Sequence record: MT811961.1 | DNA length: 64,000 nt | Direction: 5' to 3' (one strand) | Shown: piece after piece, positions 1-64,000 of the stretch | Numbering within the stretch: the stretch's first letter is position 1 | How the letters are laid out: every line of letters starts with the position of its first letter | The notes under the pieces: model-generated | Told to the model about the DNA's origin: nothing | Database searches by the model: none | What the model saw: only the letters and a program-made list of their open reading frames with translations | Position numbers and translations under genes: made by a program

Positions 1-1053
1 CTGAAGGAATATTTATCAGAGCACCTGAGAAACGACATAACAAAGCGTTCTAACTTGAATGACACATTCAGCGCAGTTGTTGCAATTGAGCGCCAGAAGA
101 ACGTAGAGGGCGTACCAGAGGATGCCATGTTCTGGAATACACGCAGTATTCAGCGCGGCATCTACGAGGTCTCTCTATCTTATCGTTTCCGCTATGATAG
201 AATAGTTGGGGTAGAACTAACTTACCCCGCTGTCATCTACAATAGCTTTATTCCTAGAGAGTACGTAAAAGCTTTCCATAGTCCTCTTCGTTTACGTAAT
301 GATTTCGATTATACTCAATCACTGACCTTTATCGACAACAAACTCCAGGACTATGAGATCAACTACTATTATCTTGGTGATGGCGGTAGCCGGATGGTTC
401 CATGGGATGACTTCTTTCCTAAGAACCCAATGCTCAATACCCAGACGGTGAGTTTGTTTCCTGTGAAGATAGATGAGAACAATACAAAGAATCTCTTTAA
501 CATCACAGACCTGACGGATAAGTTTTTACCTAAGGCCGTATTGGATTACGTACTTAGCGAGAAAGAACATATCAATCGTCACTTGCAATCACTTGTTCAG
601 TTTGAACTTTACAGCGTTGGAGAAGATGAAGAAAAAATCTTTGTCCACCTGGATGACGACTTTAATGTTCTTGCAGCAAAACCACTCGATAGTCGACGTA
701 GACATTATGTCCGTATTGGACTATTAAAAGACATCCCGTCAATTCACCCTGAGTCACTAAAGCGCATACTGAATAAACCAGATATTGCCTTTGAGCTTTT
801 CAAGCTTTATGATGCTTCATTAGAAGTAACAGACTCAGAAGATGAATGGAAGCGTCGTGTTGGCACGGAGATGCCACAGGGCAGGGATATGACTATTCCT
901 AGTTTGTTGTTCAGAACAAGCAAGGCAATCACGGACTATTCGTTTACTCGTTGGGTACGCAAGCTCAAAGATACAAATGAATGGTTTATCAATTTGCGTC
1001 CTACAATGCCTAAGTATGTGGGACAATACAATATTAATGTACGGAGACCATAA
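1..1053 (+). CDS. 5'-truncated hypothetical (probable virion) protein of the phiKZ-like core
   Basis: Frame 1 is open from base 1 (LKEYLSEHLRNDITKRSNLNDTF...), so the TTG start at 55 is probably not the true start. The stop overlaps the next start (TAATG at 1051-1055). Confidence 0.75.
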   Translation: MKEYLSEHLRNDITKRSNLNDTFSAVVAIERQKNVEGVPEDAMFWNTRSIQRGIYEVSLSYRFRYDRIVGVELTYPAVIYNSFIPREYVKAFHSPLRLRNDFDYTQSLTFIDNKLQDYEINYYYLGDGGSRMVPWDDFFPKNPMLNTQTVSLFPVKIDENNTKNLFNITDLTDKFLPKAVLDYVLSEKEHINRHLQSLVQFELYSVGEDEEKIFVHLDDDFNVLAAKPLDSRRRHYVRIGLLKDIPSIHPESLKRILNKPDIAFELFKLYDASLEVTDSEDEWKRRVGTEMPQGRDMTIPSLLFRTSKAITDYSFTRWVRKLKDTNEWFINLRPTMPKYVGQYNINVRRP

Positions 1054-2270
1054 TGGCTTTATTTGGCGAAGAAGAATCTGTACCAGAAACCCCGGTCATC
1101 AAAGAAACGGTTGTTGAGCATAATACCGCAACAGTTTATGAAGATCGCTATCCTGGCAAGGAGTCAGGTGTATTCATTACAGAGATCGAAGGTAGCCCAT
1201 GGACTACTGAGGCCTGGATTGGTCAGATACTCGGTGAAGATGATTATCCTAATCGACATGACTTGGCGCTGGATCCATCGCTACAGCAGTATGCAAGAAT
1301 CCATAATCTGGAACTGCGTACGACAACCTCTCTTAGTGGCGAGACAGACGACAATGTAATTACAACGATCTCTGGTGAAGCTACCGTGCTACCTGGCATT
1401 GTACCGAACCAATGGGATATGTTTATTGCGACAATGAAGGATGGTCGTAAAGGTATCTTCGCAGTTGTTGAGTTACCTCGTCCCCTAACTTACTTTGCAT
1501 ACACGGCTTACAGTATCCAGTATGAGCTTATGGCTTACTGGAACCAAGAGCTACAGGACGATATTGATTCCAAGGTAGTTAAAGAACTTTACTTTAATCC
1601 TGACAATCCTTATTGTCCTACTGAGAATGTTCAGGCTGTAGTTGAGCGAGTAGACCTTATCAAGTACATTCTAAAGTACCTGAATATCTACTATTCTCTT
1701 TTCTATGATCGTCGCAATGAAACCTTCCTCTATGTCGATGATTCTCGTGCGAAGATCTATGATGATGCGGTAAGTAAGTTCATGAATCACATTGTGCCAC
1801 ATCAGGCTCGTGACAAAGCGAGACATCCGTTTGCACAGCTGTTCAGTGTTCCATCGAACGATTACCAATTTAAGTCAAAGACAATTTACGATATCTTACA
1901 AGATAATGAATTGAATCTTTTACCTATTGTTGATACTCAATACCAAAAGTCATCGACCGCAGAGTTTTACTCTCCGTTTGTCATGCATTCGATATTGATG
2001 ACAGACATACGTTCGGTGTATCATCCTTCTGAAATGTCTTCCTTGCTAGGCAAGTCCGAACCAGAAGGAACTTATGTATTCAGCAAAGACTTTTATGATT
2101 GCAAACCAACCCTCGAGTTTGAACGATTGGTTTTCTCTGCCCTCAACAGAGAAAAACAGATTGTATCTGAGTTAGTACAAAAGATCGATACAAACTACGA
2201 GATTGCAACCATGCAAGAAAAATTCCATAACATCCCTATTTACCTCTGGTTGCTAATCAGAGAACTTTAA
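1053..2270 (+). CDS. phiKZ-like conserved virion structural protein (baseplate/neck region)
   Basis: 405-aa ORF translationally coupled to the upstream gene. Motifs GSPW..., LDPSLQQY, PNQWDMFIA resemble conserved phiKZ-like structural proteins (recollection). Confidence 0.55.
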   Translation: MALFGEEESVPETPVIKETVVEHNTATVYEDRYPGKESGVFITEIEGSPWTTEAWIGQILGEDDYPNRHDLALDPSLQQYARIHNLELRTTTSLSGETDDNVITTISGEATVLPGIVPNQWDMFIATMKDGRKGIFAVVELPRPLTYFAYTAYSIQYELMAYWNQELQDDIDSKVVKELYFNPDNPYCPTENVQAVVERVDLIKYILKYLNIYYSLFYDRRNETFLYVDDSRAKIYDDAVSKFMNHIVPHQARDKARHPFAQLFSVPSNDYQFKSKTIYDILQDNELNLLPIVDTQYQKSSTAEFYSPFVMHSILMTDIRSVYHPSEMSSLLGKSEPEGTYVFSKDFYDCKPTLEFERLVFSALNREKQIVSELVQKIDTNYEIATMQEKFHNIPIYLWLLIREL

Positions 2271-2285
2271 CCACTAGGAGTTACC

Positions 2286-2966
2286 ATGTTAACAGATTTA
2301 GAAAGATTGCACAATAAGGTGTTCGACGAGGCCTTTATTAAGATCAAAGCGAACCCACTTGCCATGAATGCGATTAAGCGTTCTGACGAGATCATCACGA
2401 TTGATGAAGATCCGATTGATGGTTATGTCGGACAAGACTGGCAAGGCAACACAATGGTAATCGAGGATACGTCTACCCCAATCATCGAGGCTTTGTTTAA
2501 CAACATGCCTTTGAACTATGGGGACGATGAGGACTTTGATTATAGCTTGACTTCTATGCAGCCTTATACGGTAACTGTTGACGTGGCCATAGAGATCTTT
2601 TATGCAGCAGAGACGCTAGTCATTAGTGGTCAAGACAGCATGAATGCTCTTTATGATACAACTCGCAAGTACCTAACAATGCTGCGTGATTACAATGCAC
2701 TTGAGATTCACCACTATGAAGATCTCAATGAAGATTACGAAAAGATGGAAAGTTTGCTAGAGTGGCTAAAACCGATTGTGCGCAATCAGGGCGGTGGCTT
2801 TAAAACAGACAGTCCATTGGCTCGTCTGTTCTCAGCAGGCTTTAGAAAGTTGGGTGCTATTGATGTGGATAAGGATGATATCCTAGTAACAAAGAGAAAA
2901 GAAGTCTACGAAGAGGTACTGTCTCCACATGGTGCGGTAACGATGGATTCGATTCTCGGGAGATAA
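2286..2966 (+). CDS. hypothetical protein in structural operon
   Basis: 226-aa ORF with AGGAG RBS, in-operon spacing. Confidence 0.75.
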   Translation: MLTDLERLHNKVFDEAFIKIKANPLAMNAIKRSDEIITIDEDPIDGYVGQDWQGNTMVIEDTSTPIIEALFNNMPLNYGDDEDFDYSLTSMQPYTVTVDVAIEIFYAAETLVISGQDSMNALYDTTRKYLTMLRDYNALEIHHYEDLNEDYEKMESLLEWLKPIVRNQGGGFKTDSPLARLFSAGFRKLGAIDVDKDDILVTKRKEVYEEVLSPHGAVTMDSILGR

Positions 2967-2969
2967 CAA

Positions 2970-4334
2970 ATGTTACTTGACGAAAACATTAGGGCCGAAG
3001 TAGAGGCCATTGCTAATAATCAGTTCATGCCAATCGCTTGGGATTTAAAGGCACATCTGATTATCAATGGCGGCGAGGTTTATGAATTTGAAAACATAGC
3101 CTCTGAAAAGTATTCGGCTGACTACGCAACAGATTGCTCGGCATATCACTTTATCATGACACAGATCCCATATACGGTTTATCGTGATACATTGATTCCG
3201 TTTCAGAATAGTCTCAGAATCCGTCTGTCTCGCACACAGAAGGATGCGTCCGGTAAGACACCCGAAACTATTACGGAAGTAAGTGACGAGTATCTTGCGT
3301 TCCTGGTGAATCCTCAAGACATCAATAAGTTATCTCTGGGCCGAAAGGATACTGGAGAAAGACAAAAAGATCTAGGCGGGCTAGTGCCCGTCTATTTCCA
3401 GCTTATTGACGAAGAGTTTTATTACCAGTTTAATAAAGAAGTAGGTGGTATATATGAAGGAAAACCAGAAACGGTTTTATTCAATCGCTTGCTTACAACA
3501 CGAGAAGGTGCTACATCTACTAGTGGGCTGGACCAACGTGGCTTTAAAGGCATTCGTGGTTTAGATGCCGAGACATTCCAGAACGACAGAGTTTATGACA
3601 ACATCGTAATCAAAGGCAATGTCAGACTAAAGAACCTGACAAAGTATATCCAAGAGCATTACGGGATATCTACCTTTGGTATCAATACTTTCTGGCATGC
3701 GGGTATGTGGTATACCTATCCTCTCTTTAAACACAATCGTTTCTCGAAGCGTGCGCGTAACCTCACTATCTACAATGTCCCTGAAGCAGAACTGCCGTCT
3801 ACGGATAAAAGTTACCTGCTACGAGATGAGTCTTTGCATATTATCTCCACAGGTAAGACAAAGATAAAGGACGAGTCGGTTTCTGTAGCTGCCAATGTAG
3901 GTACAGCATTAAGGATGACACCTGCGTCGTTCTATGACCAGAACTTTTATGAGGTGGGTGGAAACAAAGTAAAAGTAAAAGGTTCGGAGAATGCACGAAC
4001 TTATGTGAGTAAGAAAGCTGGACATGGCATAAACAATGTTCGTTACTCAGAGCAGAAGTTTAACTCCAATCCTTATCCAGAGATATCTGCACTCAATGCA
4101 TCACAGGGTGGTTTGATTACGTTATCCTGGCACAATGCAGATCGTACCATTCTCTATCCTGGTATGCCTGCCAAGATTTACTATATCAAGCCAGACGGTA
4201 CCGTTACGTTTGTATATGGTACATTGGTAGCGGTAATGGCCTTAACTACCACAGCGGGCGGTACAGTGGCCGAGGATGACTATCGTACATCATGTGAACT
4301 TACGTTCCACTTTAAAGAAGAAGACGCCGAATAA
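2970..4334 (+). CDS. virion structural protein, possibly baseplate-hub-like
   Basis: 454-aa ORF. C-terminal W.N.....LYPGM...IYY pattern recalls hub-like proteins of phiKZ-like phages. Function is inference. Confidence 0.45.
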   Translation: MLLDENIRAEVEAIANNQFMPIAWDLKAHLIINGGEVYEFENIASEKYSADYATDCSAYHFIMTQIPYTVYRDTLIPFQNSLRIRLSRTQKDASGKTPETITEVSDEYLAFLVNPQDINKLSLGRKDTGERQKDLGGLVPVYFQLIDEEFYYQFNKEVGGIYEGKPETVLFNRLLTTREGATSTSGLDQRGFKGIRGLDAETFQNDRVYDNIVIKGNVRLKNLTKYIQEHYGISTFGINTFWHAGMWYTYPLFKHNRFSKRARNLTIYNVPEAELPSTDKSYLLRDESLHIISTGKTKIKDESVSVAANVGTALRMTPASFYDQNFYEVGGNKVKVKGSENARTYVSKKAGHGINNVRYSEQKFNSNPYPEISALNASQGGLITLSWHNADRTILYPGMPAKIYYIKPDGTVTFVYGTLVAVMALTTTAGGTVAEDDYRTSCELTFHFKEEDAE

Positions 4335-4372
4335 GAAAACCCTACTCCCCGAAGGGAGTAGGATTCTTTTTA
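4335..4372. terminator. bidirectional intrinsic terminator
   Basis: CCTACTCCC-CGAA-GGGAGTAGG hairpin with A-run before and T-run after, between convergent genes. Confidence 0.85.
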
Positions 4373-4373
4373 T

Positions 4374-5921
4374 TTACCATTCTTCATTATCGTCTGCTGC
4401 TGTGTCATTTACGGATGCCGTTACTTCGGCAAAAGAATAAATTGCTTGAGATTTATCTTCAAGTAGGTCAGGAGTAATACCACCAAACTCGTGGAACTTG
4501 TAAGCCACGCTCTTGGCTCGTTCTGGGGTATCAGAACTTGTACGGTTCTTCGACCACGCCAATGTGAGATATGCGTTGTCTTCCATACGGTGAATATGCA
4601 TTGTGCATGCACCGTCCACTTTTGTCTCTAGTGAACGACAGTTCATCCAATAACCACCAGATGCTACTTTCTTGGCAAAACCGGCAGAACCAGTTTCACG
4701 CAGAATCTCATCCGTTTGTGTATTTAGCTGGTGAGCATGAATCTGTGTGATGTTACGAGGGAAACAGTAGTTACGTAGAACTTCATAAGAATAAACGATT
4801 AATTCATCTAGACGTTTGTGCTTAGAACCTTTCTTCGTGATAAGTTCCATGTAGTCCACAATCACGGCGTGGATTTCGTAGCCCTCTGCCTCATAGCCTT
4901 TAAGAATGTTGATTAAGTCCCATACATCCATGTTGTTTGGATCGAAACAAACCATTTCGAAATGGAAGCCATTGCGGTTGTAGCGCTCTTGGATGTACTG
5001 AGCTGCCTCTTCGATGTCAACTTCAGCAAAGTCACATTTTCTTAGGTTCTCAGCTTCCCAGATAGAACGATACATGATTGGAATATCTTGCTCTGGTTTG
5101 TTCTCGAAAGAAACACGAAGAATCATTGGTTTCTTTGTCTTGTCTAAAAGACGAGGAGAGTTCAAGGTACAGAACCATTCACAGTGGTCAAGAAGAATAC
5201 CTGTCTTATAGTTGTGCGTACGTGCACCATACAGATAAGAACCACCACGGATGTAACCACCAACACCCCATAGTTTATTTAGGCCCTGTAGACCTGTTTT
5301 AAGAATACCGTCGTAACTTAAGTTTTCTTTTGCATTGTTGATAGTGTCTCTAATAGACTGTAAGTTAGAGAAGTCTACTTTACCACCAAAGCCTTCATGC
5401 ATTGTCGCGTTCTGGTTTTGAATATCTTCTACTTGGTTCTTCAGCATCTCTAGTGTACCAGAGACATCAAAGATTTCAGCACCGAAGTTAATCTTGCGGT
5501 GAATATCGCCGACCATGGAGCCAATAGAGGCAACATTGAGGTCATGCTTTAATTCAGCAATGATAGATTTGACTCGTTCTTCCATTGCTTCTTTGTTTGT
5601 TGTGTCTACGTCCAACTGGTCGCGAATAAGCTCTGCGTAGTCTTCGGCAAAGGCACAGTTAATAATAAGACGAGAGCGAATATCCTCAACACGAATCGTC
5701 TCGGTAAGAGGAACGCCCAATAACCAGTCATAAGTATAACGAAGACTCATGGCAATCTCGCCTTCTCCACCTTCACCTGCAATTGACTTAGGTAGTTTAA
5801 CTTTTTCTAGTAGCTCGCTGACAATCTTTTTAAGGTTGGTGTTTGGATCGGATAGAAAACGATTAAAGAATGTGCCAGTGATCGCTTTCGTTAGAATAAG
5901 GTTTGGGTTCAATGCTGACAT
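4374..5921 (-). CDS. DnaB-like replicative helicase (phiKZ gp118-type)
   Basis: 515 aa. Variant Walker A GARTHNYKT, Walker B IVDY, HAHQL motif. Antisense and upstream of the major capsid gene, as in phiKZ-like phages. Confidence 0.85.
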   Translation of the reverse strand: MSALNPNLILTKAITGTFFNRFLSDPNTNLKKIVSELLEKVKLPKSIAGEGGEGEIAMSLRYTYDWLLGVPLTETIRVEDIRSRLIINCAFAEDYAELIRDQLDVDTTNKEAMEERVKSIIAELKHDLNVASIGSMVGDIHRKINFGAEIFDVSGTLEMLKNQVEDIQNQNATMHEGFGGKVDFSNLQSIRDTINNAKENLSYDGILKTGLQGLNKLWGVGGYIRGGSYLYGARTHNYKTGILLDHCEWFCTLNSPRLLDKTKKPMILRVSFENKPEQDIPIMYRSIWEAENLRKCDFAEVDIEEAAQYIQERYNRNGFHFEMVCFDPNNMDVWDLINILKGYEAEGYEIHAVIVDYMELITKKGSKHKRLDELIVYSYEVLRNYCFPRNITQIHAHQLNTQTDEILRETGSAGFAKKVASGGYWMNCRSLETKVDGACTMHIHRMEDNAYLTLAWSKNRTSSDTPERAKSVAYKFHEFGGITPDLLEDKSQAIYSFAEVTASVNDTAADDNEEW

Positions 5922-6105
5922 TGTTCGTGTCCTTTAATCTGTAAATTTTTAAATTTTATTTCTCTATCATAATCGGAGTGAATGTTTTTACGGATAAAAA
6001 CGAACTTATAGTATAGACAAATAATGTAGACACTCCAGTTAGTGTAATGTTACTATTACTTATGGTTAATAGTTTAGGTGCAAATCATTTCCAAAGGAAG
6101 CTCGA

Positions 6106-6543
6106 ATGCAAGCTTTATTCTTTAACCAAGCAATGATGAACGCCGCAGAAGCCTTTGGTATCGATCTTGTTACCGAAGTTGACCTCGATGAGAAATTAGG
6201 TTATGCCGAATACTCTCACGCGGTTGCGCTAGGTGAAGCTATCGTAGAATACTTCAAGCTTGGTAATTATGGTATTAAGAGCGCTTCGGACAAAAATTCC
6301 GAAGAACCTAAAGACTACGATGCTATGCTTCTAGATGCTGGTATTATCGATTCCAAAAGTGGAATTACAGCAGCTGTGAATGTTATAGCAACGAAGACTG
6401 ATCGCTTAGTTTTCTGTATCGGTGATTGTGATCAAAGGTCATCGATAAATGATCGCATCCTCAATGCCTTGGGCAAAACCATGGGGATGAGTGAGGTACT
6501 ACGTACTTCCATTTGGTCACACCATTGTAAAACGCATTCCTAA
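6106..6543 (+). CDS. hypothetical protein upstream of major capsid gene
   Basis: 145-aa ORF with AAGGAAG RBS-like element. Confidence 0.75.
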   Translation: MQALFFNQAMMNAAEAFGIDLVTEVDLDEKLGYAEYSHAVALGEAIVEYFKLGNYGIKSASDKNSEEPKDYDAMLLDAGIIDSKSGITAAVNVIATKTDRLVFCIGDCDQRSSINDRILNALGKTMGMSEVLRTSIWSHHCKTHS

Positions 6544-6603
6544 TTAGGAAAACCGAAAAAATTTTGACAAACATCTTGTTTTTAAAACTCGAGGAACAAA
6601 AAC

Positions 6604-8769
6604 ATGTTAAATTCATTCCTGAATACTACGTACGGTAAGTCTCAATTTGAGATTATCCATGAGAACATGCAAGCAGCAATCGCTGACCAAAACATGGCTC
6701 TAACTCCAGAAGCTGGTGAGATCCTTGCTGACTTCAACGGTAACTGGGACAAGCTAGACTCTGGCAAAGCAGAAAAACTATCTGCTGCTATCTCTGCTGC
6801 TAAATCAGTAATCGAAGAAGCTAAGTTCGATGAGTTCCTAGCTAAACTTATCGTGGGTTCAGAAAAAGCACGCGTTGCTGACTTCATGGACAAAGAAGCT
6901 GCTGATCACCCTGGTTTCCAAGCTGGCCTAACTGCTGCCGCAACTATGGTTATCGCATCTGCTGCTCCACAAGCATACGCAGAAGCTTACGTATCTCCAT
7001 CTGCAACTATGGATGCTGACACTGAAGTTGTTGGTGTACTAGACGGCTACGACGTTGAAGGCTTTGATGACTTCAAATTCGACAAGTTCACTGTTAAATC
7101 AGCTATGACTGCTGGTGTTGTTGCAGCGACTTCTCCGTTCTCTCAAACATTCTTCCGTCCATCAGTTCTACCTGCTTCACAAAACGGTCTAGACCTTAAA
7201 GTGTTGGTTCCATACACTTACCGTCGTACTTACCGTCCAGGTACTGGTGCAGAAAACAAATTCCAACGTAAATACCTTGTTCGTGCTCCTATCGACCATA
7301 CAATCATGGAAGACAACAGCACTGAAATCATTCCGGTTTCTGATGCAGCACGTGCAGCTAAACTACAATCTGCTATCGCAGAGAAAGCTGTATCTCAACA
7401 CGGTGTAACGTTCAACACTCGTCCACTTAAGTTTGGTGAGCCAACTGACCTTATCGACGTTTCGTCTAACAGCCAGCTAATCAAGCTAGGTGACATGACT
7501 GAACAAGATACTCTAGATCCACTAGTATCTATCGGTCGCCAAGTAATCCGTCTAAACGACGGTACAGACAACGTTGACGTTGAAGTAGATCTAACTACTC
7601 ACGCTGGCGCAATGCTTAACTACCAAGCTGAAGGCTTCGAGCGTACTTCAACTACTGTAGGCGTATTCACTGTATGGGTGCACTCTACTGACCTTGACTA
7701 CGCAGGCGCTGCTGTAAGTGCTGGTCTAGACACTGCTGCTCTAGCATGGCTAACTGGCGACTACCGCTTGAAACTACAACTACGTATCTCTGCTCAAATC
7801 GACGAAGATGCGAACATGACTGTAGACCTAGCTGCTGCTGACATCGTTGCAGTTGACTTCGGTACTAACTTCGCTTCTACTGCTGATGCAACTCAACTAG
7901 GTGCATTCGTTGGCGCTGTAAGCATCGTTAAAGAAGAGTCTGGTTACTTCCCAGCTGCACGTCGTTCAAACAGCAACATGCGTGATGTTGGTACTATCGT
8001 TGACGCTGGTCGTGTAACTAAGTACCGTCTAGCTGCTCCACTAGGTGCTCCTCTATCTACTGTTAAGCCAATCGCTGCACTAGGTAACGGCGTATCAATC
8101 GATGGTCTATCTTCTGCTGCACGTCTACGTGACCTTGGTACTTCAGTAACTACTCTTCTTGAATTCGAGAAGAAACTGATCGCTACTCAAGATCTACCAG
8201 GCAACGCTGCTGCAATCGGTGGTCAACTTGTTGAATCTAAATACATCAAGAACGGCATCAACGTAAACCAAATCGTTCGTAACCGCGACTCTCGTTACGG
8301 TAACGAAGACTTGCGTGTACACTTGGTGAACGCAATCACTATGCTTGCTAACCGTCTGATCGTTGATTCTGGTTACCTACCAGCTCTAGAAATGTACACT
8401 GGTTCTCGTTCTAACTTCGAAGTAATCGTAGTAACAGATCCAATCATCGCTAACCACCTAATGACTTCAGGTGATGGCCGTACTCTAGGCAACAACCGTC
8501 GCTTCAAAGTAAGTGAAGTTGATGATGCACGTATGCGCGGTAAGATCTACGTATCTCTAGCACGTACAGATACAACTGGTGCTGACGTAATGTCTTTCGG
8601 TACACAGATCATGTGTTCTCCGTTCGTACACCAAGCGCAAGTATCACTAGGTGGTTCTACGCACACAATGCAACAAATCATTCCACGTACGTCTTTCCAC
8701 GTTACGTTACCTATCCTAGGTCGTATCGACGTTACTGGTATCGAAGAGTTCTACCTACAACCTGCATAA
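6604..8769 (+). CDS. major capsid protein precursor (phiKZ gp120-type)
   Basis: 721 aa. Very strong high-expression codon bias (GCT/GCA, GGT, CTA, AAC, TTC). Size, synteny with DnaB and RNAP beta, and C-terminal P...H...LPILGRIDVTG pattern fit. Followed by a strong terminator. Confidence 0.85.
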   Translation: MLNSFLNTTYGKSQFEIIHENMQAAIADQNMALTPEAGEILADFNGNWDKLDSGKAEKLSAAISAAKSVIEEAKFDEFLAKLIVGSEKARVADFMDKEAADHPGFQAGLTAAATMVIASAAPQAYAEAYVSPSATMDADTEVVGVLDGYDVEGFDDFKFDKFTVKSAMTAGVVAATSPFSQTFFRPSVLPASQNGLDLKVLVPYTYRRTYRPGTGAENKFQRKYLVRAPIDHTIMEDNSTEIIPVSDAARAAKLQSAIAEKAVSQHGVTFNTRPLKFGEPTDLIDVSSNSQLIKLGDMTEQDTLDPLVSIGRQVIRLNDGTDNVDVEVDLTTHAGAMLNYQAEGFERTSTTVGVFTVWVHSTDLDYAGAAVSAGLDTAALAWLTGDYRLKLQLRISAQIDEDANMTVDLAAADIVAVDFGTNFASTADATQLGAFVGAVSIVKEESGYFPAARRSNSNMRDVGTIVDAGRVTKYRLAAPLGAPLSTVKPIAALGNGVSIDGLSSAARLRDLGTSVTTLLEFEKKLIATQDLPGNAAAIGGQLVESKYIKNGINVNQIVRNRDSRYGNEDLRVHLVNAITMLANRLIVDSGYLPALEMYTGSRSNFEVIVVTDPIIANHLMTSGDGRTLGNNRRFKVSEVDDARMRGKIYVSLARTDTTGADVMSFGTQIMCSPFVHQAQVSLGGSTHTMQQIIPRTSFHVTLPILGRIDVTGIEEFYLQPA

Positions 8770-8792
8770 TCTGTCGGTTGACTGAACGAAAC

Positions 8793-8830
8793 ACGGCTGC
8801 CCTTCGGGGCGGCCGTATTTCTTATTTTTT
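8793..8830 (+). terminator. intrinsic terminator after capsid gene
   Basis: ACGGCTGCCC-TTCG-GGGCGGCCGT followed by T-rich tract. Confidence 0.9.
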
Positions 8831-8855
8831 CCGCATTTTTCAAAATACTTTAATC

Positions 8856-8865
8856 TCTATATTAC
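8856..8865 (+). promoter_or_regulatory. early (virion RNAP-type) promoter motif TCTATATTAC
   Basis: Recurrent intergenic motif. Contains the TATATTAC core described for phiKZ early promoters. Sits right after a terminator and before the operon carrying the nvRNAP subunit. Confidence 0.75.
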
Positions 8866-8905
8866 TGCATGTATACTAATTCTTTATTTTAGAGGGGAGG
8901 CTATT

Positions 8906-9973
8906 ATGCGCACTAAGTTAGTTGCATTCCGCCTCAGCGGAAAGATCGACGAGATTAGCAATGCTAAAGTCGGTGAAACTTTGAAGCAGCACCTCATTGG
9001 TCCAGGGCTTCTAGATTTGAATACGTCAACGTACTCAATCTACAATTTCAATCGTGGCGGTGCAGACCTTTATGTCTGCCGCGGCGATGGTCATGTTGGA
9101 CGGGTTCCGCCAACGACCAATATCCGGGTCACCAATACCCAGCATGCTCAAGCACGCGTTGGTCCATTATTGGATCGGGTAAAGGCACGGGATGGAATTC
9201 TAGTCGAGGTTGTCTCGAGTTATGATTTCCAGGGTACAATCGCATCTCAAACGAAGTTGTATGACTTTGTAGAGATCGATCCACCTACGGCAGAAGACGT
9301 AGCAGGCTGCAATCTAGATAACTATACTTATCTAATCTTCGTCTCCTCTGAGACTTTGCAGAACAACCTGCATGGTGTCTACCTGCCATTCATTGGTGTT
9401 ACGATCGGACTCAATCCGTCGACGCTTATGAACAAGGTGACGTCCCTTCATGGTTCTAGTGATATGGGTAATTCCTCGGCACTAGGACTTCGTTTTCATC
9501 TGTCTGCTCCAGAAGGTTATGGTGGTACTTACTACTATAACGTTAATGGAATGACATTATCTACTTTGGTTGAGGAGACGTCCGAGCGCCGTGGTAGATT
9601 TGTTCTTCGTGTCTATGTGACAACTAGACAAGGCGAAGAGCTTGTGGATGTTGTTCATATGGACGCAGATTCTAAAAAGGTAGAATTTGCCTATGGAGAA
9701 AGTAAACACTCTTTTGAGCTACATGACTCTAAAAAGAGCGCAGAACTGTCCGCCAATAAGGAGCTCATGGTCGAGCGTGCGAAGCTCAAAGAAGCTGAAG
9801 CGCAGATCACTGAACTTAAGGCCGAGGCAGAGCGTTCTAAGAACGAAGCGAAGAATGTCAAGCGTGACACGAATCAATCGTTCTTCGGCAAGCTGACAAA
9901 AACCTTGTCAGACATCATTGCCCCCGTGTTGAAGTTACTTGCCATTGTGGGCGGTATCTTTGCATTATCATAA
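8906..9973 (+). CDS. hypothetical protein with C-terminal coiled coil and hydrophobic/amphipathic tail
   Basis: 355 aa, GAGGGGAGG RBS. Contains ...AKLKEAEAQITELKAEAE... and ends in IIAPVLKLLAIVGGIFALS. Confidence 0.75.
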   Translation: MRTKLVAFRLSGKIDEISNAKVGETLKQHLIGPGLLDLNTSTYSIYNFNRGGADLYVCRGDGHVGRVPPTTNIRVTNTQHAQARVGPLLDRVKARDGILVEVVSSYDFQGTIASQTKLYDFVEIDPPTAEDVAGCNLDNYTYLIFVSSETLQNNLHGVYLPFIGVTIGLNPSTLMNKVTSLHGSSDMGNSSALGLRFHLSAPEGYGGTYYYNVNGMTLSTLVEETSERRGRFVLRVYVTTRQGEELVDVVHMDADSKKVEFAYGESKHSFELHDSKKSAELSANKELMVERAKLKEAEAQITELKAEAERSKNEAKNVKRDTNQSFFGKLTKTLSDIIAPVLKLLAIVGGIFALS

Positions 9974-10017
9974 CTTACAGACTCGCGAAATTGTGTGTCA
10001 GAACAGAGGAGAAAAAC

Positions 10018-11589
10018 ATGATAGATCCAGATATCGCTAATGCTATTGTCTCACAGGGTACTCGCTGGAATCCTAAAGTTTGTCACGGGATGGCAATCGA
10101 AGAATTCCCCGATATCCCTAAGGTGATTGACATGACGTTTCATCAAGCTTTTAAAGACTTTGATAAACTCAAGTATCTTGGCTGTTGTCTTGCGGATCCG
10201 AAAGAAGCTTATGCTGAAATAGTTCGTCCTCGTGGTAACAAGAACCAATTCGAACAATCGTTAACAACGTCTGCTCTATATCGTTTTAACTTTTCGTTCG
10301 CTGGTGAAAGCATGCGTCCGCGCTATATGTACTTGCCGTTTCTAGATGGTGATGGTCTAATGACTATTAAGGATAGTCGTTACGTCGTCTCTCCAACACT
10401 ATCAGATCAGTTCTTCTCCATTGAAGAAGGCAAAGTATTCATTCCGATTCCGCGCGCACCTGTAAACGTTTATCGTGAAGATTATTACTATCATTGCGAA
10501 GGACGTCTTGTTCCAGTAGATGTTCATTGTGCCCGTCTTCACTTTACAGCGAAAGACGAAGCTCCACCGAGTCGCCATCCACAGCTACTAAACTACTACT
10601 TTTGTTTATGGGGTGCTACAGAAGCATTTCGTTACATGGGTATGGAAGTAGCCATCATTGCTGAAGATGCCTATTCAGAAACTGACTTTCCAGAAGACGA
10701 ATGGGTGAAGTGTACGTCAGCAGGTAAGAAGCCTAAAATGCGTTTACCACAGTACACAAAACCAGACGTAGTACTCATGGTTAAGAAAGAGCATCATACG
10801 CGCATCACAGAAGCGTTCATTGCGTCTTTCTTCTATATCCTTGATAACTGCGCCGATCTTGCTTATATGCGCCCAGAGAACATGGAGGACCCAAATCTAT
10901 GGAAGCGTGCTTTGTCTCGTTTTATCTGGCGTAACCCGAGTGCATTGGAAGCAATCGAGCAGATCGAAAACCATCTGGGTTCACTAGAGGAATACATTGA
11001 TGAATCAGTTCGTCGTCGTATTCGTGTAGCTGGATTGCCAGTGGAAACAATCTGGGAACTTTTCCGTTACGTGATGATGAACTTCCAGGAGATGACTATC
11101 AAGACAAATCCTGCATCAACCTTCGGAAAAGAACTTCGAATCATTGAGCCAATCATTCACGATATGGTTATTATGATTCACCGTCTTATGTTTAACGTAC
11201 GTGGTCTTGATCCTGTCAAGTTCCGCAAGGATGTGATTGAAGATCTATTTAACCGTGGCTTCTCTCAAAACCTAGTCGTTAAACTAGCAAGTGGACATCC
11301 TGAGATTTCCCTTGTAGAGTCTGCAACAGACAGTAAGACAATGAAGATCACAAGTTTGATGTATCGTCCTTCTAAGAATGGTGGTACGGCATCCGCATCT
11401 GATATGAAGAACCCAATGTACTTCCTTGATTCAGAAATGCTAGAGCCATTCAGTTTGCGTATGATTACAAAGTCTTCGCCTACTGCATCAAACCGCATTC
11501 GCCCAGCCATTAAACTAGGCCCAAATAACGAAGTCCTTAAGGATCCGTTACTAGATGGCTTCCGCGAAGAATTCAACCGACTAAAATAG
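10018..11589 (+). CDS. non-virion RNA polymerase beta subunit, N-terminal part (phiKZ gp123-type)
   Basis: About 523 aa from the ATG at 10018 (GAGGAG RBS). Motifs YMYLPF..G.G.M.I..SRY.VSP.L.D and the C-terminal S.PT region match split beta subunits of phiKZ-like phages. Synteny with the capsid gene. Confidence 0.75.
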   Translation: MIDPDIANAIVSQGTRWNPKVCHGMAIEEFPDIPKVIDMTFHQAFKDFDKLKYLGCCLADPKEAYAEIVRPRGNKNQFEQSLTTSALYRFNFSFAGESMRPRYMYLPFLDGDGLMTIKDSRYVVSPTLSDQFFSIEEGKVFIPIPRAPVNVYREDYYYHCEGRLVPVDVHCARLHFTAKDEAPPSRHPQLLNYYFCLWGATEAFRYMGMEVAIIAEDAYSETDFPEDEWVKCTSAGKKPKMRLPQYTKPDVVLMVKKEHHTRITEAFIASFFYILDNCADLAYMRPENMEDPNLWKRALSRFIWRNPSALEAIEQIENHLGSLEEYIDESVRRRIRVAGLPVETIWELFRYVMMNFQEMTIKTNPASTFGKELRIIEPIIHDMVIMIHRLMFNVRGLDPVKFRKDVIEDLFNRGFSQNLVVKLASGHPEISLVESATDSKTMKITSLMYRPSKNGGTASASDMKNPMYFLDSEMLEPFSLRMITKSSPTASNRIRPAIKLGPNNEVLKDPLLDGFREEFNRLK

Positions 11590-11596
11590 GTGACTT

Positions 11597-14191
11597 GTGA
11601 GAACACCCGACTTTCTTGCGTATCAGGTAACGGGAAAATATATTCAGGGTAAGGTAAAGCGAGCTGGTGCAGCAACCTATGTCACCGGCTACAATATCCT
11701 GAATAATGATTATCAAAGCGAACAGCTCCTAAAAGAGATTCGTGAAGGTATTCAGCAATTCTACGTGCGAATGGAGCAGCTTTGTGGTTCTTCGGTAATG
11801 ACGAAGTACTATGAACAAATGATCGATCCTAGTTCACAGATGGGCTACGATAGTTATTCAGAGCAGATGATCCCTGCTGTTTATGAAACGATCATTGCTG
11901 ATACCATTCGCATGCAGAGTGGCACAGTGGGCGTTAGAACAATGCCAAACGTAATGCAACATGCCGGTGAACTTTGCTGGGATTGGATGTGTTCGTTTTG
12001 GTATTCAGATCCTGCGCGAGAGCCAGTATCCGAAGAGTACAAGATTGACTACTATACACGTGGTGAACGAGTACGTTTGGAGTACAGCAAACTAAAAGCA
12101 GAATTGTTACAGTCAGAAGGTATTCATATTGAAGGTCTTCAAAACTCAGCAAAGAAGTTGGCAGAGATATCTCGACAAAAAGCTAAACCTATATCACTAT
12201 CACAGATAGCTCAAGGAAACAGCTTAACAGGAAACGTCGCAATGCCTAATGATGAAGCATATCATTTTAAGCATCTTGATCCTGGCGTAGCAGATATGCT
12301 AGATAGCCAAGAACGTGAATACAACAAGAAGCTTGAATTGGAAGCCCGTGCTAAACGCACTATCGAACAGTTCAGTAATACAACCTCCGTGGCTACGGGT
12401 GGTCCAGCAATGGAATACAACCCAACCATGGTGCAAAATACTGCAATCAATTTTAAACTTACCCCGGAACCGGAGACAGAAACAATGTACAACGCATACA
12501 ACCCAGCATTCAACACTTTCAACGCAGCACCACAATCAATCCTGATTAACTTCCAGAACCAACCTATTCTTACTGCACAGGGTCAAACAATCAATGTTAA
12601 CCCTAACGACATGCAAGCATATGTCGGTGGCTCTCTTTACCAGCTTCAAGATAACGGCCAAATGATTTTCGATTCAGAGTCAATGCCTATTGTTATCTTC
12701 CGTAGTCAAACTGGTCAAGAGATGTTGGTTGATCTAACTGGTCGTCAGTCGGCGTGGTTTGAAAGCTACCGCAATACACAGAATCAGCAAGCTTATACAC
12801 CAGCAGTACAATCACAACAGCCGGCATGGCAAGTTAACCAACAGCAACAGCCTGCAACGCAACCAGCAAGCAATCCAAATATGGATATCCCAGGAATGGA
12901 ATTTGCGATGATGGCTAACAAACAGCCAGCGTTCAGCAATACGGCACCAACTGCTCAAGATGATCCAGCTATCCACCTAACTGGATTCGAAGCGTACTCG
13001 GTAACCCCACAGCAAACTACTGCCCCAGTAGAAGTAGAAGGAAATACTATGGAAACCCCAGCAAACGATCTTGGTGCGGATTACCGCTTCCATGTAACAA
13101 TCGACGGTACTGATTATGTAGCAGCACTAATCGAAGATGAACCATACTTACCTAAAGAGATGGCTCCTCTAACTGTACTTGTAAACAACAAGACTCATGC
13201 TCGTGCTTTGGCGTACTACCCAGACACCTGTGTTGAGTTCGTAGTAAATCGTGAGCGCTTTATGCAACGTGAAAAACATCTAGGCTACATCCTAAGCTCT
13301 ACCCATGGTGAGTACACAGCCCCTGAAGCTGCACCGCTGATTGCGGAAAACACTGGTCAATGCGTACCTAGTTTCCCTAAAGTGAAAATGGCTGAAGACT
13401 ACATTACTGCAATGAACCTATCTGGTCTAGCAGTACAAGCGGCAATGACTCAAGAAACAGCAGCGGACCAAGGTGCGATTGTTATTAGTCCATTTGAACT
13501 ACGTGAAGAAACTCCAATTCTAAACGTAGCGGATGAATTATTGGATGAGTTAAATACTGAAGATCCGCTACAAGGTCTATTAGCACTTTACCAAGCAGCA
13601 GCTGGTGCAGAGCAATACGATCTATGTCAGTACATGACTCAACAACTATCACCGTTGTTCACAGATGTGATCTACAACCGCATGGGTGTACCTCGTGCTT
13701 CTGCTGACATAATCGAGTTCCCTAAAGATATTTCGGCTGTGGTAGAATACCTACAAAGCCAAAATGCAATGGAGTCGTTCCTGGAAGAAATCACAAACAT
13801 CCGTGAGAACTTCTTTAACATCTCCAATGAAGGTATCTCGTTCGCTACAGATGAAGAATCTGAAGACGAAGAAGTAGATGACGAAGAAGAGACTAAAGCA
13901 CCTCAACCTGCAAAAGTTCTGGCGCAAATGCTAGTTAACGAACAAGCAGGCCATGTAGTATTCTTGAAAGAGTTCCAACTCCCTAAAGATAGCTACAGTG
14001 CTGCAATCATTGATCCGGTTCATGGTCAAGATCTATGGCGTGTTGTTGCTGGTGCATTCCAAGCAATCCCAACTAAAGCAGATCGTACTGAGTACCTATA
14101 CATGATCAACGCAGCTGGTGACATGTTCGTGTTTGCATGTGAAGATGTAGACTTTGGCATGGTTCGTCTAATCGGCGTTAAGCACAAGTAA
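11597..14191 (+). CDS. large hypothetical protein with Q/N/P-rich central linker and acidic patch
   Basis: 864 aa, GTG start with AGGTG RBS. Low-complexity QQQPATQP segment and DEESEDEEVDDEEE patch. Confidence 0.8.
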   Translation: MRTPDFLAYQVTGKYIQGKVKRAGAATYVTGYNILNNDYQSEQLLKEIREGIQQFYVRMEQLCGSSVMTKYYEQMIDPSSQMGYDSYSEQMIPAVYETIIADTIRMQSGTVGVRTMPNVMQHAGELCWDWMCSFWYSDPAREPVSEEYKIDYYTRGERVRLEYSKLKAELLQSEGIHIEGLQNSAKKLAEISRQKAKPISLSQIAQGNSLTGNVAMPNDEAYHFKHLDPGVADMLDSQEREYNKKLELEARAKRTIEQFSNTTSVATGGPAMEYNPTMVQNTAINFKLTPEPETETMYNAYNPAFNTFNAAPQSILINFQNQPILTAQGQTINVNPNDMQAYVGGSLYQLQDNGQMIFDSESMPIVIFRSQTGQEMLVDLTGRQSAWFESYRNTQNQQAYTPAVQSQQPAWQVNQQQQPATQPASNPNMDIPGMEFAMMANKQPAFSNTAPTAQDDPAIHLTGFEAYSVTPQQTTAPVEVEGNTMETPANDLGADYRFHVTIDGTDYVAALIEDEPYLPKEMAPLTVLVNNKTHARALAYYPDTCVEFVVNRERFMQREKHLGYILSSTHGEYTAPEAAPLIAENTGQCVPSFPKVKMAEDYITAMNLSGLAVQAAMTQETAADQGAIVISPFELREETPILNVADELLDELNTEDPLQGLLALYQAAAGAEQYDLCQYMTQQLSPLFTDVIYNRMGVPRASADIIEFPKDISAVVEYLQSQNAMESFLEEITNIRENFFNISNEGISFATDEESEDEEVDDEEETKAPQPAKVLAQMLVNEQAGHVVFLKEFQLPKDSYSAAIIDPVHGQDLWRVVAGAFQAIPTKADRTEYLYMINAAGDMFVFACEDVDFGMVRLIGVKHK

Positions 14192-14199
14192 TAAAAATA

Positions 14200-14246
14200 A
14201 TACCCCTCCTCCCTGATGGGAGGGGGGAGTATCATTTATTTTTTTT
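14200..14246. terminator. bidirectional terminator
   Basis: G/C-rich hairpin (CCCCTCCTCCC-TGAT-GGGAGGGGGG) flanked by A-run and long T-run, between convergent genes. Confidence 0.85.
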
Positions 14247-14591
14247 TTATTCTTCTTCAAGTAAGTCACGCTCCAGTCGAGCATTCTTTCTCTTGAGTAG
14301 GAAGATATAAAAGTCGCCAATGGCGCGATGCATCAGTACGAGACCGGATATAATACCGACTGCGATAGAAACCACGTCAGATAGAATGATCCCATCCAAC
14401 AAAAGCTTACCGTCAATCTGCGTTAGTGAGCCAGACTCTACAAGGCTTGGAAATAGCTTATACCACAATGAGTCAAAAGGAATAGTAGAAGCGGACTTAA
14501 CCGCCTCTACTACTTCACCAGAATGAATCTTTGTGCTAATCGCTAGACCTCCACTGCCTAAGCCATAAGAGGTTAAAGTTCGATTAGACAT
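14247..14591 (-). CDS. small membrane protein (single TM, possible holin-like/lysis accessory)
   Basis: Likely start MSNRTL at 14591 (GGAG upstream), 114 aa. Hydrophobic segment GIILSDVVSIAVGIISGLVLM followed by a basic C-terminus. Confidence 0.6.
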   Translation of the reverse strand: MSNRTLTSYGLGSGGLAISTKIHSGEVVEAVKSASTIPFDSLWYKLFPSLVESGSLTQIDGKLLLDGIILSDVVSIAVGIISGLVLMHRAIGDFYIFLLKRKNARLERDLLEEE

Positions 14592-14732
14592 TATAGAAAT
14601 GCTCCATCCAAAATAGCCATGAATTCTTGAAAATAAGAACCATACTATTTGTCGGTCATTAACTGTTCTTTTATGCGATCTAGATGATAAAGACCCACAC
14701 AGCATGCGTCAGTGTTTCACAGAGGGCTTAGA

Positions 14733-14742
14733 TCTATATAAC
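14733..14742 (+). promoter_or_regulatory. early-type promoter motif TCTATATAAC upstream of endonuclease gene
   Basis: Same motif as at 23366, 26347 and 35177. Confidence 0.6.
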
Positions 14743-14773
14743 TGTAGTGTTGATACTATTTATGGAGAAAAAC

Positions 14774-15541
14774 ATGACTAGAGAGGAAAGAGAAAAGAAT
14801 TTCATTTCTTTTTGTAAAAGAAAATACGGCGACAAGTTTGATTATTCTAAAGTGCATTATACAAATAACAGGACCAAGGTAACAATTACATGCCGTAAAC
14901 ACGGGGATTTTGAACAGTACCCAGATCACTTTAAACGCGGTGTGGCATGTCAGAAATGTTCCTTTGAAAACCAAGCCAAGGAACAGTCAATGGGACTCGA
15001 TGATTTTATCTGACGGGCAAGCCAAAAGCATGAAAACAAATATGATTATACTTCGGTAGTCTATAAGAACGCCAAGACCATGGTTTGGATATCGTGTCCA
15101 TATCATGGTTTCTTTAGAAATCATCCTTATACACATTTGCGTGGTGCGGGATGTGACGTTTGCAACAAGCCAGACACCGGCACTAATCTTTATCTTATGG
15201 TCGACCGAAAGAAAAAATGGCTAAAGGTTGGCCTGACAAATGATTTTAATAGAAGAAGGAGAAACACATCAAATAAATCAGGAGCAAAGTTTGAGGTAGT
15301 TTTGCAGGTATCCAACCTGGAAAAGAAAGACGTTAATCTTTTAGAAGACAATATCAAAATTTTATTTTCTAGTCTTCTCGAATCGACCGGAAGTGTTTTT
15401 CCAGGACACACAGAAACCTTTTATTATGGAACTCGAGATTATTTGGAGTTAGTTACTCTGGTTAAGAACGAAATCGCATCAAAGCGACTTTTCAGGAAAA
15501 AGACCATCGGTCGCGATCATCTCATGGACATCGTTAAATGA
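14774..15541 (+). pseudogene. free-standing homing-endonuclease-like gene (two Cys/His zinc-binding repeats + T5orf172/GIY-YIG-like domain) interrupted by in-frame TGA at 15011-15013
   Basis: The ORFs 14747..15013 and 15080..15541 are in the same frame. Reading through gives DFI*RASQKHENKYDYTSVVY...CPYHG...GCDVC, a second copy of NFISFCKRKYGDKFDYSKVHY...CRKHG...ACQKC. It is followed by LYLM...KVGLTN...E...GHTETF. Visibly AT-richer than the flanks. Confidence 0.8.
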
Positions 15542-15546
15542 TAACA

Positions 15547-15572
15547 TCCCTCTCTCCAAATGGAGAGAGGGA
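15547..15572. terminator. bidirectional terminator
   Basis: TCCCTCTCTCC-AAAT-GGAGAGAGGGA between convergent genes. Confidence 0.75.
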
Positions 15573-15577
15573 GTTAC

Positions 15578-16171
15578 TTAATGTTTTTTATTTTCTTTGA
15601 TCAGTTGTTCCCGTATACGGTCTACATGGTAAAGCCCAACTGATACCGCATCCACAGAGTGCTCGTCAAGATTATCAAACACAATGGTGTCTGCCCACAC
15701 CAAATCTGTTCTCTTGCTTAGAGCGACTGTCATGAGGTTTTTGTCGCTGCTGGTACCTTTTACTTTCATGTGCTTTTTAACCGGAGTTGGTTCAATAAAC
15801 ATAAAAGGCATCATGAAGTCATAACGATACGAACCTTTGCGTAATACCATAGTAACTTCTTTCAAAGCACCGAAGGCAGCAGCAAAGCGCCCCATGAAAG
15901 GAGCTTCACTTGTTACCATATATGGTTCACATCTTTCACAAAGGGTATGGATATGTTCTTCAAGGCCATGTAGTTTAGCTGCCTTATCTCCGTGTATCAT
16001 TGCAAACATTTTGTTTTGAGTAACAAAAGAATTACTCTTAACAGTATAAGCATCTAATATGGAGATCTCGAATGTTTCCATCGAGATACTTAAGACAGCA
16101 AAACCACAAGTATTGATCCCCGGGTCAATTGCAACAATGCGTAGATCGTCTTCGCTGAACCCGGTAAGCAT
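15578..16171 (-). CDS. ruvC: RuvC-like Holliday junction resolvase
   Basis: IVAIDPGINTCGFAV, central E (SEAPF), P..VKK..., and C-terminal DEHSVDAVSVG acidic residues of the RuvC fold. Confidence 0.85.
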   Translation of the reverse strand: MLTGFSEDDLRIVAIDPGINTCGFAVLSISMETFEISILDAYTVKSNSFVTQNKMFAMIHGDKAAKLHGLEEHIHTLCERCEPYMVTSEAPFMGRFAAAFGALKEVTMVLRKGSYRYDFMMPFMFIEPTPVKKHMKVKGTSSDKNLMTVALSKRTDLVWADTIVFDNLDEHSVDAVSVGLYHVDRIREQLIKENKKH

Positions 16172-17001
16172 TATGATAGTAGAGGCAGAGTATTACCACC
16201 ACGTAGACGCAAACGAATTTCAGTATTCTGAGATTCTAGTTCACGACGACTACCGCCAAGGAACGAACAGACTTGAGAGCCGATAGCTTCCGTATAGTTC
16301 GCAGAGATACCACCAGCAGATGAACTCGTAGGGCGATCAAATGAACTTGCAATACCCATTTCTGAGATTACTGCTTTACGACGGTCACCATAGATGATGT
16401 CCACCGCATCAAGAATGTCTTGAATCTCAGCAGGAGTAATAACAATCTCTTGGATGTCAGAAACAGAAAGGTAAGTATCTGTCGCGCTGTTTACTTCGCC
16501 ATCTACCATAGATACAGGTTGTGGGTCGTACTGAGCAATTGTTGGAACATAAGGTTTACGTTCGATTTCACCATCAGCATTAACCGTTAGTTGTTCACCA
16601 CCTGCACCAGAACTGATTGGGTTAAGTACTTTAGCATAGTAAGCAAAGTAATCTTTACCGTTGTAGTTCTCTAGGCGACGTAAACGATACTTAAGACGTT
16701 CGTCATCTTCCAAGTCGTCGTTTACTTCTCGCAGTACAAACGGAAGATGTTCAAATAGACGAGCATTGTTTACACGGTGTTGTTTTGTGTTGGTGATGTC
16801 AAGACCTTCATTCTCGTGACCACCACGGCCGATTACCAACAGCTTTGGTTCTGGGAACTCGTCTTGAGCAAGAGCAGCACCATCTTCAATTTTGAAGTAG
16901 CCATTTAGTGTAGAGAAGTCCATAGGGACGTATGTGTTACCTGGACGGCGGGCAGCTTCCAATTGAGCCCACCAAAAGGTTTTAACAGTTGTATTAGCCA
17001 T
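16171..17001 (-). CDS. phiKZ-like virion structural protein
   Basis: 276 aa. Motifs IGRGGH, LFEHLPFVLR..DDL...ER.KYRLR, YFAYYAK recall a conserved phiKZ-like structural protein. Coupled to ruvC. Confidence 0.55.
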   Translation of the reverse strand: MANTTVKTFWWAQLEAARRPGNTYVPMDFSTLNGYFKIEDGAALAQDEFPEPKLLVIGRGGHENEGLDITNTKQHRVNNARLFEHLPFVLREVNDDLEDDERLKYRLRRLENYNGKDYFAYYAKVLNPISSGAGGEQLTVNADGEIERKPYVPTIAQYDPQPVSMVDGEVNSATDTYLSVSDIQEIVITPAEIQDILDAVDIIYGDRRKAVISEMGIASSFDRPTSSSAGGISANYTEAIGSQVCSFLGGSRRELESQNTEIRLRLRGGNTLPLLS

Positions 17002-17012
17002 TTTTCTAATCC

Positions 17013-19070
17013 TTAATCGATTATTTCTTCAAAGCTTTCGAGGTTTAAAACTGTGACTTCATGAGTCTCACCGGTGTTTTCATCGATGTATAATTCAGAG
17101 CCAGTTTCAACGAGGTATTCTGCGGTATGTTCTTCTAGGTAATGATGACGATCAGGAAGCTCAATAAAGACATCGTAAGTTAGCTCGGTAGCCATCTCGT
17201 CTGTATCGTGAACTCTGCCCACTGGTATGTAGTGATCTTCGATAACAATAAAGCGTTCTACTTCCCAATGGATGTTTGGAATTTCAAAGTTTTGTACTTT
17301 GCCTGTTGTATCGCCAACAATATAACGAAGAGTATAACTTGTAAGACTGTCAAAGATATCGAGCATCGATTGTTGTCTTATTGGTAAACCGCCGGATTCT
17401 AATTCTTCGCCAGTGACCGCCATAAGGACATTGTCTGCAATCGTAGTCCAGTCTGACTTACCAAAGTCATACTTATTTATTTGAACTGTTTTGAGCCAGT
17501 CATTGTAGATAGTGCCTGGAGCGGCAAGCTGACAAGTCACCGTTTTCCACATGGCATTTGCTAGCTGTTCGGTCTCTGCTCTACGCATGTGTCCGTTCTG
17601 GCTTTCCCATGTAACTTCTTGCCATTGGTGCAGATTGATAACTCGCTGAATGAGATTTTCAAAATCCAGGGCATTGTCTACCTTAAGGTCAAGTTTCTTG
17701 TCAAGAAACGAATTAATCATTTCGTCAGAAACATTGTCCGTCAAGAGACGTCGAAGAGAAGAGAAAGATGGATAGCCAGTAGGAGCCAGCCAATCAATTG
17801 TAATGGTCGGTACAGCAATTCTATCGCCACCCAGGATTTCTTGTTGGGCAAAGAAATAAAGAATGATTGCATCCTTTAGTTTCAGTGTACGCTCTGCGCC
17901 GTTTGGCAGAGGGATAGTAATGTCTGGTTCATAGATACCGAGATGAGCAAGATAGATGGCATAGTCCCAACGCTTACGATAAACTTCTACTGTTTGAGAG
18001 CCATCGGTGACTGTCTGCTCTGCTTCTACTAGGCCAACAATACGATCATTGATAGAAGAGTACTTACCACGATGTATAAGCATGTCAACATCGTCTTTCA
18101 AATCACGTTCGTTATCAAGACCGAGCTCTTTCGTTTTACGCATGACTTCGAACGTAAGTTCTTCGGCATTGTCCGTTTCATCTAGGATGTCGTGCTTGTA
18201 GAAGAAACTATGTTTGAACAGCTGTGTGTCGATAGCATCTTCGTTCTGCCTATAATAAAGACGATTGAGTTTGAGTCCACTCTTTGTAAGTAGAACATCA
18301 ATTAACTCTTTCATCTTGTCAGTACGACCAAGATAGCGGCGAACATTACGGATATTGTAATATAGCCAGATTGCTTGTTCGTGAGACAGAACATTACGAT
18401 AGCGATCCAGTGCATAGAACCCAGCCAGATAAGTCCAGATGTGAAACTGTGATGCTTCAACGGTATGTGACTTTGCCTTACGTAGGTTTTCTATTACGAC
18501 TGGAATATGCTGTGCCATGACTGCATAGAAAGCTGCCGGATAACCTGGATCAGAGATAACTGCATTTTGGTTCCAGTTAGCTTCTACAAAATCATCGATC
18601 CATGTCTGTAGATCTTTAATAAGACTTACTTCGTTCTTGGCGACTAGGGTTCTATCCCAATCGAGAATTTGGAAGTCTCTTGCATTTACCACCTGATGAA
18701 TCGTAATGTTACGACAGATGGATTTAATAAGAAGACGCTGTAATGGATACTTGTCTTCTAATGCCCGATAGTAGTTATCGGTACGATTTAGAAAGTCGCT
18801 TTTCGTACGCGGATGATTGGCCAAGGATTCTTTCGTAAACGGAATCGTTGCTTGTGTGTCATTCGAAACAACATACATTAACTCATCGCGTTCATGGTAC
18901 TCGCCTGCCAAGTTAAGGTTATACTTCCAACCCGATGGGTCGGTAGTGATTTCATAACCTAGTTCTAATAGACGTTTGTTAACAAGCGTGTTTTGCAAGT
19001 CAAACTTGATGACCAATGATCTAGCCAATGCTCTACATTCCTCGGCGTACGAGTCGAAAAGATCAGCCAT
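17013..19070 (-). CDS. phiKZ-like virion structural protein (baseplate-wedge-like, by synteny with portal)
   Basis: 685 aa, divergent from the portal gene as in phiKZ gp128/gp129. Motifs WKYNLNLAGEYH, QFHIWTYL, YYNIRNVRRYLG. Confidence 0.5.
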   Translation of the reverse strand: MADLFDSYAEECRALARSLVIKFDLQNTLVNKRLLELGYEITTDPSGWKYNLNLAGEYHERDELMYVVSNDTQATIPFTKESLANHPRTKSDFLNRTDNYYRALEDKYPLQRLLIKSICRNITIHQVVNARDFQILDWDRTLVAKNEVSLIKDLQTWIDDFVEANWNQNAVISDPGYPAAFYAVMAQHIPVVIENLRKAKSHTVEASQFHIWTYLAGFYALDRYRNVLSHEQAIWLYYNIRNVRRYLGRTDKMKELIDVLLTKSGLKLNRLYYRQNEDAIDTQLFKHSFFYKHDILDETDNAEELTFEVMRKTKELGLDNERDLKDDVDMLIHRGKYSSINDRIVGLVEAEQTVTDGSQTVEVYRKRWDYAIYLAHLGIYEPDITIPLPNGAERTLKLKDAIILYFFAQQEILGGDRIAVPTITIDWLAPTGYPSFSSLRRLLTDNVSDEMINSFLDKKLDLKVDNALDFENLIQRVINLHQWQEVTWESQNGHMRRAETEQLANAMWKTVTCQLAAPGTIYNDWLKTVQINKYDFGKSDWTTIADNVLMAVTGEELESGGLPIRQQSMLDIFDSLTSYTLRYIVGDTTGKVQNFEIPNIHWEVERFIVIEDHYIPVGRVHDTDEMATELTYDVFIELPDRHHYLEEHTAEYLVETGSELYIDENTGETHEVTVLNLESFEEIID

Positions 19071-19174
19071 GAGGCCCTCCGAATGTGTTTAAAGCACTAT
19101 AGAATTTGCTTCCGCGGTACTATTGTTTTTAATTAGGGTGACTAATTTTTTAGTAATTACAAAGGAGAAACCCC

Positions 19175-21940
19175 ATGTCCAAAAAGAATGACTGGTCAGA
19201 TGCCGCGATGACAATCCCGGTTCCGGCCAAGTCAGTTAAAGCAGGGTTGCGTCCTGTTGATGCAGAGGGAAATGTAAAAGACGACAAACCTTCGTCTTCC
19301 CTGAAACAAAAGACGCAACAGATCCGTGCTTTATTGAGTGAGCGTACAGAACAGCTGTCTACAGCAAAAGGTATTCTGGAAGTTCACCCTGACCTAAACC
19401 TAGCAAAAGAAATCACAGTGGCGCAAGTACTTGCGCCAAAAGACCTGTCTGATTTTAAATTCCGTTTGCGTGTTAACCCTGTGCTTTATCCTGGCAAGGT
19501 AAACCCAATCGCAGTAGCTCGTATTCAAGAGGTACTAAATACCCACCTAGAGCTAGAAGAAAAAGTTGGCGACTATCTCGGCGACATTCTTTATGATCAT
19601 GGTGCGGTAGTTCATCTAATCCTTCCTCCTGCACAGATCGATTCGATTGTCGGACAGATGGATTTAGAAAGCTTTGACAAAGCAAGTGCTACTGATCTGT
19701 TTGCCGATATTGGTGTACATACACACACTGACCCGGCATTGACCAAAGCAGGCATCGACGGTATTCATGATAACTACAAGTTGTTCTATCGTGATTCTTG
19801 TCGCCAGCACATCATCAACAAGAATGTGTCATCTGGTTTTGACTTTGAAAACATGTCATTTGCTACTGATCACACAGAGAAGAAAAACGAAGGCTGTCTT
19901 GTTATTGATGAGATCATCGAAGACGAGCGTCAGACACAAGCACTTCGTATTCGTTTGTCTCCGGATATCGTTATGCCACTCGGAGATCCATCGGACAAGT
20001 CAAAACACCACGGCTACTATATCCTTGCAGACGATAGTGGTCAGCTAGGTACTTCTTGTCAAGACACGGGCTTTATGAAAGACCTGTTGGCACGCATGAA
20101 GAAAGCCCTGCATGACGAAACATCTAACGAGTACACAATCATCAAAGACCTTGGCTTTATTGAAGATTCAAAAGACAAGAAAGCGAAGATGTCGTTTGAT
20201 GAACTCATGGGTCGTTGGGTTGACTTTGTTGAAAAGCCTATCCGTGAAAAGATTAAGTCTTCTGGTCTTGTTCGTGGCGACGTAGACGTTTCAGAATACC
20301 ATAACTTTTATCGTATCCTGTTGCATCGTCACTTGAAGCAAAAGAAAACTCGTCTTATCTTTGTGCCAGCTAAACTAGTTAGCTACATGGCCATGGATTA
20401 CAACGACATGGGTCAAGGTGTTTCCCTATTGGAGAAAACAGCTTACTACTCATCTATCCGTGCAATCATTCAAATTGCTGGTGTGATGAATCTAGTACAC
20501 AATGCTATTCCAGTAACCGATGTGGCAATTACCCTTGATGAAGATGACGATGACCAATTAGGAACCGTAGAAACCGTCTTGCACGAACTGAGCAAGATGA
20601 CAAGCCTTAACTTCCCTATTGGTACTATCAATCCATCGGAAATTGTAACCTCTATTCAGAGAGCCGCATATCGCGTTAAAATCGATGGCGGTACGGCATT
20701 CCCGAAAACATCTACTGAGTTATCTGATTCAGGTAAGTCTCGTGTTACGCAGATCGATACCGAAGTTGATCAACAATTGCGTCGTCTTCAGTATGCTGGT
20801 CTAGGTGTAAGTCCAGAAGCAATCGACCAATCCCTACAGGGTGAGTTTGCTACTCAGGTAATTCTAAATGACTTGTTGTCTGCAAAACGTGCAATGACAA
20901 AACAACGCAAGTTTAAGAAATGTCTGTTGGATTACATCCGCCGGGTAATTGAGTTCTCTCCTCAGTTCATCAAAGAAATCAAAGACGCTGGAATTACTGA
21001 CCCTGCTGCTTTTGTTCGTTCGCTTGAGATTGTTATGCCTACCGCAGATATGTCTCGTGTAGAACAACATGCAGACGCCTGGGATAAGATTTCTCGTTTC
21101 GTTGATGAAGTATTCCCATCGATCATTTCCGATGACATGCTTCGTGGCATGGCTGGTATTGATAGTCAATACACGCGTGACCAACTGGATGATATTCGTA
21201 ACATCTATGCATCTGCATACAAACGTCGCTACTTGAAGGACAACAATATCCTGCCGGAAATCTGGGAGCTTATTGACCCTGATAGTGAATCTGGCTTTAA
21301 CAAGGAAATCCCTGAGCACTACCGTAAGGTATTTAAAGCGATTGGTCCAACGGTTAAAGCTATTCTTAAAGGTATTGATAACAACGATGCGTTGATTCAG
21401 AAATACCTAGATAATCCAAAACGTAAGGAAGATACTGATGGCACAGATACTGGAAGCAATCCTGGTAATGCTGGGTTTGGTGGGGCTGCTCCTACTCCTG
21501 GTGCTCCTGTCCCTGGTGGGGCTGACGTGTTCGGCTCTGGCGTGGCTACTCCGTTTAGTGATGATGGCGAGCCGTTTGTTGAAGAAGACACCGGACTTGA
21601 CCTGGAGCCAGGTACAGATGATGAACCTGGTGACCCAGATGTTGCCGATCCGCTAGCAGTCACTGAAGACCCAATTGACTTGGGACTAGGTGGCGAAGAG
21701 GAAGAGGAAGCAGATCCTTTGGCTGGAGCTGAAGAAGAAACTCCTGATCCTTTAGGCGAGGAAGAAGAACCAATTGATCTTGATTTGACTGGTGAAGAGG
21801 AAGAAGACCCTGCTGACCCAGATGAAGTAGATCCTTTGGCCGGGGAACCTGAGGAAGTTCCTGAGGTTACTGACCCTGAAGACGATCCTGAATTAGACAT
21901 CGACCCAGATGATCCTGATACAGAAGATCCTCTTGCTTAA
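19175..21940 (+). CDS. probable portal protein (phiKZ gp129-type) with long acidic C-terminal tail
   Basis: 921 aa, AAAGGAG RBS. Size and synteny fit. Core motifs G.SLLEK, ITLDEDDDD..GT.E, LG.SPE.ID....EFA....NDLL. Confidence 0.65.
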   Translation: MSKKNDWSDAAMTIPVPAKSVKAGLRPVDAEGNVKDDKPSSSLKQKTQQIRALLSERTEQLSTAKGILEVHPDLNLAKEITVAQVLAPKDLSDFKFRLRVNPVLYPGKVNPIAVARIQEVLNTHLELEEKVGDYLGDILYDHGAVVHLILPPAQIDSIVGQMDLESFDKASATDLFADIGVHTHTDPALTKAGIDGIHDNYKLFYRDSCRQHIINKNVSSGFDFENMSFATDHTEKKNEGCLVIDEIIEDERQTQALRIRLSPDIVMPLGDPSDKSKHHGYYILADDSGQLGTSCQDTGFMKDLLARMKKALHDETSNEYTIIKDLGFIEDSKDKKAKMSFDELMGRWVDFVEKPIREKIKSSGLVRGDVDVSEYHNFYRILLHRHLKQKKTRLIFVPAKLVSYMAMDYNDMGQGVSLLEKTAYYSSIRAIIQIAGVMNLVHNAIPVTDVAITLDEDDDDQLGTVETVLHELSKMTSLNFPIGTINPSEIVTSIQRAAYRVKIDGGTAFPKTSTELSDSGKSRVTQIDTEVDQQLRRLQYAGLGVSPEAIDQSLQGEFATQVILNDLLSAKRAMTKQRKFKKCLLDYIRRVIEFSPQFIKEIKDAGITDPAAFVRSLEIVMPTADMSRVEQHADAWDKISRFVDEVFPSIISDDMLRGMAGIDSQYTRDQLDDIRNIYASAYKRRYLKDNNILPEIWELIDPDSESGFNKEIPEHYRKVFKAIGPTVKAILKGIDNNDALIQKYLDNPKRKEDTDGTDTGSNPGNAGFGGAAPTPGAPVPGGADVFGSGVATPFSDDGEPFVEEDTGLDLEPGTDDEPGDPDVADPLAVTEDPIDLGLGGEEEEEADPLAGAEEETPDPLGEEEEPIDLDLTGEEEEDPADPDEVDPLAGEPEEVPEVTDPEDDPELDIDPDDPDTEDPLA
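21420..21937 (+). repeat. low-complexity Asp/Glu/Pro/Gly tail with recurrent DPL(A/G) and PIDL units
   Basis: Seen in translation: DPLAV, PIDLG, DPLAG, DPLGE, PIDLD, DPLAG, DPLA*. Confidence 0.85.
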
Positions 21941-21952
21941 TAACTAACAAAA

Positions 21953-21990
21953 TGTCTGGGATCTCTTCGGAGGTCTCAGGCACTTTTTAT
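21953..21990 (+). terminator. intrinsic terminator after portal gene
   Basis: TGTCTGGGATCTC-TTCG-GAGGTCTCAGGCA followed by T-run. Confidence 0.8.
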
Positions 21991-21991
21991 C

Positions 21992-22001
21992 TCTATATTA
22001 C
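21992..22001 (+). promoter_or_regulatory. early-type promoter motif TCTATATTAC
   Basis: Recurrent motif immediately after a terminator. Confidence 0.75.
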
Positions 22002-22038
22002 CTTCTTGGAATTAATTCATTTAAAGGAAACCACTAAG

Positions 22039-22905
22039 ATGACAAAGTACAAACAAGTAAAAACAAGCCACTTCTATTTACTCAACATCACTGCCTGGGT
22101 ATTGTTAGTAATCGTTCTGTTGTTCAGCAGCACAATCAATCGCCTCTATTCTGAAAAGGTAGAGTTGAACGCTGCGTTAAACCAAGAAGAACTAACACGA
22201 GAAGAACTTGAGTCTGACTTGGAAATTCAACAACGCATCGAAGATGCATACGAAGAACGTCTGCGTATTGCGCACAAACAGATCCGTGACCTGACAGTGA
22301 AACTCAATCAAGGCAAGGAACCGTATAAACCAAAGCTTGCTTTAACTCCATTGCAGAATAAACTATGTCTAGCTATTGCGACATTTACGGAAGCGAACGG
22401 AGAACCATCAGAAGCACGTGAGACTATTGCTTGGGCAATCACAAACCGTGCCGTGGATCCACGTGGCTGGTCTGAAGATTACAAAGGTCGTTTCTACAAG
22501 AACAACATTTGTGCCGCTGTAGTAGAACGTGGTCAGTATTCTGGCATGGGTCCGTACATCACAGATATTGAAGATGTAGTATGGGGCAAGATCGATACCT
22601 TTGTTCCTGCGCTAGCCAAGAAGCAACCATCTGAAATGAAAGCATGGAAAGACATCTGGCAGATCTCGAGTGACATTATCGATGGTAAGCTTACTCGTAA
22701 AACACATGCGACTTACTTTATCTCGTGGCGTGGACTAGGCAGTAACAATCATCCAAGCTGGGTGAAATACTTCATGCCTGCATACACGTCTACTGAATCT
22801 GGTCTACATAGCCTATTCTTAGATTATGGCTACGATCGCGAAACAGGTGAAGTTGTTTACTTTACAAAAGCGAATCCATACAATCCGAACAAACATACGT
22901 TCTAA
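22039..22905 (+). CDS. membrane-anchored cell-wall hydrolase (SleB/Hydrolase_2-like) with coiled-coil stalk
   Basis: Likely start MTKYKQ at 22039 (AAAGGAA RBS). N-terminal TM, then coiled coil, then CLAIATFTEANGE....IAWAITNR...ICAAV...GQYS, the SleB signature with catalytic Glu. Confidence 0.8.
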   Translation: MTKYKQVKTSHFYLLNITAWVLLVIVLLFSSTINRLYSEKVELNAALNQEELTREELESDLEIQQRIEDAYEERLRIAHKQIRDLTVKLNQGKEPYKPKLALTPLQNKLCLAIATFTEANGEPSEARETIAWAITNRAVDPRGWSEDYKGRFYKNNICAAVVERGQYSGMGPYITDIEDVVWGKIDTFVPALAKKQPSEMKAWKDIWQISSDIIDGKLTRKTHATYFISWRGLGSNNHPSWVKYFMPAYTSTESGLHSLFLDYGYDRETGEVVYFTKANPYNPNKHTF

Positions 22906-22916
22906 GGAGCTTTATC

Positions 22917-23339
22917 ATGGAAAACATCCATGTGCTATTTCCGTTCTTTACTGGACAGCTACAAACCGAGTTGTACTTTCAAACACTCATGGCCTTTGTG
23001 GCTTTGTTCTTGTTATTCACAACTCCTTTCTCAGGAGCTAATCGAAAACTCCAGTCAGCGTCTAAGACCTGTTCGGCTATTGGCTGTCTGATACTTGTCG
23101 TCCTCTTGGCTTATCTGTGTGGCTTTGGTATCTTTGAGTATATACTCCCAGGCAAGACTGGCGGAATCATGGGATTCTTACTGGGCTACATTGCCATGCT
23201 TGAGATGATGATTCAGGCAGCACACAAAAGCAAGATACGCGGCATGTTCGTTTCGATGCGTCTTATGGTCATTGCAAAACGACTAACGATCGCTTTGGCC
23301 ATTGGTACGATCTTTTACGTACAGTGCTATCAAGTCTAG
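22917..23339 (+). CDS. polytopic membrane protein (about 4 TM)
   Basis: 140 aa, four hydrophobic segments, AAGGAG RBS. Confidence 0.75.
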   Translation: MENIHVLFPFFTGQLQTELYFQTLMAFVALFLLFTTPFSGANRKLQSASKTCSAIGCLILVVLLAYLCGFGIFEYILPGKTGGIMGFLLGYIAMLEMMIQAAHKSKIRGMFVSMRLMVIAKRLTIALAIGTIFYVQCYQV

Positions 23340-23365
23340 ATTTTGTGTTTCAACGAATCTTTATC

Positions 23366-23401
23366 TCTATATAACCTACATGGATTAGAACATATAATCC
23401 A
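23366..23401 (+). promoter_or_regulatory. early-type promoter TCTATATAAC plus leader hairpin TGGATTA-N7-TAATCCA
   Basis: TTATCTCTATATAACCTACATGGATT is identical at 23361 and 35172. Confidence 0.75.
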
Positions 23402-23407
23402 CTAAAT

Positions 23408-23435
23408 CCTTCAGGAGCCTTCGGGTTCCTGGAGG
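23408..23435 (+). terminator. UUCG-capped hairpin (terminator-like or attenuator) just downstream of the promoter
   Basis: CCTTCAGGAGCC-TTCG-GGTTCCTGGAGG with only a weak T-tract. Confidence 0.55.
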
Positions 23436-23488
23436 TAACTTATCCTTTATCGACAACCATTTTTCTTTTTATTCAATTGGAGTTACTT

Positions 23489-23623
23489 ATGAAATTTACG
23501 AACGGTCACGCGGTTCTAATGGGTCTTATCGCAGTAGTACTATTCTTCACTGTAGGTCAAGACAATATAGAAGCTTACAACAACCATGTAATGGAAACAA
23601 CAACTCACCAAGTAGCAGAGTAA
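23489..23623 (+). CDS. 44-aa single-TM peptide not in the ORF track
   Basis: GGAG RBS. MKFTNGHAVLMGLIAVVLFFTVGQDNIEAYNNHVMETTTHQVAE*. Codon usage like neighbouring genes. Confidence 0.75.
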   Translation: MKFTNGHAVLMGLIAVVLFFTVGQDNIEAYNNHVMETTTHQVAE

Positions 23624-23701
23624 ATAACAAAGGTTCCGAGGCCGGGGCCTTGATTATATATTTTGCGCAAACAAAAACTAATTCCTAAGAGGATCCTCAT
23701 T

Positions 23702-24118
23702 ATGAAAACTAAAATCAACACCACTGATAACTTCGTAGTACGTGCAACTAAAACTGTATGGAACGGCGTAGTAGGTTTCGTTAAACGTGTTTTTACTGGT
23801 CTACTTGATAGCGTATTTGCGGCTGTTCAACACATCGCAATTGCAATCATTGCACCTTCACCAAAGAACTTTGTTAAAGCAGTAGCACATACTGCTCGCT
23901 GTGTTACTCTATTGAGTCTTATCGTTAACCCGGCTGGTCTAATTGCATCACCGGCTACATGGGCTTTAGAGGTAGCAGTTATTACAGTCTTTACTTTTAT
24001 TTACGGCTATGCATACCTAATGCTACTTCGCATTCTAAGCAGTCTAGAAGAGATGGTTGGCTTCGCTATTACTAGCGCTGAAATCCGTCGCCGTATTCAA
24101 GTGTGGGCAGCAGCTTAA
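23702..24118 (+). CDS. MKTK-family protein, hydrophobic/membrane-associated
   Basis: Likely start MKTKINTTDN at 23702 (AAGGA RBS). Amphipathic N-terminus and hydrophobic C-half. Confidence 0.75.
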   Translation: MKTKINTTDNFVVRATKTVWNGVVGFVKRVFTGLLDSVFAAVQHIAIAIIAPSPKNFVKAVAHTARCVTLLSLIVNPAGLIASPATWALEVAVITVFTFIYGYAYLMLLRILSSLEEMVGFAITSAEIRRRIQVWAAA

Positions 24119-24133
24119 TCAAGGAAACAAACT

Positions 24134-24634
24134 ATGAAAACTAAATTAGTAAGTACGTTCAAACGTACAGTGACCACGATTAAGCGTACTGTCTTTCGTT
24201 GGTTATATAAAATCACTGGCTGGACAATCTTTGGCGAAGCTAAAGAAATCGACGAGTCACTTAAACTGACAGAGGCTCTTGAAAAAGAGCCTACTGAAAC
24301 AGATCTTAAAGATGCAGTAAATGCATTTGCAAAGGTAGTTGAGAATCTACCTAAAAAGATCTCGATCATCACGGCGCGTGCCCTAAACTGGAACGGTAAG
24401 AAACTTCAGCTGTCTATGACTGACAAACGTTCACGTGTCCGTATCGATGAGCTGTTGCTTAAACTACCATCTCCTAAAAAGTGCGATCATGATCTAACTG
24501 CTCGCAAAACTACTCGTCGTATTCTTCGTGCTGCTTTAAAGCATGCAAAGAAAGATGTGACACTAACCAATAATTTCATGTTGGCAGACGAAGCTAAAGC
24601 GGCTTTGCGTCTGTTGACTAAGAAGGAATCATAA
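24134..24634 (+). CDS. MKTK-family basic protein
   Basis: MKTKLVSTFKRTVTTIKRTVFRWLYKITGW..., AAGGAAAC RBS. Confidence 0.8.
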   Translation: MKTKLVSTFKRTVTTIKRTVFRWLYKITGWTIFGEAKEIDESLKLTEALEKEPTETDLKDAVNAFAKVVENLPKKISIITARALNWNGKKLQLSMTDKRSRVRIDELLLKLPSPKKCDHDLTARKTTRRILRAALKHAKKDVTLTNNFMLADEAKAALRLLTKKES

Positions 24635-24635
24635 C

Positions 24636-25241
24636 ATGCAATTCTTAAGGAATCTTTGGAAGGCCATTAAGTCCTTCTTTGAGGTCCTGTGTCACGGCGA
24701 ACCTAGGCGAACCAAACTCGTCAAGGAAGAGACCCCTGCCAAACCACAGGCACAGGAAGTACCAAAACCAATTAAGCGTACACGAGTAGTCAGAAGACAA
24801 GCTCCAGCTAAGCCGGCAGTAGCAGTACCACAACAACCAGTTAGTGTTGTTCCGCGTCTGTCGTTCCCAATCGATCAAAAGTCGGACATTTCGTCTGCTG
24901 CAAACAAAGTAGCAAACAAATACGTACGAGAAGTATTGGCTGGGATTACAAAGCACCTGAGTGCACTGTACGCTGTTCGTGCAGAGGACAAGGACGTAAC
25001 CAAGGCAATCCAAAACATCGAAATCCTTGGTACTGAGTATCTTCATCAGGACGACACAAAACGCATGCTGTCGACACAGATGTCGTTATTGTGTGCTTTA
25101 AGTTCTTTGCGTAATGCACTTGGTCCTGTGACCTCAATGTACATCGACAAAGAAAAGATGATCCACATCATCAATGGCCTTATCGGTCGCCTCGCTTATT
25201 CTGTAAACCACGGCGTGTTCCGCATGCCAGAAACAAACTAA
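24636..25241 (+). CDS. hypothetical protein with amphipathic N-terminal helix and Pro-rich linker
   Basis: MQFLRNLWKAIKSFFEVL..., 201 aa. Confidence 0.75.
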   Translation: MQFLRNLWKAIKSFFEVLCHGEPRRTKLVKEETPAKPQAQEVPKPIKRTRVVRRQAPAKPAVAVPQQPVSVVPRLSFPIDQKSDISSAANKVANKYVREVLAGITKHLSALYAVRAEDKDVTKAIQNIEILGTEYLHQDDTKRMLSTQMSLLCALSSLRNALGPVTSMYIDKEKMIHIINGLIGRLAYSVNHGVFRMPETN

Positions 25242-25269
25242 TTCAAATTTACCTAAAAGGAAACTTATC

Positions 25270-25524
25270 ATGAAAACTAAACTGATCGAAATCAAAAACT
25301 CTATCGTAAACTTCGTTACTGAAACTGTACCTGCGGCTATCTCTAATGTATGGACTTGGGTTAAAAGTCAAAACGTTACTAGCCTTTGGGAAAGTATCAA
25401 AGGTTTTGCTACTTCTGCCTATGAGGCGGTAAAAGGTTTCTTCTCTAATAAAGACGAAGAGAAATCTGACACCTCTGAACCAGAAGCACCTGCTGACGCA
25501 CCTGCGGATACAGCAGAACAATAA
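25270..25524 (+). CDS. MKTK-family small protein
   Basis: MKTKLIEIKNSIVNFVTETVPAAISNVWTWVKS..., AAGGAAAC RBS. Confidence 0.8.
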   Translation: MKTKLIEIKNSIVNFVTETVPAAISNVWTWVKSQNVTSLWESIKGFATSAYEAVKGFFSNKDEEKSDTSEPEAPADAPADTAEQ

Positions 25525-25585
25525 TCTTTAATGGATGGGCGACATGCCCATCCATCCTCCAAACAACACTAAAAGGAAACTCATT

Positions 25586-25993
25586 ATGAAAACTAAACTA
25601 ATCTCTGTTAAAGACGCAGTAGTAAACTTTGTTACTGTAACTGTACCAAACTTCTTCCGTGACCTATGGACTAAGTTCATTGGTCTTTTCTCTAAAGAAG
25701 ATTCGGCAGAAAAAGCTGATGCCAAAGCAGAGAAGCAAAAAGCCGCGATTGCTAAAATCAAAGAAGCCTTGCCTGAGGTAAAAGAAGAAGCAATCAAGGA
25801 TGCAGAGAAGGCTGAAATCTATGTAGCCGTTTATGTTCAACTTAAGAACAAAGAAACACTAACTGACGAAGAAGTGCGTGCTTACCGCAAAGCTATCGTC
25901 GATCTTTACAAGCACATGTCTGACAAAGAAATGCTTGACAAGATTTCTGCCGAAGTAGAAGCAGACATCAAAGCTAAAACGGCTAAGAAGTAG
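25586..25993 (+). CDS. MKTK-family protein, paralog of 25270
   Basis: Likely start MKTKLISVKDAVVNFVTVTVPNFFRDLW at 25586 with AAGGAAAC RBS. N-terminus aligns with the 25270 product. Confidence 0.8.
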   Translation: MKTKLISVKDAVVNFVTVTVPNFFRDLWTKFIGLFSKEDSAEKADAKAEKQKAAIAKIKEALPEVKEEAIKDAEKAEIYVAVYVQLKNKETLTDEEVRAYRKAIVDLYKHMSDKEMLDKISAEVEADIKAKTAKK

Positions 25994-26077
25994 CCCTTAA
26001 AGCTCATTGGGACGCCAGTGGGCTTTGTGGGAGATACTTCAGAAAATGACATCGTCATAAGCACAGAGGAAACTAAA

Positions 26078-26278
26078 ATGAAATCACAATTTGAAAACAC
26101 GGTAGACAATGAAATGGCACGCATCACTGCGGAGCTGAACATCAATGCGACTGAACGTGCATCTATTATGGATGCAGTAGCAGACCTGGGCAAGATCACA
26201 CAAGAGCCAGCAGCGGTAACGGCTATGTTCGAAACCGCACGCGAAGTTCTAAGCCGCCCTCAGCCATTCTATCTGTAG
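26078..26278 (+). CDS. small hypothetical protein
   Basis: Likely start MKSQFEN at 26078 (GAGGA RBS), 66 aa. Confidence 0.7.
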   Translation: MKSQFENTVDNEMARITAELNINATERASIMDAVADLGKITQEPAAVTAMFETAREVLSRPQPFYL

Positions 26279-26287
26279 TAACATGTA

Positions 26288-26325
26288 AAGCCCATTCTGT
26301 GTGAATGGGTTTGTCAGGTTTTTAT
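26288..26325 (+). terminator. probable intrinsic terminator
   Basis: AAGCCCATTC-TGTGT-GAATGGGTTT followed by GTTTTT. Confidence 0.55.
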
Positions 26326-26346
26326 GCGTTTCAAGAAATGTTGATG

Positions 26347-26384
26347 TCTATATAACCAGGATGATTATATGCATGTAATCATTC
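26347..26384 (+). promoter_or_regulatory. early-type promoter TCTATATAAC plus leader hairpin ATGATTA...TAATCAT
   Basis: Recurrent motif with hairpin at the same offset as other copies. Confidence 0.7.
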
Positions 26385-26442
26385 GAATGATTATTTTTAT
26401 CCCAGGCAATAATGTCTTTTAAATATCCTTAAGGAAAACATT

Positions 26443-27204
26443 ATGAAAACTTTAACTGCACTTCTATCTATCGCTTCTGTTCTTTTCGCTGCTTCTGCTG
26501 GTGCTGTTGATCTATCAACAACTCATACAACAGGTACAACGACTACAACAGTAAACGTTGATCAACACGTAACTGGTACAACTAACGGTCTTGAGTTTAA
26601 CTACTCTCAAAACCGTGGTGGTGCAATGGGTGGCGTTAACAATCAATGCGGCGATGTAGCTTGTCAAGGTACTGGTAACGATACTTTAAACGTTGGTGTA
26701 TCACTAGACGTAACTGAGCGTATCGGTAAGATCGATCAGCTAACAACTGGCGTTACTACAACTCGTATCGAAAACTGTGATGTGACCGTTGCTATCGGCG
26801 GTCTATCTAACAGCCAAGGTTACCGCATGGGTTCTACTCATGGCGAAACAACAACTCAAAACCACAACACAGTTGACATCAAAACTGTTAAGATCGATAT
26901 CGCTACTCAAACTGACCTAGGTTACACTGGTTCACATGGTAGCTCTAAACTGGGTAATGACTTCACTGCGAACATCAATGGCATCGATGTAAACTCTGAA
27001 GGTAATTCTATCCCAGTAATGATCCTAGCTGATCGCATGTTGGACAACCCAAATGCAATCACAATCAACGGTCAAGATCTTAAGTCTGCTGACGTAAACG
27101 GTATGTCTATCAAGATCGATGTATCTGATCTAAACGTATACGACCAAGGTAGCTCTACTGCTGTTACTGATTCCGAGTTCACTACGCACTACGAAAACAA
27201 CTAA
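26443..27204 (+). CDS. secreted Thr/Gly/Asn-rich beta-strand protein with Sec signal peptide
   Basis: MKTLTALLSIASVLFAASAGA|V signal peptide (AxA). Strong high-expression codon bias. Confidence 0.8.
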   Translation: MKTLTALLSIASVLFAASAGAVDLSTTHTTGTTTTTVNVDQHVTGTTNGLEFNYSQNRGGAMGGVNNQCGDVACQGTGNDTLNVGVSLDVTERIGKIDQLTTGVTTTRIENCDVTVAIGGLSNSQGYRMGSTHGETTTQNHNTVDIKTVKIDIATQTDLGYTGSHGSSKLGNDFTANINGIDVNSEGNSIPVMILADRMLDNPNAITINGQDLKSADVNGMSIKIDVSDLNVYDQGSSTAVTDSEFTTHYENN

Positions 27205-27221
27205 TCTCTGATTAGGCGCTC

Positions 27222-27256
27222 GATGGGGACTGCCACTGGTAGTCCCCGTCTTTATC
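27222..27256 (+). terminator. hairpin/terminator between the two secreted-protein genes
   Basis: GATGGGGACTGCC-ACT-GGTAGTCCCCGTC followed by TTTAT. Confidence 0.6.
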
Positions 27257-27280
27257 ATAACTTTTATTTTTGGAGTTTCC

Positions 27281-27952
27281 ATGAAACAATATTTACTTGC
27301 TCTTGCTTTACTGTCTCTGTCTTCTTTCTCTTTCAGTTCGAACGCGAATGAATGTTCGACAGGTGGTTGTGGTGATAGTAACTCAAATCTGTCTGGTTCA
27401 CAAAATCAATCACAGTACAATACTTTACAGCAGTCACCGACAATGGCTTTGAATAGCTCACAGTCAAACACAGTTGTAAATGCCACGCACCAAACGAATG
27501 GATCGTTCTCGCATTCAGCGGATGGCGGTATTAACTTTGGCGGTGGTTGTCCTACCAACACACTTATCTTTACAGGTGGTGCTGGTAATAACCGCTCACA
27601 TTCTCGTCCGAGTAATTACCGTAGTGACAGCAACAACATGTATGCGGCAGTGAGTCTCGTTGTACCATTTGGTGAAGCGGTAGACAACTGTCAAGAACGC
27701 GAGGCGGTTTCTGTTAAGGCAGCCAAGTACGCATATACAAAGCTACAGGTATCTACTTGTCTTGTATTCATGCGTCAGGGCATTAACCTACAGTCACTTG
27801 CAGAAATGGATCCACAGTTCAGTATATGTCCGCGTATTGCCTTAGAAGCAGAACGTAACTTCCATGATGAGATTGGTCGTCGTGCTGTAGAGCAATACAA
27901 AAAGAATATGCAAGCCCAAGGTATCGATATCTACAAAGGCTTTCGTAAGTAA
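27281..27952 (+). CDS. secreted Cys-containing protein with signal peptide
   Basis: MKQYLLALALLSLSSFSFSSNA signal peptide, S/N/Q-rich N-region, GC..TL hairpin, YAAVSLVVPF strand, then C..C..C helical tail. Confidence 0.8.
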   Translation: MKQYLLALALLSLSSFSFSSNANECSTGGCGDSNSNLSGSQNQSQYNTLQQSPTMALNSSQSNTVVNATHQTNGSFSHSADGGINFGGGCPTNTLIFTGGAGNNRSHSRPSNYRSDSNNMYAAVSLVVPFGEAVDNCQEREAVSVKAAKYAYTKLQVSTCLVFMRQGINLQSLAEMDPQFSICPRIALEAERNFHDEIGRRAVEQYKKNMQAQGIDIYKGFRK

Positions 27953-28014
27953 TAAACTCGATGCCTCTTACGAGAGGCATCTATGATTATTATTTATCCC
28001 AGGAGAAAACAACC

Positions 28015-28317
28015 ATGGATTCATTAACAAAAGCATTGAACATTTTGGATGATCTAGATCGCCATCATGTTTATCCTCATCGCTATCTAGCATACCAGAT
28101 CAAAATGCTGGATGACGATGTTGCAGTTAAACACATCCTTACTCGTCTAGCGACGCGCGCTAGTTATGAGAATCAACCTTCATTAGTTATGGCTGCTTTT
28201 GAAGCGGCACCAACCCACGTACGACTAGAGTTCGATCGTGAGAATGGATCTGTCCGTAAAATAACGGCAGGCGAGATGCTAAACGAAATGCGCGCACTTA
28301 AACACATCAAAGCTTAA
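28015..28317 (+). CDS. hypothetical protein
   Basis: Likely start MDSLTK at 28015 (AGGAG RBS). Confidence 0.7.
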   Translation: MDSLTKALNILDDLDRHHVYPHRYLAYQIKMLDDDVAVKHILTRLATRASYENQPSLVMAAFEAAPTHVRLEFDRENGSVRKITAGEMLNEMRALKHIKA

Positions 28318-28331
28318 TCGGAGAAATAACC

Positions 28332-30464
28332 ATGAATGCAATTAGTCTAAAAACACCAGCTCGTTTCCTTAAAGAACTCTTCTCGGATGTAACCTATTTC
28401 CAACAGTATGAAAATAGCTGTGAAGTATTTACATTCAAACTAGGGAACAAAGCTCTAACTCGACTAAACAATGTCTTCGGCATCAAGCTTCGTTCTCGGG
28501 TAAGTTACCCAATCGGTCACATGCATGAAATGATGCTCGGTAAACGCAAGCCAGATGTTGGTTTAGTACTATTGATGATTTGTCGTGGTGAATTTGAAAA
28601 CATCAAAACGAATCTTCATGTGGCTACTATTGTTAAGCAGCGCTTCGATGGAATCAAAGATGTCAACGACCTGCCGTACGGTGCGTCAATGGAAATGAAA
28701 CTCCAGCGCATCTTTGCTCATAGTACATATGGTGTTACTGGTACCGTCTTGACTAAAGAGACAGTCAGCCTAGCCGCCGCAGACGAAACAGTGGCGAAAA
28801 TCGGCTGTGCCCTTGAACGAAGTGCTGACATCAAACACATCAGTGGTGTGATTTCAGACAGTACTATTTCAGAAGCGTTTACTTGTCCGATCATCGCTGG
28901 CATTAAAGCATGGCATGTCAATATCATGATGTTTATGGGCATGATGGAAAACAAAGAACCAGGTTCACTAAAAGAACATGGTCTGGTAACCTCATCATGG
29001 GTTGACTTATTCCGTGACACAGATAACCACGCCCGCCTAAACAACCTGCTACAATCACTAATTCAACCACAAACTAAAACAGAAGATAAAGAGGAAATTC
29101 CTATGAACAACAAACTTCTATCTCGTGCATACGTAACCGAAACAATCGCAATGCTACGTAGCCTACCTGGCATGTTTATGTCACATTTAAATGCTAAGTC
29201 AGCCGATGGTACTTGGACTATCCATATTACAGCAGACATTGCTAAAATTCTTGCTGACCGCGGTTACTGGACAACTCGCGGCGTTGGTGCTTGTGTTCTT
29301 GATGCCAAGAACATCAAGGATTCTATCTCTAGTTACATCATGAGTAACACCGAAGCGAATGAGGTAGTTCCTTTGATCCTATTTACTGCATTTAAGATGA
29401 CTGAGTTCCCTATCGACAAATGTCTAGATAGCGGTGCAAAATTGGTACTAGACAAGATTGCTCCTGCAACCAACCAAGCTCAAATCATCGCCCCTGATGA
29501 ACGCAACATGATCAAGGAAATTTACCAAATGAATTTCCGTGCATCACACCATCCAGAAGGCATTATGATTATATTGTCAGAAAATGTGGCATCTGTTTTA
29601 AACCATTTCTCTGGCAAGAATCTATTCACTGGCGGTGCAATGCGTCTGAACTCAAGTGAGTTACAAAAACTGATGCAGGATGAAGATCGACCACTTGCGT
29701 TCCGTCTGGCTGTCTTTGCAGTAGTTGATGCAACGACCACAAAGGATCCGGAAAGTGCTTTTAAAGAAGCATGTCATATCGCTACAGCTGAAGAGTTTAC
29801 CAAATGGGCAACAAACATCATTGTACAGCATGACAAGCTAGTGAAGCACATGCAGCCGCACGCACAATACCAGTTTGGTCATGCACCAAACCAAGACTTC
29901 GGTGGGTTTACTTCGCCTAGCTATGGTCCACTCATCAACAGCCAGGCAATGGAAACTGTAGCTAAGAATCTGAAGGAAATGACCTCAGACATTGAACTGT
30001 TAATGCCAGAAGGTACGCATTTCACTCCGGGCGTAATGGTCAAGCTTGTACTTAAGCCAGGTTGTGATATTGAGTTCCCTAATCTTTGCGGTGCATTGCA
30101 ACCACTTACGATTACTCCAATCTCAGTAATGGTAGGTGAGTCAACAGTAATGCGTGTAATGATTGGTCACATGCATCAAGACCATCAGGCAACTAACATG
30201 TTTGCTGAAATGCTAGTGAACAAAGAAACTCGCTCTATCGAAGATCTCATTGGCATTGTGGCAGGTATCCTAGGACATAGTCTAGCACCTCAACCATCGC
30301 AAGAGTTGATCAGCGAAGTTGTGCGTGCATTGCGTGGTATGGGCGTCGGCATTCCTGTACCTGCGACGGCACATGACCTGTTGACTGCATTGACTACTGC
30401 TTTAGGTAACAAGGCGCGCGCTAATGCGGGTCAATATGATCCACGCCGTGCGTTCGTTTGGTAA
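28332..30464 (+). CDS. large hypothetical protein
   Basis: 710-aa ORF with GGAG RBS. No recognisable catalytic motif. Confidence 0.8.
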   Translation: MNAISLKTPARFLKELFSDVTYFQQYENSCEVFTFKLGNKALTRLNNVFGIKLRSRVSYPIGHMHEMMLGKRKPDVGLVLLMICRGEFENIKTNLHVATIVKQRFDGIKDVNDLPYGASMEMKLQRIFAHSTYGVTGTVLTKETVSLAAADETVAKIGCALERSADIKHISGVISDSTISEAFTCPIIAGIKAWHVNIMMFMGMMENKEPGSLKEHGLVTSSWVDLFRDTDNHARLNNLLQSLIQPQTKTEDKEEIPMNNKLLSRAYVTETIAMLRSLPGMFMSHLNAKSADGTWTIHITADIAKILADRGYWTTRGVGACVLDAKNIKDSISSYIMSNTEANEVVPLILFTAFKMTEFPIDKCLDSGAKLVLDKIAPATNQAQIIAPDERNMIKEIYQMNFRASHHPEGIMIILSENVASVLNHFSGKNLFTGGAMRLNSSELQKLMQDEDRPLAFRLAVFAVVDATTTKDPESAFKEACHIATAEEFTKWATNIIVQHDKLVKHMQPHAQYQFGHAPNQDFGGFTSPSYGPLINSQAMETVAKNLKEMTSDIELLMPEGTHFTPGVMVKLVLKPGCDIEFPNLCGALQPLTITPISVMVGESTVMRVMIGHMHQDHQATNMFAEMLVNKETRSIEDLIGIVAGILGHSLAPQPSQELISEVVRALRGMGVGIPVPATAHDLLTALTTALGNKARANAGQYDPRRAFVW

Positions 30465-30473
30465 TAACCAAAA

Positions 30474-30520
30474 GGATCTTCTGCCTTAGGGCAGGAGGTC
30501 CTGTTTCTTTTACCTTTTCT
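30474..30520 (+). terminator. intrinsic terminator
   Basis: GGATCTTCTGCC-TTAG-GGCAGGAGGTCC followed by T-rich tract. Confidence 0.8.
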
Positions 30521-30581
30521 TTTTCGACCACAATACTTAATTGTATGTAACACATCTTCCAACAACAAAACGGAGATACGC

Positions 30582-31496
30582 ATGAGTATGCCAACCTGCC
30601 AAGAAATCATTAATGCAATTCGACTTAGCTGTTCGGAAAGCTGCTATGACTTCTTTTTCCTCAATGACTTTGAGGATCATTACAATCATCTGGTCAAACT
30701 AGGTTTTGATACAGATATGAAATGGGCACACTTACTTGCTCAGTTACGTCACGAGTCCGGTGGTTTTGCTTTCTTCATGGAGAATCTAAACTACTCAGAA
30801 AAAGCAGTAATGCGTGTTTGGCCTAAACGCTTTAAGACACGTGCTGGTGCTCGTAAAGTAGCTCGTAACCCACAAGCTCTAGCCAATGCGGTTTACAATG
30901 GTCGCATGGGTAACCGAATGGGTACAGACGATGGATGGAACTTCCGTGGTCGTGGTCTTATTCAATTGACTGGTCGAAACAACTATCTGGACATTACACG
31001 CAAGTTCGGTTTGGACTTTCTTAATGACCCAGATCGTTTGGCTAAACAAGCTAAGTCAATGTGGTGGGCAGCCGGTGATTTCTTTGCAACACGCAAACGT
31101 GGCGGTAAGACTCTTATTGAGTTAGCTGCTAATAATGACGTGCGCAATCTAACCCGTGCAATCAATGGTGGGTATCATGGTTTAGAAGATCGTAAAGCTT
31201 GGACTGAGTTTTACATTTCTGCTTTCCGTAATACCAGCAAGCTAGGTCGTACTAGTCTTGTTAAACGCGGCAGTCGCGGTAAGTTCACGAAGAACGTACA
31301 GCACATGCTATTCAAACTTGGTTATCTAACTAAGTCATATCAAGTCGACGGCAAATACGGTCCTTCTACTGAGGCAGCTATTAAACAGTTCCAGAAATGG
31401 GCAGACCTCAAACAGGACGGTATCGTCGGTTCAAACACATACGTCACTCTCTTCGTTCGTTATGATGAGGCGATGGACATCGAACAAAATTTCTAA
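30582..31496 (+). CDS. glycoside hydrolase family 19 lysin with C-terminal peptidoglycan-binding domain
   Basis: AHLLAQLRHESGGF..FMENLNYS, DGWNFRGRGLIQLTGRNNY, INGGYHGLEDR, and C-terminal V...Q..L......VDG.YGP.T..AI..FQ....L..DGIVG. Confidence 0.92.
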   Translation: MSMPTCQEIINAIRLSCSESCYDFFFLNDFEDHYNHLVKLGFDTDMKWAHLLAQLRHESGGFAFFMENLNYSEKAVMRVWPKRFKTRAGARKVARNPQALANAVYNGRMGNRMGTDDGWNFRGRGLIQLTGRNNYLDITRKFGLDFLNDPDRLAKQAKSMWWAAGDFFATRKRGGKTLIELAANNDVRNLTRAINGGYHGLEDRKAWTEFYISAFRNTSKLGRTSLVKRGSRGKFTKNVQHMLFKLGYLTKSYQVDGKYGPSTEAAIKQFQKWADLKQDGIVGSNTYVTLFVRYDEAMDIEQNF

Positions 31497-31508
31497 AGGA
31501 ATCACATC

Positions 31509-32363
31509 ATGAATGCTGATAACATTTCAAAAGCAGTTGCTTTGGGCAACAACTTCTCTTCTCGTGCATTGGTACTAGCTAACGCACGCCGCATCGGAGT
31601 ACACGAAGGTACACGCATTGAAAACCGTCGCGTAGATACGTCAGGTGATCTTGCGGTGGCACTTCTTCTATTGGATGCATCTGCATACCACATCTCTACG
31701 ACTTTTCGTCAGCACACAATTGCGCTAGACAAGAGTCATGATGCAAACAAGAAAGCCAAAGCAACAATGGACACAATCCGCAATGGTATTTGTCGCTTTA
31801 CTTCTGAAACGTTTGCGTTCTTTTATCCTGAACACGATCACCTATTTACCTCAGTATCTAACCCATGGTTAACTGAAGGTATTAAGACAGCACGTGCCAT
31901 TGCACTATTGCTGCCTATGGCGATCGCTCGTTTAGCATCCGTGGCATATCGTCGTCGCGGTAGCTGGGAAGAAAAGATTATCGCACCAATCCTAGATGAT
32001 CTAGTTTGGTTAGCTAACGTACTTGTACGTGGCCTGCCTGGTGGTAAAGTAACAGAAGGTACTTTCCATGTTGACAAGATCGAAACTTTCCATGATATGT
32101 TTGTGGGTTATGTTGGCGAAGGTACACAGCCTAACAACATGCCGGCTAAACCAGTTGCAAACATCTCGCCTGATGTAAGTCTGTACCTAGGTACAAAACT
32201 TAACTCGTTCAAATGGCACGCTTCGCATCTTAAAGAAGGTGGCTCTGTTGTCATTCCACGACACAGCATCATGCGTTTTGGTAGCCGTGCTTACATGGCA
32301 ACAAAACTACTTGAACTCAAACCAGACTACCAGCTACAGTCTGGCGACTTTAACATCCTTTAA
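31509..32363 (+). CDS. hypothetical protein
   Basis: 284-aa ORF with AAGGA RBS. Confidence 0.75.
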   Translation: MNADNISKAVALGNNFSSRALVLANARRIGVHEGTRIENRRVDTSGDLAVALLLLDASAYHISTTFRQHTIALDKSHDANKKAKATMDTIRNGICRFTSETFAFFYPEHDHLFTSVSNPWLTEGIKTARAIALLLPMAIARLASVAYRRRGSWEEKIIAPILDDLVWLANVLVRGLPGGKVTEGTFHVDKIETFHDMFVGYVGEGTQPNNMPAKPVANISPDVSLYLGTKLNSFKWHASHLKEGGSVVIPRHSIMRFGSRAYMATKLLELKPDYQLQSGDFNIL

Positions 32364-32378
32364 TTGGAGAATTTAACA

Positions 32379-32888
32379 ATGGCTCGTTTATCTAACAAAG
32401 ACGTACTTAAAGCAATCGCAGCTCTTAACATCACACCCAAGTTTGAAGAGCTTGCTCGCGATGCCTTTAAGGCAATCATCGAAGAAGTGAAAGAAGAAAA
32501 AGAATCGATCACGGTCACAGGCTATGGTAAGTTTATCTATAGTGCAGGTAGTCAATCTCGTCATCCGTCGATTTCTTTCCGTCCTTCTAAGAAAGTTCTA
32601 CGTAGTGCCGATGAAATCACTACGGAAACACCATTCGACAACATCATCTGTGAGTGCAGTCGTGATGCCTTCTTTACCAAGGTGGGTATCATTAAGACCG
32701 AACGCCTTGCTGCGCTGTTTGCCTTGATTGCATTTAAAGTAGCTTATGTCGGTGATGCTCCTGTGGCAATCACTAACTGTGGTCGCTTTAAAGTAACAGA
32801 GCGATTGGTTGAATCTGTAGCAGGTAAGAAGATCGCTAACCCAGGCATTCGTTACAGCTACTCTCACCGCCTGCCACTGAAGGGTTAA
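32379..32888 (+). CDS. tandem HU/IHF-like histone-like protein
   Basis: Two HU-like repeats (ITVTGYGKF...ISFRPSKK and VAITNCGRFKV...IRYSYS). Likely start MARLS at 32379. Confidence 0.6.
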   Translation: MARLSNKDVLKAIAALNITPKFEELARDAFKAIIEEVKEEKESITVTGYGKFIYSAGSQSRHPSISFRPSKKVLRSADEITTETPFDNIICECSRDAFFTKVGIIKTERLAALFALIAFKVAYVGDAPVAITNCGRFKVTERLVESVAGKKIANPGIRYSYSHRLPLKG

Positions 32889-32895
32889 GTTAACG

Positions 32896-33618
32896 ATGAT
32901 TAGTCAAGAGCTTTATCGAGCAAGTAATGACGAACATCGAGTATTGCGTACCATTAGCTCTATTGCTAATGGGCGCTTTGCGATTAGTTCAACGGAACTA
33001 CTTGACTCAAAGACAGGGATGAAGATCGTCTTTCGTACAGATGACGTCGAGTGGACGGACGTCTTTCTAACTGATATCGAAGGGCTGGTGGCCGTAGACG
33101 AACAAGTGAGTGTGTTCTGGCTATGGTGTCTGTCTCGTCGTCCTATTCCTGCGATTAGTGATGCTCAGTTACTTGATCCAGATATCGGTATTAAGGTAAT
33201 TGCCGAGTCAGAAGCACATGTGCGCCAAGGCTTGTTTATCTACCAATACACAAAACCAATCACCCATTCATTCCATCGTACATATCGCCATGTGCCAGGC
33301 GTGAGTCGTGTAATCGTTACTGAGGATGGTGAGTTCCGTCACACATCCAATCGTGAGTTATTCCCATCTGTAAACAATGGATATGAAGTGCGGGTAGAAA
33401 ACGATCTGGATAAAACAATCGTTGTTACCTTCGCAGAACTCGCTATGGCAGCCAAGCTAGATGGTACAAAACCTATCGAGAACGAGAACATCGTTTTCTT
33501 GGATGGTGATGAAACAAACCTGGCGATGGATAACCTGGCTATTCCTGAAGAAGTAGACGGAACAGCCAAAATTGTCATGCGCGATGGCACACAACCAACT
33601 TACCTCAAATTAGACTAA
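32896..33618 (+). CDS. protein with degenerate NUMOD4/HNH-like C-terminal region
   Basis: VPGVSRVIVTEDGEFR (NUMOD4-like) and IVFLDGDETNLAMDNL (HNH_3-like H.DG...NN...NL without the His). Confidence 0.45.
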   Translation: MISQELYRASNDEHRVLRTISSIANGRFAISSTELLDSKTGMKIVFRTDDVEWTDVFLTDIEGLVAVDEQVSVFWLWCLSRRPIPAISDAQLLDPDIGIKVIAESEAHVRQGLFIYQYTKPITHSFHRTYRHVPGVSRVIVTEDGEFRHTSNRELFPSVNNGYEVRVENDLDKTIVVTFAELAMAAKLDGTKPIENENIVFLDGDETNLAMDNLAIPEEVDGTAKIVMRDGTQPTYLKLD

Positions 33619-33631
33619 GAAGGTCAATACC

Positions 33632-33991
33632 ATGGATCAACTTAATTTCAGTAGTCTTTCAGACCAAGCTCAATTTATTTACAATGCTACAGACATGTCA
33701 AAACCTGTTCTGCCGCTAACGGCGGGTAATGCAATGTTGATAAAAGAGTTTTTGTTTCGTGAACCTAAATCCGATATCCGTATCGATTTTCGTGAAGGGC
33801 ACTATCGCATAGTCAACGTATACGAAGAGGGCGTAAGCTATAACTTCGAACTCGTTGAGATGGATAGCCAACAACATGAAACAGTGAGTCTGGTAATCCT
33901 GAGTCAAGAAAAGTGCGAGATGGATGTACGCACGGTCAATGGATTTAATCTCTTTTTACAAGAGCTGGGCGCAGAACGCATCCTGCTATAA
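33632..33991 (+). CDS. hypothetical protein
   Basis: 119-aa ORF with AAGG RBS. Confidence 0.7.
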   Translation: MDQLNFSSLSDQAQFIYNATDMSKPVLPLTAGNAMLIKEFLFREPKSDIRIDFREGHYRIVNVYEEGVSYNFELVEMDSQQHETVSLVILSQEKCEMDVRTVNGFNLFLQELGAERILL

Positions 33992-34007
33992 ACAATAGCA
34001 TTTAATA

Positions 34008-34028
34008 GAGGGAGGCAGAACCTCCCTC
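34008..34028 (+). terminator. probable terminator hairpin
   Basis: GAGGGAGG-CAGAA-CCTCCCTC. Confidence 0.55.
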
Positions 34029-34062
34029 ATCTTTCATATATCTTTATATAAGGGCAATACCC

Positions 34063-35127
34063 ATGAACTTCAAAAACATCAAACTAACAAACGACTTCCT
34101 TGTTAGCATCGGCCAATCAATGGTACTTAACCAGGAAAGCTTGTCAATGCTTTACCGCAACAAAGTAATCGACCTTTACCAAGTGGCTTTGGCGGAGTGG
34201 ACACCAATCAATGAGAAGAACGGGACTGATCGTCCAAAGACTCATTTGTTCGCAAGCCAAACAAAGATCGTTTACATCGACTGCTACCCAATCAACATCA
34301 TCGAGATTGTGGAATTCCCGGATACCATAGCGGTTATCAAATATACGGAAGCACGCAACCCGATGTATTGGGAAAAGATCTGTGAAGAGTTCCGTGCCAA
34401 AGGACGCACCTCAAAAGCAATCCCTGAAAGCATCTGTCAATTCGATACATCTGGTCGATTAGTGGATGGTATGTTCCTTAATGCGGTTAAATCCAATACT
34501 GTAAACTTTATGAAAACAGTTTATAGTGCAAACTACACCGAAGTGACATACGAGTGTGTACGAGAGTTCGATAAAGAAGTTGTATTGGACTCAGACTGGA
34601 TTGCCACCATTGACAAGATGCGACCTGCAATGTCCGAATATGGTATCTGGGCTTGTCGCACACAGTTGTCAAATCAGTCAGCAGCTAAACTCGATCCAGG
34701 TGTAGCTACAAACCTGCCAATCCAAAAGCGTGACATGGCTAACTTTGTATCGCTTAACGAAACAACGCCTAATGGTGCAAAAGTTGTAGAATACTTTGAT
34801 TGTGTCAAAACAGGTAATGTGTTCACAGTACATCGTGAAACAAAAGACAGCAAGTTCCCAATGGCATTTACATGTCGAAACAAAGCTGGACAACTTCTAA
34901 TCAAACGTACGCCTGGTGCGATCTTTAATTACGAGTACGATAAGGACAATATCCTTAAAGTACGTTCATCAATGTCTATCAAGACAGGTGAGCAACATAA
35001 GATCTCCTACAAGCTACGTCGTGACGAAGAAGGTAACCCAGTAGACTTCTTGTGTGCCAAAGGTCTATGGGACCAAGTACCAGTTCGCTACTCTAAGCTT
35101 TCGTTCCCTGTTAGTCCATTCGCTTAA
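34063..35127 (+). CDS. hypothetical beta-rich protein
   Basis: 354-aa ORF. Confidence 0.75.
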   Translation: MNFKNIKLTNDFLVSIGQSMVLNQESLSMLYRNKVIDLYQVALAEWTPINEKNGTDRPKTHLFASQTKIVYIDCYPINIIEIVEFPDTIAVIKYTEARNPMYWEKICEEFRAKGRTSKAIPESICQFDTSGRLVDGMFLNAVKSNTVNFMKTVYSANYTEVTYECVREFDKEVVLDSDWIATIDKMRPAMSEYGIWACRTQLSNQSAAKLDPGVATNLPIQKRDMANFVSLNETTPNGAKVVEYFDCVKTGNVFTVHRETKDSKFPMAFTCRNKAGQLLIKRTPGAIFNYEYDKDNILKVRSSMSIKTGEQHKISYKLRRDEEGNPVDFLCAKGLWDQVPVRYSKLSFPVSPFA

Positions 35128-35135
35128 TAACATCC

Positions 35136-35170
35136 CCCTGCCTCCTTCGGGAGGTGGGGTTCTGTATTTA
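35136..35170 (+). terminator. intrinsic terminator
   Basis: CCCTGCCTCC-TTCG-GGAGGTGGGG followed by T-rich tract. Confidence 0.8.
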
Positions 35171-35176
35171 TTTATC

Positions 35177-35213
35177 TCTATATAACCTACATGGATTGAA
35201 TGACTTGATCCAT
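35177..35213 (+). promoter_or_regulatory. early-type promoter TCTATATAAC plus leader hairpin ATGGATTG-N7-TGATCCAT
   Basis: Near-identical to the 23366 copy. The stem is kept through G-U pairs. Confidence 0.75.
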
Positions 35214-35243
35214 ATCTTAAACTAAATCATAGGAATTAAAACC

Positions 35244-35753
35244 ATGAACAAACATATCAGTTTCGAACACGTAGACGCTACTCCTCTTTCTTTCGGTTTC
35301 CCACATGACCTAGCAGCGCTGTCTAATAAGCGTATCCCAGAACGCGCTACACTTGATCCTGTCGTGATTGTGCAAGACTTTGAACTTCGTGTTAAGCTAC
35401 AAGGCGAAGAATTCCCAGTGAAAGGCACAACGCTTAAAAACCAAGGTAGCTCTTTCTATGTCACACAAGAAGGTGGCTTTGATGACATGTTCCTAGACAT
35501 GACTGTAAAACTACCTATTGCTGACGAGGTAGGCCGCTTCCTGTTTGATCGCCAATACGATCCACAACAGATCTCTCGTCTAGCTTGGGAAGTTCATCTG
35601 TTAGGTGAAGTTAACTTAAAGAGCGGTATCGTAAAAGTATCGGCTGAAAAGGTTCGTTTAGTTGGCGGCGGTAAACTTTCACGTACGCTTAACAAAGACA
35701 TCATTGTTTTATTGTCTGGCGTTGGTTACAACCTAGATGCAACTTTCTCTTAA
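35244..35753 (+). CDS. early hypothetical protein
   Basis: 169 aa, AGGAA RBS, directly after the promoter motif. Confidence 0.75.
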   Translation: MNKHISFEHVDATPLSFGFPHDLAALSNKRIPERATLDPVVIVQDFELRVKLQGEEFPVKGTTLKNQGSSFYVTQEGGFDDMFLDMTVKLPIADEVGRFLFDRQYDPQQISRLAWEVHLLGEVNLKSGIVKVSAEKVRLVGGGKLSRTLNKDIIVLLSGVGYNLDATFS

Positions 35754-35768
35754 TAGGAAATCAATATC

Positions 35769-36587
35769 ATGTTAGAATTTACACGCTTACAACGAGTACA
35801 AATGTCTGGTTTTAATTCAGTGGATGCAGAAGCATTCTCTTTAAGTCATATTGCAAATCACCTTGCAGTGGGCTTTTGGCTAGATCGTATTTCACAATGC
35901 GGCTTTAGTGACCGCCGTAACTTCTCTCCGATCCATGCGTTGGTAGCGGCATGTCTATACCGCAACTCGCTACATGACGTCACAGTCACCACAGAGTCCG
36001 CTGATGGTTGTCTTGTTATCATCAATGGGGTTGAAGAAGGAGAGACTCTTTTCAGCATTGTTGTCGATACTGCCCGCAATGTGGTATCAGTCAAGCTGAA
36101 TGAGATGGCTGGGAGACCTGTGACCACTCGCTATAGTCTTTCCGTGATGAATGGTAAGCTATGCATTGTGGATGGAATGCGTGATGATGAGGGCATTGCA
36201 AAGTTCTATTATCATCGTTGCTCTATGACTGGCAAACTACTTGCAGTTACAGAAAGTCGCTTGAAGGACAATGGACGTCGAATCACTACTACAGAGTACG
36301 TCAATGCGGGCATGATGGCTATCAATAAAGTAGACACTGACAAAGGCAATGTCTTTGGCTATGCTACACAGATGTACGCTAGTGGAGAAGTCGACATGGC
36401 GTTCCGTTACTACATCCCAATTTTCGAAGAGTGCAAAGATGAGTACTCGATCATACGAATTAATGGGGAGTTCCAACTGTACCATGGAGACAAAGACAAC
36501 AAGAAACCAATCGCGAGTGTTCTTGGGTCTGGCGATGCCATGAAGTTGGAGCTAGGTAAAAACGTACTCGAATTCAAAACTATTTAG
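35769..36587 (+). CDS. hypothetical protein
   Basis: 272 aa with AGGAAA RBS. Confidence 0.75.
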   Translation: MLEFTRLQRVQMSGFNSVDAEAFSLSHIANHLAVGFWLDRISQCGFSDRRNFSPIHALVAACLYRNSLHDVTVTTESADGCLVIINGVEEGETLFSIVVDTARNVVSVKLNEMAGRPVTTRYSLSVMNGKLCIVDGMRDDEGIAKFYYHRCSMTGKLLAVTESRLKDNGRRITTTEYVNAGMMAINKVDTDKGNVFGYATQMYASGEVDMAFRYYIPIFEECKDEYSIIRINGEFQLYHGDKDNKKPIASVLGSGDAMKLELGKNVLEFKTI

Positions 36588-36603
36588 TCAGGAAAACCAA
36601 ACC

Positions 36604-36978
36604 ATGAAAAAATTAGAAACCGGAACAACGATCAATTCAAATGGCGATCTTTCAATCCACCTGATGGCAGTTAATCCAGAGATCGATCCAGCTCTGCGTA
36701 CTCATCTGTTTACCCTATTGGGTCGTATCAAAAACAATGAGTTCAAACTCGATGCAGGTAACATTGAAATGTCGGCTACTTCATCTGGCGTTAACATTCG
36801 CCTCATGGGCGAGAAGCGCGGTCGTCTGGTAGCGATTGATGTTAAAGGTCGTTGTCATATCCGTGTAAGTACTTCGTTCAATGAGGAGGCTCTCGTGGCT
36901 CCTTATGAGGCACTTAGTTTTAATGGTGTGGTTAACCGCATCCATGTAGAGATGTTCAAGCAACTAAACTTGTTCTAA
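36604..36978 (+). CDS. hypothetical protein
   Basis: 124 aa with AGGAAA RBS. Confidence 0.75.
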   Translation: MKKLETGTTINSNGDLSIHLMAVNPEIDPALRTHLFTLLGRIKNNEFKLDAGNIEMSATSSGVNIRLMGEKRGRLVAIDVKGRCHIRVSTSFNEEALVAPYEALSFNGVVNRIHVEMFKQLNLF

Positions 36979-36984
36979 AACAAA

Positions 36985-37030
36985 GCTCCTCTGCCTTCGG
37001 GTGGAGGAGTTCTTTCTCTTTATTTTTTTT
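36985..37030 (+). terminator. intrinsic terminator
   Basis: GCTCCTCTGCC-TTCG-GGTGGAGGAGT followed by a long T-run. Confidence 0.85.
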
Positions 37031-37335
37031 TCATTTTTAACAGACCGGGATACTAATTATAGAGAAAAACCGGTCATCGGTAGAGGCTAGAAATTATACC
37101 ATCTAAGAGAGAATTAGAGATAGAAATCATAGAATACAGATAAAAATCGCCGCGAAATTAAACTTCCTGTTAACTTTACAATGTTGTTGGATGTAGTAAT
37201 CTATGGCGTAATCGAAGGCGTCTGTGAGCGAAACATGGGACGAGTTTAACGCGTCGGCAGGCAAACCAAAGAAGGAGACTTCGAAAGCATCCTCTGGTCA
37301 ATGGATGTCGACATACTAAGTGAAAACTAAAACAG

Positions 37336-37364
37336 CCTCTTCTCCTTCGGGAGAAGAGGGTTTT
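37336..37364. terminator. terminator hairpin (possibly bidirectional)
   Basis: CCTCTTCTCC-TTCG-GGAGAAGAGG flanked by AAAAC and GTTTT. Confidence 0.75.
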
Positions 37365-37415
37365 CATATTTTACTCGAACGAATAATCTGTTAGCAACTA
37401 CAAGGAAAACAAACC

Positions 37416-38201
37416 ATGTCTATTATCCAAAAATCAAACAAAGACTTAGCCGTACAAGCTCTAAACAACTTTTCGTCTGTTCGTGAAAAGATGCGCTTCT
37501 GCTGTAACGTAGGAATGGAAACGCGAGATGAAGAAATTGCAAAGATGGATCTCGCATCTAAGATGCTGCTGTTGATTGCTCGTAAAGAGGAAATCCGAGA
37601 AGCCGTTTGGTCAGGCAAGGAATATGTTGTCTATTTTGATATGGACGGTATTACTCACAACTGGCGTAAAGATATCCTCAAGGAATACCCAGAGTTTAAA
37701 AACATCGATGAGTTAAATAAACATCCAGATAAAGATAAACTCGTTCGTGCAGTGTATGACAAGTACCCTGACTTCTTCCGTGACTTGGAGCCAATGAACC
37801 GTGGTCTGGATATGGCAGTTAGACTTATTGGTAATGGTATTAATGTCAAGTTCTTAACAGCAGTTGATCCAGTTGGTGAGTCACGACCAATTCGTCGCGG
37901 TAAACGAGAAGCATTGACAACCGCATTAAAAGAAAGAGGCATTGTTACCCTGCCTGATATTGTCTATACCGAAGATAGTGCAGGTAAGAAGTTTTATGCT
38001 GAAGAGCATGCCATCCTGGTAGACGACTATCTCGTAAACATCCGAGAGTGGCAAGTAGCAGGTGGTTATGCAATCCATGTTGACACAGAAGAGAAAGAAG
38101 AATACGAAGCATGGAAAGTCGGCGAAGTTTTGTTACAGGTACTAATCGATGAAACAAGAAGATTTAGACTCGCATGTAAGTCCTTCGGCAAAGATTACTA
38201 G
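37416..38201 (+). CDS. HAD-family 5'(3')-deoxyribonucleotidase (NT5C-like) with N-terminal extension
   Basis: VYFDMDG motif I, KFLTA motif II, K...., ILVDD motif IV. Confidence 0.85.
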   Translation: MSIIQKSNKDLAVQALNNFSSVREKMRFCCNVGMETRDEEIAKMDLASKMLLLIARKEEIREAVWSGKEYVVYFDMDGITHNWRKDILKEYPEFKNIDELNKHPDKDKLVRAVYDKYPDFFRDLEPMNRGLDMAVRLIGNGINVKFLTAVDPVGESRPIRRGKREALTTALKERGIVTLPDIVYTEDSAGKKFYAEEHAILVDDYLVNIREWQVAGGYAIHVDTEEKEEYEAWKVGEVLLQVLIDETRRFRLACKSFGKDY

Positions 38202-38760
38202 TGGAACTTTTATCGGTTCACGAGAAGTTCCTCTAGAGCTCCGTCCTAGGCTTTTAAAACATATGCGTCTCATTAGTCAGCATTGCGTAGAAAACGCGAT
38301 AGAGGGCTGGTCAGGCGCTGCTCCGGGCATGGATACTGTTTGGAGAAAGTCCTTTGAATATTTTAAAGGCGGGGAGTACTTTCATCAGATACTTCCATGG
38401 AATGGATTCCAGGATTTCTATGTCGACCAAGAACGACAATATCTACTCGATGAGTTTATGACAACGATGGCATCTGTCATGTTGTTTGACTGTGGTGTCG
38501 TCTGGCTACACAATCTAAGTCGTGGTGTAAAAGCCATGTATCTTAGAAATGTATATCAAGTCGTTTTGCCTGATTACAGCCAATCTGATTTTGTGGCGTA
38601 TTATGCCCCGGTTACAAAGAAAGGAACGCCTAAAGGAGGTACGGCAATTGCTGTGCGCTTAGCAGATACTTTGGGCATTCCAACGTTTAACCTTCTTTTC
38701 GAAGAAGACGCACTTGCTCTTTATGAGCTACTAGGAATAAAAGATGACAAAGAACACTGA
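38149..38760 (+). CDS. DprA/Smf-like (SLOG-type) nucleotide-binding protein
   Basis: FIGSREVP, SGAAPGMD, GGTAIAVRLA..LGIPTFNL motifs typical of phage DprA-like proteins. Overlaps the upstream gene by 53 nt. Confidence 0.7.
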   Translation: MKQEDLDSHVSPSAKITSGTFIGSREVPLELRPRLLKHMRLISQHCVENAIEGWSGAAPGMDTVWRKSFEYFKGGEYFHQILPWNGFQDFYVDQERQYLLDEFMTTMASVMLFDCGVVWLHNLSRGVKAMYLRNVYQVVLPDYSQSDFVAYYAPVTKKGTPKGGTAIAVRLADTLGIPTFNLLFEEDALALYELLGIKDDKEH

Positions 38761-39706
38761 TTTTGAAATGGCCAAGGTCAATACAAGAGAAGTAGATATA
38801 TCCGACCCACAGGTAAACAAAGAGTTGCGCAAAGCAACATGGAACATCGATGTGGTGGCTCGTTTTCTGCAAAGTATTCCAGCAGCGTGCTACTTCCAAA
38901 AGGTAATCAAAGAAACAAGTATTTCTATCCCGTGTGCTTTTCATCATGCATTCGTGATCGCTACGGGAGACACGGAGTTTGCAGTAAAGCAAAAATACTT
39001 GCGTGATTCGGATGGTGACTATATTCTCCTATTTCACACCGGTGGTTGGTTACTTACATTAAAACTATCTGCCCATGGTGGTTTACATGTCAGAGAAACC
39101 TATATGGTAGAGGCATCGCCAGAGGTATTGGAATCGATTATGTGTGCCAGTGACCTATACAAGGTTAATGAGCATGCGGTAGTTTATCGCTTTAGTTTTA
39201 AAGGACATGTTGTTTTCAGCAAAACAGGAAAAGCCGGCGAGGCTTTCGTTACTCATGGTACTAGTGGCGAATATTGTCATACAATCAAAACGGTGGGACC
39301 TGATTCAATATCAAGTGTTGGACACATTGTCGAGCTAGATAAGAACTTCACCTATGCGCAATTGCCTGGCAGAGAAGTAAGTCAGCTTCAGTTGTATACT
39401 GATGCGGGTGGCATAAAGCAATTCTCGGTTCTTATGGCCAATGGTTACGACAATATAATTGCTACCCCTGGCAGATTAGAATATATTTCTACAAAGATCG
39501 ATCAAGTTATTCGCTATAGTCCCGGTTGTGGTACGCTGACAAACATTTCTGTCAACAACAAGATGAAGAAGATCTCCGGTGAAATTACTTTCCGTACGGT
39601 AGAAGCGGATAACGGCGAGTACGAAACAACGGCCTGGATCCCAGGCAAAAAGAAAGAAACCGAACACGTAGTTTCTTCTTTCCCACGTCTACCAAAAGAC
39701 GTTTAA
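38744..39706 (+). CDS. hypothetical beta-rich protein
   Basis: 320-aa ORF overlapping the previous stop. Confidence 0.7.
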   Translation: MTKNTDFEMAKVNTREVDISDPQVNKELRKATWNIDVVARFLQSIPAACYFQKVIKETSISIPCAFHHAFVIATGDTEFAVKQKYLRDSDGDYILLFHTGGWLLTLKLSAHGGLHVRETYMVEASPEVLESIMCASDLYKVNEHAVVYRFSFKGHVVFSKTGKAGEAFVTHGTSGEYCHTIKTVGPDSISSVGHIVELDKNFTYAQLPGREVSQLQLYTDAGGIKQFSVLMANGYDNIIATPGRLEYISTKIDQVIRYSPGCGTLTNISVNNKMKKISGEITFRTVEADNGEYETTAWIPGKKKETEHVVSSFPRLPKDV

Positions 39707-39749
39707 TCTAACTCACTAATTTTATGGTAAAACTACAGAGGACATACCA

Positions 39750-40421
39750 ATGGCTAAAAAGCTTTGGCCCGAAGAGTTTGGACCATTTTATACTCCAGAG
39801 CAACTTGCATCTATGGGTACATTCGAGGGCCGTTATTGGCAATCGGTAATTGACGACAAGCGAAACAAAGCTCCGTCTGACGTTAAGAAATGGCTCAAGT
39901 TTGGCAATGTTGTTTCGGGGACCGACAAAGAGCGTGATCTAAAATACAACAAGTTTGATATTAAATCACGTTCTGGCTTAAGTGAATGGCGAAGTAATGG
40001 CTGGCTAACTAAAAACAGTCCTTTCGGTCACTATCAATGGTTTATCTTGTTTTTCTATGGACGTAGGGAAATAGAGCACAAAGGTAAGTCAGAAGATGAA
40101 TGGCAAATTGGACGTTGGCGCAGCTATATCGCTAGACACATGGGCGGCATCAAGAAACGCAGTAGTGCTACAGACAAGCAAAAACAAGCTATGTTACAGT
40201 GGTACTGGAACCATGAGCATGCTTTCACAGATGAGCGTGTTCTAGCAAACGCGAAGAAGATGGCCCGAGCTACGGGTAGTGAGTTAGTAACAATGGACGA
40301 GTTTTTAACTGAGTATGGTTTCAAAGAAGCCAAAAAAGAAGACAAGTCCAAAGAACCAAAATCGATGTATTCTCCTGGCGGAATCTATCTTGGTACTGAC
40401 TTACATGCTACTGATTGGTAA
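39750..40421 (+). CDS. conserved Trp/Tyr/Arg-rich protein of unknown function (family recalled from large DNA viruses)
   Basis: TPEQL..MGTFEGRY, N.F..KS..L.EW...GW, P.G..QW...F..GRR...DE.QI.RW...RH, Q.ML.W pattern. Confidence 0.6.
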   Translation: MAKKLWPEEFGPFYTPEQLASMGTFEGRYWQSVIDDKRNKAPSDVKKWLKFGNVVSGTDKERDLKYNKFDIKSRSGLSEWRSNGWLTKNSPFGHYQWFILFFYGRREIEHKGKSEDEWQIGRWRSYIARHMGGIKKRSSATDKQKQAMLQWYWNHEHAFTDERVLANAKKMARATGSELVTMDEFLTEYGFKEAKKEDKSKEPKSMYSPGGIYLGTDLHATDW

Positions 40422-40448
40422 GAGGTTCAACCTCTAAGTGAGTACGCT

Positions 40449-40781
40449 ATGACGACAAAAGGCCCGACAAGTTTTAGTGACTTGTCAGAACTAGAACTCG
40501 AACTTAATGATCGAGAGTATGGGCAAGAGATTGCTTATGCACACCTAGGTAAGTTTATAGGTAACCGAGGATTGGTGATTGCTTCACATCGACATCAATT
40601 CATCACCGAAGACTTTTGGCGGGGATATCTTTCCGTCAAACAAGAAAGGCTCAAGGAGTTAAGCGCACTTTACTTAACTGACCTAAACGAGGAGAGTGCA
40701 CTATCCCTCGCAAAGGTCATGCACGATCTAAACATTAAACCGCGTAAAGTCTATTTCGATGGAGTAGATGTAAACGCATAA
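40449..40781 (+). CDS. hypothetical protein
   Basis: 110-aa ORF in operon. Confidence 0.65.
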   Translation: MTTKGPTSFSDLSELELELNDREYGQEIAYAHLGKFIGNRGLVIASHRHQFITEDFWRGYLSVKQERLKELSALYLTDLNEESALSLAKVMHDLNIKPRKVYFDGVDVNA

Positions 40782-40795
40782 TCGGAGATGATATA

Positions 40796-42841
40796 GTGGC
40801 CACTATAGATATCGACTTGATTCAAGCATCTCCAGCAGACAGAGTATTCGATTGGGGTTCATTGCATTCAATGGATCCAGAATACGACCAAGAAAGCTTT
40901 GATTCCATTCTGAATATCCTTCCCGTCGTACGCGTGAAGGAAGAAGGGGAATACATCAACGTCATGGGGTTCTGGGCGAGAAACCTCGCCTCGGATATCA
41001 AACGACGATGGAAGTCCGGACGTGTAAGCGGGGCTATCTTTGTTGAGCTGAATGCACGTAGTTTTATTTGCCATAAGTTTTTCGCTTTGGAAGTAGACTA
41101 TATGCTTTCCGCTTTGATTGAGGATGGCTCTAAAGTCCGTACGGACAAAATGACCCTCGAGAGCATTCGGACTGCACTGCGGGAAAAGACGTGGCTGGCA
41201 AAAATGACGCCAGACGAACCACGTCAATTGAACTATAAAAACCTAAAGCGTTTGAATGTAACGCCGCTGGTTAACCAAAAAGAGTTTCTGGAGGTTATCG
41301 CCGAAAGAACCTCGAGCCAAGGACTAAGGGGACAAGTACTCGCTTCTCCTCCTGGTACTGGTAAGACCCTATCTGGGTTTATGACATCGTTGTCTTTGGG
41401 CGCAAAGACAACGTTGTTTATCGTTCCCCTGAACTCAGTAAAGAAAGTATGGGAAGCGACAATTAATACTAACTTCGTAGACAAGCCAACCTACTGGACA
41501 TCTCTGGATGGTGGACTGCCTACGGGTAAAGAAGAATTCATTATCTGTCACTATGAGTACTTCTTTAAGTTAGAGCGACTCATGTACAAATTCATCGGGC
41601 GTGATGATTTCTGTATTTGGATTGATGAGAGTCATAACTTTAATGAGATAACTTCTAACCGTACACAGTTCTTGCTTGAGTTCGTAGAGCGAACAAAACC
41701 AATGAACATCGTGTGGGCATCCGGTACTCCGTTTAAGGCGCTGGGTAAAGAAGTTGTTCCAATACTGTATACTATCGATCCTTACTTTACAGATGAAGTC
41801 AAGCCTGCGTTTGTGCAGATCTTTGGAGCGAGTCGTGCACGTGCATTGGATGTTCTTGCTAACCGTATCGGTAAGTTTACTTATCGCATCGACAAGAAAG
41901 ATGTGGTGGATATCCCACGTATCGACCATACTCTCAGTGTACGCATTCCAAATCACCAACCGTTCTTGTTGGATACTGTTCGCGTTGACTTGCGCAAATA
42001 TATCATTCAACGTGTAGAGTACTACAAAGAACTACGTCCACAGTTTAAAGAAACTTATCTTCGTTTAGTTGACAAGGCTTTAAGACTTGTTGCTTATGAT
42101 CCGGAAGCACTAAAGCTCTATCATGCCTACAATGCTAAAATGCACAAAGCGTTTAGTATTCAAGATGATATGGAAAAGCTACGTTGGTGTAAAAAGTTCG
42201 AAGATGATTATGTGTTGCCGTTCTTAGGAAACGAAGACCGTAAAGAGTTTCGATATGTTATCTCTCGCCATAGAACCCTTTTGTTGGTAGTAAGAGGGGA
42301 GGCATTGGGTAACGTACTTGTAAGACGACGAATCGATTGTTTCCGTGCAATGGTTCCTCATATGAGTTTACTGCGTGTGATTGAAACCGCACGTAAGAAA
42401 GTCATGGTCTTTACAAGTTATGTGGATGTCGCTAAGGCAGTAGCCGAATATCTAGATGAGTCAGGCATTGGTAATGTCTTAGTTATCGGTGAAACGAACA
42501 AAGACTTTGAACGTATCATCAATGACTTTAAACGAGACTCGGATAAGAAGGTAGTGGTTGCTACTTACAAATCATTGTCTACTGCGGTACCTGTTACCGA
42601 AGCAAGTGATGTTTTCTTGGTAGACCAACCCTTTCGCGAGTACGTGCTCGATCAGGCAACATCTCGTGCCATTCGTTTAGGACAGGATGGGCCCGTTAGA
42701 ATCACTACGGCTGCTTTGGATACACATGGTGAACCAAACTTAAGTACACGCAACCTGGATATCATGGCTTGGTCAAAAGACATGGTAGACCAGATGCTCG
42801 GAATCAAGAATGGTGACGAGCTCGACGACGTCGAATATTAA
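40796..42841 (+). CDS. superfamily 2 (SNF2/DExH-like) helicase
   Basis: PPGTGKT (motif I), IDESH (II), ASGT (III), VFTSYV (IV), QATSRAIRLGQ (VI). GTG start with GGAG RBS. Confidence 0.9.
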   Translation: MATIDIDLIQASPADRVFDWGSLHSMDPEYDQESFDSILNILPVVRVKEEGEYINVMGFWARNLASDIKRRWKSGRVSGAIFVELNARSFICHKFFALEVDYMLSALIEDGSKVRTDKMTLESIRTALREKTWLAKMTPDEPRQLNYKNLKRLNVTPLVNQKEFLEVIAERTSSQGLRGQVLASPPGTGKTLSGFMTSLSLGAKTTLFIVPLNSVKKVWEATINTNFVDKPTYWTSLDGGLPTGKEEFIICHYEYFFKLERLMYKFIGRDDFCIWIDESHNFNEITSNRTQFLLEFVERTKPMNIVWASGTPFKALGKEVVPILYTIDPYFTDEVKPAFVQIFGASRARALDVLANRIGKFTYRIDKKDVVDIPRIDHTLSVRIPNHQPFLLDTVRVDLRKYIIQRVEYYKELRPQFKETYLRLVDKALRLVAYDPEALKLYHAYNAKMHKAFSIQDDMEKLRWCKKFEDDYVLPFLGNEDRKEFRYVISRHRTLLLVVRGEALGNVLVRRRIDCFRAMVPHMSLLRVIETARKKVMVFTSYVDVAKAVAEYLDESGIGNVLVIGETNKDFERIINDFKRDSDKKVVVATYKSLSTAVPVTEASDVFLVDQPFREYVLDQATSRAIRLGQDGPVRITTAALDTHGEPNLSTRNLDIMAWSKDMVDQMLGIKNGDELDDVEY

Positions 42842-42849
42842 ACCTCTGC

Positions 42850-42890
42850 AATGCTCCTCTGGCCATCGGGCCAGGGGGCATTTCTTTATT
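42850..42890 (+). terminator. intrinsic terminator
   Basis: AATGCTCCTCTGGCC-ATCG-GGCCAGGGGGCATT followed by T-rich tract. Confidence 0.8.
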
Positions 42891-42944
42891 TATGCTTTTG
42901 GCAAATTTATTAGACAGGCCATTTTTAAGACGAGGAACAAAACC

Positions 42945-44591
42945 ATGTTCTGTAAGTATACGGTCCGACTGCATAAAGAAGACAATGGTTTAAAACCGCT
43001 GCCTCATGTAGTATGGACAGAAGGATCACTGCTCCCTAGACCGGACGAAATCGGTCCTTTTGATCCAACTAAAAGCTATAAGCCTGATGATGTTATTTCA
43101 TTAGGAGCAGAAACATTATTGTTCTGCAAAAGAAAACCACAGCAAGGTTATGCTCGACCAGAGCTAACTTCAATTGCATATCCAAACCCAGGCTTTATCA
43201 ATGACGCACAAGTTATCACAGTAAAGGGAAAACAATTCCTTTTAAGTTCGAATAACATTTTGTCACGTCAAGTAGAATACCAAGAAGTACCACCCACCGT
43301 TGTTGGTGGAGGTAATCTTTATGTCTATGCTTGGGATAATACAACAGGTACACTGACACTTGTGCATACTCTGACACATGCACTTGAAGACATTGTAGTC
43401 ATTCATGACAAAGACAGGGTTTTCATCACTGGTGCACCTGGTAAGCTACAAACAGTAAAAACTGAAATTTACGAACTAACTGAAATAGGCAGTCTAGAAC
43501 TCTATGTTGAGTTTGATGCCTGTGATTTTCTTTATTACTTCTCTCTCGGTACTCGTCACTTCTTTGTAAGTGGCAAACACGGAGAAACAGAAATTCGTAT
43601 TTCGCAGTTCAATCCGCTGTCAAAAACAGTACAGCAAGTATCGACGTATACGATAACGGATACTGAACGAGTAATGCATGTTACTACTCAAGTAATTGCA
43701 GGCAATATCTACGTTACCTTTGCACGCTGTGATGAGTATCGTTTAAAGACAACGATGTCTACGTTGTTGTTTGACAATGCAACAAAAACTCTGTTGTTTG
43801 TAGATGACTATGAAGTAGATAGTCAAGTCACGCATTTTGCATATCGAGAAATCGACAGTCGCTTTTATGCGGTGCTTTGTACAAAGACAAAATGGTTGCA
43901 GCTAGTCAAGTTCGATAATGGGATACTTAGCGCAGTAAGAGATCTAACTGACCAGTTCGACTACAAGGGAACAGACACGAGTATTCGTGGTACTGTTTTA
44001 AATCTTTCATTCTTTGAAGAAGATGACGTTCTCTATATGAACGTACCGGTATTCCGTACTGATGAAAACAATACGGATTCATTATCGGTTACTTTCTTCT
44101 GGGACGCAATTTTAGAAACGTTTGTTCCATTCAAAGGCATTACGACGCAAGGACCGGCTCAGTGGAGCGTCTTTGAAACCGATGGTATAATCTATTCGGT
44201 TGTTTGTAATTACCTCACAGGAGGCGCTACAGGCACTCCTAGTATCCTTGGATGGGATACACTTACGAAAAAGTTTACTACTGTGCTATCTGAGATAGTC
44301 GGTGGTTCAATTTGGGACCTTCGAGACTGGGAGGAACTACAAACCGGAACGGCCTTAGTGCCTAAACATAGTGCAAACACGCAGTATTATCCGGACATGT
44401 TCGTCCTTGATCCATCCGAAGAGATTGTTCGTCATAAAAAGGCAAGCAGCCTTGGTCCGTACACCGAAGATAACTGGGAAAAAATTAGCCCAAGACAAGT
44501 TATCAAAACGATGTACTTCTTCCCGACGTTCAATCTGACATATGGAAAAAATCTTTGGTCCTCGGGCACTATTGTCCACATTGCATATTAA
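42945..44591 (+). CDS. probable tail-associated protein with EPTP/EAR-like beta-propeller
   Basis: Likely start MFCKYT at 42945 (GAGGA RBS). FVPFKGITTQGPAQWSVFETDGIIYSVVCNY resembles an EPTP repeat. Short CBM-like motifs at both ends (FDPTKSYKPDD; HSANTQYYPDMFV...WEKI). Confidence 0.6.
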   Translation: MFCKYTVRLHKEDNGLKPLPHVVWTEGSLLPRPDEIGPFDPTKSYKPDDVISLGAETLLFCKRKPQQGYARPELTSIAYPNPGFINDAQVITVKGKQFLLSSNNILSRQVEYQEVPPTVVGGGNLYVYAWDNTTGTLTLVHTLTHALEDIVVIHDKDRVFITGAPGKLQTVKTEIYELTEIGSLELYVEFDACDFLYYFSLGTRHFFVSGKHGETEIRISQFNPLSKTVQQVSTYTITDTERVMHVTTQVIAGNIYVTFARCDEYRLKTTMSTLLFDNATKTLLFVDDYEVDSQVTHFAYREIDSRFYAVLCTKTKWLQLVKFDNGILSAVRDLTDQFDYKGTDTSIRGTVLNLSFFEEDDVLYMNVPVFRTDENNTDSLSVTFFWDAILETFVPFKGITTQGPAQWSVFETDGIIYSVVCNYLTGGATGTPSILGWDTLTKKFTTVLSEIVGGSIWDLRDWEELQTGTALVPKHSANTQYYPDMFVLDPSEEIVRHKKASSLGPYTEDNWEKISPRQVIKTMYFFPTFNLTYGKNLWSSGTIVHIAY

Positions 44592-44603
44592 CGGAGATTA
44601 CTA

Positions 44604-47600
44604 ATGGCTTTACCAACCATTATTCGATTGTTCCATCATCAAGGAAGTCAGGATTCCACTAACTGGATTATCTGGGCAGATCGTAACGCGCAAGACGTAC
44701 CTGCAAAGATTCCTAACTTCTTACCTGCATACAACTTCCAAAAAGGAAGCTATGTATTTCATGATGATCGAATCTATCGTTCAAAGAAACTCATCCTAGC
44801 TGGAGAATTTAATTCAGAGGCATGGGAAGAGGTTGTTTTACAAACCGGTTTTGTGGCTCGCCACGAACCAATGCGTGACTACGAAGAAGATAGCTTCGTC
44901 CTAGATGCACTTGGCAACCTACTGGGCAACAAAGCTCCAGTATCGGCTGGTGTGTTTAATCCAGATCAATGGGAAGCTGTTACAAGTGGCCGCCATATCG
45001 ATACCGCTACGGTCTATCTGGACGTATTAGGCGAAGAGCGCTACGAGACTATTGAAGAAGGTGTGTTCGTTCTTCTGGGTGGCGTACCGGAGGCATTTGA
45101 CCCATTTGAAAACATGGGTGAAGTAGACGCCTACTTTGAGAAAGGTTATACTGGTTATCGTTTCCAATTCAACCGTGACTTGGTTTGCTTTGTAGATAAT
45201 GAAGGCAGTGTTCCTTGTAACCCTGGTGACCGCGTAGGTCTTGTTAAGTCAGTTGTTGGTGATGCAGTCTTGCGTCAATACGATGCTGATTTAAAACCTG
45301 TTTATCTAGAAGATGCAACAGGCAGTGGGTACATCAGCTTCTCTGGTGACCAACACCTAATTCTAAAGACTCCGGAAAACAAAGCCGCGGTCCACGAGTT
45401 CCTTGGTGTCCCTGGTACAGGTGCCTTCGCATATCTGGACCAAGACAAAGACATTACCGAACATCGCATTGGTCCTCGTTTCCCAAGTGAAAACAAAACT
45501 TGGAATCTAAGCGAAGTATTGTTCTTGACCGAAGACGTTGTCGATTCTGAGCTTGATGGTATCTTTGATGAGATCAACGAGCTGGCAATCAACAGCTATC
45601 CGTCTGATGCGATTACGTCATTGGCGTATATGTTCTTGAATGATACCGAGTTCAATCAAGATCTTTCTCATTGGCAGTTATTCGGTAAAACAAATCTTTC
45701 TTCTATGTTCTCTGGAGCAACGGTATTTAACAAGCCGATACAACCATGGGACATGCAAACCGTTACACATACAACAAGTATGTTCGACGGCGCAAGTGCA
45801 TTTAACCAACCACTGAACAACTGGGACTTTGCTAACCTTAAAGTAGCGAAGGCCATGTTCCGCAATGCATTGGTATTTAACCAACATCTCTTTAACTGGG
45901 AAATGTTCGGTGTTTCTGATGTATCGCAAATGTTCCAAGGCGCAATTGCCTTTAATGGTTCGTTAGCTGGATGGGACCTGGGTCTTACAGGCGACGTAAG
46001 TTACATGTTCGATGGCGCAAGTGCGTTCAACCAACCAGTAGCTAATTTCCGTTTATCTCGTGCAACAAAACTCACTGCAATGTTCCGTAATGCGGTTGAG
46101 TTCGACCAACCGCTAACAGGCTGGCGTACTCATGACGTAACGGATATGAGTTACTTTGTTGCTGGTGCGATTAAGTTTAACCAAGACTTGGATCATTTTG
46201 AAACAAGCAATGTAACTAGCCTAGCAGGTGCTTTTGATGGAGCTGCTGCTTTCAACTGCAACGTTTCAACATGGGACGTAAGCAAGGTTACAAACTTCAA
46301 TGCAACCTTCCGCAATGCGGTTGTATTTGCACAAGACATTTCACTGTGGCAAACAGACTCAGCCACAAACATGGTAGAAATGTTCTCTGGCGCTGCGGCG
46401 TTCTCGTATGACATCTCTGCTTGGTGTGTGCGTTTGATTGTTGATGAGCCAAATGGCTTTGATGCAGACACAAAGACAGGCTGGCAAGATGTAGATGCGT
46501 TACAACCGCAATGGGCGATGCCATGTCTTAAGTACTTTGCACACTCGTTCTACAATGCTAACTTGATTGGTACATTGTTCCAAGATACAGAAGGTAAAGT
46601 ACCGGTAACCACACCAGGTGATAAAGTTCGTCTGATGTTGGACCTGACCACAAAAGGCAATCATGCTACGGCTGCATTAGCAACCGCACCTACGTATCGT
46701 CAAGACATCAATGGTAATGGCTATTTAGAATTCAACAACGATGAGTTCATGTCATTCCAAGATGGTGGTGATAACTATCATACATGGGAAACAATTCCAG
46801 GTATTGGTGTTTTACATGTAACTGATACAGATACAACAATCGGTCCTCGTGTAGCGGGCGATCAAAAACGTTATGTCGGTCAGTTTGTGGCACTTGCAGA
46901 TACCTATACTCCAGAAATGAAGTTGGTAGCAAGTGAGTACGTGGGTGAGGCATTTGCGCTTTATGACCAAGGTACAGTAACTAGTCTAGATTACTATCTT
47001 GAAGGTTTGAATACTTTCAATGAAGATATCTCTGGCTGGCAAATGGACTCGGTTAAAAGCATTGTTGGTCTATTTAAAGACACACTTGCGTTCAACCAAG
47101 ATATCTCCAGTTGGGTAATGTCATCTCTTGAACGAATGGACTTTGCATTCGCTGGAGCTAAAGCATTCAACCAAGACATTGGTGGATGGGATACGTCTAA
47201 CGTAACAAGCATGGAAGGCGTGTTCGAAGGAGCATCTGCGTTTAACTATGATCTTCCTTGGGATACTGCAAAAGTTACTACCTTTGCACGTGCTTTCAAA
47301 GATGCAAAAGCTTTCAATAGCCAAGTGCCATTTGACTTGACTTCGGCAATTACTATCGACGAGATGTTCGCTGGTGCGACTGTCTTTAACCGTCCGTTGG
47401 TTGGCCCAGCTCCAGTCTTAGAAAGTGCCATGGCAACATTTAAAGGTGCCTCGCTATTCAATAGTGCTGTGACTGACCTGATTGGCCCTACGGTTAAAAC
47501 GATCGAATCGATCTTTGAAGATTCAAACCAGTTTAATTCTGATCTGGCTACCTGGAATACTTCAGGAGTAGAAAGCTTTAAACGTGCGTTTGCTCGTGCG

Positions 47601-50600
47601 GTTGTCTTTGATAGTGCAATCGATCATTTCGACTTGTCGTCTGCTTTGACTATTGAAGAGATGTTCTTTGGTAGTGTGGCGTTTAACCAGCCGATTGATA
47701 GTTGGACAACAACGACTGTTACTAACATGGCAGGTGTGTTTGATGGTGCAATTGCTTTCAACCAACCTATCCAGTCTTGGGATGTTCGCTTTGTAGAAAC
47801 CTTCTACCGTACATTCTCTGGTGCGGCTGCATTCAACCAACCACTAAACTTGTGGCGTACTGAATCGGCTAAGACCTTCAAGATGATGTTCCAATCGGCA
47901 CTTGTCTTTAACCAAGACTTGGCTAACTGGAATACAACAACGGTTACTGACTTCGATCGCATGTTCTTTAATGCGACAGCTTTCAATCAAGACATCTCGC
48001 CTTGGTGTGTGAAGCAAATCCCAGTAACTGGTCCGACGATGTTCTCGTTTGGTTCCCCACTAGAGCAAGACTTCTTGCCTATCTGGGGTGCACGCTGTTT
48101 AGCTGACTTGGCTGACCTTTGGTATGACGCTGGTGACATCACAAAAGTCTTTACTGACGAAGCTAAGACAACGAACCCGACTCCTGGTGATCGTGTTGCT
48201 GTATTAGAAGATATCGGTAAACTTGGTTTAGATGCAGTTCAAAGCGATGTTGCAAAACGTCCTATTTATCGTCAAGATGCAGCTGGCCTTGGTTACCTAG
48301 AATTCCCTGCCGGAACAGAGCTTCTTGTAAGTGGTGTTTCTGGTACAGGTGTTTGGGTAAACAACATTCCGTCTGTTGGTGGTTGGGGTGATTATATTAC
48401 CGTACCATCTACTACGTTCAAGATTGATTTTAATGCACAAGAGAAAGCAGGTGCGACTCGCAAGATGGGTCAGCTTATTGTTTACTTTGGTGCTCCAATT
48501 GCTACAGATATTCTCGTGCTATCAAAAGCAGCTGGTCGTTGGGCAAAACTATACGCCCCTGGTGCAGTAAGTGACATTAGCTGTGCGTTAGAAGACCGTA
48601 CTGAGTTTGACTGGGATATCGACAGCTGGAATATGTCGCGTGTTACTCGTGCTGACTATCTCTTTGCCGGTTGTGAAATTTACAATCGCCCAATGGATTC
48701 TTGGGATACCAGTGCATTAGTTTCTGCTGTGGGTATGTTTAAAGATGCGGTTGATTTCGATCAAGCTCTACCTTGGGACCTAATGTCACTTGTAGATGCT
48801 TCGTACATGTTCCATAACGCAACTGTCTTTAATGGCGATATCGTATCATGGAATACACCAGCCCTTCAGAAAATGGAAGGTATGTTCTACAATGCACGTC
48901 AGTTTAACCAGCCTATTGGTAACTGGGACGTAAGCAAAGTAACAATCTTTAAAGAAGCATTCCGCAGTGCAGTCCGCTTTAACCAGCCTTTATTGGGATG
49001 GAATACCGACAGTGCTGTTGACATGTCTCGTTTGTTCCAAAACACAGAAGTATTCAACCAGCCTCTTACAAGTTGGGTGACTGCATCCGTAGAGAACTTC
49101 GAAGGCATGTTCATGTCTACGCCTGTGTTTAACCAGCCGTTGAATCATTTCGATACTTCGTCTGCAACAAACATGCATTTCATGTTCCGAGATGCAGAAG
49201 ACTTTGCACAAGATCTAGATACTTGGAATGTAGAAAGTGTATCTGACTTCCGTGGTATGTTCTACGGTGCAGACTCGTTTAACCACAATATCGCTACTTG
49301 GCAGTTTAACGCAACTGACATCCTAATGGATGAAATGTTCCGTGAAGCATCTATCTTTAACTACGACATCTCTCTATGGGATACTGTCAATGTTACAAGC
49401 ATGATGCGCATGTTCAACAACGCTTACTTGTTCAACCATAACTTGATCACGTGGTGTGTTAAGAACGTAACTCCAGATGAGGCCGTAGACTTTGGTGAAA
49501 GTAGTCAACTTGATACTACCGAAGTTCCTTTGTTTGGCCAGCCTTGTGTGGGTGAGCTTTTAGATGGTTACTATGACCCTTCTATCAAACAGCTATTAGG
49601 CATTAACGTAGATGGTTCTGGTGTACCTGCTCCTGGCGAACGTGTTGCATTTATTGGTGATATTTCTGGTAAGGGTAACAACGGTGTTCAGGCCGATGTG
49701 ACAAAACGTCCGGTTTACCAAGAAGATACAAATGGTCGTGGCTATCTTGTATTTACTGATGATGAACATTTTGTTGTGCCGACTATTACTGACAGTTCTC
49801 GTAACTGGGTAGCAATAGCGGGTCGTGGTGTTCCTCAATGGGAAGGTCAACCAAATGGACCAGCTAAGCTAGGTATCAAGTCTGCTGGTGGTTCAGAAAA
49901 AGTATGGATCTGGGCAGGTGAAGCAGTAGCAACCGACACAGCACTAACCGCTGTTGAATTGGGCTCTATTCGCGATGCAATGAAATTACGTGCTGATGCA
50001 TATACAACCGAACTACAAAGCAGTATCTCTTACTTGCTGGCAAATGAAGAGTATGTGACTGGCGGTATGACTGACTTCCGTCTAAACTCTATTGCTTCTT
50101 TGCGTGGTTTGTTTAAAGGTGCGGTTCGTTTCAATGAAGACATCTCTGGTTGGGATACAACCATTGTCGGTGATCTAACAGAAACGTTCATGGGTGCGGC
50201 AGCATTTAACCAAGATCTGTCTGGTTGGACGACTGATCAAGTTCAGTTCCTAGACGATGCTTTCCATGGCGCGAGTTCATTTACGTCTGATCTATCCGGC
50301 TGGGTAACATCAAAAGTACGTAGCTTTAACCGTGCGTTCAAAGACTGTAGTAACTTTGAGTCTGACTTGTCGGGATGGACGATTCGTACAGATGTACCAG
50401 TTTCATTGATGGGTACATTTACAAGTGCAGCTAAGTTTGTTTCTGACCTAAGCAGCTGGGATACAAGCAGCGTAGTTTCTATGGCTGACTTGTTCTATGG
50501 TGCACTACTATTCAATAGTGACTTGTCATCTTGGGATGTACGCAAAGTAACGAACATGACAAACATGTTCCGCTCTGCTCCATTGTTTAACTCTGATCTT

Positions 50601-53600
50601 GGTGATTGGCGCGTAAGCGCTGTATTGACCATGGATTATATGTTTGATGGTGCAACTGCGTTTGACCAAGATATCTCTCGTTGGTGTGTACAGCAAATCG
50701 CGAGCAAACCAATTGACTTTGACAAGGGTGCTGCATTTGCAGGCGATGGTGCAAAACAGCCTTATTGGGGTGGTTTCTGTTTGACCGAACGTTCTGAGTT
50801 CTTCCATAGTGGTTCTGACAAAGACTGCATGTGGCAAGATACTGCAAGAACTATACCTGTAACAAACCCTGGTGACCCTGTTGCGTTCGTAATGGACTTG
50901 ACTGGTAACCAACGTCATCTACAGCAATCAGATAACGCTAAACGACCTATCTATCGTGAAGACGATAACGGCGTAGGTTATCTTGAGTTTGGCCCTAATC
51001 ACGACATGATCGTAGATTACAATGGCCGTGCTGACCACATCATCGGCGTAGTTGGCCGTGGTAAGATGACAACAGCGAACATCGACTTCTATGGCGGTAA
51101 AGGCATTAAACGTTACTTTACTCCTAATGCAATCGGTGTACACAAGCTAACGGACATGGCAGGTATTGCTCCTACATTGGACGCAGCATCTAAAACGTCT
51201 GCTAACAACACGATGTCTCAGCGTGCTAAAGTTTATGCAGCTAATGCTCAGACAACAATGAACGACTTCTTTGCGGGTAACTTGAACTTTAACAATGTCG
51301 ATGTGCAAACATGGGACATGCGTGAAGTTACTTCAATCCAGTCAATGTTCAGCGGCTGTGCTTCTATGAACCTAGACTTGTCTACGTGGAATACAGCTAA
51401 ACTAACAAACGCTACCTATGCATTTAAAGATGCTGGTGCATTTAACAAGTCAATTGATGCGTGGAATGTACAAGCACTAACAAACACAATGGGGATGTTC
51501 CAAGGTGCAACTGCTTACGACCAACCAATGTCTAGCTGGACGACTTCAGCACTAGCGACAACAAAATGGATGTTCAAAGATGCGGTAGCATTTAACCAAG
51601 CATTGTCTTGGGATATGAGCAAAGTAACTGATGTAAGTTACATGTTCGAAGGAGCTGAAAACTTTAACCAAAATATCTCTGGTTGGAATGTTGCTACTGT
51701 AACGACTGCCGAAGGTATGTTTAAAGATGCAAGCCGCTTTAACAACGCAAGCTCTTCTATGGCTAACATGGATTGGTCTGCATGTACGAACTTTACTCAT
51801 ATGTTCCAAGCTGCATTGAACTTCAATGCGATTGTAGATAACTGGACATTCTACTCTGGTGCCTCTGCAATTACAATGGCAGGTATGTTCATGGATGCTC
51901 GTGCATTCAACAAGAACGTAAATACTTGGAACACAACACGTGTAACCGACATGAACTCTATGTTCCGTGGTGCTTATGCGTTTAACAATGGCTTACAGGC
52001 CCTCACAGAGGCCTCAGGCAACTTTACAGTAGCAAATGCTACAACTCTACAAAGAATGTTCCAAGACGCTCGTGCGTTTAACCAGAACATTTCTGATTGG
52101 TCTACTGGTAACGTTACAGACATGAGCTTTATGTTCTTCTCGAACTCATCTGTATCGGTATTCAACCAACCAATCGGTAGTTGGAATGTTGGCAATGTAC
52201 TTACTATGGAATCCATGTTCCACGGTACAAGTGCGTTTAACCAAAACCTAGCTAACTGGAATATGAGCAAGGTTACGAATGTAACCAACATGTTCCGTAA
52301 TGCAACTGCTTATGATAACGGCGGTGTAAACGAACTAGAGAAATGGGATACTTCTTCATTTACTGCGATGCGCGGTATGTTTGAATTTGCAACAGCATTT
52401 AATAAGATGCTTTGTCGTTGGGACGTAAGTAACGTAACAGACATGACAAACGTCTTTAACGGTGCAGATGCAATGACAGCATATCTAGCAGGTTGGGATG
52501 TTCAACATATCCCATCAGAGCCGAATCTATTCGGTGCGGTCAATGTGGCGAATCCTCCACAATGGGGCTTGGCTCCTGATCCATGTCGTTCTGATTGTTC
52601 GCGTGGCTTAGCGGATGCTGGTTCGATTGCGACTTACCTTGGCTTCGAGAAACAATGGTTCTACCAAGACACAGCAGGTACTACTCCAGTAACTGCATCT
52701 GGTCAAAAGGTAATGCTGTTGGAAGATAGTTCTGGTAACGGCAACGACATCACTTGGGCCGATGCAGCAAGTGCACCAACTTATCGTGAAGACGCAAACG
52801 GTAACGGCTATTTAGAATTCGAAGAAGGACAGTCTATCCAGTACGCTGGAATGAGCGACGGTGCCTTGATTGTATTCAATCTAGTCAACAACGGTATTGT
52901 TTCAATTACACGCGATACGGCTACAGGCGAGATCTTTGGTAATGATCGCGACGATGCATTCCTTGTATCGGCAATTGCGATTGCACCAAGTACTGCTGAT
53001 GAAACAGCATTAAGAACGGCCATGGGTACATGTGGTCCAACTTATGCCGATCGTAACACAACGTTCCAAAACCTATTTGCAGGTGAAGAACACATTGGCT
53101 CTGTAGCGGGTCTAAGTACAACGGGTGTAACTAACTTTGAGGGTACTTTCCTTAATGCGATAAACTTTAATGAGGATATCAATGCATGGGATATGAGCTC
53201 AGCTCTAACTACCAAAGGTATGTTCTCCGGTGCAACTGCGTTCAACCAAAATGTTTCTAGCTGGGTAGTTTCTTCCATTGTAACAATGGAAGACATGTTC
53301 CGTGGCGCTGGAGCGTTTAACAATGGTGGTACAGCTGGTACAAACTCAGTACCTTTGACATGGACAACTACTGCTCTTACTGACATCACTGGTGTATTCC
53401 GTGATGCAAGTGCGTTTAACCAAGACATCTCCTTGTGGAATGTGAGTGGGGTTCAGTCATTTGCTTTTGCGTTTGCTGGAGCAACCTCGTTTAACCAGAA
53501 TGTTTCGGGTTGGACTACAGCCGCTGCAACAAACATGCAAGCAACGTTCCAAGGTGCAACTTCATTCAACCAACCTTTGGCTGGATGGGATTTAACCGGC

Positions 53601-56600
53601 GTAGTAACAATCCAGTCTATCCTTGAAGGTGCAACATCGTTTGACCAACCGGTAAACTGGGACGTGTCTACGGTAGCTAACTTCGGCAAGGCATTTAAAG
53701 GAGCATCTGCATTCAATCAAGATCTTTCTGGTTGGGATACAGCTTCGGCAGTAGACCTTCGTGAAATGTTCATGAGCGCAATTGTCTTTAATAGTGATCT
53801 GTCTACATGGGATGTTAGCGATGTAACTTTCTTCCAAGGTATGTTCTGTGATGCGATTTCGTTTAACGGCAATATTTCAACTTGGGATACTGGTTCAGCA
53901 GTTAACATGTCTTATATGTTTGATGGTGCCAATGTCTTTAACGGAGACCTTAGTAACTGGAAAACCGGACTTGTTACGACAATGTCGAATATGTTCCACA
54001 ATACCTCCGACTTTAACAAGCCGATTGGTCGTTGGGATGTAAGTAAAGTTGTTGACTTCGATCATATGTTCTCAGATGCACTTGCATTCAATCAGCGCAT
54101 CTCTTGTTGGAACACCGAGTCAGCTACAAACATGGATGACATGTTTAACAATGCAACTTCCTTTAGTCAAAACTTGATTGGTTGGTGTGTGGATAAAATC
54201 ACAACGAAACCAACAGACTTTGATACGGGTACGGGTGCATCGTTCTTGAACAGCACTACACTACAGCCACAATGGGGTACATGTACACCTGGTTCGATTG
54301 GTGGTGATAACATACTGGCTTCGTTTAGTCCAACGCTAAAAGAAACACTATGGCAAGACTCAGGTAAGACAGTTCCTGTTGCAAACGTTGGAGACAACAT
54401 TGCAGTTATCGAAGATACATCGGGTAACGGCAATGACTTGATTGTCACTGGCGGCTGTAAGTACATGGAAGATTCAAATGGCCTAGGCTACATCAGACTG
54501 GAATTTGCTCCGCCTCTTCCTGGTCAACCGATGTTACCGCCTCCGACTCTTTCTATTCCTACGGTAACCACGTCGTGCGATATTGCATTTGTTATCCCAT
54601 CAGTAGGTGATACAATTGTTGAACGTACCAATGGTACAGACATCTTTGGTCCAGCATTTAGACCTATGAACTTTGGTCCTATCGTAATCACAGCGAGTGG
54701 TTCTGGATCTACGGTTCGTGGTTTCGACTGTACTGAATATGGACCTGGGTTGACTACAATGTTGGCAGATTACTTTGCTAACGACACAGCGTTTAACCAG
54801 AACCTAGATCATTGGGATACAAGTGACGTAGAGTACTTCTACTCGCTATTCCGAGGTGCAACAGCATTTAACAATGGTGGTACTTCTGGTGCAACAACAT
54901 CTCCACTTATGTGGGATATGTCGTCAGCTATCGAGCTAGACGAAATGTTTAGAGACGCAACTTCATTTAACCAACCAGTTGGCTCATGGGACGTAAGTAA
55001 CGTGACTTCAATGGAAAGTTTATTTGAAGGTGCTACGAGCTTTAACCAAAGCGTCAATGCTTGGACAGTAACTGTACTTGAAAATGCAGCCTCTATGTTC
55101 CAAGACGCTACGTCCTACAACCAAGCAATGGATAGCTGGACAACTCCCGCATTGAGTGATATTAACTATATGTTCTCTGGTGCAACGGCATTTAACCATC
55201 CGTTGGATAATTGGGACGTAAGTAATGTTACAGAAATGCGCAATGTGTTTGAAGGTGCGACTGCATTTAACGGCACAGTAAATGGTTGGAATACCACAAA
55301 CTGTACGGAACTTGTAGATGTATTTAAAGAAGCATCTGCCTTTAACCGTCCATTGGATAATTGGGATGTAAGTAACGTCACAACAATGGAACAGTTGTTT
55401 ACCGATGCGATTGCATTTAACCAGCCATTGAATACTTGGGATGTAAGTAACGTTAAGAACTTCATCAGTACGTTTGAAGGTGCACTTGACTTTAACCAAG
55501 ATCTTTCAAGCTGGACTCCTGTAGCAGCCGAAGTTACCGAATACATGTTCTACCGAGCAAGTTCGTTTAACAACGGTGGTGTGGGTACCATGTACTGGGA
55601 TGTGAGCAATGTGTTCTCGGCAGGTGGTATGTTCAATGCAGCTTCTGCCTTTAACGCTAACTTGAGTGGTTGGAAAACCACACGCCTGGGCAATGCAGTA
55701 GAGATGTTCAAAGATGCGGTAGCATACAATCAGCCAATGGGTTGTTGGGATGTAAGTAGTGTAACAGCCATGGAAGAAATGTTCATGGGTGCGACACTGT
55801 TTGATCAATCGCTACAGGGATGGAATGTTGAAAACATCGGTTCTAAACCAAGTGATTTTGACACGGACTCTGGTATTGAAAACGATGCGAACAAACTACC
55901 TATCTGGGGTACAAGTGGTACAGGCGGTCTAACTGCTTCTAGTCCACTGTCGTTTACTCGTATTGCGGACATTGAAGGTCTATGGCAAGACTTTGCTAAG
56001 ACTACCGCAGCAACAGCAGACGGCGATCCAGTAGCAGTAGCAGAAGACTTCTCTGGTAACTCAAATGAAGTATGGTTCCAAAATACGACTTTGAGAATTG
56101 ATGGTAATGGCAATGGTTATCTTGAAATGACCAATGGCGGTAACTTGCGCGCAGATAGCGTTCGAGTAGCTGCTGACTTATCATTCAATGTTCCAGGTGT
56201 AGGACATACATTTGTTCCTATGTTAGCTTCTGGCTCTGGTGTAACTTACTGGAACCAACCAGCAACAATGATGATTACAGACATCGTTATTACTGAGTCT
56301 GGATTTGGTAATACGGTAACAGGCCATAACTGTAAGACATGGATCCCTGGTACTACCACGTCATTGGATTACCTGTTTGCTGGACAAGAGAACTTCAATG
56401 GTGATCTAAGTCATTGGGATACTACTGGCGTTACTTCGGCTCAGTACATGTTCTTTAATGCGAAGGCCTTTAACCAGCCTTTGAATCATTTTGACATGTC
56501 AGCAGTTGAAAACGTAACGGGTATGTTTAATGGTGCTGAAGTATTCAATCAAGATCTAAACTCTTGGGATGTTTCGAAAGTAACAAGCGCTTCTTCTATG

Positions 56601-59600
56601 TTTAGAGAAGCTTCGGCGTTTAACGGTGACATTAGTAACTGGTCAATGCCTCTTGTTAACTTTGTAGATAACATGTTCTATGCAGCAACAGCATTTAACT
56701 CGGATGTGTCTAATCTAAATCCAGTTAAAGCTACAACGTTCTCTCAGATGTTTACGGGAGCTATCGCATTTAACAATGGTTCAACAGCTGGCGACAGTGA
56801 TAATCCATTAACATGGACGATTCCAGAAGCTACTGATATGAACCGCATGTTCCGTGCAGCTCGCTCATTCAACCAAGACATCTCTACGTTTGAAACTGGC
56901 AAAGTCACTGACATGGAATTCATGTTTAATGGCGCAATTGTCTTTAACAGAGATATTGGTAATTGGGACGTAAGCAAAGTAACACTCTTTGAGTCTATGT
57001 TTGAAGAGGCAATTGCATTCACGAACAATGGACAGCCAATGAACTGGGATATTTCGTCCGCAGTTGAAATGGAAGAAATGTTCAAGGATGCAGAATCGTT
57101 TAACGCGCCAATGCCTAACTGGGCGTTCCCGGCTGGAGCAAACCTTAAAGAAATGTTAGAAAATGCGAAGGTGTTTAACCAAGATGTAAATACTTGGACC
57201 TTTGCGGCTGGTGTTACTGCGGATGACTTCATGGAAGACTGTACGTTGTTTAACAACGGTTCAGCTCCAGGAGCAAGCGATAATCCATTAACTTGGGATA
57301 CGTCGCTATTAGAAGACATGTCAGGCTTACTGCGTGGTTGTGCTTCATTTAACCAACCAGTGCCTAACCTAAGCTTTGCAGGTGTGGAAGCAGTGTCGTC
57401 GTTGTTCCGTGGATGTGCGTTGTTTAACCAGCCACTTGATCATCTAGACACAAGTATGATCACTAACTTTGCATACATGTTTACAGATGCCGAAGTCTTT
57501 AACCAAGATATCTCCATGTGGGATACTTCTAAAGCAGACAGCATGGGCAGTATGTTTAGTGGGGCTCTTGCGTTTAACCAGCCATTAGCAAACTGGGATG
57601 TTTCTAACGTTGTAGATATGTATGAAATGTTCTCTGGCGCTGAAGCGTTTAACCAGCCTCTTGGTTGTTGGGATGTTTCTAGTGTTGATGAATATGGCAT
57701 GGAATACATGTTCCAAGGTGCAACTCTATTCGATCAAAATCTTTCTGGCTGGTGTGTAAGTAACATCGCAGTACTAGAAGAAGGATTCGATGAAGGCGCA
57801 GCGTTTGAAGGTAACGCGAGCAAACACCCACAATGGGGTTCTTGTCCAACCAACGGCCTAACAGCAGATGGTGCAGTTGCAACAGCAGCGTTTGATGACA
57901 AGACACTACTATGGCAAGATGCAGCGAAGACAGTTCCAGTTACCAGTGATGGTGATACAGTCCTAGCTATTGATAGTCGCCATATAACCTCAAACACAGT
58001 CAGTGCCACAATTACTGTAAATGGTACTGCAACATACCGTGAAGATGCGGTAACAGGTACGGGCTACCTAGAACTGGATGCAGGTGCAGAACTTGTGTTC
58101 CCTGGTGTTACTTCGACTAACATCAAGTACATCTACGAAATCCCTACTCTGGGACAAGTAGAAGTAGGTTCGGCTGGTGATATTACAGAAAACATCTTCT
58201 GGGGTAAATCACAATCAGTTAAAATCGCTCGTATCGTCGCTACACTGTCAACAGGTGGTTTAAGTCCTGTTGGTCTAGGATGTGGCAAGTACGAAGATGT
58301 AGGCACAATTACGTTAGCTGAACATTTCGATGATTGGCTAATCAACAATACAAACGTGTCAAACTGGACGACTGGTTCAGTAACAAGCATGAGTGGGTTG
58401 TTCCGTAATGATACTTTGGTCGTTCCTGATATCTCCGGATGGGATGTGAGCAAAGTAACGGACTTCTCATTCATGTTTGAGAATGTTAGTGCAATGAATG
58501 CGGATATCTCCGGCTGGAATACTGAAGAAGGTACAAACTTCGAAGGTATGTTTAAAGGAGCAACAACCTTTAACGTCGATATCGGTTCATGGAACACGAG
58601 CAAGGCAACAAACCTAACTTCTATGTTTGAAGATGCAGCAGCATTTAACTACGACATCTCTGGTTGGACAATGACAGGTTCTGTTTTGACTACCAACAAG
58701 ATGTTTAAGGGTGCAGCCGCATTTAATCGTGACATGACTAACTTCAACGTTACGAATGTTACAGACATGTCAGAAATGTTTGCTAATACATCGGCATTCA
58801 ATGGTGCGTTGACTGGATGGGATCCACAGGCAGTGACAACAACGGAAGGTATGTTCGAAAATACCTCTGTGTTTAACCAGCCTATCGCGTGGACCAATAC
58901 AACTGCTTTGACTAATACATCTCGTATGTTTAAGTCAGCACTGGCATACAACAACACAGTAAACATCAATACTGCGCTTGTAACAAACGCAAGTGAAATG
59001 TTTGCAGGTACATGGGCGTTCGATACTGCTCTTGGTGCTCTTGTTACATTCCCTGCGGCCAAAGACCTAAGCAACATGTTTAATGGTGCAGCCGTCTTTA
59101 ACAAACCAGTAGCTGGTCTATTGCCTAATGTAGGTGAAGACTTTACCGGCATGTTCCGCAATGCAGAGGCATTTAACCAACCATTAACTGGCTGGACAAT
59201 GACTGAAGCACTTAAAGCCGGACACATGTTCTCTGGAGCAGCAGCGTTTAACCAACCTGTTAACTTCTGGGATATGGGTAAAGTTACAGACATCAGCTTT
59301 ATCTTTGCTAATGCAGCTGCGTTTGATCAAGTAATTGATACTTGGGATCTTGCAAGTGTAACTAGCATGCCTGGTGTGTTTAATGGTGCAGCGGCGTACA
59401 ATCAATCGCTCGCTAACATGACGATTCCAACAGCAGTTACAGATCTAAGTGACTTCTTTAACGGTGCAACATCGTTTAACCAAGAAGTAAACCACTGGAC
59501 GGTTACTCAAGTACTGACTATGCAACGCATGTTCAGTAATGCAGCAGCGTTTAATAAGTCTGTGGCTAACTGGGATCCATCTGTTTGTGAAAACATGGAA

Positions 59601-62600
59601 GAGATGTTCCGTGGTGCGACTGTCTTTAATCAGTCAATGCCATGTTGGAATGTTTCGGCTGTTACTGAAATGACAGCAATGTTCCGTGATGCAGTAGCGT
59701 TTGATCAAGACATTGGTTCTTGGTGTGTTGGTAACAACATCGCAAACAAACCATTGAACTTTGCAGCAAACTCACCAATCGACAATACAGCAAAAGAACC
59801 TAAATGGGGCGTTGCTTGTACTGCGGGCGGTGGCCTTGGTGCAGATAACATGTTGGCATTGTTTGACCCACGTGACATGAGTACGCTATTCCAGGATGCG
59901 GCACGTACAATTCCTGTAATGGCAGCTGGTGATGTAGTACGTGGTATTACCGACTTGTCTGGTAATGACAACCACGCTGAGTTTACTGGTAACAATGCAC
60001 GCTACGGCGAGGATAGCAATGGTACAGGCTGTCTATTCATTGGTCTAAGTAACCCATTGCGTGTACCAACAATCACAGATGCGGCAGACACTGCGTTCAT
60101 CTTGCCTAACATCGGCGATACGTTTATTCCTCATCTGGCGAATGCTGGCGGTCTTCAGTTCTACAACCGTGCATTTGGTAATGGTCAGGAATTCGGACCT
60201 ATTGTGGTCACTGCAAGTGGTTCGGGCAATACCATCTCCGGTAAGCAATGTATTGCATACGACGGTACGAAAGCAACGAGTACATCTTACCTCTTCTACA
60301 ATGAAGAACAGTTCAACGGCGATCTCTCTGATTGGGATATGTCCGGTGTAACTGAAATCAAGAACATGTTCCAACGCGCACGCAATTGGAACAACGGCAA
60401 AGCTCCTGGCGAAGCCTCTGTACTTGATTGGGATGTTTCTGGTGTAACCAACATGGTTAGTGTCTTCCATGATGCTAATGCAATGAACGTCGATATCGGC
60501 AACTGGGATGTAAGCAACGTAACAACGTTTAGTAACATGCTTCGCGGAACCACCGTGTTTAACAACGGCGACAATGCGAACATGAACTGGACAATTAAAG
60601 ATGGTGCTAACTTAGAGTTCTTGTTCTATGATGCAGCTGCCTTCAACCGCGATATTTCTGGTTGGAACATTGCTGGTAATGCACGCCTAGCGTCTATGTT
60701 GGAAGGTGCGATCAAATTTAACAACGGCGAGGCAGCGGGCCTATCTGGTGTACCTCTAACATCATGGGATCTGTCTCAAGTTACTACTATTGCAAAACTG
60801 TTCTATGAAGCAGAGTCCTTCAACCAAGACGTAAGTAATTGGGATGTAGGTAATGTTGTCGACATGAACGGTGTGTTTGGTTACTGTAAAGTCTTTAACC
60901 AAGATGTTTCAGGTTGGGATACGAAGAACGCAACAAACATGTCTTCGGCGTTCCGTACATGTTGGGCCTTTAACCAAGACCTAAGTGGATGGGACACAAG
61001 TAAGAACACGAACTTCAGCTTTATGTTCTTGCAAGCTAAGGTGTTTAACAACGGCTCGACTGTTGGTAATGACAAACCATTGAGCTTTGATACCTCTGCG
61101 GGTACAAACTTCTTGAGTATGTTTAACAACGCGAACGCCTTTAACCAAGACATCAGTTCGTTTGACTTATCGAATGCAACAGCAACGGCATTTATGTTCA
61201 GTCACTGTCATGTGTTCAACCAAAACATCAACGGCATCGGACAAATCGGCGGCGATAACATCAATACGATGTTTGGCTACTGTCGTGAGTTTGACAATGT
61301 CGGCGTACCAATGGAACTTAACTTACCGACTGCTACAAACGTTAAACGTATGTTTGCAGAATGTTATAAGTTAAACCAACCAATCAAGATGACGGCTCCT
61401 GTATTAGATAGCTATGAAGATATGCTATATCGTTGTAGCATCTACGATGCGGACGTTAGCGAACTGCTTGTACCATCGGCAACGAAACTAACGGGTCTAT
61501 TCTGGATTGCTATGGCATTCACTGGTAAGGGCCTAGATAACTGGGATGTTTCTAACATCACTGACTTTACACGTATCTTCCGTAACACAAGTATCAACAA
61601 GGCATTGAATTGTTGGGACTTCAGTAGTGCTACCAACATGTCCAACATGTTCGGCGGTGCGAACAGTATGGATGCGGATATCTCTGGTTGGTGTGTACCA
61701 AACATCACAACTGAACCAACCGCGTTTGCGACTGGTGCACCTATTGCTACTCAACCTGCGAAATTGCCTGATTGGGCTAACATGGCAGGCTGTACTAAAG
61801 CACCTACAACAACCATCGATACTACAGGCATGCTAGCGGCATTCGACATGCAAGACACATCACGCATGTGGCAGGATGAAGCTAAGACCGTTCCGGTTAC
61901 AGCAGCAGGTCAAACTGTTCGCGTGATCGAGGACATGTCTGGCAATGGTAACGATGCTGTTCTTGGAAATGGCGCTAAGTACCAAGAAGACGCTAACGGT
62001 GTTGGTGCATTGGAAATGGCGACAGCTGTAAGCTTTAAAGTGGCTGGTGTAACTACTGCTTGTGAGGTTATCGTAGAATACCCAACAATCGGTAAAGCAC
62101 ACTTTGCTCGCTTAGCTAATGCTGGCGGTCAAGAGCTATGGAACAAGTTTATCAACAACTTGTACAAACCTAAGTGGGGTGCAGTTGTAATCAGACCTGA
62201 TGGTTCTGGTGATGACTCTATTCCTGCTGGTGCTTGTGCGGCTCGTGCTGACTATACTGACATGACGTTCTCTACTTCGGCTGAATACGCATTGTCTGGT
62301 GAAGACTACATTCTGAGTGACATGACAGATTGGACTACTGCTCATCTGAAATCGATCGCAGGTATCTTCCGTGACACCGCAAACTTCAACCAAGACATCT
62401 CTACGTGGGATCTGTCAGCAGTAGAAAATGCGGACCGTGTGTTTACTGATGCGAAAGCATTTAACCAAGACCTAGAAGGATGGGTTGGTTTCAAACCTAC
62501 TCGTGCTGCTGGTATCTTTGAACGTGCAACCGCATTTAACGGCGCGATTGACGGATGGGACATGTCACGTTGTACGAACTTCTACAACATGTTTAGCGGT

Positions 62601-63857
62601 GCTACAAGCTTCAATAAACCTGTAGGTAGTTGGAGTACTGTGGAAGGTGGATACATGCAAGGTGTATTCCGTGGTGCAACCATGTTTAACCAGCCACTAA
62701 CAAACTGGACGTTCCCTAAAGCGTTCGATGTGAGCTTCTTCTTTGCTAATGCAACTGCATTTAACCAAGACGTGAACAACCTTGACTTCTCTACAGTTGG
62801 CACGGTTCGTTCAATGTTCAATGGTGCGACTGCCTTTAACAACGGCTCAGTAGCTGGTGCAAGTGATAATCCATTAACGATTAACTTCGCTAACTCTGCT
62901 GACCAAACACAGGTATTCCAAAGTGCAACTGCGTTCAACCAGCCATTACCTAACATCACGTTCGGTAAAGCAGGTACAGACATCACGTCAATGTTCCTTG
63001 GTGCTTCAGTCTTTAACCAAAGCTTGAGTCACTGGGATACTACAAACGTAGATGACATGGCAAGTGTCTTCAAAGAAGCAACACTATTTAACAACGGTTC
63101 TGCTCCGGGTGTAAGTGATAATCCACTGACTTGGAATACCACAGCTGTTACTAGTACGAAAGGTATGTTCTGTCATGCTGACTCGTTCAACCAAGAAGTT
63201 CCATTCGATGTTGGTAACGTAACAGACGGTAGTGAAATGTTCCGTGAAGCTGCACTGTTCAACCAGAACGTGGCATCACTTCAATTCACACAGGCAACAA
63301 CTCTGGCTCGCATCTTCGAAAATGCAGTGGCGTTTAACAACGGCTCGGCAGATGGTGTGACAGGTGCAATGCTAAACTGGGCAAGTACCAATGCCCTAGT
63401 AAACGCCGAATCTATGTTTGAAGGTGCTTCTATCTTCGACCAAGATGTTTCACTACAAACTGGCTCGATCACTAATGCTAAGGCAATGTTCAAGAACGCG
63501 CCTAAGTTTGATCGTGACATGATGTGGTTTAGCTTCGGCGAAGTATTGGACATGAGTGAGATGTTCCGTGGTGCAACAGCGTTTACTGGTAGCGGAATTG
63601 ATTTCTGGCAAACTGGTAAGGCAACAGACATGAGCTTCATGTTTGCTGATGCTGCTGCATTCAATGCGGTACCGGTTACTTGGTCATTTACTGAAGTAAC
63701 AAACATGACAGGTATGTTCTCAGGAGCAACTAGCATGAACCAAGACATCTCTGGTTGGTGTGTTCCGAAGATAACTGTAGCTCCAACAAGTTTCGACTTG
63801 AATGCGGGCTTTGCAGGTAACGCGGCACTACAACCACAATGGGGTGTTCCTTGTTAA
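44604..63857 (+). CDS. giant (6417 aa) modular DUF285/BspA-like repeat protein, probable tail fibre/adhesin
   Basis: Uninterrupted 19.25-kb ORF with GGAG RBS. Very many W(D/N)xxxVTxMxxMFxxAxxFNQxLxx repeats grouped into 11 blocks, each preceded by a (W/F)QD....PV...GD.V..I.D.SGNG...Y.ED.NG.GYLEF domain. Confidence 0.9.
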   Translation: MALPTIIRLFHHQGSQDSTNWIIWADRNAQDVPAKIPNFLPAYNFQKGSYVFHDDRIYRSKKLILAGEFNSEAWEEVVLQTGFVARHEPMRDYEEDSFVLDALGNLLGNKAPVSAGVFNPDQWEAVTSGRHIDTATVYLDVLGEERYETIEEGVFVLLGGVPEAFDPFENMGEVDAYFEKGYTGYRFQFNRDLVCFVDNEGSVPCNPGDRVGLVKSVVGDAVLRQYDADLKPVYLEDATGSGYISFSGDQHLILKTPENKAAVHEFLGVPGTGAFAYLDQDKDITEHRIGPRFPSENKTWNLSEVLFLTEDVVDSELDGIFDEINELAINSYPSDAITSLAYMFLNDTEFNQDLSHWQLFGKTNLSSMFSGATVFNKPIQPWDMQTVTHTTSMFDGASAFNQPLNNWDFANLKVAKAMFRNALVFNQHLFNWEMFGVSDVSQMFQGAIAFNGSLAGWDLGLTGDVSYMFDGASAFNQPVANFRLSRATKLTAMFRNAVEFDQPLTGWRTHDVTDMSYFVAGAIKFNQDLDHFETSNVTSLAGAFDGAAAFNCNVSTWDVSKVTNFNATFRNAVVFAQDISLWQTDSATNMVEMFSGAAAFSYDISAWCVRLIVDEPNGFDADTKTGWQDVDALQPQWAMPCLKYFAHSFYNANLIGTLFQDTEGKVPVTTPGDKVRLMLDLTTKGNHATAALATAPTYRQDINGNGYLEFNNDEFMSFQDGGDNYHTWETIPGIGVLHVTDTDTTIGPRVAGDQKRYVGQFVALADTYTPEMKLVASEYVGEAFALYDQGTVTSLDYYLEGLNTFNEDISGWQMDSVKSIVGLFKDTLAFNQDISSWVMSSLERMDFAFAGAKAFNQDIGGWDTSNVTSMEGVFEGASAFNYDLPWDTAKVTTFARAFKDAKAFNSQVPFDLTSAITIDEMFAGATVFNRPLVGPAPVLESAMATFKGASLFNSAVTDLIGPTVKTIESIFEDSNQFNSDLATWNTSGVESFKRAFARAVVFDSAIDHFDLSSALTIEEMFFGSVAFNQPIDSWTTTTVTNMAGVFDGAIAFNQPIQSWDVRFVETFYRTFSGAAAFNQPLNLWRTESAKTFKMMFQSALVFNQDLANWNTTTVTDFDRMFFNATAFNQDISPWCVKQIPVTGPTMFSFGSPLEQDFLPIWGARCLADLADLWYDAGDITKVFTDEAKTTNPTPGDRVAVLEDIGKLGLDAVQSDVAKRPIYRQDAAGLGYLEFPAGTELLVSGVSGTGVWVNNIPSVGGWGDYITVPSTTFKIDFNAQEKAGATRKMGQLIVYFGAPIATDILVLSKAAGRWAKLYAPGAVSDISCALEDRTEFDWDIDSWNMSRVTRADYLFAGCEIYNRPMDSWDTSALVSAVGMFKDAVDFDQALPWDLMSLVDASYMFHNATVFNGDIVSWNTPALQKMEGMFYNARQFNQPIGNWDVSKVTIFKEAFRSAVRFNQPLLGWNTDSAVDMSRLFQNTEVFNQPLTSWVTASVENFEGMFMSTPVFNQPLNHFDTSSATNMHFMFRDAEDFAQDLDTWNVESVSDFRGMFYGADSFNHNIATWQFNATDILMDEMFREASIFNYDISLWDTVNVTSMMRMFNNAYLFNHNLITWCVKNVTPDEAVDFGESSQLDTTEVPLFGQPCVGELLDGYYDPSIKQLLGINVDGSGVPAPGERVAFIGDISGKGNNGVQADVTKRPVYQEDTNGRGYLVFTDDEHFVVPTITDSSRNWVAIAGRGVPQWEGQPNGPAKLGIKSAGGSEKVWIWAGEAVATDTALTAVELGSIRDAMKLRADAYTTELQSSISYLLANEEYVTGGMTDFRLNSIASLRGLFKGAVRFNEDISGWDTTIVGDLTETFMGAAAFNQDLSGWTTDQVQFLDDAFHGASSFTSDLSGWVTSKVRSFNRAFKDCSNFESDLSGWTIRTDVPVSLMGTFTSAAKFVSDLSSWDTSSVVSMADLFYGALLFNSDLSSWDVRKVTNMTNMFRSAPLFNSDLGDWRVSAVLTMDYMFDGATAFDQDISRWCVQQIASKPIDFDKGAAFAGDGAKQPYWGGFCLTERSEFFHSGSDKDCMWQDTARTIPVTNPGDPVAFVMDLTGNQRHLQQSDNAKRPIYREDDNGVGYLEFGPNHDMIVDYNGRADHIIGVVGRGKMTTANIDFYGGKGIKRYFTPNAIGVHKLTDMAGIAPTLDAASKTSANNTMSQRAKVYAANAQTTMNDFFAGNLNFNNVDVQTWDMREVTSIQSMFSGCASMNLDLSTWNTAKLTNATYAFKDAGAFNKSIDAWNVQALTNTMGMFQGATAYDQPMSSWTTSALATTKWMFKDAVAFNQALSWDMSKVTDVSYMFEGAENFNQNISGWNVATVTTAEGMFKDASRFNNASSSMANMDWSACTNFTHMFQAALNFNAIVDNWTFYSGASAITMAGMFMDARAFNKNVNTWNTTRVTDMNSMFRGAYAFNNGLQALTEASGNFTVANATTLQRMFQDARAFNQNISDWSTGNVTDMSFMFFSNSSVSVFNQPIGSWNVGNVLTMESMFHGTSAFNQNLANWNMSKVTNVTNMFRNATAYDNGGVNELEKWDTSSFTAMRGMFEFATAFNKMLCRWDVSNVTDMTNVFNGADAMTAYLAGWDVQHIPSEPNLFGAVNVANPPQWGLAPDPCRSDCSRGLADAGSIATYLGFEKQWFYQDTAGTTPVTASGQKVMLLEDSSGNGNDITWADAASAPTYREDANGNGYLEFEEGQSIQYAGMSDGALIVFNLVNNGIVSITRDTATGEIFGNDRDDAFLVSAIAIAPSTADETALRTAMGTCGPTYADRNTTFQNLFAGEEHIGSVAGLSTTGVTNFEGTFLNAINFNEDINAWDMSSALTTKGMFSGATAFNQNVSSWVVSSIVTMEDMFRGAGAFNNGGTAGTNSVPLTWTTTALTDITGVFRDASAFNQDISLWNVSGVQSFAFAFAGATSFNQNVSGWTTAAATNMQATFQGATSFNQPLAGWDLTGVVTIQSILEGATSFDQPVNWDVSTVANFGKAFKGASAFNQDLSGWDTASAVDLREMFMSAIVFNSDLSTWDVSDVTFFQGMFCDAISFNGNISTWDTGSAVNMSYMFDGANVFNGDLSNWKTGLVTTMSNMFHNTSDFNKPIGRWDVSKVVDFDHMFSDALAFNQRISCWNTESATNMDDMFNNATSFSQNLIGWCVDKITTKPTDFDTGTGASFLNSTTLQPQWGTCTPGSIGGDNILASFSPTLKETLWQDSGKTVPVANVGDNIAVIEDTSGNGNDLIVTGGCKYMEDSNGLGYIRLEFAPPLPGQPMLPPPTLSIPTVTTSCDIAFVIPSVGDTIVERTNGTDIFGPAFRPMNFGPIVITASGSGSTVRGFDCTEYGPGLTTMLADYFANDTAFNQNLDHWDTSDVEYFYSLFRGATAFNNGGTSGATTSPLMWDMSSAIELDEMFRDATSFNQPVGSWDVSNVTSMESLFEGATSFNQSVNAWTVTVLENAASMFQDATSYNQAMDSWTTPALSDINYMFSGATAFNHPLDNWDVSNVTEMRNVFEGATAFNGTVNGWNTTNCTELVDVFKEASAFNRPLDNWDVSNVTTMEQLFTDAIAFNQPLNTWDVSNVKNFISTFEGALDFNQDLSSWTPVAAEVTEYMFYRASSFNNGGVGTMYWDVSNVFSAGGMFNAASAFNANLSGWKTTRLGNAVEMFKDAVAYNQPMGCWDVSSVTAMEEMFMGATLFDQSLQGWNVENIGSKPSDFDTDSGIENDANKLPIWGTSGTGGLTASSPLSFTRIADIEGLWQDFAKTTAATADGDPVAVAEDFSGNSNEVWFQNTTLRIDGNGNGYLEMTNGGNLRADSVRVAADLSFNVPGVGHTFVPMLASGSGVTYWNQPATMMITDIVITESGFGNTVTGHNCKTWIPGTTTSLDYLFAGQENFNGDLSHWDTTGVTSAQYMFFNAKAFNQPLNHFDMSAVENVTGMFNGAEVFNQDLNSWDVSKVTSASSMFREASAFNGDISNWSMPLVNFVDNMFYAATAFNSDVSNLNPVKATTFSQMFTGAIAFNNGSTAGDSDNPLTWTIPEATDMNRMFRAARSFNQDISTFETGKVTDMEFMFNGAIVFNRDIGNWDVSKVTLFESMFEEAIAFTNNGQPMNWDISSAVEMEEMFKDAESFNAPMPNWAFPAGANLKEMLENAKVFNQDVNTWTFAAGVTADDFMEDCTLFNNGSAPGASDNPLTWDTSLLEDMSGLLRGCASFNQPVPNLSFAGVEAVSSLFRGCALFNQPLDHLDTSMITNFAYMFTDAEVFNQDISMWDTSKADSMGSMFSGALAFNQPLANWDVSNVVDMYEMFSGAEAFNQPLGCWDVSSVDEYGMEYMFQGATLFDQNLSGWCVSNIAVLEEGFDEGAAFEGNASKHPQWGSCPTNGLTADGAVATAAFDDKTLLWQDAAKTVPVTSDGDTVLAIDSRHITSNTVSATITVNGTATYREDAVTGTGYLELDAGAELVFPGVTSTNIKYIYEIPTLGQVEVGSAGDITENIFWGKSQSVKIARIVATLSTGGLSPVGLGCGKYEDVGTITLAEHFDDWLINNTNVSNWTTGSVTSMSGLFRNDTLVVPDISGWDVSKVTDFSFMFENVSAMNADISGWNTEEGTNFEGMFKGATTFNVDIGSWNTSKATNLTSMFEDAAAFNYDISGWTMTGSVLTTNKMFKGAAAFNRDMTNFNVTNVTDMSEMFANTSAFNGALTGWDPQAVTTTEGMFENTSVFNQPIAWTNTTALTNTSRMFKSALAYNNTVNINTALVTNASEMFAGTWAFDTALGALVTFPAAKDLSNMFNGAAVFNKPVAGLLPNVGEDFTGMFRNAEAFNQPLTGWTMTEALKAGHMFSGAAAFNQPVNFWDMGKVTDISFIFANAAAFDQVIDTWDLASVTSMPGVFNGAAAYNQSLANMTIPTAVTDLSDFFNGATSFNQEVNHWTVTQVLTMQRMFSNAAAFNKSVANWDPSVCENMEEMFRGATVFNQSMPCWNVSAVTEMTAMFRDAVAFDQDIGSWCVGNNIANKPLNFAANSPIDNTAKEPKWGVACTAGGGLGADNMLALFDPRDMSTLFQDAARTIPVMAAGDVVRGITDLSGNDNHAEFTGNNARYGEDSNGTGCLFIGLSNPLRVPTITDAADTAFILPNIGDTFIPHLANAGGLQFYNRAFGNGQEFGPIVVTASGSGNTISGKQCIAYDGTKATSTSYLFYNEEQFNGDLSDWDMSGVTEIKNMFQRARNWNNGKAPGEASVLDWDVSGVTNMVSVFHDANAMNVDIGNWDVSNVTTFSNMLRGTTVFNNGDNANMNWTIKDGANLEFLFYDAAAFNRDISGWNIAGNARLASMLEGAIKFNNGEAAGLSGVPLTSWDLSQVTTIAKLFYEAESFNQDVSNWDVGNVVDMNGVFGYCKVFNQDVSGWDTKNATNMSSAFRTCWAFNQDLSGWDTSKNTNFSFMFLQAKVFNNGSTVGNDKPLSFDTSAGTNFLSMFNNANAFNQDISSFDLSNATATAFMFSHCHVFNQNINGIGQIGGDNINTMFGYCREFDNVGVPMELNLPTATNVKRMFAECYKLNQPIKMTAPVLDSYEDMLYRCSIYDADVSELLVPSATKLTGLFWIAMAFTGKGLDNWDVSNITDFTRIFRNTSINKALNCWDFSSATNMSNMFGGANSMDADISGWCVPNITTEPTAFATGAPIATQPAKLPDWANMAGCTKAPTTTIDTTGMLAAFDMQDTSRMWQDEAKTVPVTAAGQTVRVIEDMSGNGNDAVLGNGAKYQEDANGVGALEMATAVSFKVAGVTTACEVIVEYPTIGKAHFARLANAGGQELWNKFINNLYKPKWGAVVIRPDGSGDDSIPAGACAARADYTDMTFSTSAEYALSGEDYILSDMTDWTTAHLKSIAGIFRDTANFNQDISTWDLSAVENADRVFTDAKAFNQDLEGWVGFKPTRAAGIFERATAFNGAIDGWDMSRCTNFYNMFSGATSFNKPVGSWSTVEGGYMQGVFRGATMFNQPLTNWTFPKAFDVSFFFANATAFNQDVNNLDFSTVGTVRSMFNGATAFNNGSVAGASDNPLTINFANSADQTQVFQSATAFNQPLPNITFGKAGTDITSMFLGASVFNQSLSHWDTTNVDDMASVFKEATLFNNGSAPGVSDNPLTWNTTAVTSTKGMFCHADSFNQEVPFDVGNVTDGSEMFREAALFNQNVASLQFTQATTLARIFENAVAFNNGSADGVTGAMLNWASTNALVNAESMFEGASIFDQDVSLQTGSITNAKAMFKNAPKFDRDMMWFSFGEVLDMSEMFRGATAFTGSGIDFWQTGKATDMSFMFADAAAFNAVPVTWSFTEVTNMTGMFSGATSMNQDISGWCVPKITVAPTSFDLNAGFAGNAALQPQWGVPC

Positions 63858-63870
63858 CTTAATAACCTTT

Positions 63871-63906
63871 AATGAGGCTGCCTTCGGGCAGTCTCATTCT
63901 TTTTTA
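63871..63906 (+). terminator. intrinsic terminator after giant ORF
   Basis: AATGAGGCTGCC-TTCG-GGCAGTCTCATT followed by T-run. Confidence 0.9.
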
Positions 63907-63909
63907 TTC

Positions 63910-63946
63910 TCTATATTACCAACTTGGATTATGACATCTTAATCTA
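63910..63946 (+). promoter_or_regulatory. early-type promoter TCTATATTAC plus leader hairpin TGGATTA-N8-TAATCTA
   Basis: Recurrent motif. GAGAGGA RBS near the window end points to a gene starting just past 64000. Confidence 0.75.
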
Positions 63947-64000
63947 TTTTAATAGTGGTGCCGAGGGCATCTTCTTTAACTTCCTGAGAGGAAAACAAAT

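Follow-up and report, generated by a model that had tools for sequence, protein, structure and literature searches.

Known bacterial membrane-targeting sequences, such as those of MreB, SepF and Noc, consist of an amphipathic helix at the N-terminus to which a charged linker is joined. In nucleus-forming jumbo phages (Chimalliviridae) a lipid vesicle houses the start of infection; its formation, the exchange of nucleotides and mRNA, and the passage of the genome to the nucleus are open questions, and chimallin (ChmA) is the product of an early gene (review PMC12908238). Here we describe a family of small genes of Vibrio phage vB_pir03 (pir03), located in a 64,000-nt stretch (the window) of its 286-kb genome (MT811961.1). 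The phage carries a chimallin gene at genome positions 78386-80323 (PF25677 match of 31.9 bits, cut-off 27, E 5.4e-8) and is therefore a member of the nucleus-forming group, to which its closest relative, BONAISHI, has also been assigned (Chimalliviridae, PMC10587174). The clade compared in this study comprises the chimallin-encoding Vibrio jumbo phages pir03/C-ZP2022, sm033 and BONAISHI.

The gene cluster lies directly 3' of the portal gene (a homologue of phiKZ gp129). Four of its genes, all on the + strand, i.e. A (23702..24118, 138 aa), B (24134..24634, 166 aa), D (25270..25524, 84 aa) and E (25586..25993, 135 aa), begin with an AAGGA-type RBS followed by ATGAAAACTAAA, encoding MKTK(L/I). 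The near-identity of these starts had been noticed in a preliminary description made from the sequence alone, and our counts confirmed it: the window contains four copies of the 12-mer, each at a gene start and all inside 1.9 kb, against 0.01 expected from shuffled sequences. The whole genome contains five copies, all on the + strand, the fifth of which, outside the window, starts the 337-aa gene F at genome position 260824; F adjoins signal-peptide genes. In the case of E, the RBS, a hairpin (25531-25555) and the C-ZP2022 annotation favour a start at 25586 over the GenBank start at 25535.

The resemblance of some of these proteins extends well beyond the first codons. D and E are 58.6% identical across residues 1-29 (E 1e-9), including the pattern IVNFVT..TVP....W, which bears out the earlier claim that (I/V)VNFVT.TVP....W is common to both, and no pair of family members aligns past the N-termini. 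After removal of residues 1-5, local alignments of residues 6-40 were ranked against 362 other pir03 N-termini. The scores of D-E (69) and E-F (38) were each above the entire background, those of A-F (rank 2), C-F (rank 3), A-D (rank 6) and B-F (rank 6-12) were marginal, and A-B, A-E, B-D and B-E scored no higher than background. Membership of the family is thus firm for D, E and F but less so for A, B and C. The possibility, raised in the preliminary description, that the similarity is limited to the RBS and first codons thus fails for D, E and F, whereas A, B and C are marginal beyond residue 5.

Behind their leaders the proteins have little in common. The MKTKI leader of A is followed by three predicted TM segments, and comparison of pir03 with C-ZP2022 revealed 3 changes in residues 1-31 of this protein and 37 in the remainder, i.e. 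a conserved leader on a divergent body. The MKTKL leader of B precedes a basic soluble domain (net charge +17). C (24636..25241, + strand) has an amphipathic N-terminus of another type (MQFL..), a Pro-rich basic linker and a helical C-domain, with a net charge of +13. The MKTKL leader of D is followed by another leader-like repeat, at residues 38-67, and then by an acidic tail, and that of E, with its KDAVVNFV core, by a K/E-rich helical domain. The C-terminal parts differ, as had been proposed. The last gene of the unit, G (26078..26278, + strand), encodes a 66-aa acidic protein without a leader. No family was assigned to any pir03, sm033 or BONAISHI member by Pfam and PHROG scans, the exception being local matches of D to tape-measure PHROGs. 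PDB sequence searches, including a profile search (B, C, F and the 288-aa hydrolase-like protein described below), gave nothing usable, ESM Atlas searches with B and C found nothing above chance, and when E and D were used for word searches, the only proteins retrieved among 5.8 billion were the C-ZP2022 orthologues.

The best 18-residue hydrophobic moments of the pir03 leaders range from 0.40 to 0.71, and those of the relatives reach 0.77, against a background of 0.23 +/- 0.12 (residues 2-19 of 297 genome ORFs of at least 100 aa). The amphipathic helix postulated after MKTK(L/I) is thus well supported, and an amphipathic leader was found in 15 of the 17 proteins examined. C, for which a similar helix had been claimed, has the highest moment in pir03 (0.71), but its kinship with the family is weak. 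The polar faces of the leaders are net positive or rich in S/T/N, the apolar faces are rich in W/F, and the best 18-mers carry net charges of 0 to +6. AlphaFold models of A and E (single-sequence input) were all-helical, with pLDDT values of 52 and 67; given this low confidence, they were used for secondary structure only. The helices assigned by DSSP, at low pLDDT, span residues 8-19 and 22-32 of E and 7-50 of A, the leader of A being modelled, with low confidence, as one helix that runs on into TM1. Leaders that run into true TM segments are present in pir03 A, sm033 L018:3509 and BONAISHI L020:17282 and 17585. The leaders of B-F do not resemble Sec-type signal peptides: no 19-residue window reaches the TM threshold, and the core is broken by charges.

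An equivalent family occupies the syntenic site in sm033 and BONAISHI, where the proteins start with MFKLF or MFKF. The register from Met1 to the KDA(V/I)VNFV core is the same as in pir03, and in all members of the three lineages the helix is placed at the extreme N-terminus, from Met1, in identical register to NFV. In anchored, ungapped scoring of residues 2-24 against background N-termini, D and E matched the sm033 leaders better than all ~420 background sequences and F better than all but one, and all six sm033 leaders scored above the 376 BONAISHI background N-termini; A, B and C gave no significant cross-lineage signal in this test. An HMM built from the sm033 leaders only placed pir03 D and one BONAISHI member at the top of 3,779 ORFs. 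The reverse search, with an HMM of the pir03 leaders as suggested in the preliminary description, ranked an sm033 member first, at an E-value of only 0.39. A search of the four genomes with a leader HMM yielded no additional members. The cross-lineage similarity is short and statistically modest. Since the start of the proteins differs in the relatives, while the site, the register and the core are retained, the leader is not merely an initiation context, and the reusable N-terminal module previously proposed is real.

The cargo proteins are not orthologous between the relatives; the cargoes are unrelated and subject to fast turnover. The module may have been grafted onto its cargoes, as the preliminary description supposed, or the genes may be the product of duplication and later divergence. 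A whole gene has been duplicated in sm033 (L018 4387 and 7035), and BONAISHI encodes a stand-alone leader peptide of 49 aa. Searches of IMG/VR with the portal and hydrolase proteins revealed no close relatives, and a profile search identified only Yong XC31-like contigs, in which the family is absent, as it is from the Yong XC31 genome. A degenerate DNA pattern of the leader core had a single match in IMG/VR, inside a tape-measure-like gene, which is not significant alone because ~0.2 chance matches are expected.

The cluster is embedded in a region punctuated by promoter motifs of a single type. In pir03 the motif TCTATAT[AT]AC with an upstream TTTCAA occurs at 29 sites on the + strand and none on the - strand (1.2 expected). 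This motif, with its TATATTAC-type core and upstream TTTCA element, agrees with the consensus published for early promoters of phiKZ and 201phi2-1 (PMC7058600 Table 2), the promoter type of the virion RNA polymerase. The chimallin gene has the same early-type motif 76 nt upstream, and the capsid and portal genes are without it. One copy (..TCTATATTAC, 21964..22001, + strand), just past the portal-gene terminator hairpin (21953-21982), is kept in position in C-ZP2022, sm033 and BONAISHI. It is followed on the same strand by genes for a 288-aa protein (22039..22905) and a 140-aa protein with four predicted TM segments (22917..23339), whose C-ZP2022 counterpart is only 59% identical. The former has an N-terminal TM anchor (residues 12-30), a coiled coil and a weak SleB-like cell-wall hydrolase domain (Pfam Hydrolase_2, below the cut-off in two of four orthologues, best E 1.2e-4); its sm033 orthologue is 54% identical.

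A further copy (TTTCAA..N..TCTATATAAC, 23348..23375, + strand) heads the operon of the leader family, and the positions of the early-type motifs around the cluster are the same in the four phages. The first gene of the operon (23489..23623, + strand) encodes a 44-aa single-pass membrane protein, 73% identical in sm033 and without a match in BONAISHI. Between this gene and A lies a GC-rich hairpin (23630..23651, + strand; -15.3 kcal/mol, z -2.2), with a counterpart at the equivalent place in sm033. An attenuator, a terminator or an RNA stabiliser are its candidate roles, and it could end transcripts from the early-type promoter ahead of A. No promoter other than the early type was recognised, and the candidate late-promoter motif CTAATTAG is not enriched (3 seen, 4.5 expected). 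Further hairpins on the + strand follow D (25531..25555, -18.1 kcal/mol, z -5.6) and E (25998..26027, -20.5 kcal/mol, z -3.3), and a terminator-like one ends the unit (26288..26312, -19.6 kcal/mol, z -4.8). The next early-type motif (26329..26356, + strand) heads an operon of two exported proteins (26443-27952); the genes at 26443 and 27281 both have typical signal-peptide-like starts, the hydropathy threshold being reached by that at 26443 only. The true endolysin (30582-31496; PG_binding_1 plus a weak GH19 match) is encoded ~5 kb downstream of the cluster. As a separate observation, one signal-peptide start in pir03 is common to two unrelated exported proteins, a second case of a shared start with different bodies.

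The explanation that we favour, and to which we would give nearly an even chance, is that the leader is a helix that binds in the plane of a membrane, carried by rapidly evolving, early-acting accessory proteins of chimallin-encoding phages. The leader would form an N-terminal in-plane amphipathic helix of ~20-35 residues, starting from Met1 and ending at an F-(G/S)-x-K-E-(E/D) boundary, beyond which a charged linker follows. Such a helix would hold otherwise unrelated small proteins on the cytoplasmic face of a lipid membrane, and the genes would make up an accessory operon of rapid turnover, placed behind a phiKZ-type early promoter motif amid genes of membrane and exported proteins. What speaks for a membrane address is that the leaders have high hydrophobic moments and in some members pass into a TM segment, that membrane and exported proteins are encoded nearby, and that the promoter motif in this chimallin phage is of the early type. 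We infer from these features that the leaders bind membranes, that the proteins act early, and that the target is the host inner membrane or the early-infection vesicle. The addressing module suggested in the preliminary description therefore stands in part: a membrane address agrees with several observations, while nothing supports import into the phage nucleus.

Two other interpretations start from the same shared N-termini. The tandem paralogues could have no address at all, their 5' ends being kept alike by selection on translation initiation (A-rich early codons), by gene conversion, or by both. A and B, which past MKTK(L/I) are at background against most members, would agree with this, as would the gene duplication in sm033 and the finding that the RBS and MKT start are also carried by four other pir03 genes, three of them with clear signal peptides. 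We nevertheless consider it unlikely, since D, E and F are significantly similar without residues 1-5, the core stays in register in relatives whose start codon context differs, the changes in A between pir03 and C-ZP2022 spare the leader, and amphipathicity is a nearly general feature of the proteins. It is also rather improbable that the helix serves for docking or oligomerisation and, instead of binding lipid, recognises a common protein partner (the chimallin shell, an import factor, a host protein, or the family members themselves). Amphipathic helices often serve as protein interfaces, the KDA(V/I)VNFV core has a sequence specificity beyond the needs of most lipid-binding helices, and chimallin, one of the potential partners, is encoded by pir03. 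However, the starts vary by lineage (MKTKL, MFKLF, MFKF) and outside the core physicochemical character is kept more than sequence; moreover, several members are integral membrane proteins and no candidate partner is kept in all three lineages.

Two further functions can be read partly from the neighbourhood of the cluster, and we regard both as very unlikely. The position immediately downstream of the portal gene, the local tape-measure PHROG matches of D, and the hypervariable cargo after a conserved N-terminus, which resembles the T4 IP locus, would suit a role in capsid targeting, or as a cleavable propeptide, by which variable proteins, internal or ejected, reach the prohead. The (S/A)-x-E triplet at the leader end of B, E, F and two sm033 members conforms to the phiKZ-type cleavage pattern, and a T4 gp21-like prohead protease has been annotated in pir03 (PMC7765460). 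These triplets are, however, accounted for by the F-(G/S)-K-K-E-E helix boundary. The sole recognisable promoter is of the early type, as for chmA and not for the capsid and portal genes, the phiKZ internal head family and virion PHROGs are unmatched, the T4-type (L/I)-x-E motif is present in D only, and several members are polytopic membrane proteins. A role in lysis control or membrane disruption (as a holin, antiholin or disruptin-like factor), with the cationic helix acting on the membrane late in infection, could be read from the upstream SleB-like hydrolase and multi-TM proteins, the endolysin gene downstream, the stand-alone BONAISHI peptide and the three TM segments of A. The early-type promoter speaks against a late role, most members bear sizeable soluble domains, no holin or spanin family was matched, and hypervariability is unusual for essential lysis genes.

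Within the membrane-anchor explanation, the leader might be the phage's address for the early-infection (EPI) vesicle or its parent membrane patch, which would be decorated by the operon's varying complement of early proteins. We rate this version as quite improbable, but if true, the leader would provide that organelle with its first recognisable targeting tag. With its early-type promoter, quick evolution and shared putative membrane-seeking tag, the family is a compact candidate for study, and leaders of ~35 residues on about six cargo proteins form a small set open to experiment. Even if the target were merely the inner membrane, a jumbo phage would here diversify its accessory proteins by keeping an N-terminal address and swapping the cargo.

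Several known systems share individual features with this family. The T4 IP locus, whose proteins carry a conserved capsid-targeting sequence of ~10 residues, is similar in its short MKT start, its hypervariable, lineage-specific small proteins and its plastic site by head genes. In contrast, the pir03 leader is 2-3 times longer and amphipathic, lies behind an early-type promoter, is borne by some membrane proteins and belongs to a phiKZ-like phage; of the T4-type cleavage motif there is L-I-E at residues 5-7 of D, and A, B, E and F are without it. The phiKZ inner-body proteins (PF12699) are likewise paralogues in a chimallivirus, with N-terminal propeptides cleaved at S/A/G-x-E, but the pir03 proteins are much smaller and share a 30-residue helix rather than a domain; PF12699 matched neither A-E (E up to 0.1) nor F (E up to 0.01). 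D locally matches the W-x-x-h/11-residue repeats of tape-measure proteins (PF05017; PHROGs 58, 1272 and 4200; phrog_58 E 1.2e-5), its aromatic residues being spaced 11 residues apart, and the sequence KNAIVNFVT is part of a tape-measure-like protein encoded on an unrelated viral contig. With PF05017 the score of D (13.9 bits) is below the gathering cut-off of 15 and the other members do not match. Unlike tape measures, the family consists of proteins of 84-337 aa, and the similarity of D may be convergent. The helices of the MreB/SepF/Noc type, which have no sequence homology to the pir03 leaders, resemble these putative membrane-binding elements in design: both are placed at the extreme N-terminus, have a high moment and an aromatic-rich apolar face, and are joined by a charged flexible linker to an independent domain. 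In pir03, unlike in these bacterial proteins, the helix type is common to a multigene phage family with unrelated cargo, and some of the helices run into a TM segment.

Four of the five consecutive small genes at window positions 23702 (A), 24134 (B), 24636 (C), 25270 (D) and 25586 (E) start in the same way, as the preliminary description had stated: A, B, D and E are preceded by an AAGGA-type ribosome-binding site (RBS) and their first 12 bases are identical. This 12-mer occurs four times within the window (0.01 copies expected) and five times in the whole pir03 genome, always on the + strand. The fifth copy opens gene F (genome 260824-261837, + strand), which has the same RBS context and encodes a 337-aa protein with an MKTKL start and an internal duplication. 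The reported likeness of the D and E N-termini was also confirmed (58.6% identity over residues 1-29), as was the divergence of the C-terminal parts, since no pair of pir03 members aligns outside the N-terminal region. As a first-codon control, residues 1-5 were dropped and residues 6-40 were locally aligned and ranked against 362 other pir03 N-termini. The pairs D-E and E-F outscored this entire background; A-F, C-F, A-D and B-F were marginal (ranks 2 to 12), and A-B, A-E, B-D and B-E fell within the background. On these alignments we regard the family membership of D, E and F as firm, while A, B and the MQFL-starting C join it more loosely, chiefly via F.

Among the phages compared, the locus is carried by only three lineages, i.e. 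pir03/C-ZP2022, sm033 and BONAISHI; at the syntenic site of Yong XC31-type phages the leader family is absent. Genes A-E are present in C-ZP2022 in unchanged order (92.7% DNA identity over the region). The flanking TM-anchored hydrolase is kept in the more distant sm033 (54% identity) and in BONAISHI (33%), and sm033 alone also conserves a membrane protein of 44 aa (73%) as well as two exported proteins (58% and 67%). Between these flanks, the genes of sm033 and BONAISHI show no orthology to their pir03 counterparts. Despite this, they constitute a family of the same type: six leader genes in sm033 (starts MFKLF, MFNWF or MFRLI) and four in BONAISHI (MFKF, MFAF or MFLF), in which an amphipathic helix terminates at an F-(G/S)-K-K-E-E-like boundary, with a charged linker after it. 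The distance from Met1 to the KDA(V/I)VNFV core is equal in pir03 E and one sm033 leader protein (L018:6017).

When residues 2-24 were compared by ungapped, anchored scoring, pir03 D and E scored against the sm033 leaders above all of ~420 background N-termini, F was exceeded by one of them, and each sm033 leader outscored all 376 BONAISHI background N-termini. In the proposed HMM search across related genomes, the top ranks among 3,779 ORFs went to a BONAISHI member with E 0.001 and to pir03 D with E 0.002 when the model was built from sm033 only, whereas a pir03-only model ranked an sm033 member first with an E of just 0.39. This cross-validation is weaker, but agrees with the anchored scoring in direction. 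A combined leader HMM retrieved no extra member in the four genomes searched. Because of the in-register leaders of the relatives, together with the trimmed alignments, the objection that the likeness is confined to the RBS and first codons can be dismissed for the family core.

The locus is subject to considerable turnover. Most proteins of pir03 and C-ZP2022, including neighbouring ones, are 92-99% identical, compared with 59% for the 4-TM protein (window 22917-23339) and 71% for A (23702-24118). This contrast suggests either that membrane-embedded parts have undergone mosaic replacement or that they are under diversifying selection. Of the changes in A, 3 fall in the leader (residues 1-31) and 37 in the other 107 residues. 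A 2.2-kb segment containing F and the next gene (genome 260650-262826) is missing from C-ZP2022, where the flanks retain ~80% DNA identity. In sm033 there are two copies of a two-gene unit comprising a leader gene and a gene for an acidic two-TM protein of 285-288 aa (L018 4387-5690 and 7035-8382; protein identities between copies 40% and 36%), which shows that the family can expand by segmental duplication. Taken together, the absent segment, the duplication and the observed divergence indicate that genes here duplicate and diverge and that cassettes are also gained or lost. No relatives of D and E beyond C-ZP2022 were found among 5.8 billion proteins.

The sharing of 5' ends in pir03 is supported by a parallel case, the second instance in this genome of a common N-terminal address. 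The genes of the exported protein at 26443 and of a 107-aa exported protein (genome 260431) located just upstream of F are identical over the 34 nt (window 26443-26476; genome 260431-260464) that encode the first 11 signal-peptide residues, while their leader RNAs (5' UTRs) and mature parts are unrelated. The genes at 26443 and 27281 have typical signal-peptide-like starts, the hydropathy threshold being reached by 26443 alone. All RBS-preceded MKT-starting genes of pir03 either belong to the leader family or have a signal-peptide-like start; there are four of the latter, of which one (genome 259255) is less clear-cut.

The leaders themselves are amphipathic, as had been claimed: their best 18-residue hydrophobic moments are 0.40-0.77, and in 14/17 proteins the moment of residues 2-19 lies above the 90th percentile of the genome background (0.23 +/- 0.12). 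F, W, V and I are abundant on the apolar face; the polar face carries many Lys in sm033 and BONAISHI and more Thr, Ser and Asn in pir03. Sec signal peptides were rejected, because charged residues break the hydrophobic stretch. True transmembrane segments come after the leader in pir03 A, sm033 L018:3509 and BONAISHI L020:17282 and 17585. Low-confidence AlphaFold models from single sequences (pLDDT 52 and 67) place a single helix at residues 7-50 of A, with the leader continuing into TM1, and helices at 8-19 and 22-32 of E.

The window is identical to positions 124001-188000 of the genome of pir03 (MT811961.1), a 286-kb jumbo myovirus infecting Vibrio harveyi (PMC7765460). This phage is probably nucleus-forming, because genome 78386-80323 matches the chimallin family PF25677 (31.9 bits against a gathering cut-off of 27, E 5.4e-8; Pfam) and its closest described relative, BONAISHI, has been assigned to the Chimalliviridae (PMC10587174). 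A strongly conserved, promoter-like motif, TTTCAA-N-TCTATAT(A/T)AC, occurs at 29 genome sites, exclusively on the + strand (1.2 expected on both strands), seven of them at window 8858, 14735, 21994, 23368, 26349, 35179 and 63912 and 22 elsewhere. It agrees with the published early promoter consensus of phiKZ (TATATTAC) and of 201phi2-1 (PMC7058600 Table 2), and a copy precedes the chimallin gene of pir03 by 76 nt; ChmA of chimalliviruses is an early gene (PMC12908238). No such site stands close upstream of the pir03 capsid and portal genes. The motif could serve to delineate the pir03 early regulon.

Directly downstream of the homologue of the phiKZ portal gene gp129 (window 19175-21940), three of these + strand motifs precede a SleB-like hydrolase with a TM anchor and the 4-TM protein (21994), the 44-aa membrane protein and then the leader genes (23368), and the two exported proteins (26349). 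All three positions are kept in C-ZP2022 and sm033; BONAISHI keeps the first and last, and because the middle one is missing its whole stretch is a single unit. A strong hairpin (26288-26312) ends the leader unit, and others stand after the 44-aa gene, after D and after E. The first of these (23630-23651), conserved in position in sm033, might attenuate transcription ahead of A, a weak point for early timing. Two GenBank starts appear too far upstream: the ATG at 21952 (vs 22039) falls within the hairpin of the portal terminator, before the promoter motif, and the ATG at 25535 (vs 25586) overlaps hairpin 25531-25555; the C-ZP2022 annotation uses the downstream starts for both counterparts. The protein encoded at 22039-22905, distinct from the endolysin at 30582-31496, is membrane-anchored and combines a coiled coil with a weak SleB-like domain of the cell-wall hydrolase type. 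Its early-type promoter would represent odd timing for a wall hydrolase.

We tentatively lean towards a leader helix that lies in the plane of the membrane and binds it. It would hold a changing set of small proteins on the membrane's cytoplasmic face, and the leader operon would be one of three early-type-promoter operons, all aimed at the cell envelope. The analysis shows sequence relationships, physicochemical properties, synteny, a promoter motif and turnover; membrane binding, early timing and the membrane concerned are inferred. It is unlikely that the helix instead docks to a protein, and a similarly low probability attaches to paralogy alone, with start regions favoured for translation initiation. 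The addressing role proposed in the preliminary description, in the form of a tag for the early-infection vesicle, is quite doubtful.

A capsid-targeting sequence or propeptide is suggested by the adjoining portal gene, an annotated T4 gp21-like prohead protease and the (S/A)-x-E triplets closing the leader in some members. However, the promoter class is early-type, the leader proteins match no virion family, some members are integral membrane proteins and there is no consistent cleavage motif, so that we consider this improbable. A lysis or membrane-disrupting role seems just as improbable.

D locally matches tape-measure PHROGs (phrog_58, E 1.2e-5), with a Pfam TMP-repeat match below threshold. 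These matches probably come from its leader-like repeat (residues 38-67; gene at window 25270-25524), with aromatic residues at 11-residue spacing. A 558-aa tape-measure-like protein of an unrelated IMG/VR contig (L071 4092-5768) contains KNAIVNFVT. The likeness may stem from homology, or amphipathic repeats with W/F every 11 residues may have converged.

The leader family is described by no protein family, paper or annotation that we found, its genes all being labelled 'hypothetical protein', and a full-text literature search for jumbo-phage work on amphipathic helices at N-termini returned nothing. N-terminal membrane-targeting helices are a known design in bacteria, to which the leader would be analogous, not homologous. 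Modular cargo carrying an amphipathic address at its N-terminus is a principle already known.

Follow-up and report, generated by a model that had tools for sequence, protein, structure and literature searches.

A horizontally mobile gene pair of marine phages whose predicted exported products probably act in the envelope of the infected cell

What use does a lytic jumbo phage have for two adjacent genes whose products both look exported? The question is raised by a locus of Vibrio phage vB_pir03, a phiKZ-like jumbo phage (record MT811961.1), of which a stretch of 64,000 nucleotides, here called the window, was analysed. Gene 1 (26443..27204, 253 aa) and gene 2 (27281..27952, 223 aa), which like the other elements of the unit lie on the + strand, are annotated in vB_pir03 as hypothetical proteins QNI21124.1 and QNI21125.1, and the adjacent pair of reading frames put forward in an initial annotation is thus present as described. 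Because gene 1 and gene 2 have dN/dS values of 0.23 and 0.044 against phage C-ZP2022, both are, on this comparison, real genes under purifying selection. Hairpins mark the edges of the unit. On the left, a 10-bp stem (26288..26312) follows an upstream reading frame (26018..26278), the segment 26280-26330 folding at -17 kcal/mol in RNAfold; our terminator scan did not call this hairpin because its T-run is interrupted. On the right, the scan found a 9-bp stem 3' of gene 2 (27960..27981) that is kept in C-ZP2022 and sm033. Rfam gave no match in 26200-28100. The evidence set out here suggests that the two genes form a mobile unit that probably alters the envelope of the infected cell.

At least 14 loci, spread over some six to eight unrelated phage backbones, contain both genes of the pair, which bears out the co-occurrence that the initial annotation had proposed to look for in other gene neighbourhoods. 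The unrelated carriers of the pair include jumbo, T5-like and 82-kb Vibrio phages; among metagenomic phage contigs, L008, L009 and L017 carry it too, as does L016 with the gene order reversed. More divergent forms are present in Pseudoalteromonas, Shewanella and Synechococcus phages. The cyanophage relatives are those of Synechococcus phages S-CAM7 and DSL-LC03, so the link to marine cyanophages proposed in the initial annotation is real but thin. The suggestion that such relatives sit beside secreted genes agrees with what we found: gene 2 relatives in J2-1, Shewanella 1/40 and S-CAM7 are preceded by genes for secreted T/S-rich proteins, the neighbouring gene in one cyanophage encoding a secreted T/S/G-rich product. 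No reading frame other than gene 1 and gene 2 is common to the loci of pir03, sm033, VCPH, PP24 and BONAISHI, and as far as genome comparison can tell the two form a self-contained unit that moves horizontally among lytic phages of Gram-negative bacteria, most of these marine. It is not a core virion gene set, because it is missing from most relatives of pir03. Its own promoter motif, its flanking hairpins, its patchy presence among related phages and its unrelated contexts are those of moron-type genes.

Homology places the pair in phages and nowhere else that we searched. No relatives were detected in 185,579 species genomes (GTDB), IMG/VR or plasmids, and 1.84 billion representative proteins contained only 20 matches. 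Searches of Pfam, PHROGs and NCBIfam with both proteins and all their relatives returned chance-level matches only, and profile searches of PDB sequences with both proteins returned nothing at E up to 10. The BONAISHI paper gives ORF289 and ORF290 just as conserved hypothetical proteins, and a search of the literature on virion proteomes or transcriptomes of carrier phages yielded nothing usable.

Both proteins start with an N-terminal K/R residue, followed by 14-15 hydrophobic residues and then a small-x-small site, which would place cleavage between AGA and VD in gene 1 (signal peptide at 26443-26505) and between SNA and NE in gene 2 (27281-27346). These predictions were made by eye and with a crude script, which places cleavage sites too early and was used only for the hydrophobic N-terminal window; judged in this way, the signal peptides claimed for both genes are supported, as signal-peptide-like N-termini are conserved across both families and the gene 1 cleavage-site residues A21 and V22 are invariant in 13 relatives. 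A second hydrophobic segment is found in neither protein. Gene 1 also looks highly expressed, at a capsid-like level, because its effective codon number (Nc 35.1, second lowest among the 43 reading frames of the window) is near that of the major head gene, the lowest at 30.9, and because its dS against C-ZP2022 is unusually low (0.23, whereas gene 2 and the two well-conserved genes found next downstream have values of about 0.5-0.6). The capsid-like codon bias reported earlier is therefore real; the codon usage of gene 2 is ordinary (Nc 45.1). Codon bias of this kind, together with the virion structural genes that lie 5-7 kb upstream, would suit a model in which both products belong to the virion or its assembly and have N-termini that only resemble signal peptides. 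We consider this extremely unlikely: the N-termini have the canonical signal-peptide architecture with invariant predicted cleavage-site residues and are conserved in both families, the conserved paired cysteines of these proteins indicate folding outside the cytoplasm, and the pair, absent from most pir03 relatives, is carried by myo-, sipho- and T5-like phages with no other nearby gene in common.

The regulatory signals of the unit begin with TCTATATAAC (26347..26356), one copy of a recurring motif with the consensus TCTATATWAC. The motif occurs seven times in the window and 21 times in 212 kb of the pir03 genome, in every case on the + strand and 40-120 nt 5' of a + strand gene, and the copy upstream of gene 1 is conserved in C-ZP2022 and sm033. 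The initial annotation had called an early-type promoter here; a recurring phage promoter motif is clearly present, and we infer the early (virion RNA polymerase) class from the motif itself in the light of a review on jumbo phages that encode RNAP (PMC7598289). The stem-loop directly 3' of the motif (26359..26384; -10.0 kcal/mol, z = -2.7 compared with shuffles) probably forms the 5' end of the gene 1 mRNA. We rejected a hairpin start as a general feature of early transcripts, since a comparable hairpin follows just 7 of the 21 motif copies. Some 30-35 nt 5' of the start codon lies a further motif, GGCAATAATGTC (26405..26416), which contains a 4-bp inverted repeat and has no Rfam match; it is common to the gene 1 upstream regions of pir03, C-ZP2022, sm033, Vpas_PP24 and vB_VhaS-a, and a variant is found in L009.

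Between the two genes, the terminator scan identified a terminator-like hairpin with a 13-bp stem and eight G-C pairs (27222..27250), followed by TTTATCAT. In 11 of 11 phage loci examined for this feature, all with gene 1 upstream of gene 2, a comparable hairpin is present 3' of gene 1, with a different sequence each time. This recurrence fits the production of more subunit than partner, as the initial annotation had proposed for the hairpin in pir03. The stoichiometry rule may not be general, however, because a separate promoter 3' of the hairpin seems to serve gene 2 in VCPH and BONAISHI. The arrangement is reminiscent of fimbrial and pilin operons, where a strong stem-loop separates an abundant first gene from the less expressed accessory gene behind it, and, as in those operons, the layout recurs among relatives despite differing hairpin sequences. 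Unlike them, the unit has no chaperone, usher or pilin homology, its gene order is reversed on one contig, and the second gene seems self-promoted in two phages.

The two proteins differ in build. Mature gene 1 protein is rich in T (15.5%), G (11.6%), N (10.3%) and D (8.6%), has a conserved C-x4-C loop (C69, C74) and is modelled by AlphaFold2 (mean pLDDT 70) mostly as long beta strands, eight of them of 15-20 residues, with an insert at residues 174-210; both the composition and the mostly-beta fold suggested from the sequence are thus upheld. Gene 2 protein comprises, in order, the signal peptide, a C-x4-C loop, an S/N/Q-rich segment that carries a conserved QSPTMAL..S.SNT motif, a hairpin at about residues 94-130, a helical domain and a C-terminal F-R-K. 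Each of the elements noticed at the outset (the S/N/Q stretch, the hairpin with alternating hydrophobic residues and the cysteine-bearing helical tail) can be recognised; the hairpin, whose second strand is M120..F130, has low model confidence (pLDDT about 40). The helical domain (132-213) bears the conserved residues C137, C160 and C183, and C90 lies outside it; across the wide family C90 and C137 are invariant and C160 and C183 are conserved in at least 90% of members. The model as a whole has a pLDDT of 51, with residues 13-131 below 50, and its sole confident part is the soluble-looking helical domain with its disulfide-type cysteines. No solved structure matched this model, which is itself poor. 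For the 300-aa relatives (J2-1, P0027, P0028, P0030), a SPOR-like wall-binding domain was considered in their extended C-terminus, and searches gave it no support.

To judge from its N-terminus, gene 2 is not a lipoprotein: it has no L-x-x-C at the cleavage site and no lipobox, since its first cysteine falls 2-3 residues past the predicted signal-peptidase I site. This bears directly on the mechanism offered in the initial annotation, a minimal curli/Fap-like system in which gene 1 is an extracellular fibre subunit and gene 2 an oligomeric beta-barrel pore of the outer membrane that would both export and anchor this subunit. Like curli and Fap, the unit combines a predicted Sec-exported subunit, expected in excess, with a dedicated partner, and is N/Q/G/S/T-rich; gene 1 is beta-rich and, by its codon bias, abundant, the hairpin that follows it recalls fimbrial operons, and gene 2 contributes one hairpin with an alternating hydrophobic second strand and a Q/N-rich segment. 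We nevertheless find this model unlikely. Gene 1 lacks internal repeats (hhalign of thirds of the family profile gives probabilities of 0.7-10.5%), unlike curli with its imperfect repeats, and none of 13 gene 1 members matches Curlin_rpt; FapC-type repeats are absent as well. Nor is there a CsgG-type lipoprotein channel or a CsgE/CsgF, 26 gene 2 relatives having no Pfam or NCBIfam match, and in place of the FapF-type barrel of ~400 aa gene 2 offers 223 aa and a single low-confidence hairpin. Whereas curli (CsgA/B with CsgG/E/F) and Fap use more components, there are two genes only, and no member of either family matches curlin, CsgG/E/F, Fap or other Pfam families. The oligomeric pore is pure conjecture, given that gene 2 carries no lipoprotein signal and that the modelled hairpin reaches a pLDDT of about 40; the one confidently modelled region looks soluble and disulfide-bonded, and the terminal lysine suggests wall attachment instead.

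Lysine is the last residue in 18 of the 22 gene 2 relatives from gamma-proteobacterial phages, the non-cyanophage members of the family. It follows a variable, indel-rich tail and is usually preceded, two positions upstream, by a hydrophobic or aromatic residue, as in the F-R-K of pir03. [quoted passage not shown] In being helix-rich, periplasm-exposed (by prediction) and conserved at its terminal lysine, gene 2 resembles Braun's lipoprotein (Lpp) and, in Dickeya OutB, the Lpp box; the placement of its aromatic residue resembles Vibrio Lpp, which like that of Photobacterium terminates in S/RYTK (PMC12274547). Unlike Lpp, gene 2 lacks a lipobox cysteine, a lipid anchor at the N-terminus and a demonstrated trimeric coiled coil; it also carries additional N-terminal modules and disulfide-type cysteines, and its cyanophage-type members do not end in lysine. 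On its own the terminal lysine is a weak signal, because in E. coli more than 20% of the proteins of the periplasm have one (PMC12274547) and the cyanophage-type members lack it. Taken together with the disulfide-type cysteines, it points towards the periplasm and cell wall as the site of gene 2 and away from a pore.

We favor a model in which the products of the unit act in the envelope of the host cell rather than in the virion. As a whole, including remodelling from an anchor in the wall, this best explanation is quite possible though short of probable, and the biological role is its weakest step. Gene 1 would be transcribed early from the phage-polymerase promoter as an abundant, stable and mainly monocistronic mRNA, with gene 2 produced in lower amounts through read-through or from a promoter of its own. 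Sec would export both proteins to the periplasm, where gene 2 would fold with two disulfides. Host L,D-transpeptidases could then link its C-terminal lysine to peptidoglycan, as they do with Braun's lipoprotein and OutB, and its conserved N-terminal motif and hairpin could hold or organise the abundant gene 1 beta-sheet protein. The resulting wall-anchored layer or complex would modify the envelope early in infection, and its most likely effect would be to block adsorption or DNA entry of other phages, or else to prevent the loss of progeny on infected cells and debris. We are doubtful of the fully specified form of this scheme, in which the minor protein copies the lysine box of the host's Braun lipoprotein, is stapled to the wall by host enzymes and recruits a protein of capsid-like abundance into an early periplasmic or sub-outer-membrane layer. 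If it were correct, a phage-built envelope structure would close the infected cell to other phages or control envelope mechanics until lysis.

By analogy, superinfection exclusion appears the most likely effect of the pair. Phage envelope proteins that act in exclusion include Llp of T5, Cor of phi80 and N15, Sp and Imm of T4, and Glo of Vibrio phage K139. The pair resembles these in being phage-encoded, exported to periplasm or outer membrane and expressed before lysis (both here by prediction), dispensable, patchy in distribution and, as is often the case for them, a transcription unit of its own. Unlike them, it has no sequence or fold similarity to any of these proteins; Llp and Cor are lipoproteins, whereas gene 1 and gene 2 have no lipobox and no PHROGs match; and exclusion factors are single genes of modest expression, whereas here there is an obligate pair with capsid-like codon bias in one member. 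This last point, the capsid-like abundance suggested for gene 1, counts against an exclusion role.

Envelope targeting could also serve lysis, the pair being an envelope-spanning or outer-membrane-disrupting device in place of spanins. In addition to the predicted destination of both proteins, the pair is followed by an endolysin gene, at a distance of 2.6 kb in pir03 (30582..31496) and of about 4 kb in sm033, and some gene 2 relatives terminate in coiled-coil-like tails. Even so, we judge a lysis function very unlikely. Two-component spanins pair an outer-membrane lipoprotein with an N-terminally anchored partner in a lysis cassette; here a lipobox and an N-terminal membrane anchor are both lacking, the N-termini of the two proteins look cleavable, the genes do not nest or overlap, no holin is adjacent, and other genes separate the pair from the pir03 endolysin. 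In VCPH, PP24, vB_VhaS-a and BONAISHI the neighbours of the pair are small early-type genes, with every annotated lysis gene far away. The promoter motif is likewise of early type, and a spanin would not be expected at capsid-level abundance.

To our knowledge, envelope alteration by lytic phages is represented by only a few single, well-studied proteins. The unit described here is instead an obligate pair, without detectable cellular or structural relatives, that has been exchanged among jumbo, T5-like and siphovirus genomes, regulatory signals included. Its wide spread, with distant versions in cyanophages, argues for a general and strongly selected envelope function in marine Gram-negatives. 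Should gene 2 indeed exploit the route by which the host attaches its own lipoprotein, it would be the first known phage protein with a covalent link to peptidoglycan.

The structural model of gene 1 raises one further possibility, that this protein is a distant beta pore-former of the aerolysin/ETX-MTX2 type, stored in the periplasm and released at lysis, gene 2 serving it as partner or chaperone in the manner of binary toxins. Foldseek matches in the PDB are mostly aerolysin-type proteins (Cry51Aa, parasporin-2, Cry23Aa with Cry37Aa, lysenin and aerolysin) together with MACPF hairpins, at E about 1e-3. Elongated, predicted to be secreted, Ser/Thr-rich, built of long strands and of ~250 aa, gene 1 would suit this class, and an adjoining partner is also found in binary systems such as Cry23Aa with Cry37Aa. 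The TM-scores, however, are only 0.08-0.23, with rmsd >20 Å over long alignments of a model with a pLDDT of 70, and rotavirus VP5* in the PDB and RNA-phage maturation proteins in a viral structure library are matched too, so that the likeness may be just that of a long twisted beta sheet. None of 13 gene 1 members matches the Pfam aerolysin or ETX_MTX2 families at E up to 10, we could recognise no amphipathic insertion hairpin of pore-stem length, the family is phage-only and always accompanied by gene 2, and the promoter looks early rather than lysis-coupled. We therefore regard a pore-former as quite unlikely. The faint likeness still has a practical side, as the carriers pir03, C-ZP2022, PP24 and BONAISHI are phage-therapy candidates for aquaculture and corals, and an abundant, predicted exported protein with such a resemblance merits characterisation before use. 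In the viral structure library, the best match of the gene 1 model outside its own family was a 194-aa protein (probability 1.0), equal in length to the protein encoded upstream of the gene 2 relative in J2-1.

Gene 1 (26443..27204, plus strand, 253 aa) and gene 2 (27281..27952, plus strand, 223 aa) have the extents described in the initial annotation, and each is annotated as a hypothetical protein. Over 26000-28300 the window matches Vibrio phage vB_pir03 (pir03; MT811961.1, 286 kb, host V. harveyi; a window position is the record position minus 124000) with 100% identity and Vibrio phage C-ZP2022 with 90% identity. Since phiKZ-type structural genes have been described in vB_pir03, along with several genes of multisubunit RNA polymerase (PMC7765460), it is a phiKZ-like jumbo phage. 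Judged by their low dN/dS ratios between pir03 and C-ZP2022 (0.23 for gene 1, 0.044 for gene 2), both are functional coding genes. As had been proposed, both predicted proteins begin with a signal-peptide-like N-terminus, in which a lysine is followed by 14-15 hydrophobic residues and a small-x-small site, and neither has a further hydrophobic segment beyond it. Around the predicted cut, A21 and V22 of gene 1 are invariant among 13 relatives, and A22 at the predicted cleavage site of gene 2 is almost invariant in its family. These N-termini argue strongly for export, and signal peptides together with conserved cysteines place both predicted products outside the cytoplasm.

By tblastn the two genes are adjacent and keep their order in seven Vibrio phages: the jumbo phages pir03, C-ZP2022, sm033 and BONAISHI, the 120-kb VCPH (Demerecviridae), and Vpas_PP24 and vB_VhaS-a (82-83 kb). 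When the flanks were compared all-against-all, gene 1 and gene 2 were the only ORFs common to these loci, with the exception of an endolysin common to pir03 and sm033. The pair is a mobile cassette, and the expected co-occurrence holds across roughly six to eight unrelated phage backbones. Very large protein collections yielded just a few metagenomic relatives (9 of gene 1, 11 of gene 2), with the partner gene adjoining wherever the contig is long enough, and a gene 2 profile recovered 20 relatives among 1.84 billion representative proteins. Searches of 185,579 bacterial and archaeal species (one genome each), of IMG/VR and of plasmids turned up no relative of either protein. A role for the pair in the virion is unlikely, because this patchy distribution and the export signals both speak against it.

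Gene 2 has distant relatives in Pseudoalteromonas phage J2-1, Shewanella phage 1/40, Erwinia phage pEp_SNUABM_01, Synechococcus phages S-CAM7 and DSL-LC03, and two metagenomic contigs of 126-136 kb. A secreted gene had been expected beside the cyanophage relatives, and the protein upstream in S-CAM7 indeed carries a signal peptide and is T/S/G/N-rich. The gene just 5' of the gene 2 relative in J2-1, 1/40 and the metagenomic contig L017 is likewise signal-peptide-bearing and T/S/G/N-rich, suggesting secretion. Profile comparison relates the Shewanella upstream protein to gene 1 (83% probability); outside its own family, the gene 1 model best matches a 194-aa entry of a viral structure library (probability 1.0), and the J2-1 upstream protein is 194 aa long as well. 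The 126-kb metagenomic contig L016 carries the two genes in reverse order, and the downstream protein there is still recognised by blastp as a gene 1 relative.

Several of these loci have features of their own. The L016 pair (4001-5310, gene 2-like then gene 1-like) lacks a strong hairpin between its genes and sits at a divergent junction beside tail genes; 3' of it is a gene for a trypsin-like protease with a lipoprotein-like N-terminus. In S-CAM7 (NC_031927.1, 3806-4315) gp027 appears to have been annotated too short (123 aa): by tblastn, similarity to a full-length signal-peptide-bearing relative begins 135 nt 5' of the annotated start, and the ORF from 3806 matches gene 2. pEp_SNUABM_01 has three consecutive small genes (3116-4339; 111, 125 and 167 aa), all signal-peptide-bearing and within a cluster of tRNA genes; the product of the second is short, weakly related to gene 2, and has a terminal lysine.

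The mature gene 1 protein has the anticipated richness in T (15.5%), G (11.6%), N (10.3%) and D (8.6%), and the predicted beta character is matched by an AlphaFold2 model (mean pLDDT 70, from a shallow alignment of 10 sequences) with eight strands of 15-20 residues each and a small insert at 174-210. The initial annotation had proposed a curli- or Fap-like system in which gene 1 is the fibre subunit and gene 2 the pore. This reading is now unlikely, having failed every test run: internal repeats were searched for in gene 1 and none were found, and there was neither homology to such systems nor a lipoprotein channel. The sequence itself shows strands much too polar to form an integral outer-membrane barrel. 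Foldseek comparison of the model with the PDB returned aerolysin-type pore formers, MACPF hairpins and rotavirus VP5*, weak matches (E about 1e-3, TM-scores just 0.08-0.23) that are best read as a "long twisted beta sheet" and are at most a lead. They are also the sole basis for regarding gene 1 as a pore-forming protein, which makes that a weak proposal.

The gene 2 model is poor (pLDDT 51 overall); confidence rises to about 80 in the helical domain 132-213 alone and is about 40 for the hairpin at 98-123, and the model matched no solved structure. In a wide alignment the signal peptide comes first, in some members followed by a C-x4-C loop; next is a Q/N/S-rich segment that includes a conserved motif around P53, then a cysteine with a glycine-rich hairpin behind it, and finally helices with three further conserved cysteines. 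The protein ends in lysine in 18 of the 22 members from gamma-proteobacterial phages, usually with a hydrophobic or aromatic side chain two residues earlier and after a tail variable in length and sequence; the cyanophage-type members (4/4) lack it. This lysine matches the Lpp box of Braun's lipoprotein (Lpp) and OutB. In Dickeya a single C-terminal lysine is necessary and sufficient for L,D-transpeptidase attachment to peptidoglycan of Lpp, of the inner-membrane protein OutB and even of a periplasmic reporter, and Vibrio and Photobacterium Lpp ends in S/RYTK (PMC12274547). Because a C-terminal lysine is found in more than 20% of the periplasmic proteins of E. coli (PMC12274547), the argument for gene 2 rests on family conservation and not on the residue alone.

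Gene 1 has the capsid-like codon bias previously noted, its Nc of 35.1 ranking second among the 43 window ORFs after the major head protein (6604..8769, Nc 30.9); that of gene 2 is ordinary (Nc 45.1). Synonymous divergence from C-ZP2022 is 0.23 for gene 1 versus about 0.5-0.6 for gene 2 and the next well-conserved downstream genes, as expected if selection acts on codon choice. Upstream of gene 1, at 26347 on the plus strand, TCTATATAAC is a copy of TCTATATWAC, which also precedes gene 1 in C-ZP2022 and the 320-kb sm033. The motif occurs 7 times in the window and 21 times in the 212 kb of the vB_pir03 genome examined (the window with L019, L020 and L021), in every case on the plus strand and typically 40-120 nt 5' of a plus-strand gene, with the extended consensus ATCTCTATATWACCnnnnTGnAT. 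This recurrence supports the promoter claimed initially; its "early" class we can reasonably infer by analogy from a review, since computation finds a conserved AT-rich motif of ~10 nt 5' of early operons in every RNAP-encoding jumbo phage, and where tested it is the virion-polymerase early promoter (PMC7598289). A lysis role for the pair is weakened by this promoter class and by the genomic context. Seven of the 21 copies are directly followed by a stable hairpin, and the motif was not found 5' of the major head gene or of the gene for a 921-aa virion protein.

Some 30-35 nt 5' of the start codon of gene 1, the 12-nt motif GGCAATAATGYC (26405-26416), with a 4-bp inverted repeat, is common to jumbo phages and unrelated 82-kb siphoviruses (loci L003, L005, L006 and L009). 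It has no Rfam match and may be an RNA stem-loop or binding site that travels with the cassette, which seems to move together with its regulatory parts. Another shared element, ATGATTATT(N)TTTATCCCAGG, is found 5' of gene 1 (26387-26406) and again just past the gene 2 terminator (27983-28003), 5' of ORF 27961/28016..28317; part of it, TATGATTATTATTT, is also 3' of gene 2 in sm033.

The unit has terminator-like structures at both edges and between its genes, given the hairpin 5' of the promoter motif (26288-26312), the stable stem-loop directly 3' of it (26359-26384), the 13-bp G+C-rich hairpin with a T-run 3' of gene 1 (27222-27250) and the hairpin 3' of gene 2 (27960-27981). A strong G+C-rich stem-loop followed by Ts occupies the spacer in 11/11 phage loci compared, those with gene 1 upstream of gene 2, and its stem sequence differs in each phage; this hairpin is part of the cassette design. 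Its recurrence supports the proposed excess of gene 1 over gene 2, put forward initially as a subunit-over-pore stoichiometry and now qualified by two phages. In VCPH a near-copy of gene 1's sigma-70-like promoter is also present 3' of the spacer hairpin, and in BONAISHI the jumbo-phage promoter motif is found there, so that gene 2 is probably transcribed separately in both. The VCPH promoters (TTGCCT or TTGCCA, 17 nt, TATAAT), upstream of 5001 and of 5861, are nearly identical with similar flanks; one precedes each gene, and in this T5-like phage gene 1 and gene 2 each appear to have their own copy of one promoter.

We envision an envelope module in which gene 1 would be an abundant periplasmic beta protein and gene 2 its minor, wall-anchored, disulfide-bonded partner, both made early and together changing the host envelope. 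As a whole this model is tentative, falling somewhat short of an even chance, and each specific step is less probable still. Llp, Cor, Sp/Imm and Glo are the comparison systems for an exclusion role. By analogy with them, the module would most likely serve to exclude other phages or to prevent the adsorption of progeny to debris and infected cells.

Between pir03 and C-ZP2022, identity is 91-99% for several genes of this region, with gene 1, gene 2 and the endolysin among them. The endolysin gene (30582..31496; PHROG 181, E = 1e-49; annotated "glycohydrolase") lies 2.6 kb 3' of the pair. ORFs 28332..30464 and 22917..23339 are local hypervariable genes, with protein identities of just 57% and 59%; the 710-aa protein has no further relative in the phage collection. 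Further along, ORF 44604..63857 (plus strand) is a single reading frame of 6417 aa (19.3 kb), among the largest phage ORFs likely to be encountered, with moderately strong codon bias (Nc 43.5) and a copy of the promoter motif 3' of it at 63910.

What the first reader, a model, noticed from the sequence alone, without database searches (positions are those of the whole stretch)
44604..63857. 6417-aa ORF made of 11 tandem [spacer domain + DUF285/BspA solenoid + cap] modules
Seen: 11 spacer domains starting near 45150, 46530, 48100, 49550, 50780, 52620, 54310, 55940, 57870, 59845 and 61825. Each is followed by a repeat block ending in a W(C/D/N)V...P..F.....P.(W/F)G cap (11 caps counted; the first ends WAMPC). 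There is no signal peptide, the N-terminus resembles that of the upstream tail-like protein, and it follows a terminator and a TATG element. This is an exceptionally large phage protein that uses a repeat family mostly known from bacterial surface proteins. Inference: a very long multivalent tail fibre or adhesin in which each module may read a different surface glycan or protein, and whose module number may vary between isolates.
Basis: partly seen in the sequence, partly recalled or inferred. Interest (0 to 1): 0.75.

Follow-up and report, generated by a model that had tools for sequence, protein, structure and literature searches.

The report
Giant 11-module phage tail-fibre-like protein
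A Vibrio jumbo phage encodes one intact 700-kDa protein made of a tail-fibre-type attachment domain followed by eleven bead-like repeat modules, most likely a very long host-binding fibre whose outer modules are exchanged between related phages.

Summary
Window 44604-63857 (+) is one intact 6417-aa ORF of Vibrio phage vB_pir03 (ORF200, called a "PARCEL" protein in 2020). It has 11 modules, each a ~155-aa beta-sandwich spacer, 7-18 DUF285/PARCEL 25-residue coils and a Cys-stapled cap, about 149 coils in all.

New here:
- The first 172 aa are homologous to the baseplate-inserting N-terminus of the Agrobacterium phage Milano tailspike gp124 and the 7-7-1 tail fibre.
- The same anchor heads the upstream gene ORF199 and shorter 1-3-module paralogues.
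- Orthologues exist in C-ZP2022 (11 modules), sm033 (13 modules, 7406 aa, unannotated) and a metagenomic phage (11 modules).
- Modules 1-6 are collinear in all four. Modules 7-9 are replaced between pir03 and C-ZP2022 (36-43% against an ~89% background).
- Conserved modules have dN/dS of 0.04-0.10.
- Paralogous modules are only 28-36% identical and there are no DNA tandem repeats, so an assembly artefact is unlikely.

Not supported:
- The terminator and TATG lie before ORF199, not before this ORF.
- The spacers do not match LamG models themselves.

Best reading is a baseplate-anchored, multivalent fibre (confidence ~0.6). Presence in virions is untested.

The parts
42855..42892 (+). Terminator-like hairpin, T-run and AT-rich stretch containing TATG, between the helicase gene and ORF199. 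This is the likely boundary and start region of an ORF199-ORF200 transcription unit.
   Evidence: Pattern scan and sequence. Function is inferred. TATG alone is not informative.
42945..44591 (+). ORF199 (QNI21146.1, 548 aa), the partner gene. It carries the same anchor domain, split into an N-terminal piece and a C-terminal piece around an insert of about 400 aa with weak EPTP/EAR-like hits.
   Evidence: Homologues occur only in pir03, C-ZP2022 and sm033, always directly upstream of the giant gene.
44593..44596 (+). GGAG Shine-Dalgarno-like motif 7 nt before the ATG. The gap to the ORF199 stop codon is 12 nt.
   Evidence: Sequence.
44604..63857 (+). Giant ORF (ORF200, QNI21147.1): 6417 aa, 700 kDa, pI 4.3, 59 Cys.
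44604..45119 (+). N-terminal anchor domain (aa 1-172). It is all-beta and built of tandem small CBM5/12-like subdomains.
   Evidence: AF2 pLDDT 68-92 over aa 1-160. Foldseek hits 8fqc (Milano baseplate and receptor-binding complex) and 9rkv (7-7-1 tail fibres) at E 3e-6. Profile against PDB sequences: E 1.4e-8 and 1.3e-7. The domain is shared by 10 or more relatives.
45120..46520 (+). Module 1: spacer 45120-45620, 11 PARCEL units, cap from 46422.
46521..48092 (+). Module 2: spacer 46521-46985, 13 units, cap from 48003. This module was modelled.
   Evidence: AF2 model pLDDT 94, pTM 0.87.
48093..49541 (+). Module 3: spacer 48093-48575, 11 units, cap from 49452.
49542..50774 (+). Module 4: spacer 49542-50024, 7 units, cap from 50682.
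50775..52580 (+). Module 5: spacer 50775-51257, 15 units, cap from 52494.
52581..54278 (+). Module 6: spacer 52581-53066, 14 units, cap from 54183. It is the last module collinear in all four giants.
54279..55907 (+). Module 7: spacer 54279-54761, 14 units, cap from 55821 (this cap has no Cys pair). First module of the stretch that differs from C-ZP2022.
55908..57839 (+). Module 8: spacer 55908-56363, 16 units, cap from 57750. It is 50% identical to sm033 module 8 but has no orthologue in C-ZP2022.
57840..59813 (+). Module 9: spacer 57840-58316, 18 units, cap from 59721.
59814..61787 (+). Module 10: spacer 59814-60287, 12 units, cap from 61689. It is 95% identical to C-ZP2022 module 10, with low dS (0.27).
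61788..63857 (+). Module 11: spacer 61788-62279, 18 units, cap 63756-63854, then the stop codon. The protein ends exactly on the cap's last Cys.

Best explanation
ORF200 is a virion fibre, that is, a giant receptor-binding or adhesin protein of the tail.

Attachment: its first ~170 residues form the same kind of small-beta-domain anchor that inserts the Milano tailspike gp124 into the baseplate wedge. They probably fix the protein to the pir03 baseplate or to an adaptor. The adaptor may be the co-transcribed ORF199, which carries the same domain split around a propeller-like insert.

Body: 11 rigid modules follow like beads on a string. Each module is a small beta-sandwich plus a helix that caps the start of a PARCEL/DUF285 solenoid of 7-18 coils. 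A C-terminal cap, stapled by a conserved Cys pair, closes each solenoid.

Binding: the solenoid surfaces built from the hypervariable coil positions are the likely ligand-binding faces. The proximal modules (1-6) are a conserved shaft or a conserved binder. The distal modules are exchanged as cassettes between related phages and would tune which Vibrio surfaces are bound.

Shown: the ORF, the module grammar, the homologies, the conservation pattern and purifying selection.
Inferred: virion location, baseplate attachment, oligomeric state, ligand binding and any role in host range.
For: - The intact 6417-aa ORF has 149 units, 11 spacers and 11 caps.
- The module model is confident: pLDDT 94, pTM 0.87. 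It shows a beta-sandwich, a helix and a solenoid.
- The anchor profile hits 9rkv_M 'Putative tail fiber' (E 1.4e-8) and 8fqc_P1 'Tail Spike protein, gp124' (E 1.3e-7) at their residues ~30-119. Hits to T4-type long-tail-fibre proximal subunits are weak.
- Foldseek on the N-terminal model gives the same entries at E 3e-6.
- In Milano, TSP residues 55-60 and 100-115 are wedged between baseplate wedge proteins BW2 and BW3 (PMC10811340).
- One anchor heads many different distal parts, as receptor-binding proteins do:
  - ORF199;
  - pir03 QNI21234.1 (1227 aa);
  - sm033 proteins of 838, 535 and 1165 aa;
  - metagenomic 1-3-module proteins;
  - a GH18-like protein of phage Yong XC31.
- The proximal part is conserved and the distal part is variable:
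  - modules 1-5 are 87-94% identical between pir03 and C-ZP2022;
  - modules 1-5 are 48-57% identical to sm033, with identical lengths and order;
  - modules 7-9 are only 36-43% identical, against a neighbourhood median of 89%.
- dN/dS is 0.04-0.10 in the conserved parts.
- Distant relatives of the spacer match phrog_10356 'virion structural protein'.
- There is no signal peptide.
- A paired Cys is present in 9 of 11 caps, and both Cys are absent together in one.
- Two DUF285 proteins were found in particles of the giant virus AaV (PMC7507832).
- In phage OBP the PARCEL gene lies next to a putative baseplate gene.
- pir03 adsorbs fast and lyses 31 of 51 Vibrio strains of several species (PMC7765460).
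Against: - No virion proteomics or micrograph shows such a fibre in pir03. The 2020 paper describes only a head, a neck and a contractile tail.
- The gene lies between a helicase gene and a terminase-like gene, not in a tail module. The authors do note that the genome has no modular order.
- The fold match to the Milano and 7-7-1 N-termini is local, with TM-score 0.13-0.28 and large rmsd. The same small fold is a chitin-binding module in chitinases and deacetylases.
- PARCEL solenoids are not known to trimerise as fibres do.
- The DUF285 PHROG families are all of unknown function.
Confidence: 0.6

Rival explanations
1. It is a virion-borne adhesin for non-host substrates. The N-terminal tandem CBM5/12-like domains would be true chitin or glycan binders rather than an anchor, or the PARCEL modules would stick virions to chitin, mucus or biofilm matrix where vibrios live. 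Attachment to the particle could be elsewhere, for example on the head, neck or sheath.
For: - After the phage fibres, Foldseek hits to the N-terminal model are the chitin-binding domains of Vibrio chitin oligosaccharide deacetylases and Serratia chitinase B (E 7e-3 to 0.2, about 2 A rmsd over 44 residues).
- The profile weakly hits a chitinase chain and the deacetylases (E 0.07-0.2).
- The same N-terminal domain precedes a GH18-like domain in phage Yong XC31. That order is the usual chitinase architecture.
- The gene lies about 22 kb downstream of the head gene cluster and next to a terminase-like gene.
Against: - The phage tailspike and fibre N-termini score 5-7 orders of magnitude better than any chitin-binding domain.
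- In Milano this region contacts baseplate proteins.
- Replacement of distal modules between phages isolated on different Vibrio species fits host recognition better than binding of a common substrate.
Confidence: 0.15
2. It is a non-virion protein made during infection, for example an intracellular scaffold, a decoy, or a protein released at lysis. Its PARCEL modules would bind host or phage macromolecules inside the cell.
For: - The neighbours are DNA-metabolism genes: exonuclease, helicase, UV endonuclease and DHFR.
- All phage DUF285 PHROGs have unknown function.
- No proteomic evidence places the protein in virions.
Against: - The N-terminus is homologous to tailspike and tail-fibre anchors.
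- The anchor is shared by several proteins with different distal domains.
- Conserved Cys pairs in the caps suit an extracellular protein.
- The spacer family links to 'virion structural protein' PHROG 10356.
- The proximal-conserved, distal-variable pattern is that of fibres.
Confidence: 0.15
3. The ORF is an assembly artefact (collapsed or expanded repeats), or it is really several genes.
For: - The sequence is highly repetitive at the protein level.
- C-ZP2022 annotates the orthologue as two CDSs, and sm033 does not annotate it at all.
Against: - There are no DNA tandem repeats at TRF score 50 or above. Dispersed DNA copies are only 60-80% identical over 30-110 nt.
- Paralogous modules are 28-36% identical.
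- Four independent assemblies give collinear giants.
- The sm033 gene is open across a 127-nt assembly overlap at the record ends.
- The C-ZP2022 record also splits the neighbouring helicase into three CDSs, which suggests indel errors in that record.
- dN/dS is 0.04-0.10.
- The ORF ends exactly at a module boundary.
Confidence: 0.02

Closest known systems
Tailspike gp124 of Agrobacterium phage Milano (PDB 8FQC) and the putative tail fibre of phage 7-7-1 (PDB 9RKV)
   Same: The N-terminal ~120 residues share tandem small beta subdomains with a recurring Y..G..V...Y....G.F....W motif. The match is significant by sequence profile (E 1e-7 to 1e-8) and by fold. In Milano this part fixes the spike to the baseplate wedge.
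   Different: Those proteins are 587 aa long, with a conventional spike or fibre body. Here the anchor is followed by 6245 residues of PARCEL modules. Trimer formation and baseplate contact are not shown for pir03.
PARCEL / DUF285 repeat proteins (PF03382, TIGR02167 Liste_lipo_26), named 'BspA family leucine-rich repeat surface protein' by NCBI
   Same: Both have tandem 25-residue amphipathic repeats with conserved F, A, F and N positions and hypervariable hydrophilic positions. The repeats are thought to diversify surfaces (PMC2996958).
   Different: The bacterial members are mostly membrane-targeted lipoproteins or surface proteins. This one has no signal peptide or lipobox, is phage-encoded, and interleaves the repeats with 11 beta-sandwich spacers and caps. 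No DNA dyad symmetry was found.
PARCEL proteins of other large phages and giant viruses (OBP_145, Aeromonas phage D3, Klebsiella phage N1M2, Goslar, Lak phages, Aureococcus anophagefferens virus)
   Same: They share the same solenoid fold and sequence family (BFVD hits at E 1e-19 to 1e-17; 111 phage records). Two AaV members are packaged in virions.
   Different: All are much shorter, at most ~1700 aa where seen, and none is reported with an 11-13-fold module array. The pir03-type anchor was found only in the pir03, sm033 and Yong lineage and in metagenomic relatives.
LamG / concanavalin A-like jelly-roll domains (PF13385) and phrog_10356 'virion structural protein'
   Same: The spacer belongs to a large unnamed family (7102 hits). 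Its ~260-aa members match phrog_10356, and 3 of 75 members carry PF13385. The model is a small beta-sandwich.
   Different: The pir03 spacers are ~155 aa, about half a LamG domain after the shared N-terminal motif. They match no Pfam model at E up to 10, and no PDB fold at E 1e-3 or better.
Multi-specificity fibre systems of jumbo and other myophages, such as the branched fibres of Klebsiella phage phiKp24
   Same: Many binding units are carried on one tail, and this is linked to a broad host range (review PMC13282480).
   Different: Those systems use many separate proteins that share adaptor domains. Here up to 11-13 units are concatenated in one polypeptide, alongside a few short paralogues.

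Membership tests
PARCEL / DUF285 repeat proteins (PF03382, TIGR02167) | Tandem 25-26-residue repeats that score above the curated cut-offs. | tested here: met
   PF03382 scores 934-1273 bits per third of the protein, against a cut-off of 25. TIGR02167 scores 40.4 against 30. There are 149 units.
PARCEL / DUF285 repeat proteins (PF03382, TIGR02167) | Amphipathic unit with conserved hydrophobic positions and variable hydrophilic positions. | tested here: met
   F12 97%, A15 84%, F18 90%, N19 83%. Positions 4, 9, 10, 13 and 16 have entropy above 3 bits.
PARCEL / DUF285 repeat proteins (PF03382, TIGR02167) | Dyad symmetry of the repeat-coding DNA (the 'palindromic' in PARCEL). | tested here: inconclusive
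   A crude best-complementarity test on 149 units gave 0.475, against 0.472 for codon-shuffled controls. The method differs from that of PMC2996958.
PARCEL / DUF285 repeat proteins (PF03382, TIGR02167) | Membrane targeting (signal peptide or lipobox), common in bacterial members. | tested here: not met
   No hydrophobic N-terminus and no transmembrane-like window. This is not a strict requirement of the family.
Phage tail fibre or tailspike with a Milano gp124-type N-terminal anchor | N-terminal domain homologous to the baseplate-binding N-terminus. | tested here: met
   The profile hits 9rkv_M at E 1.4e-8 and 8fqc_P1 at E 1.3e-7. Foldseek gives E 3e-6 at probability 1.00, but the match is local with low TM-score.
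Phage tail fibre or tailspike with a Milano gp124-type N-terminal anchor | Presence in the virion, attached to the baseplate. | not testable with these tools
   No proteome or map of pir03 was found.
Phage tail fibre or tailspike with a Milano gp124-type N-terminal anchor | Homotrimeric assembly. | not tested
Phage tail fibre or tailspike with a Milano gp124-type N-terminal anchor | Gene placed among tail or baseplate genes. | tested here: not met
   The gene lies between a helicase gene and a terminase-like gene. Tail genes lie at 3-15 kb and 48-51 kb of the genome. The genome is reported to lack modular order.
LamG / ConA-like domain (PF13385) for the spacers | Match to the PF13385 model, and a jelly roll of about 150-200 aa. 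| tested here: not met
   The spacers give no hit at E up to 10 and are ~155 aa long. Only 3 of 75 distant family members reach PF13385.
Canonical leucine-rich repeat proteins (the 'BspA family LRR' label) | LRR fold or LRR Pfam models. | tested here: not met
   Pfam gives only PF03382. Foldseek against the PDB places LRR proteins at E about 1 and finds no match at E 1e-3 or better.

The most novel reading that the evidence does not exclude
pir03-like Vibrio jumbo phages carry a previously unrecognised class of receptor-binding fibre. It is a single 0.7-0.8 MDa polypeptide in which a tailspike-type anchor carries 11-13 autonomous PARCEL solenoid modules. Each module would be a separate ligand-binding unit. 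The distal modules would be exchanged as cassettes between phages, so that one fibre encodes a broad, reprogrammable host range. This would also give the first function for the PARCEL/DUF285 repeat in any virus.
Probability: 0.35. Interest if true: 0.78.

Novelty: new variant of a known kind. Interest (0 to 1): 0.62.

Why it matters
PARCEL/DUF285 repeats are common in bacteria, giant viruses and large phages (111 phage records here). They have no established function and no close solved structure.

This locus ties the repeat to a recognisable tail-fibre anchor. It also shows a clear grammar (anchor, then beta-sandwich, solenoid and cap, 11-13 times) with a conserved proximal half and a cassette-swapped distal half. 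That makes a concrete hypothesis testable by virion proteomics and cryo-EM.

The finding may help explain the unusually broad host range and fast adsorption reported for pir03, a phage proposed for aquaculture therapy. It also flags annotation gaps. The 7406-aa sm033 orthologue is unannotated, and the gene is labelled 'hypothetical' in GenBank.

Tried and rejected
Searches that found nothing useful:
- Pfam and PHROG scans of the spacers and of the N-terminus.
- A single-sequence PDB search with module 2, and a PDB search with the spacer profile, which gave only chance-level hits.
- A Foldseek PDB search with the whole-module model. Nothing reached E 1e-3, so the solenoid has no close solved relative and the spacer fold could not be named.
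- A word-based search for 350-1100-aa proteins sharing the N-terminal domain.
- A word-based search for other giants, which returned only P0002.
- A PDB search with the ORF199 profile.

- No literature search found virion proteomics of phage PARCEL proteins. The OBP genome paper is not held.
- P0002 is too long for the context look-up.

Ideas rejected:
- TATG as a promoter signal. The 4-mer is too common.
- Recent tandem duplication or assembly collapse.
- LamG membership of the spacers.
- PARCEL DNA dyad symmetry, which was not detected.

- In my private working notes I wrote rough motif patterns for CBM5/12-type and LamG-type domains from memory, as leads.
- The script printed where the two annotated C-ZP2022 CDSs align on the pir03 protein. 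These are annotated gene bounds, and I give no break position in this report.
Full report
**Identity of the window.** The window is Vibrio phage vB_pir03 (MT811961.1), positions 124001-188000, at 100% identity. The finding's ORF, 44604..63857 on the + strand, is intact and 6417 aa long. GenBank annotates it as the hypothetical protein QNI21147.1. The genome paper already singled it out as ORF200, "a very large gene ... 19,254 bp" with a PARCEL/DUF285 domain "not described in phages to date" (PMC7765460). The existence and size of the gene and its repeat family are therefore published. Its internal architecture, relatives and likely role are not.

**Checking the observation.**
- Pfam DUF285 matches 52 stretches with overwhelming scores, and NCBIfam TIGR02167 (PARCEL repeat) passes its cut-off.
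- A unit HMM built from the protein itself finds 149 units of 25 residues, broken by exactly 11 stretches of about 200 residues.
- The spacers align with each other at 22-30% identity, with a conserved core.
- Unit positions F12, A15, F18 and N19 are 83-97% conserved. Positions 4, 9, 10, 13 and 16 are hypervariable.
- Nine of the 11 caps carry a Cys pair (the C of WCV and a C just after the P.WG motif). One cap lacks both. The pattern recurs in the relatives.
- The protein ends on the last cap Cys, so the ORF stops exactly at a module boundary.
- The protein is 700 kDa with pI 4.3, and has no signal-peptide-like or transmembrane-like segment.

**Is it an artefact?**
- Tandem Repeats Finder reports nothing. 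Dispersed DNA copies are only 60-80% identical over 30-110 nt.
- Paralogous modules share only 28-36% protein identity, so the array is old and easy to assemble.
- Independent assemblies give collinear giants:
  - C-ZP2022 has 11 modules. It is annotated as two CDSs in different frames, which is one frameshift. The neighbouring helicase in that record is split into three CDSs, which suggests indel errors.
  - vB_VpaM_sm033 has 13 modules.
  - The metagenomic protein P0002 is 6272 aa long with 11 modules.
- The sm033 gene is unannotated because it runs over the ends of the linear record.
- Between pir03 and C-ZP2022, dN/dS is 0.04-0.10 for the anchor and for modules 1-5 and 10, like the neighbouring ORF199.

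**Structure.**
- AlphaFold2 on cap 1 plus module 2, with the other modules and 62 family members as the alignment, gave pLDDT 94 and pTM 0.87. The model is a beta-sandwich of about eight strands, a 15-residue helix, and a regular solenoid with one bridge per 25 residues.
- Foldseek found no PDB match at E 1e-3 or better. The best were pentapeptide-repeat solenoids and, weakly, cupins. LRR proteins scored E about 1.
- BFVD returned PARCEL proteins of Aeromonas phage D3, Klebsiella phage N1M2, Aureococcus anophagefferens virus and Megaviridae.

**The spacer family.**
- The spacer profile found 7102 proteins among 1.8 billion representatives. Most are proteins of about 260 aa without a Pfam domain.
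- These relatives match phrog_10356 'virion structural protein'. Three of 75 reach PF13385 Laminin_G_3.
- The pir03 spacers themselves match no Pfam model at E up to 10.
- "LamG-like" is therefore at most a distant kinship.

**The N-terminus is the key new result.**
- Residues 1-172 form a domain shared by:
  - all four giants;
  - metagenomic proteins with one to three modules (P0004, P0008, P0009, P0016, P0017, P0037);
  - sm033 proteins of 838 (P0050), 535 and 1165 aa;
  - a 563-aa metagenomic protein;
  - a GH18-like 586-aa protein of phage Yong XC31.
- ORF199 and the second pir03 PARCEL protein QNI21234.1 carry the domain split around an insert of about 400 aa.
- A profile of this domain hits the N-terminal ~120 residues of the phage 7-7-1 'putative tail fiber' (9RKV, E 1.4e-8) and of Milano 'Tail Spike protein gp124' (8FQC, E 1.3e-7). 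It hits T4-type long-tail-fibre proximal subunits and chitin-binding domains only weakly.
- The AF2 model of residues 1-345 is poor overall (pLDDT 59), but residues 1-160 score 68-92. Foldseek on it finds the same two phage entries at E 3e-6 and then CBM5/12 chitin-binding domains.
- In Milano, exactly this part of gp124 is wedged between baseplate wedge proteins BW2 and BW3 (PMC10811340).

**Comparative pattern.**
- Modules 1-5 are 87-94% identical between pir03 and C-ZP2022, against a median of 89% for 20 neighbouring genes.
- Modules 1-5 are 48-57% identical to sm033 and 42-56% to P0002, with the same lengths and order.
- Module 6 is 66% identical to C-ZP2022. Modules 7-9 are only 36-43%, which is the paralogue level. 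Module 10 is 95% with low dS (0.27), and module 11 is 81%.
- pir03 module 8 is 50% identical to sm033 module 8, so C-ZP2022 is the phage that changed.
- pir03 was isolated on V. harveyi and C-ZP2022 on V. parahaemolyticus.
- A conserved proximal part with cassette-swapped distal parts is the classic signature of phage receptor-binding fibres. That is established knowledge about such fibres and an inference for this protein.

**Context.**
- The ATG lies 12 nt after the ORF199 stop codon, behind a GGAG.
- The only terminator-like hairpin, with its T-run and a TATG-containing AT-rich stretch, lies at 42855-42892, between the helicase gene and ORF199.
- ORF199 occurs only in the three phages that have the giant gene, always directly upstream of it. 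The two genes look like one unit.
- Downstream lies a terminase-like gene (ORF202 in the paper). Head genes fill the first 22 kb of the window.
- BONAISHI and the Yong phages lack the gene.

**Interpretation.**
- The best-supported reading is a baseplate-anchored, multivalent fibre (confidence about 0.6).
- The main rival keeps the protein on the virion but makes the CBM-like N-terminus, or the modules, bind chitin or other non-host material.
- A non-virion role is less likely, and an artefact is very unlikely.
- Virion location, oligomeric state and ligands are all untested. No proteome or micrograph of such a fibre exists for pir03.

**Novelty.** This is a new variant of a known kind. It joins a tail-fibre-type anchor to an unprecedented concatenation of PARCEL modules. 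It is also the first indication of what PARCEL repeats may do in a phage.

- In my private working notes I wrote rough domain motif patterns from memory as leads.
- The script printed the alignment bounds of the two annotated C-ZP2022 CDSs. No break position is given in this report.

Noticed in passing
L003 19992-34800 and L004 1-7539 (OV032902.1, Vibrio phage vB_VpaM_sm033): The orthologue of the giant gene is unannotated because it runs over the ends of the linear record. The last 127 nt of the record equal the first 127 nt, which is an assembly overlap. Frame arithmetic gives one ORF of 7406 aa with 13 modules. GenBank annotates only the part at the start of the record, as a 2508-aa CDS.
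   Followed up: yes
window 42945-44591 (ORF199): The upstream gene carries the same anchor domain as the giant protein, but split. About 50 residues sit at its N-terminus and about 80 at its C-terminus, around a ~400-aa insert with weak EPTP/EAR (beta-propeller) hits. It occurs only in the phages that have the giant gene, always directly upstream of it.
   Followed up: partly
MT811961.1 251408-255091 (L015 2409-6092), outside the window: pir03 has a second PARCEL gene, QNI21234.1 (1227 aa), right after the RNR beta subunit gene. It has a split anchor with a ~390-aa insert, then one spacer and 7 units. It looks like ORF199 fused to one module. sm033 has an 838-aa anchor-plus-one-module gene at the same genomic position.
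   Followed up: partly
window 42855-42892: A strong terminator-like hairpin (10 pairs, 7 of them GC), a T-run and TTTATTTATG lie between the helicase stop codon and ORF199.
   Followed up: partly
L002 8191-10238 and 12001-31162 (OM319461.1, C-ZP2022): In this record the helicase is annotated as three overlapping CDSs and the giant gene as two. Several frameshifts close together suggest sequencing indel errors rather than real gene decay.
   Followed up: no
L009 8986-10746 (MK308674.1, phage vB_VmeM-Yong XC31, QAX96285.1): A 586-aa protein combines the same N-terminal anchor (profile E 7e-28) with a weak GH18 (chitinase-like) match just under the Pfam cut-off. sm033 also has a 557-aa GH18-like gene, about 6.7 kb upstream of its giant.
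   Followed up: partly
L005 (Logan SRR13169044 contig, 71.7 kb): A metagenomic phage-like contig encodes another giant of the same kind. Its gene product is 5306 aa, probably truncated at the contig end, and the last 2976 aa hold 4 modules. A 285-aa RHS-repeat/YD-shell protein follows, then a 3-module anchor protein (P0004).
   Followed up: partly
MT811961.1 about 211.5-223.7 kb (L014), outside the window: A row of about eight minus-strand paralogues of ~1.3 kb is flanked by two small proteins that contain pieces of the anchor motif (profile E about 3e-9). The paper reports ConA-like lectin/glucanase and carbohydrate-binding structural hits for some of these genes. This may be another receptor-binding gene cluster.
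   Followed up: no
L011 / L012 8001-8807 (protein P0034): A 268-aa member of the spacer family lies in what looks like a bacterial chromosome. It sits in a three-gene unit next to GDP-mannose, glycosyltransferase and Wzy polysaccharide genes. The spacer family is therefore not confined to phages.
   Followed up: no
L016 (JN627160.1, Pseudomonas phage OBP): The 1713-aa PARCEL protein OBP_145 lies directly next to OBP_146, 'putative phage baseplate assembly protein'. PARCEL genes were found in 111 phage records, nearly all with genomes above 150 kb.
   Followed up: no
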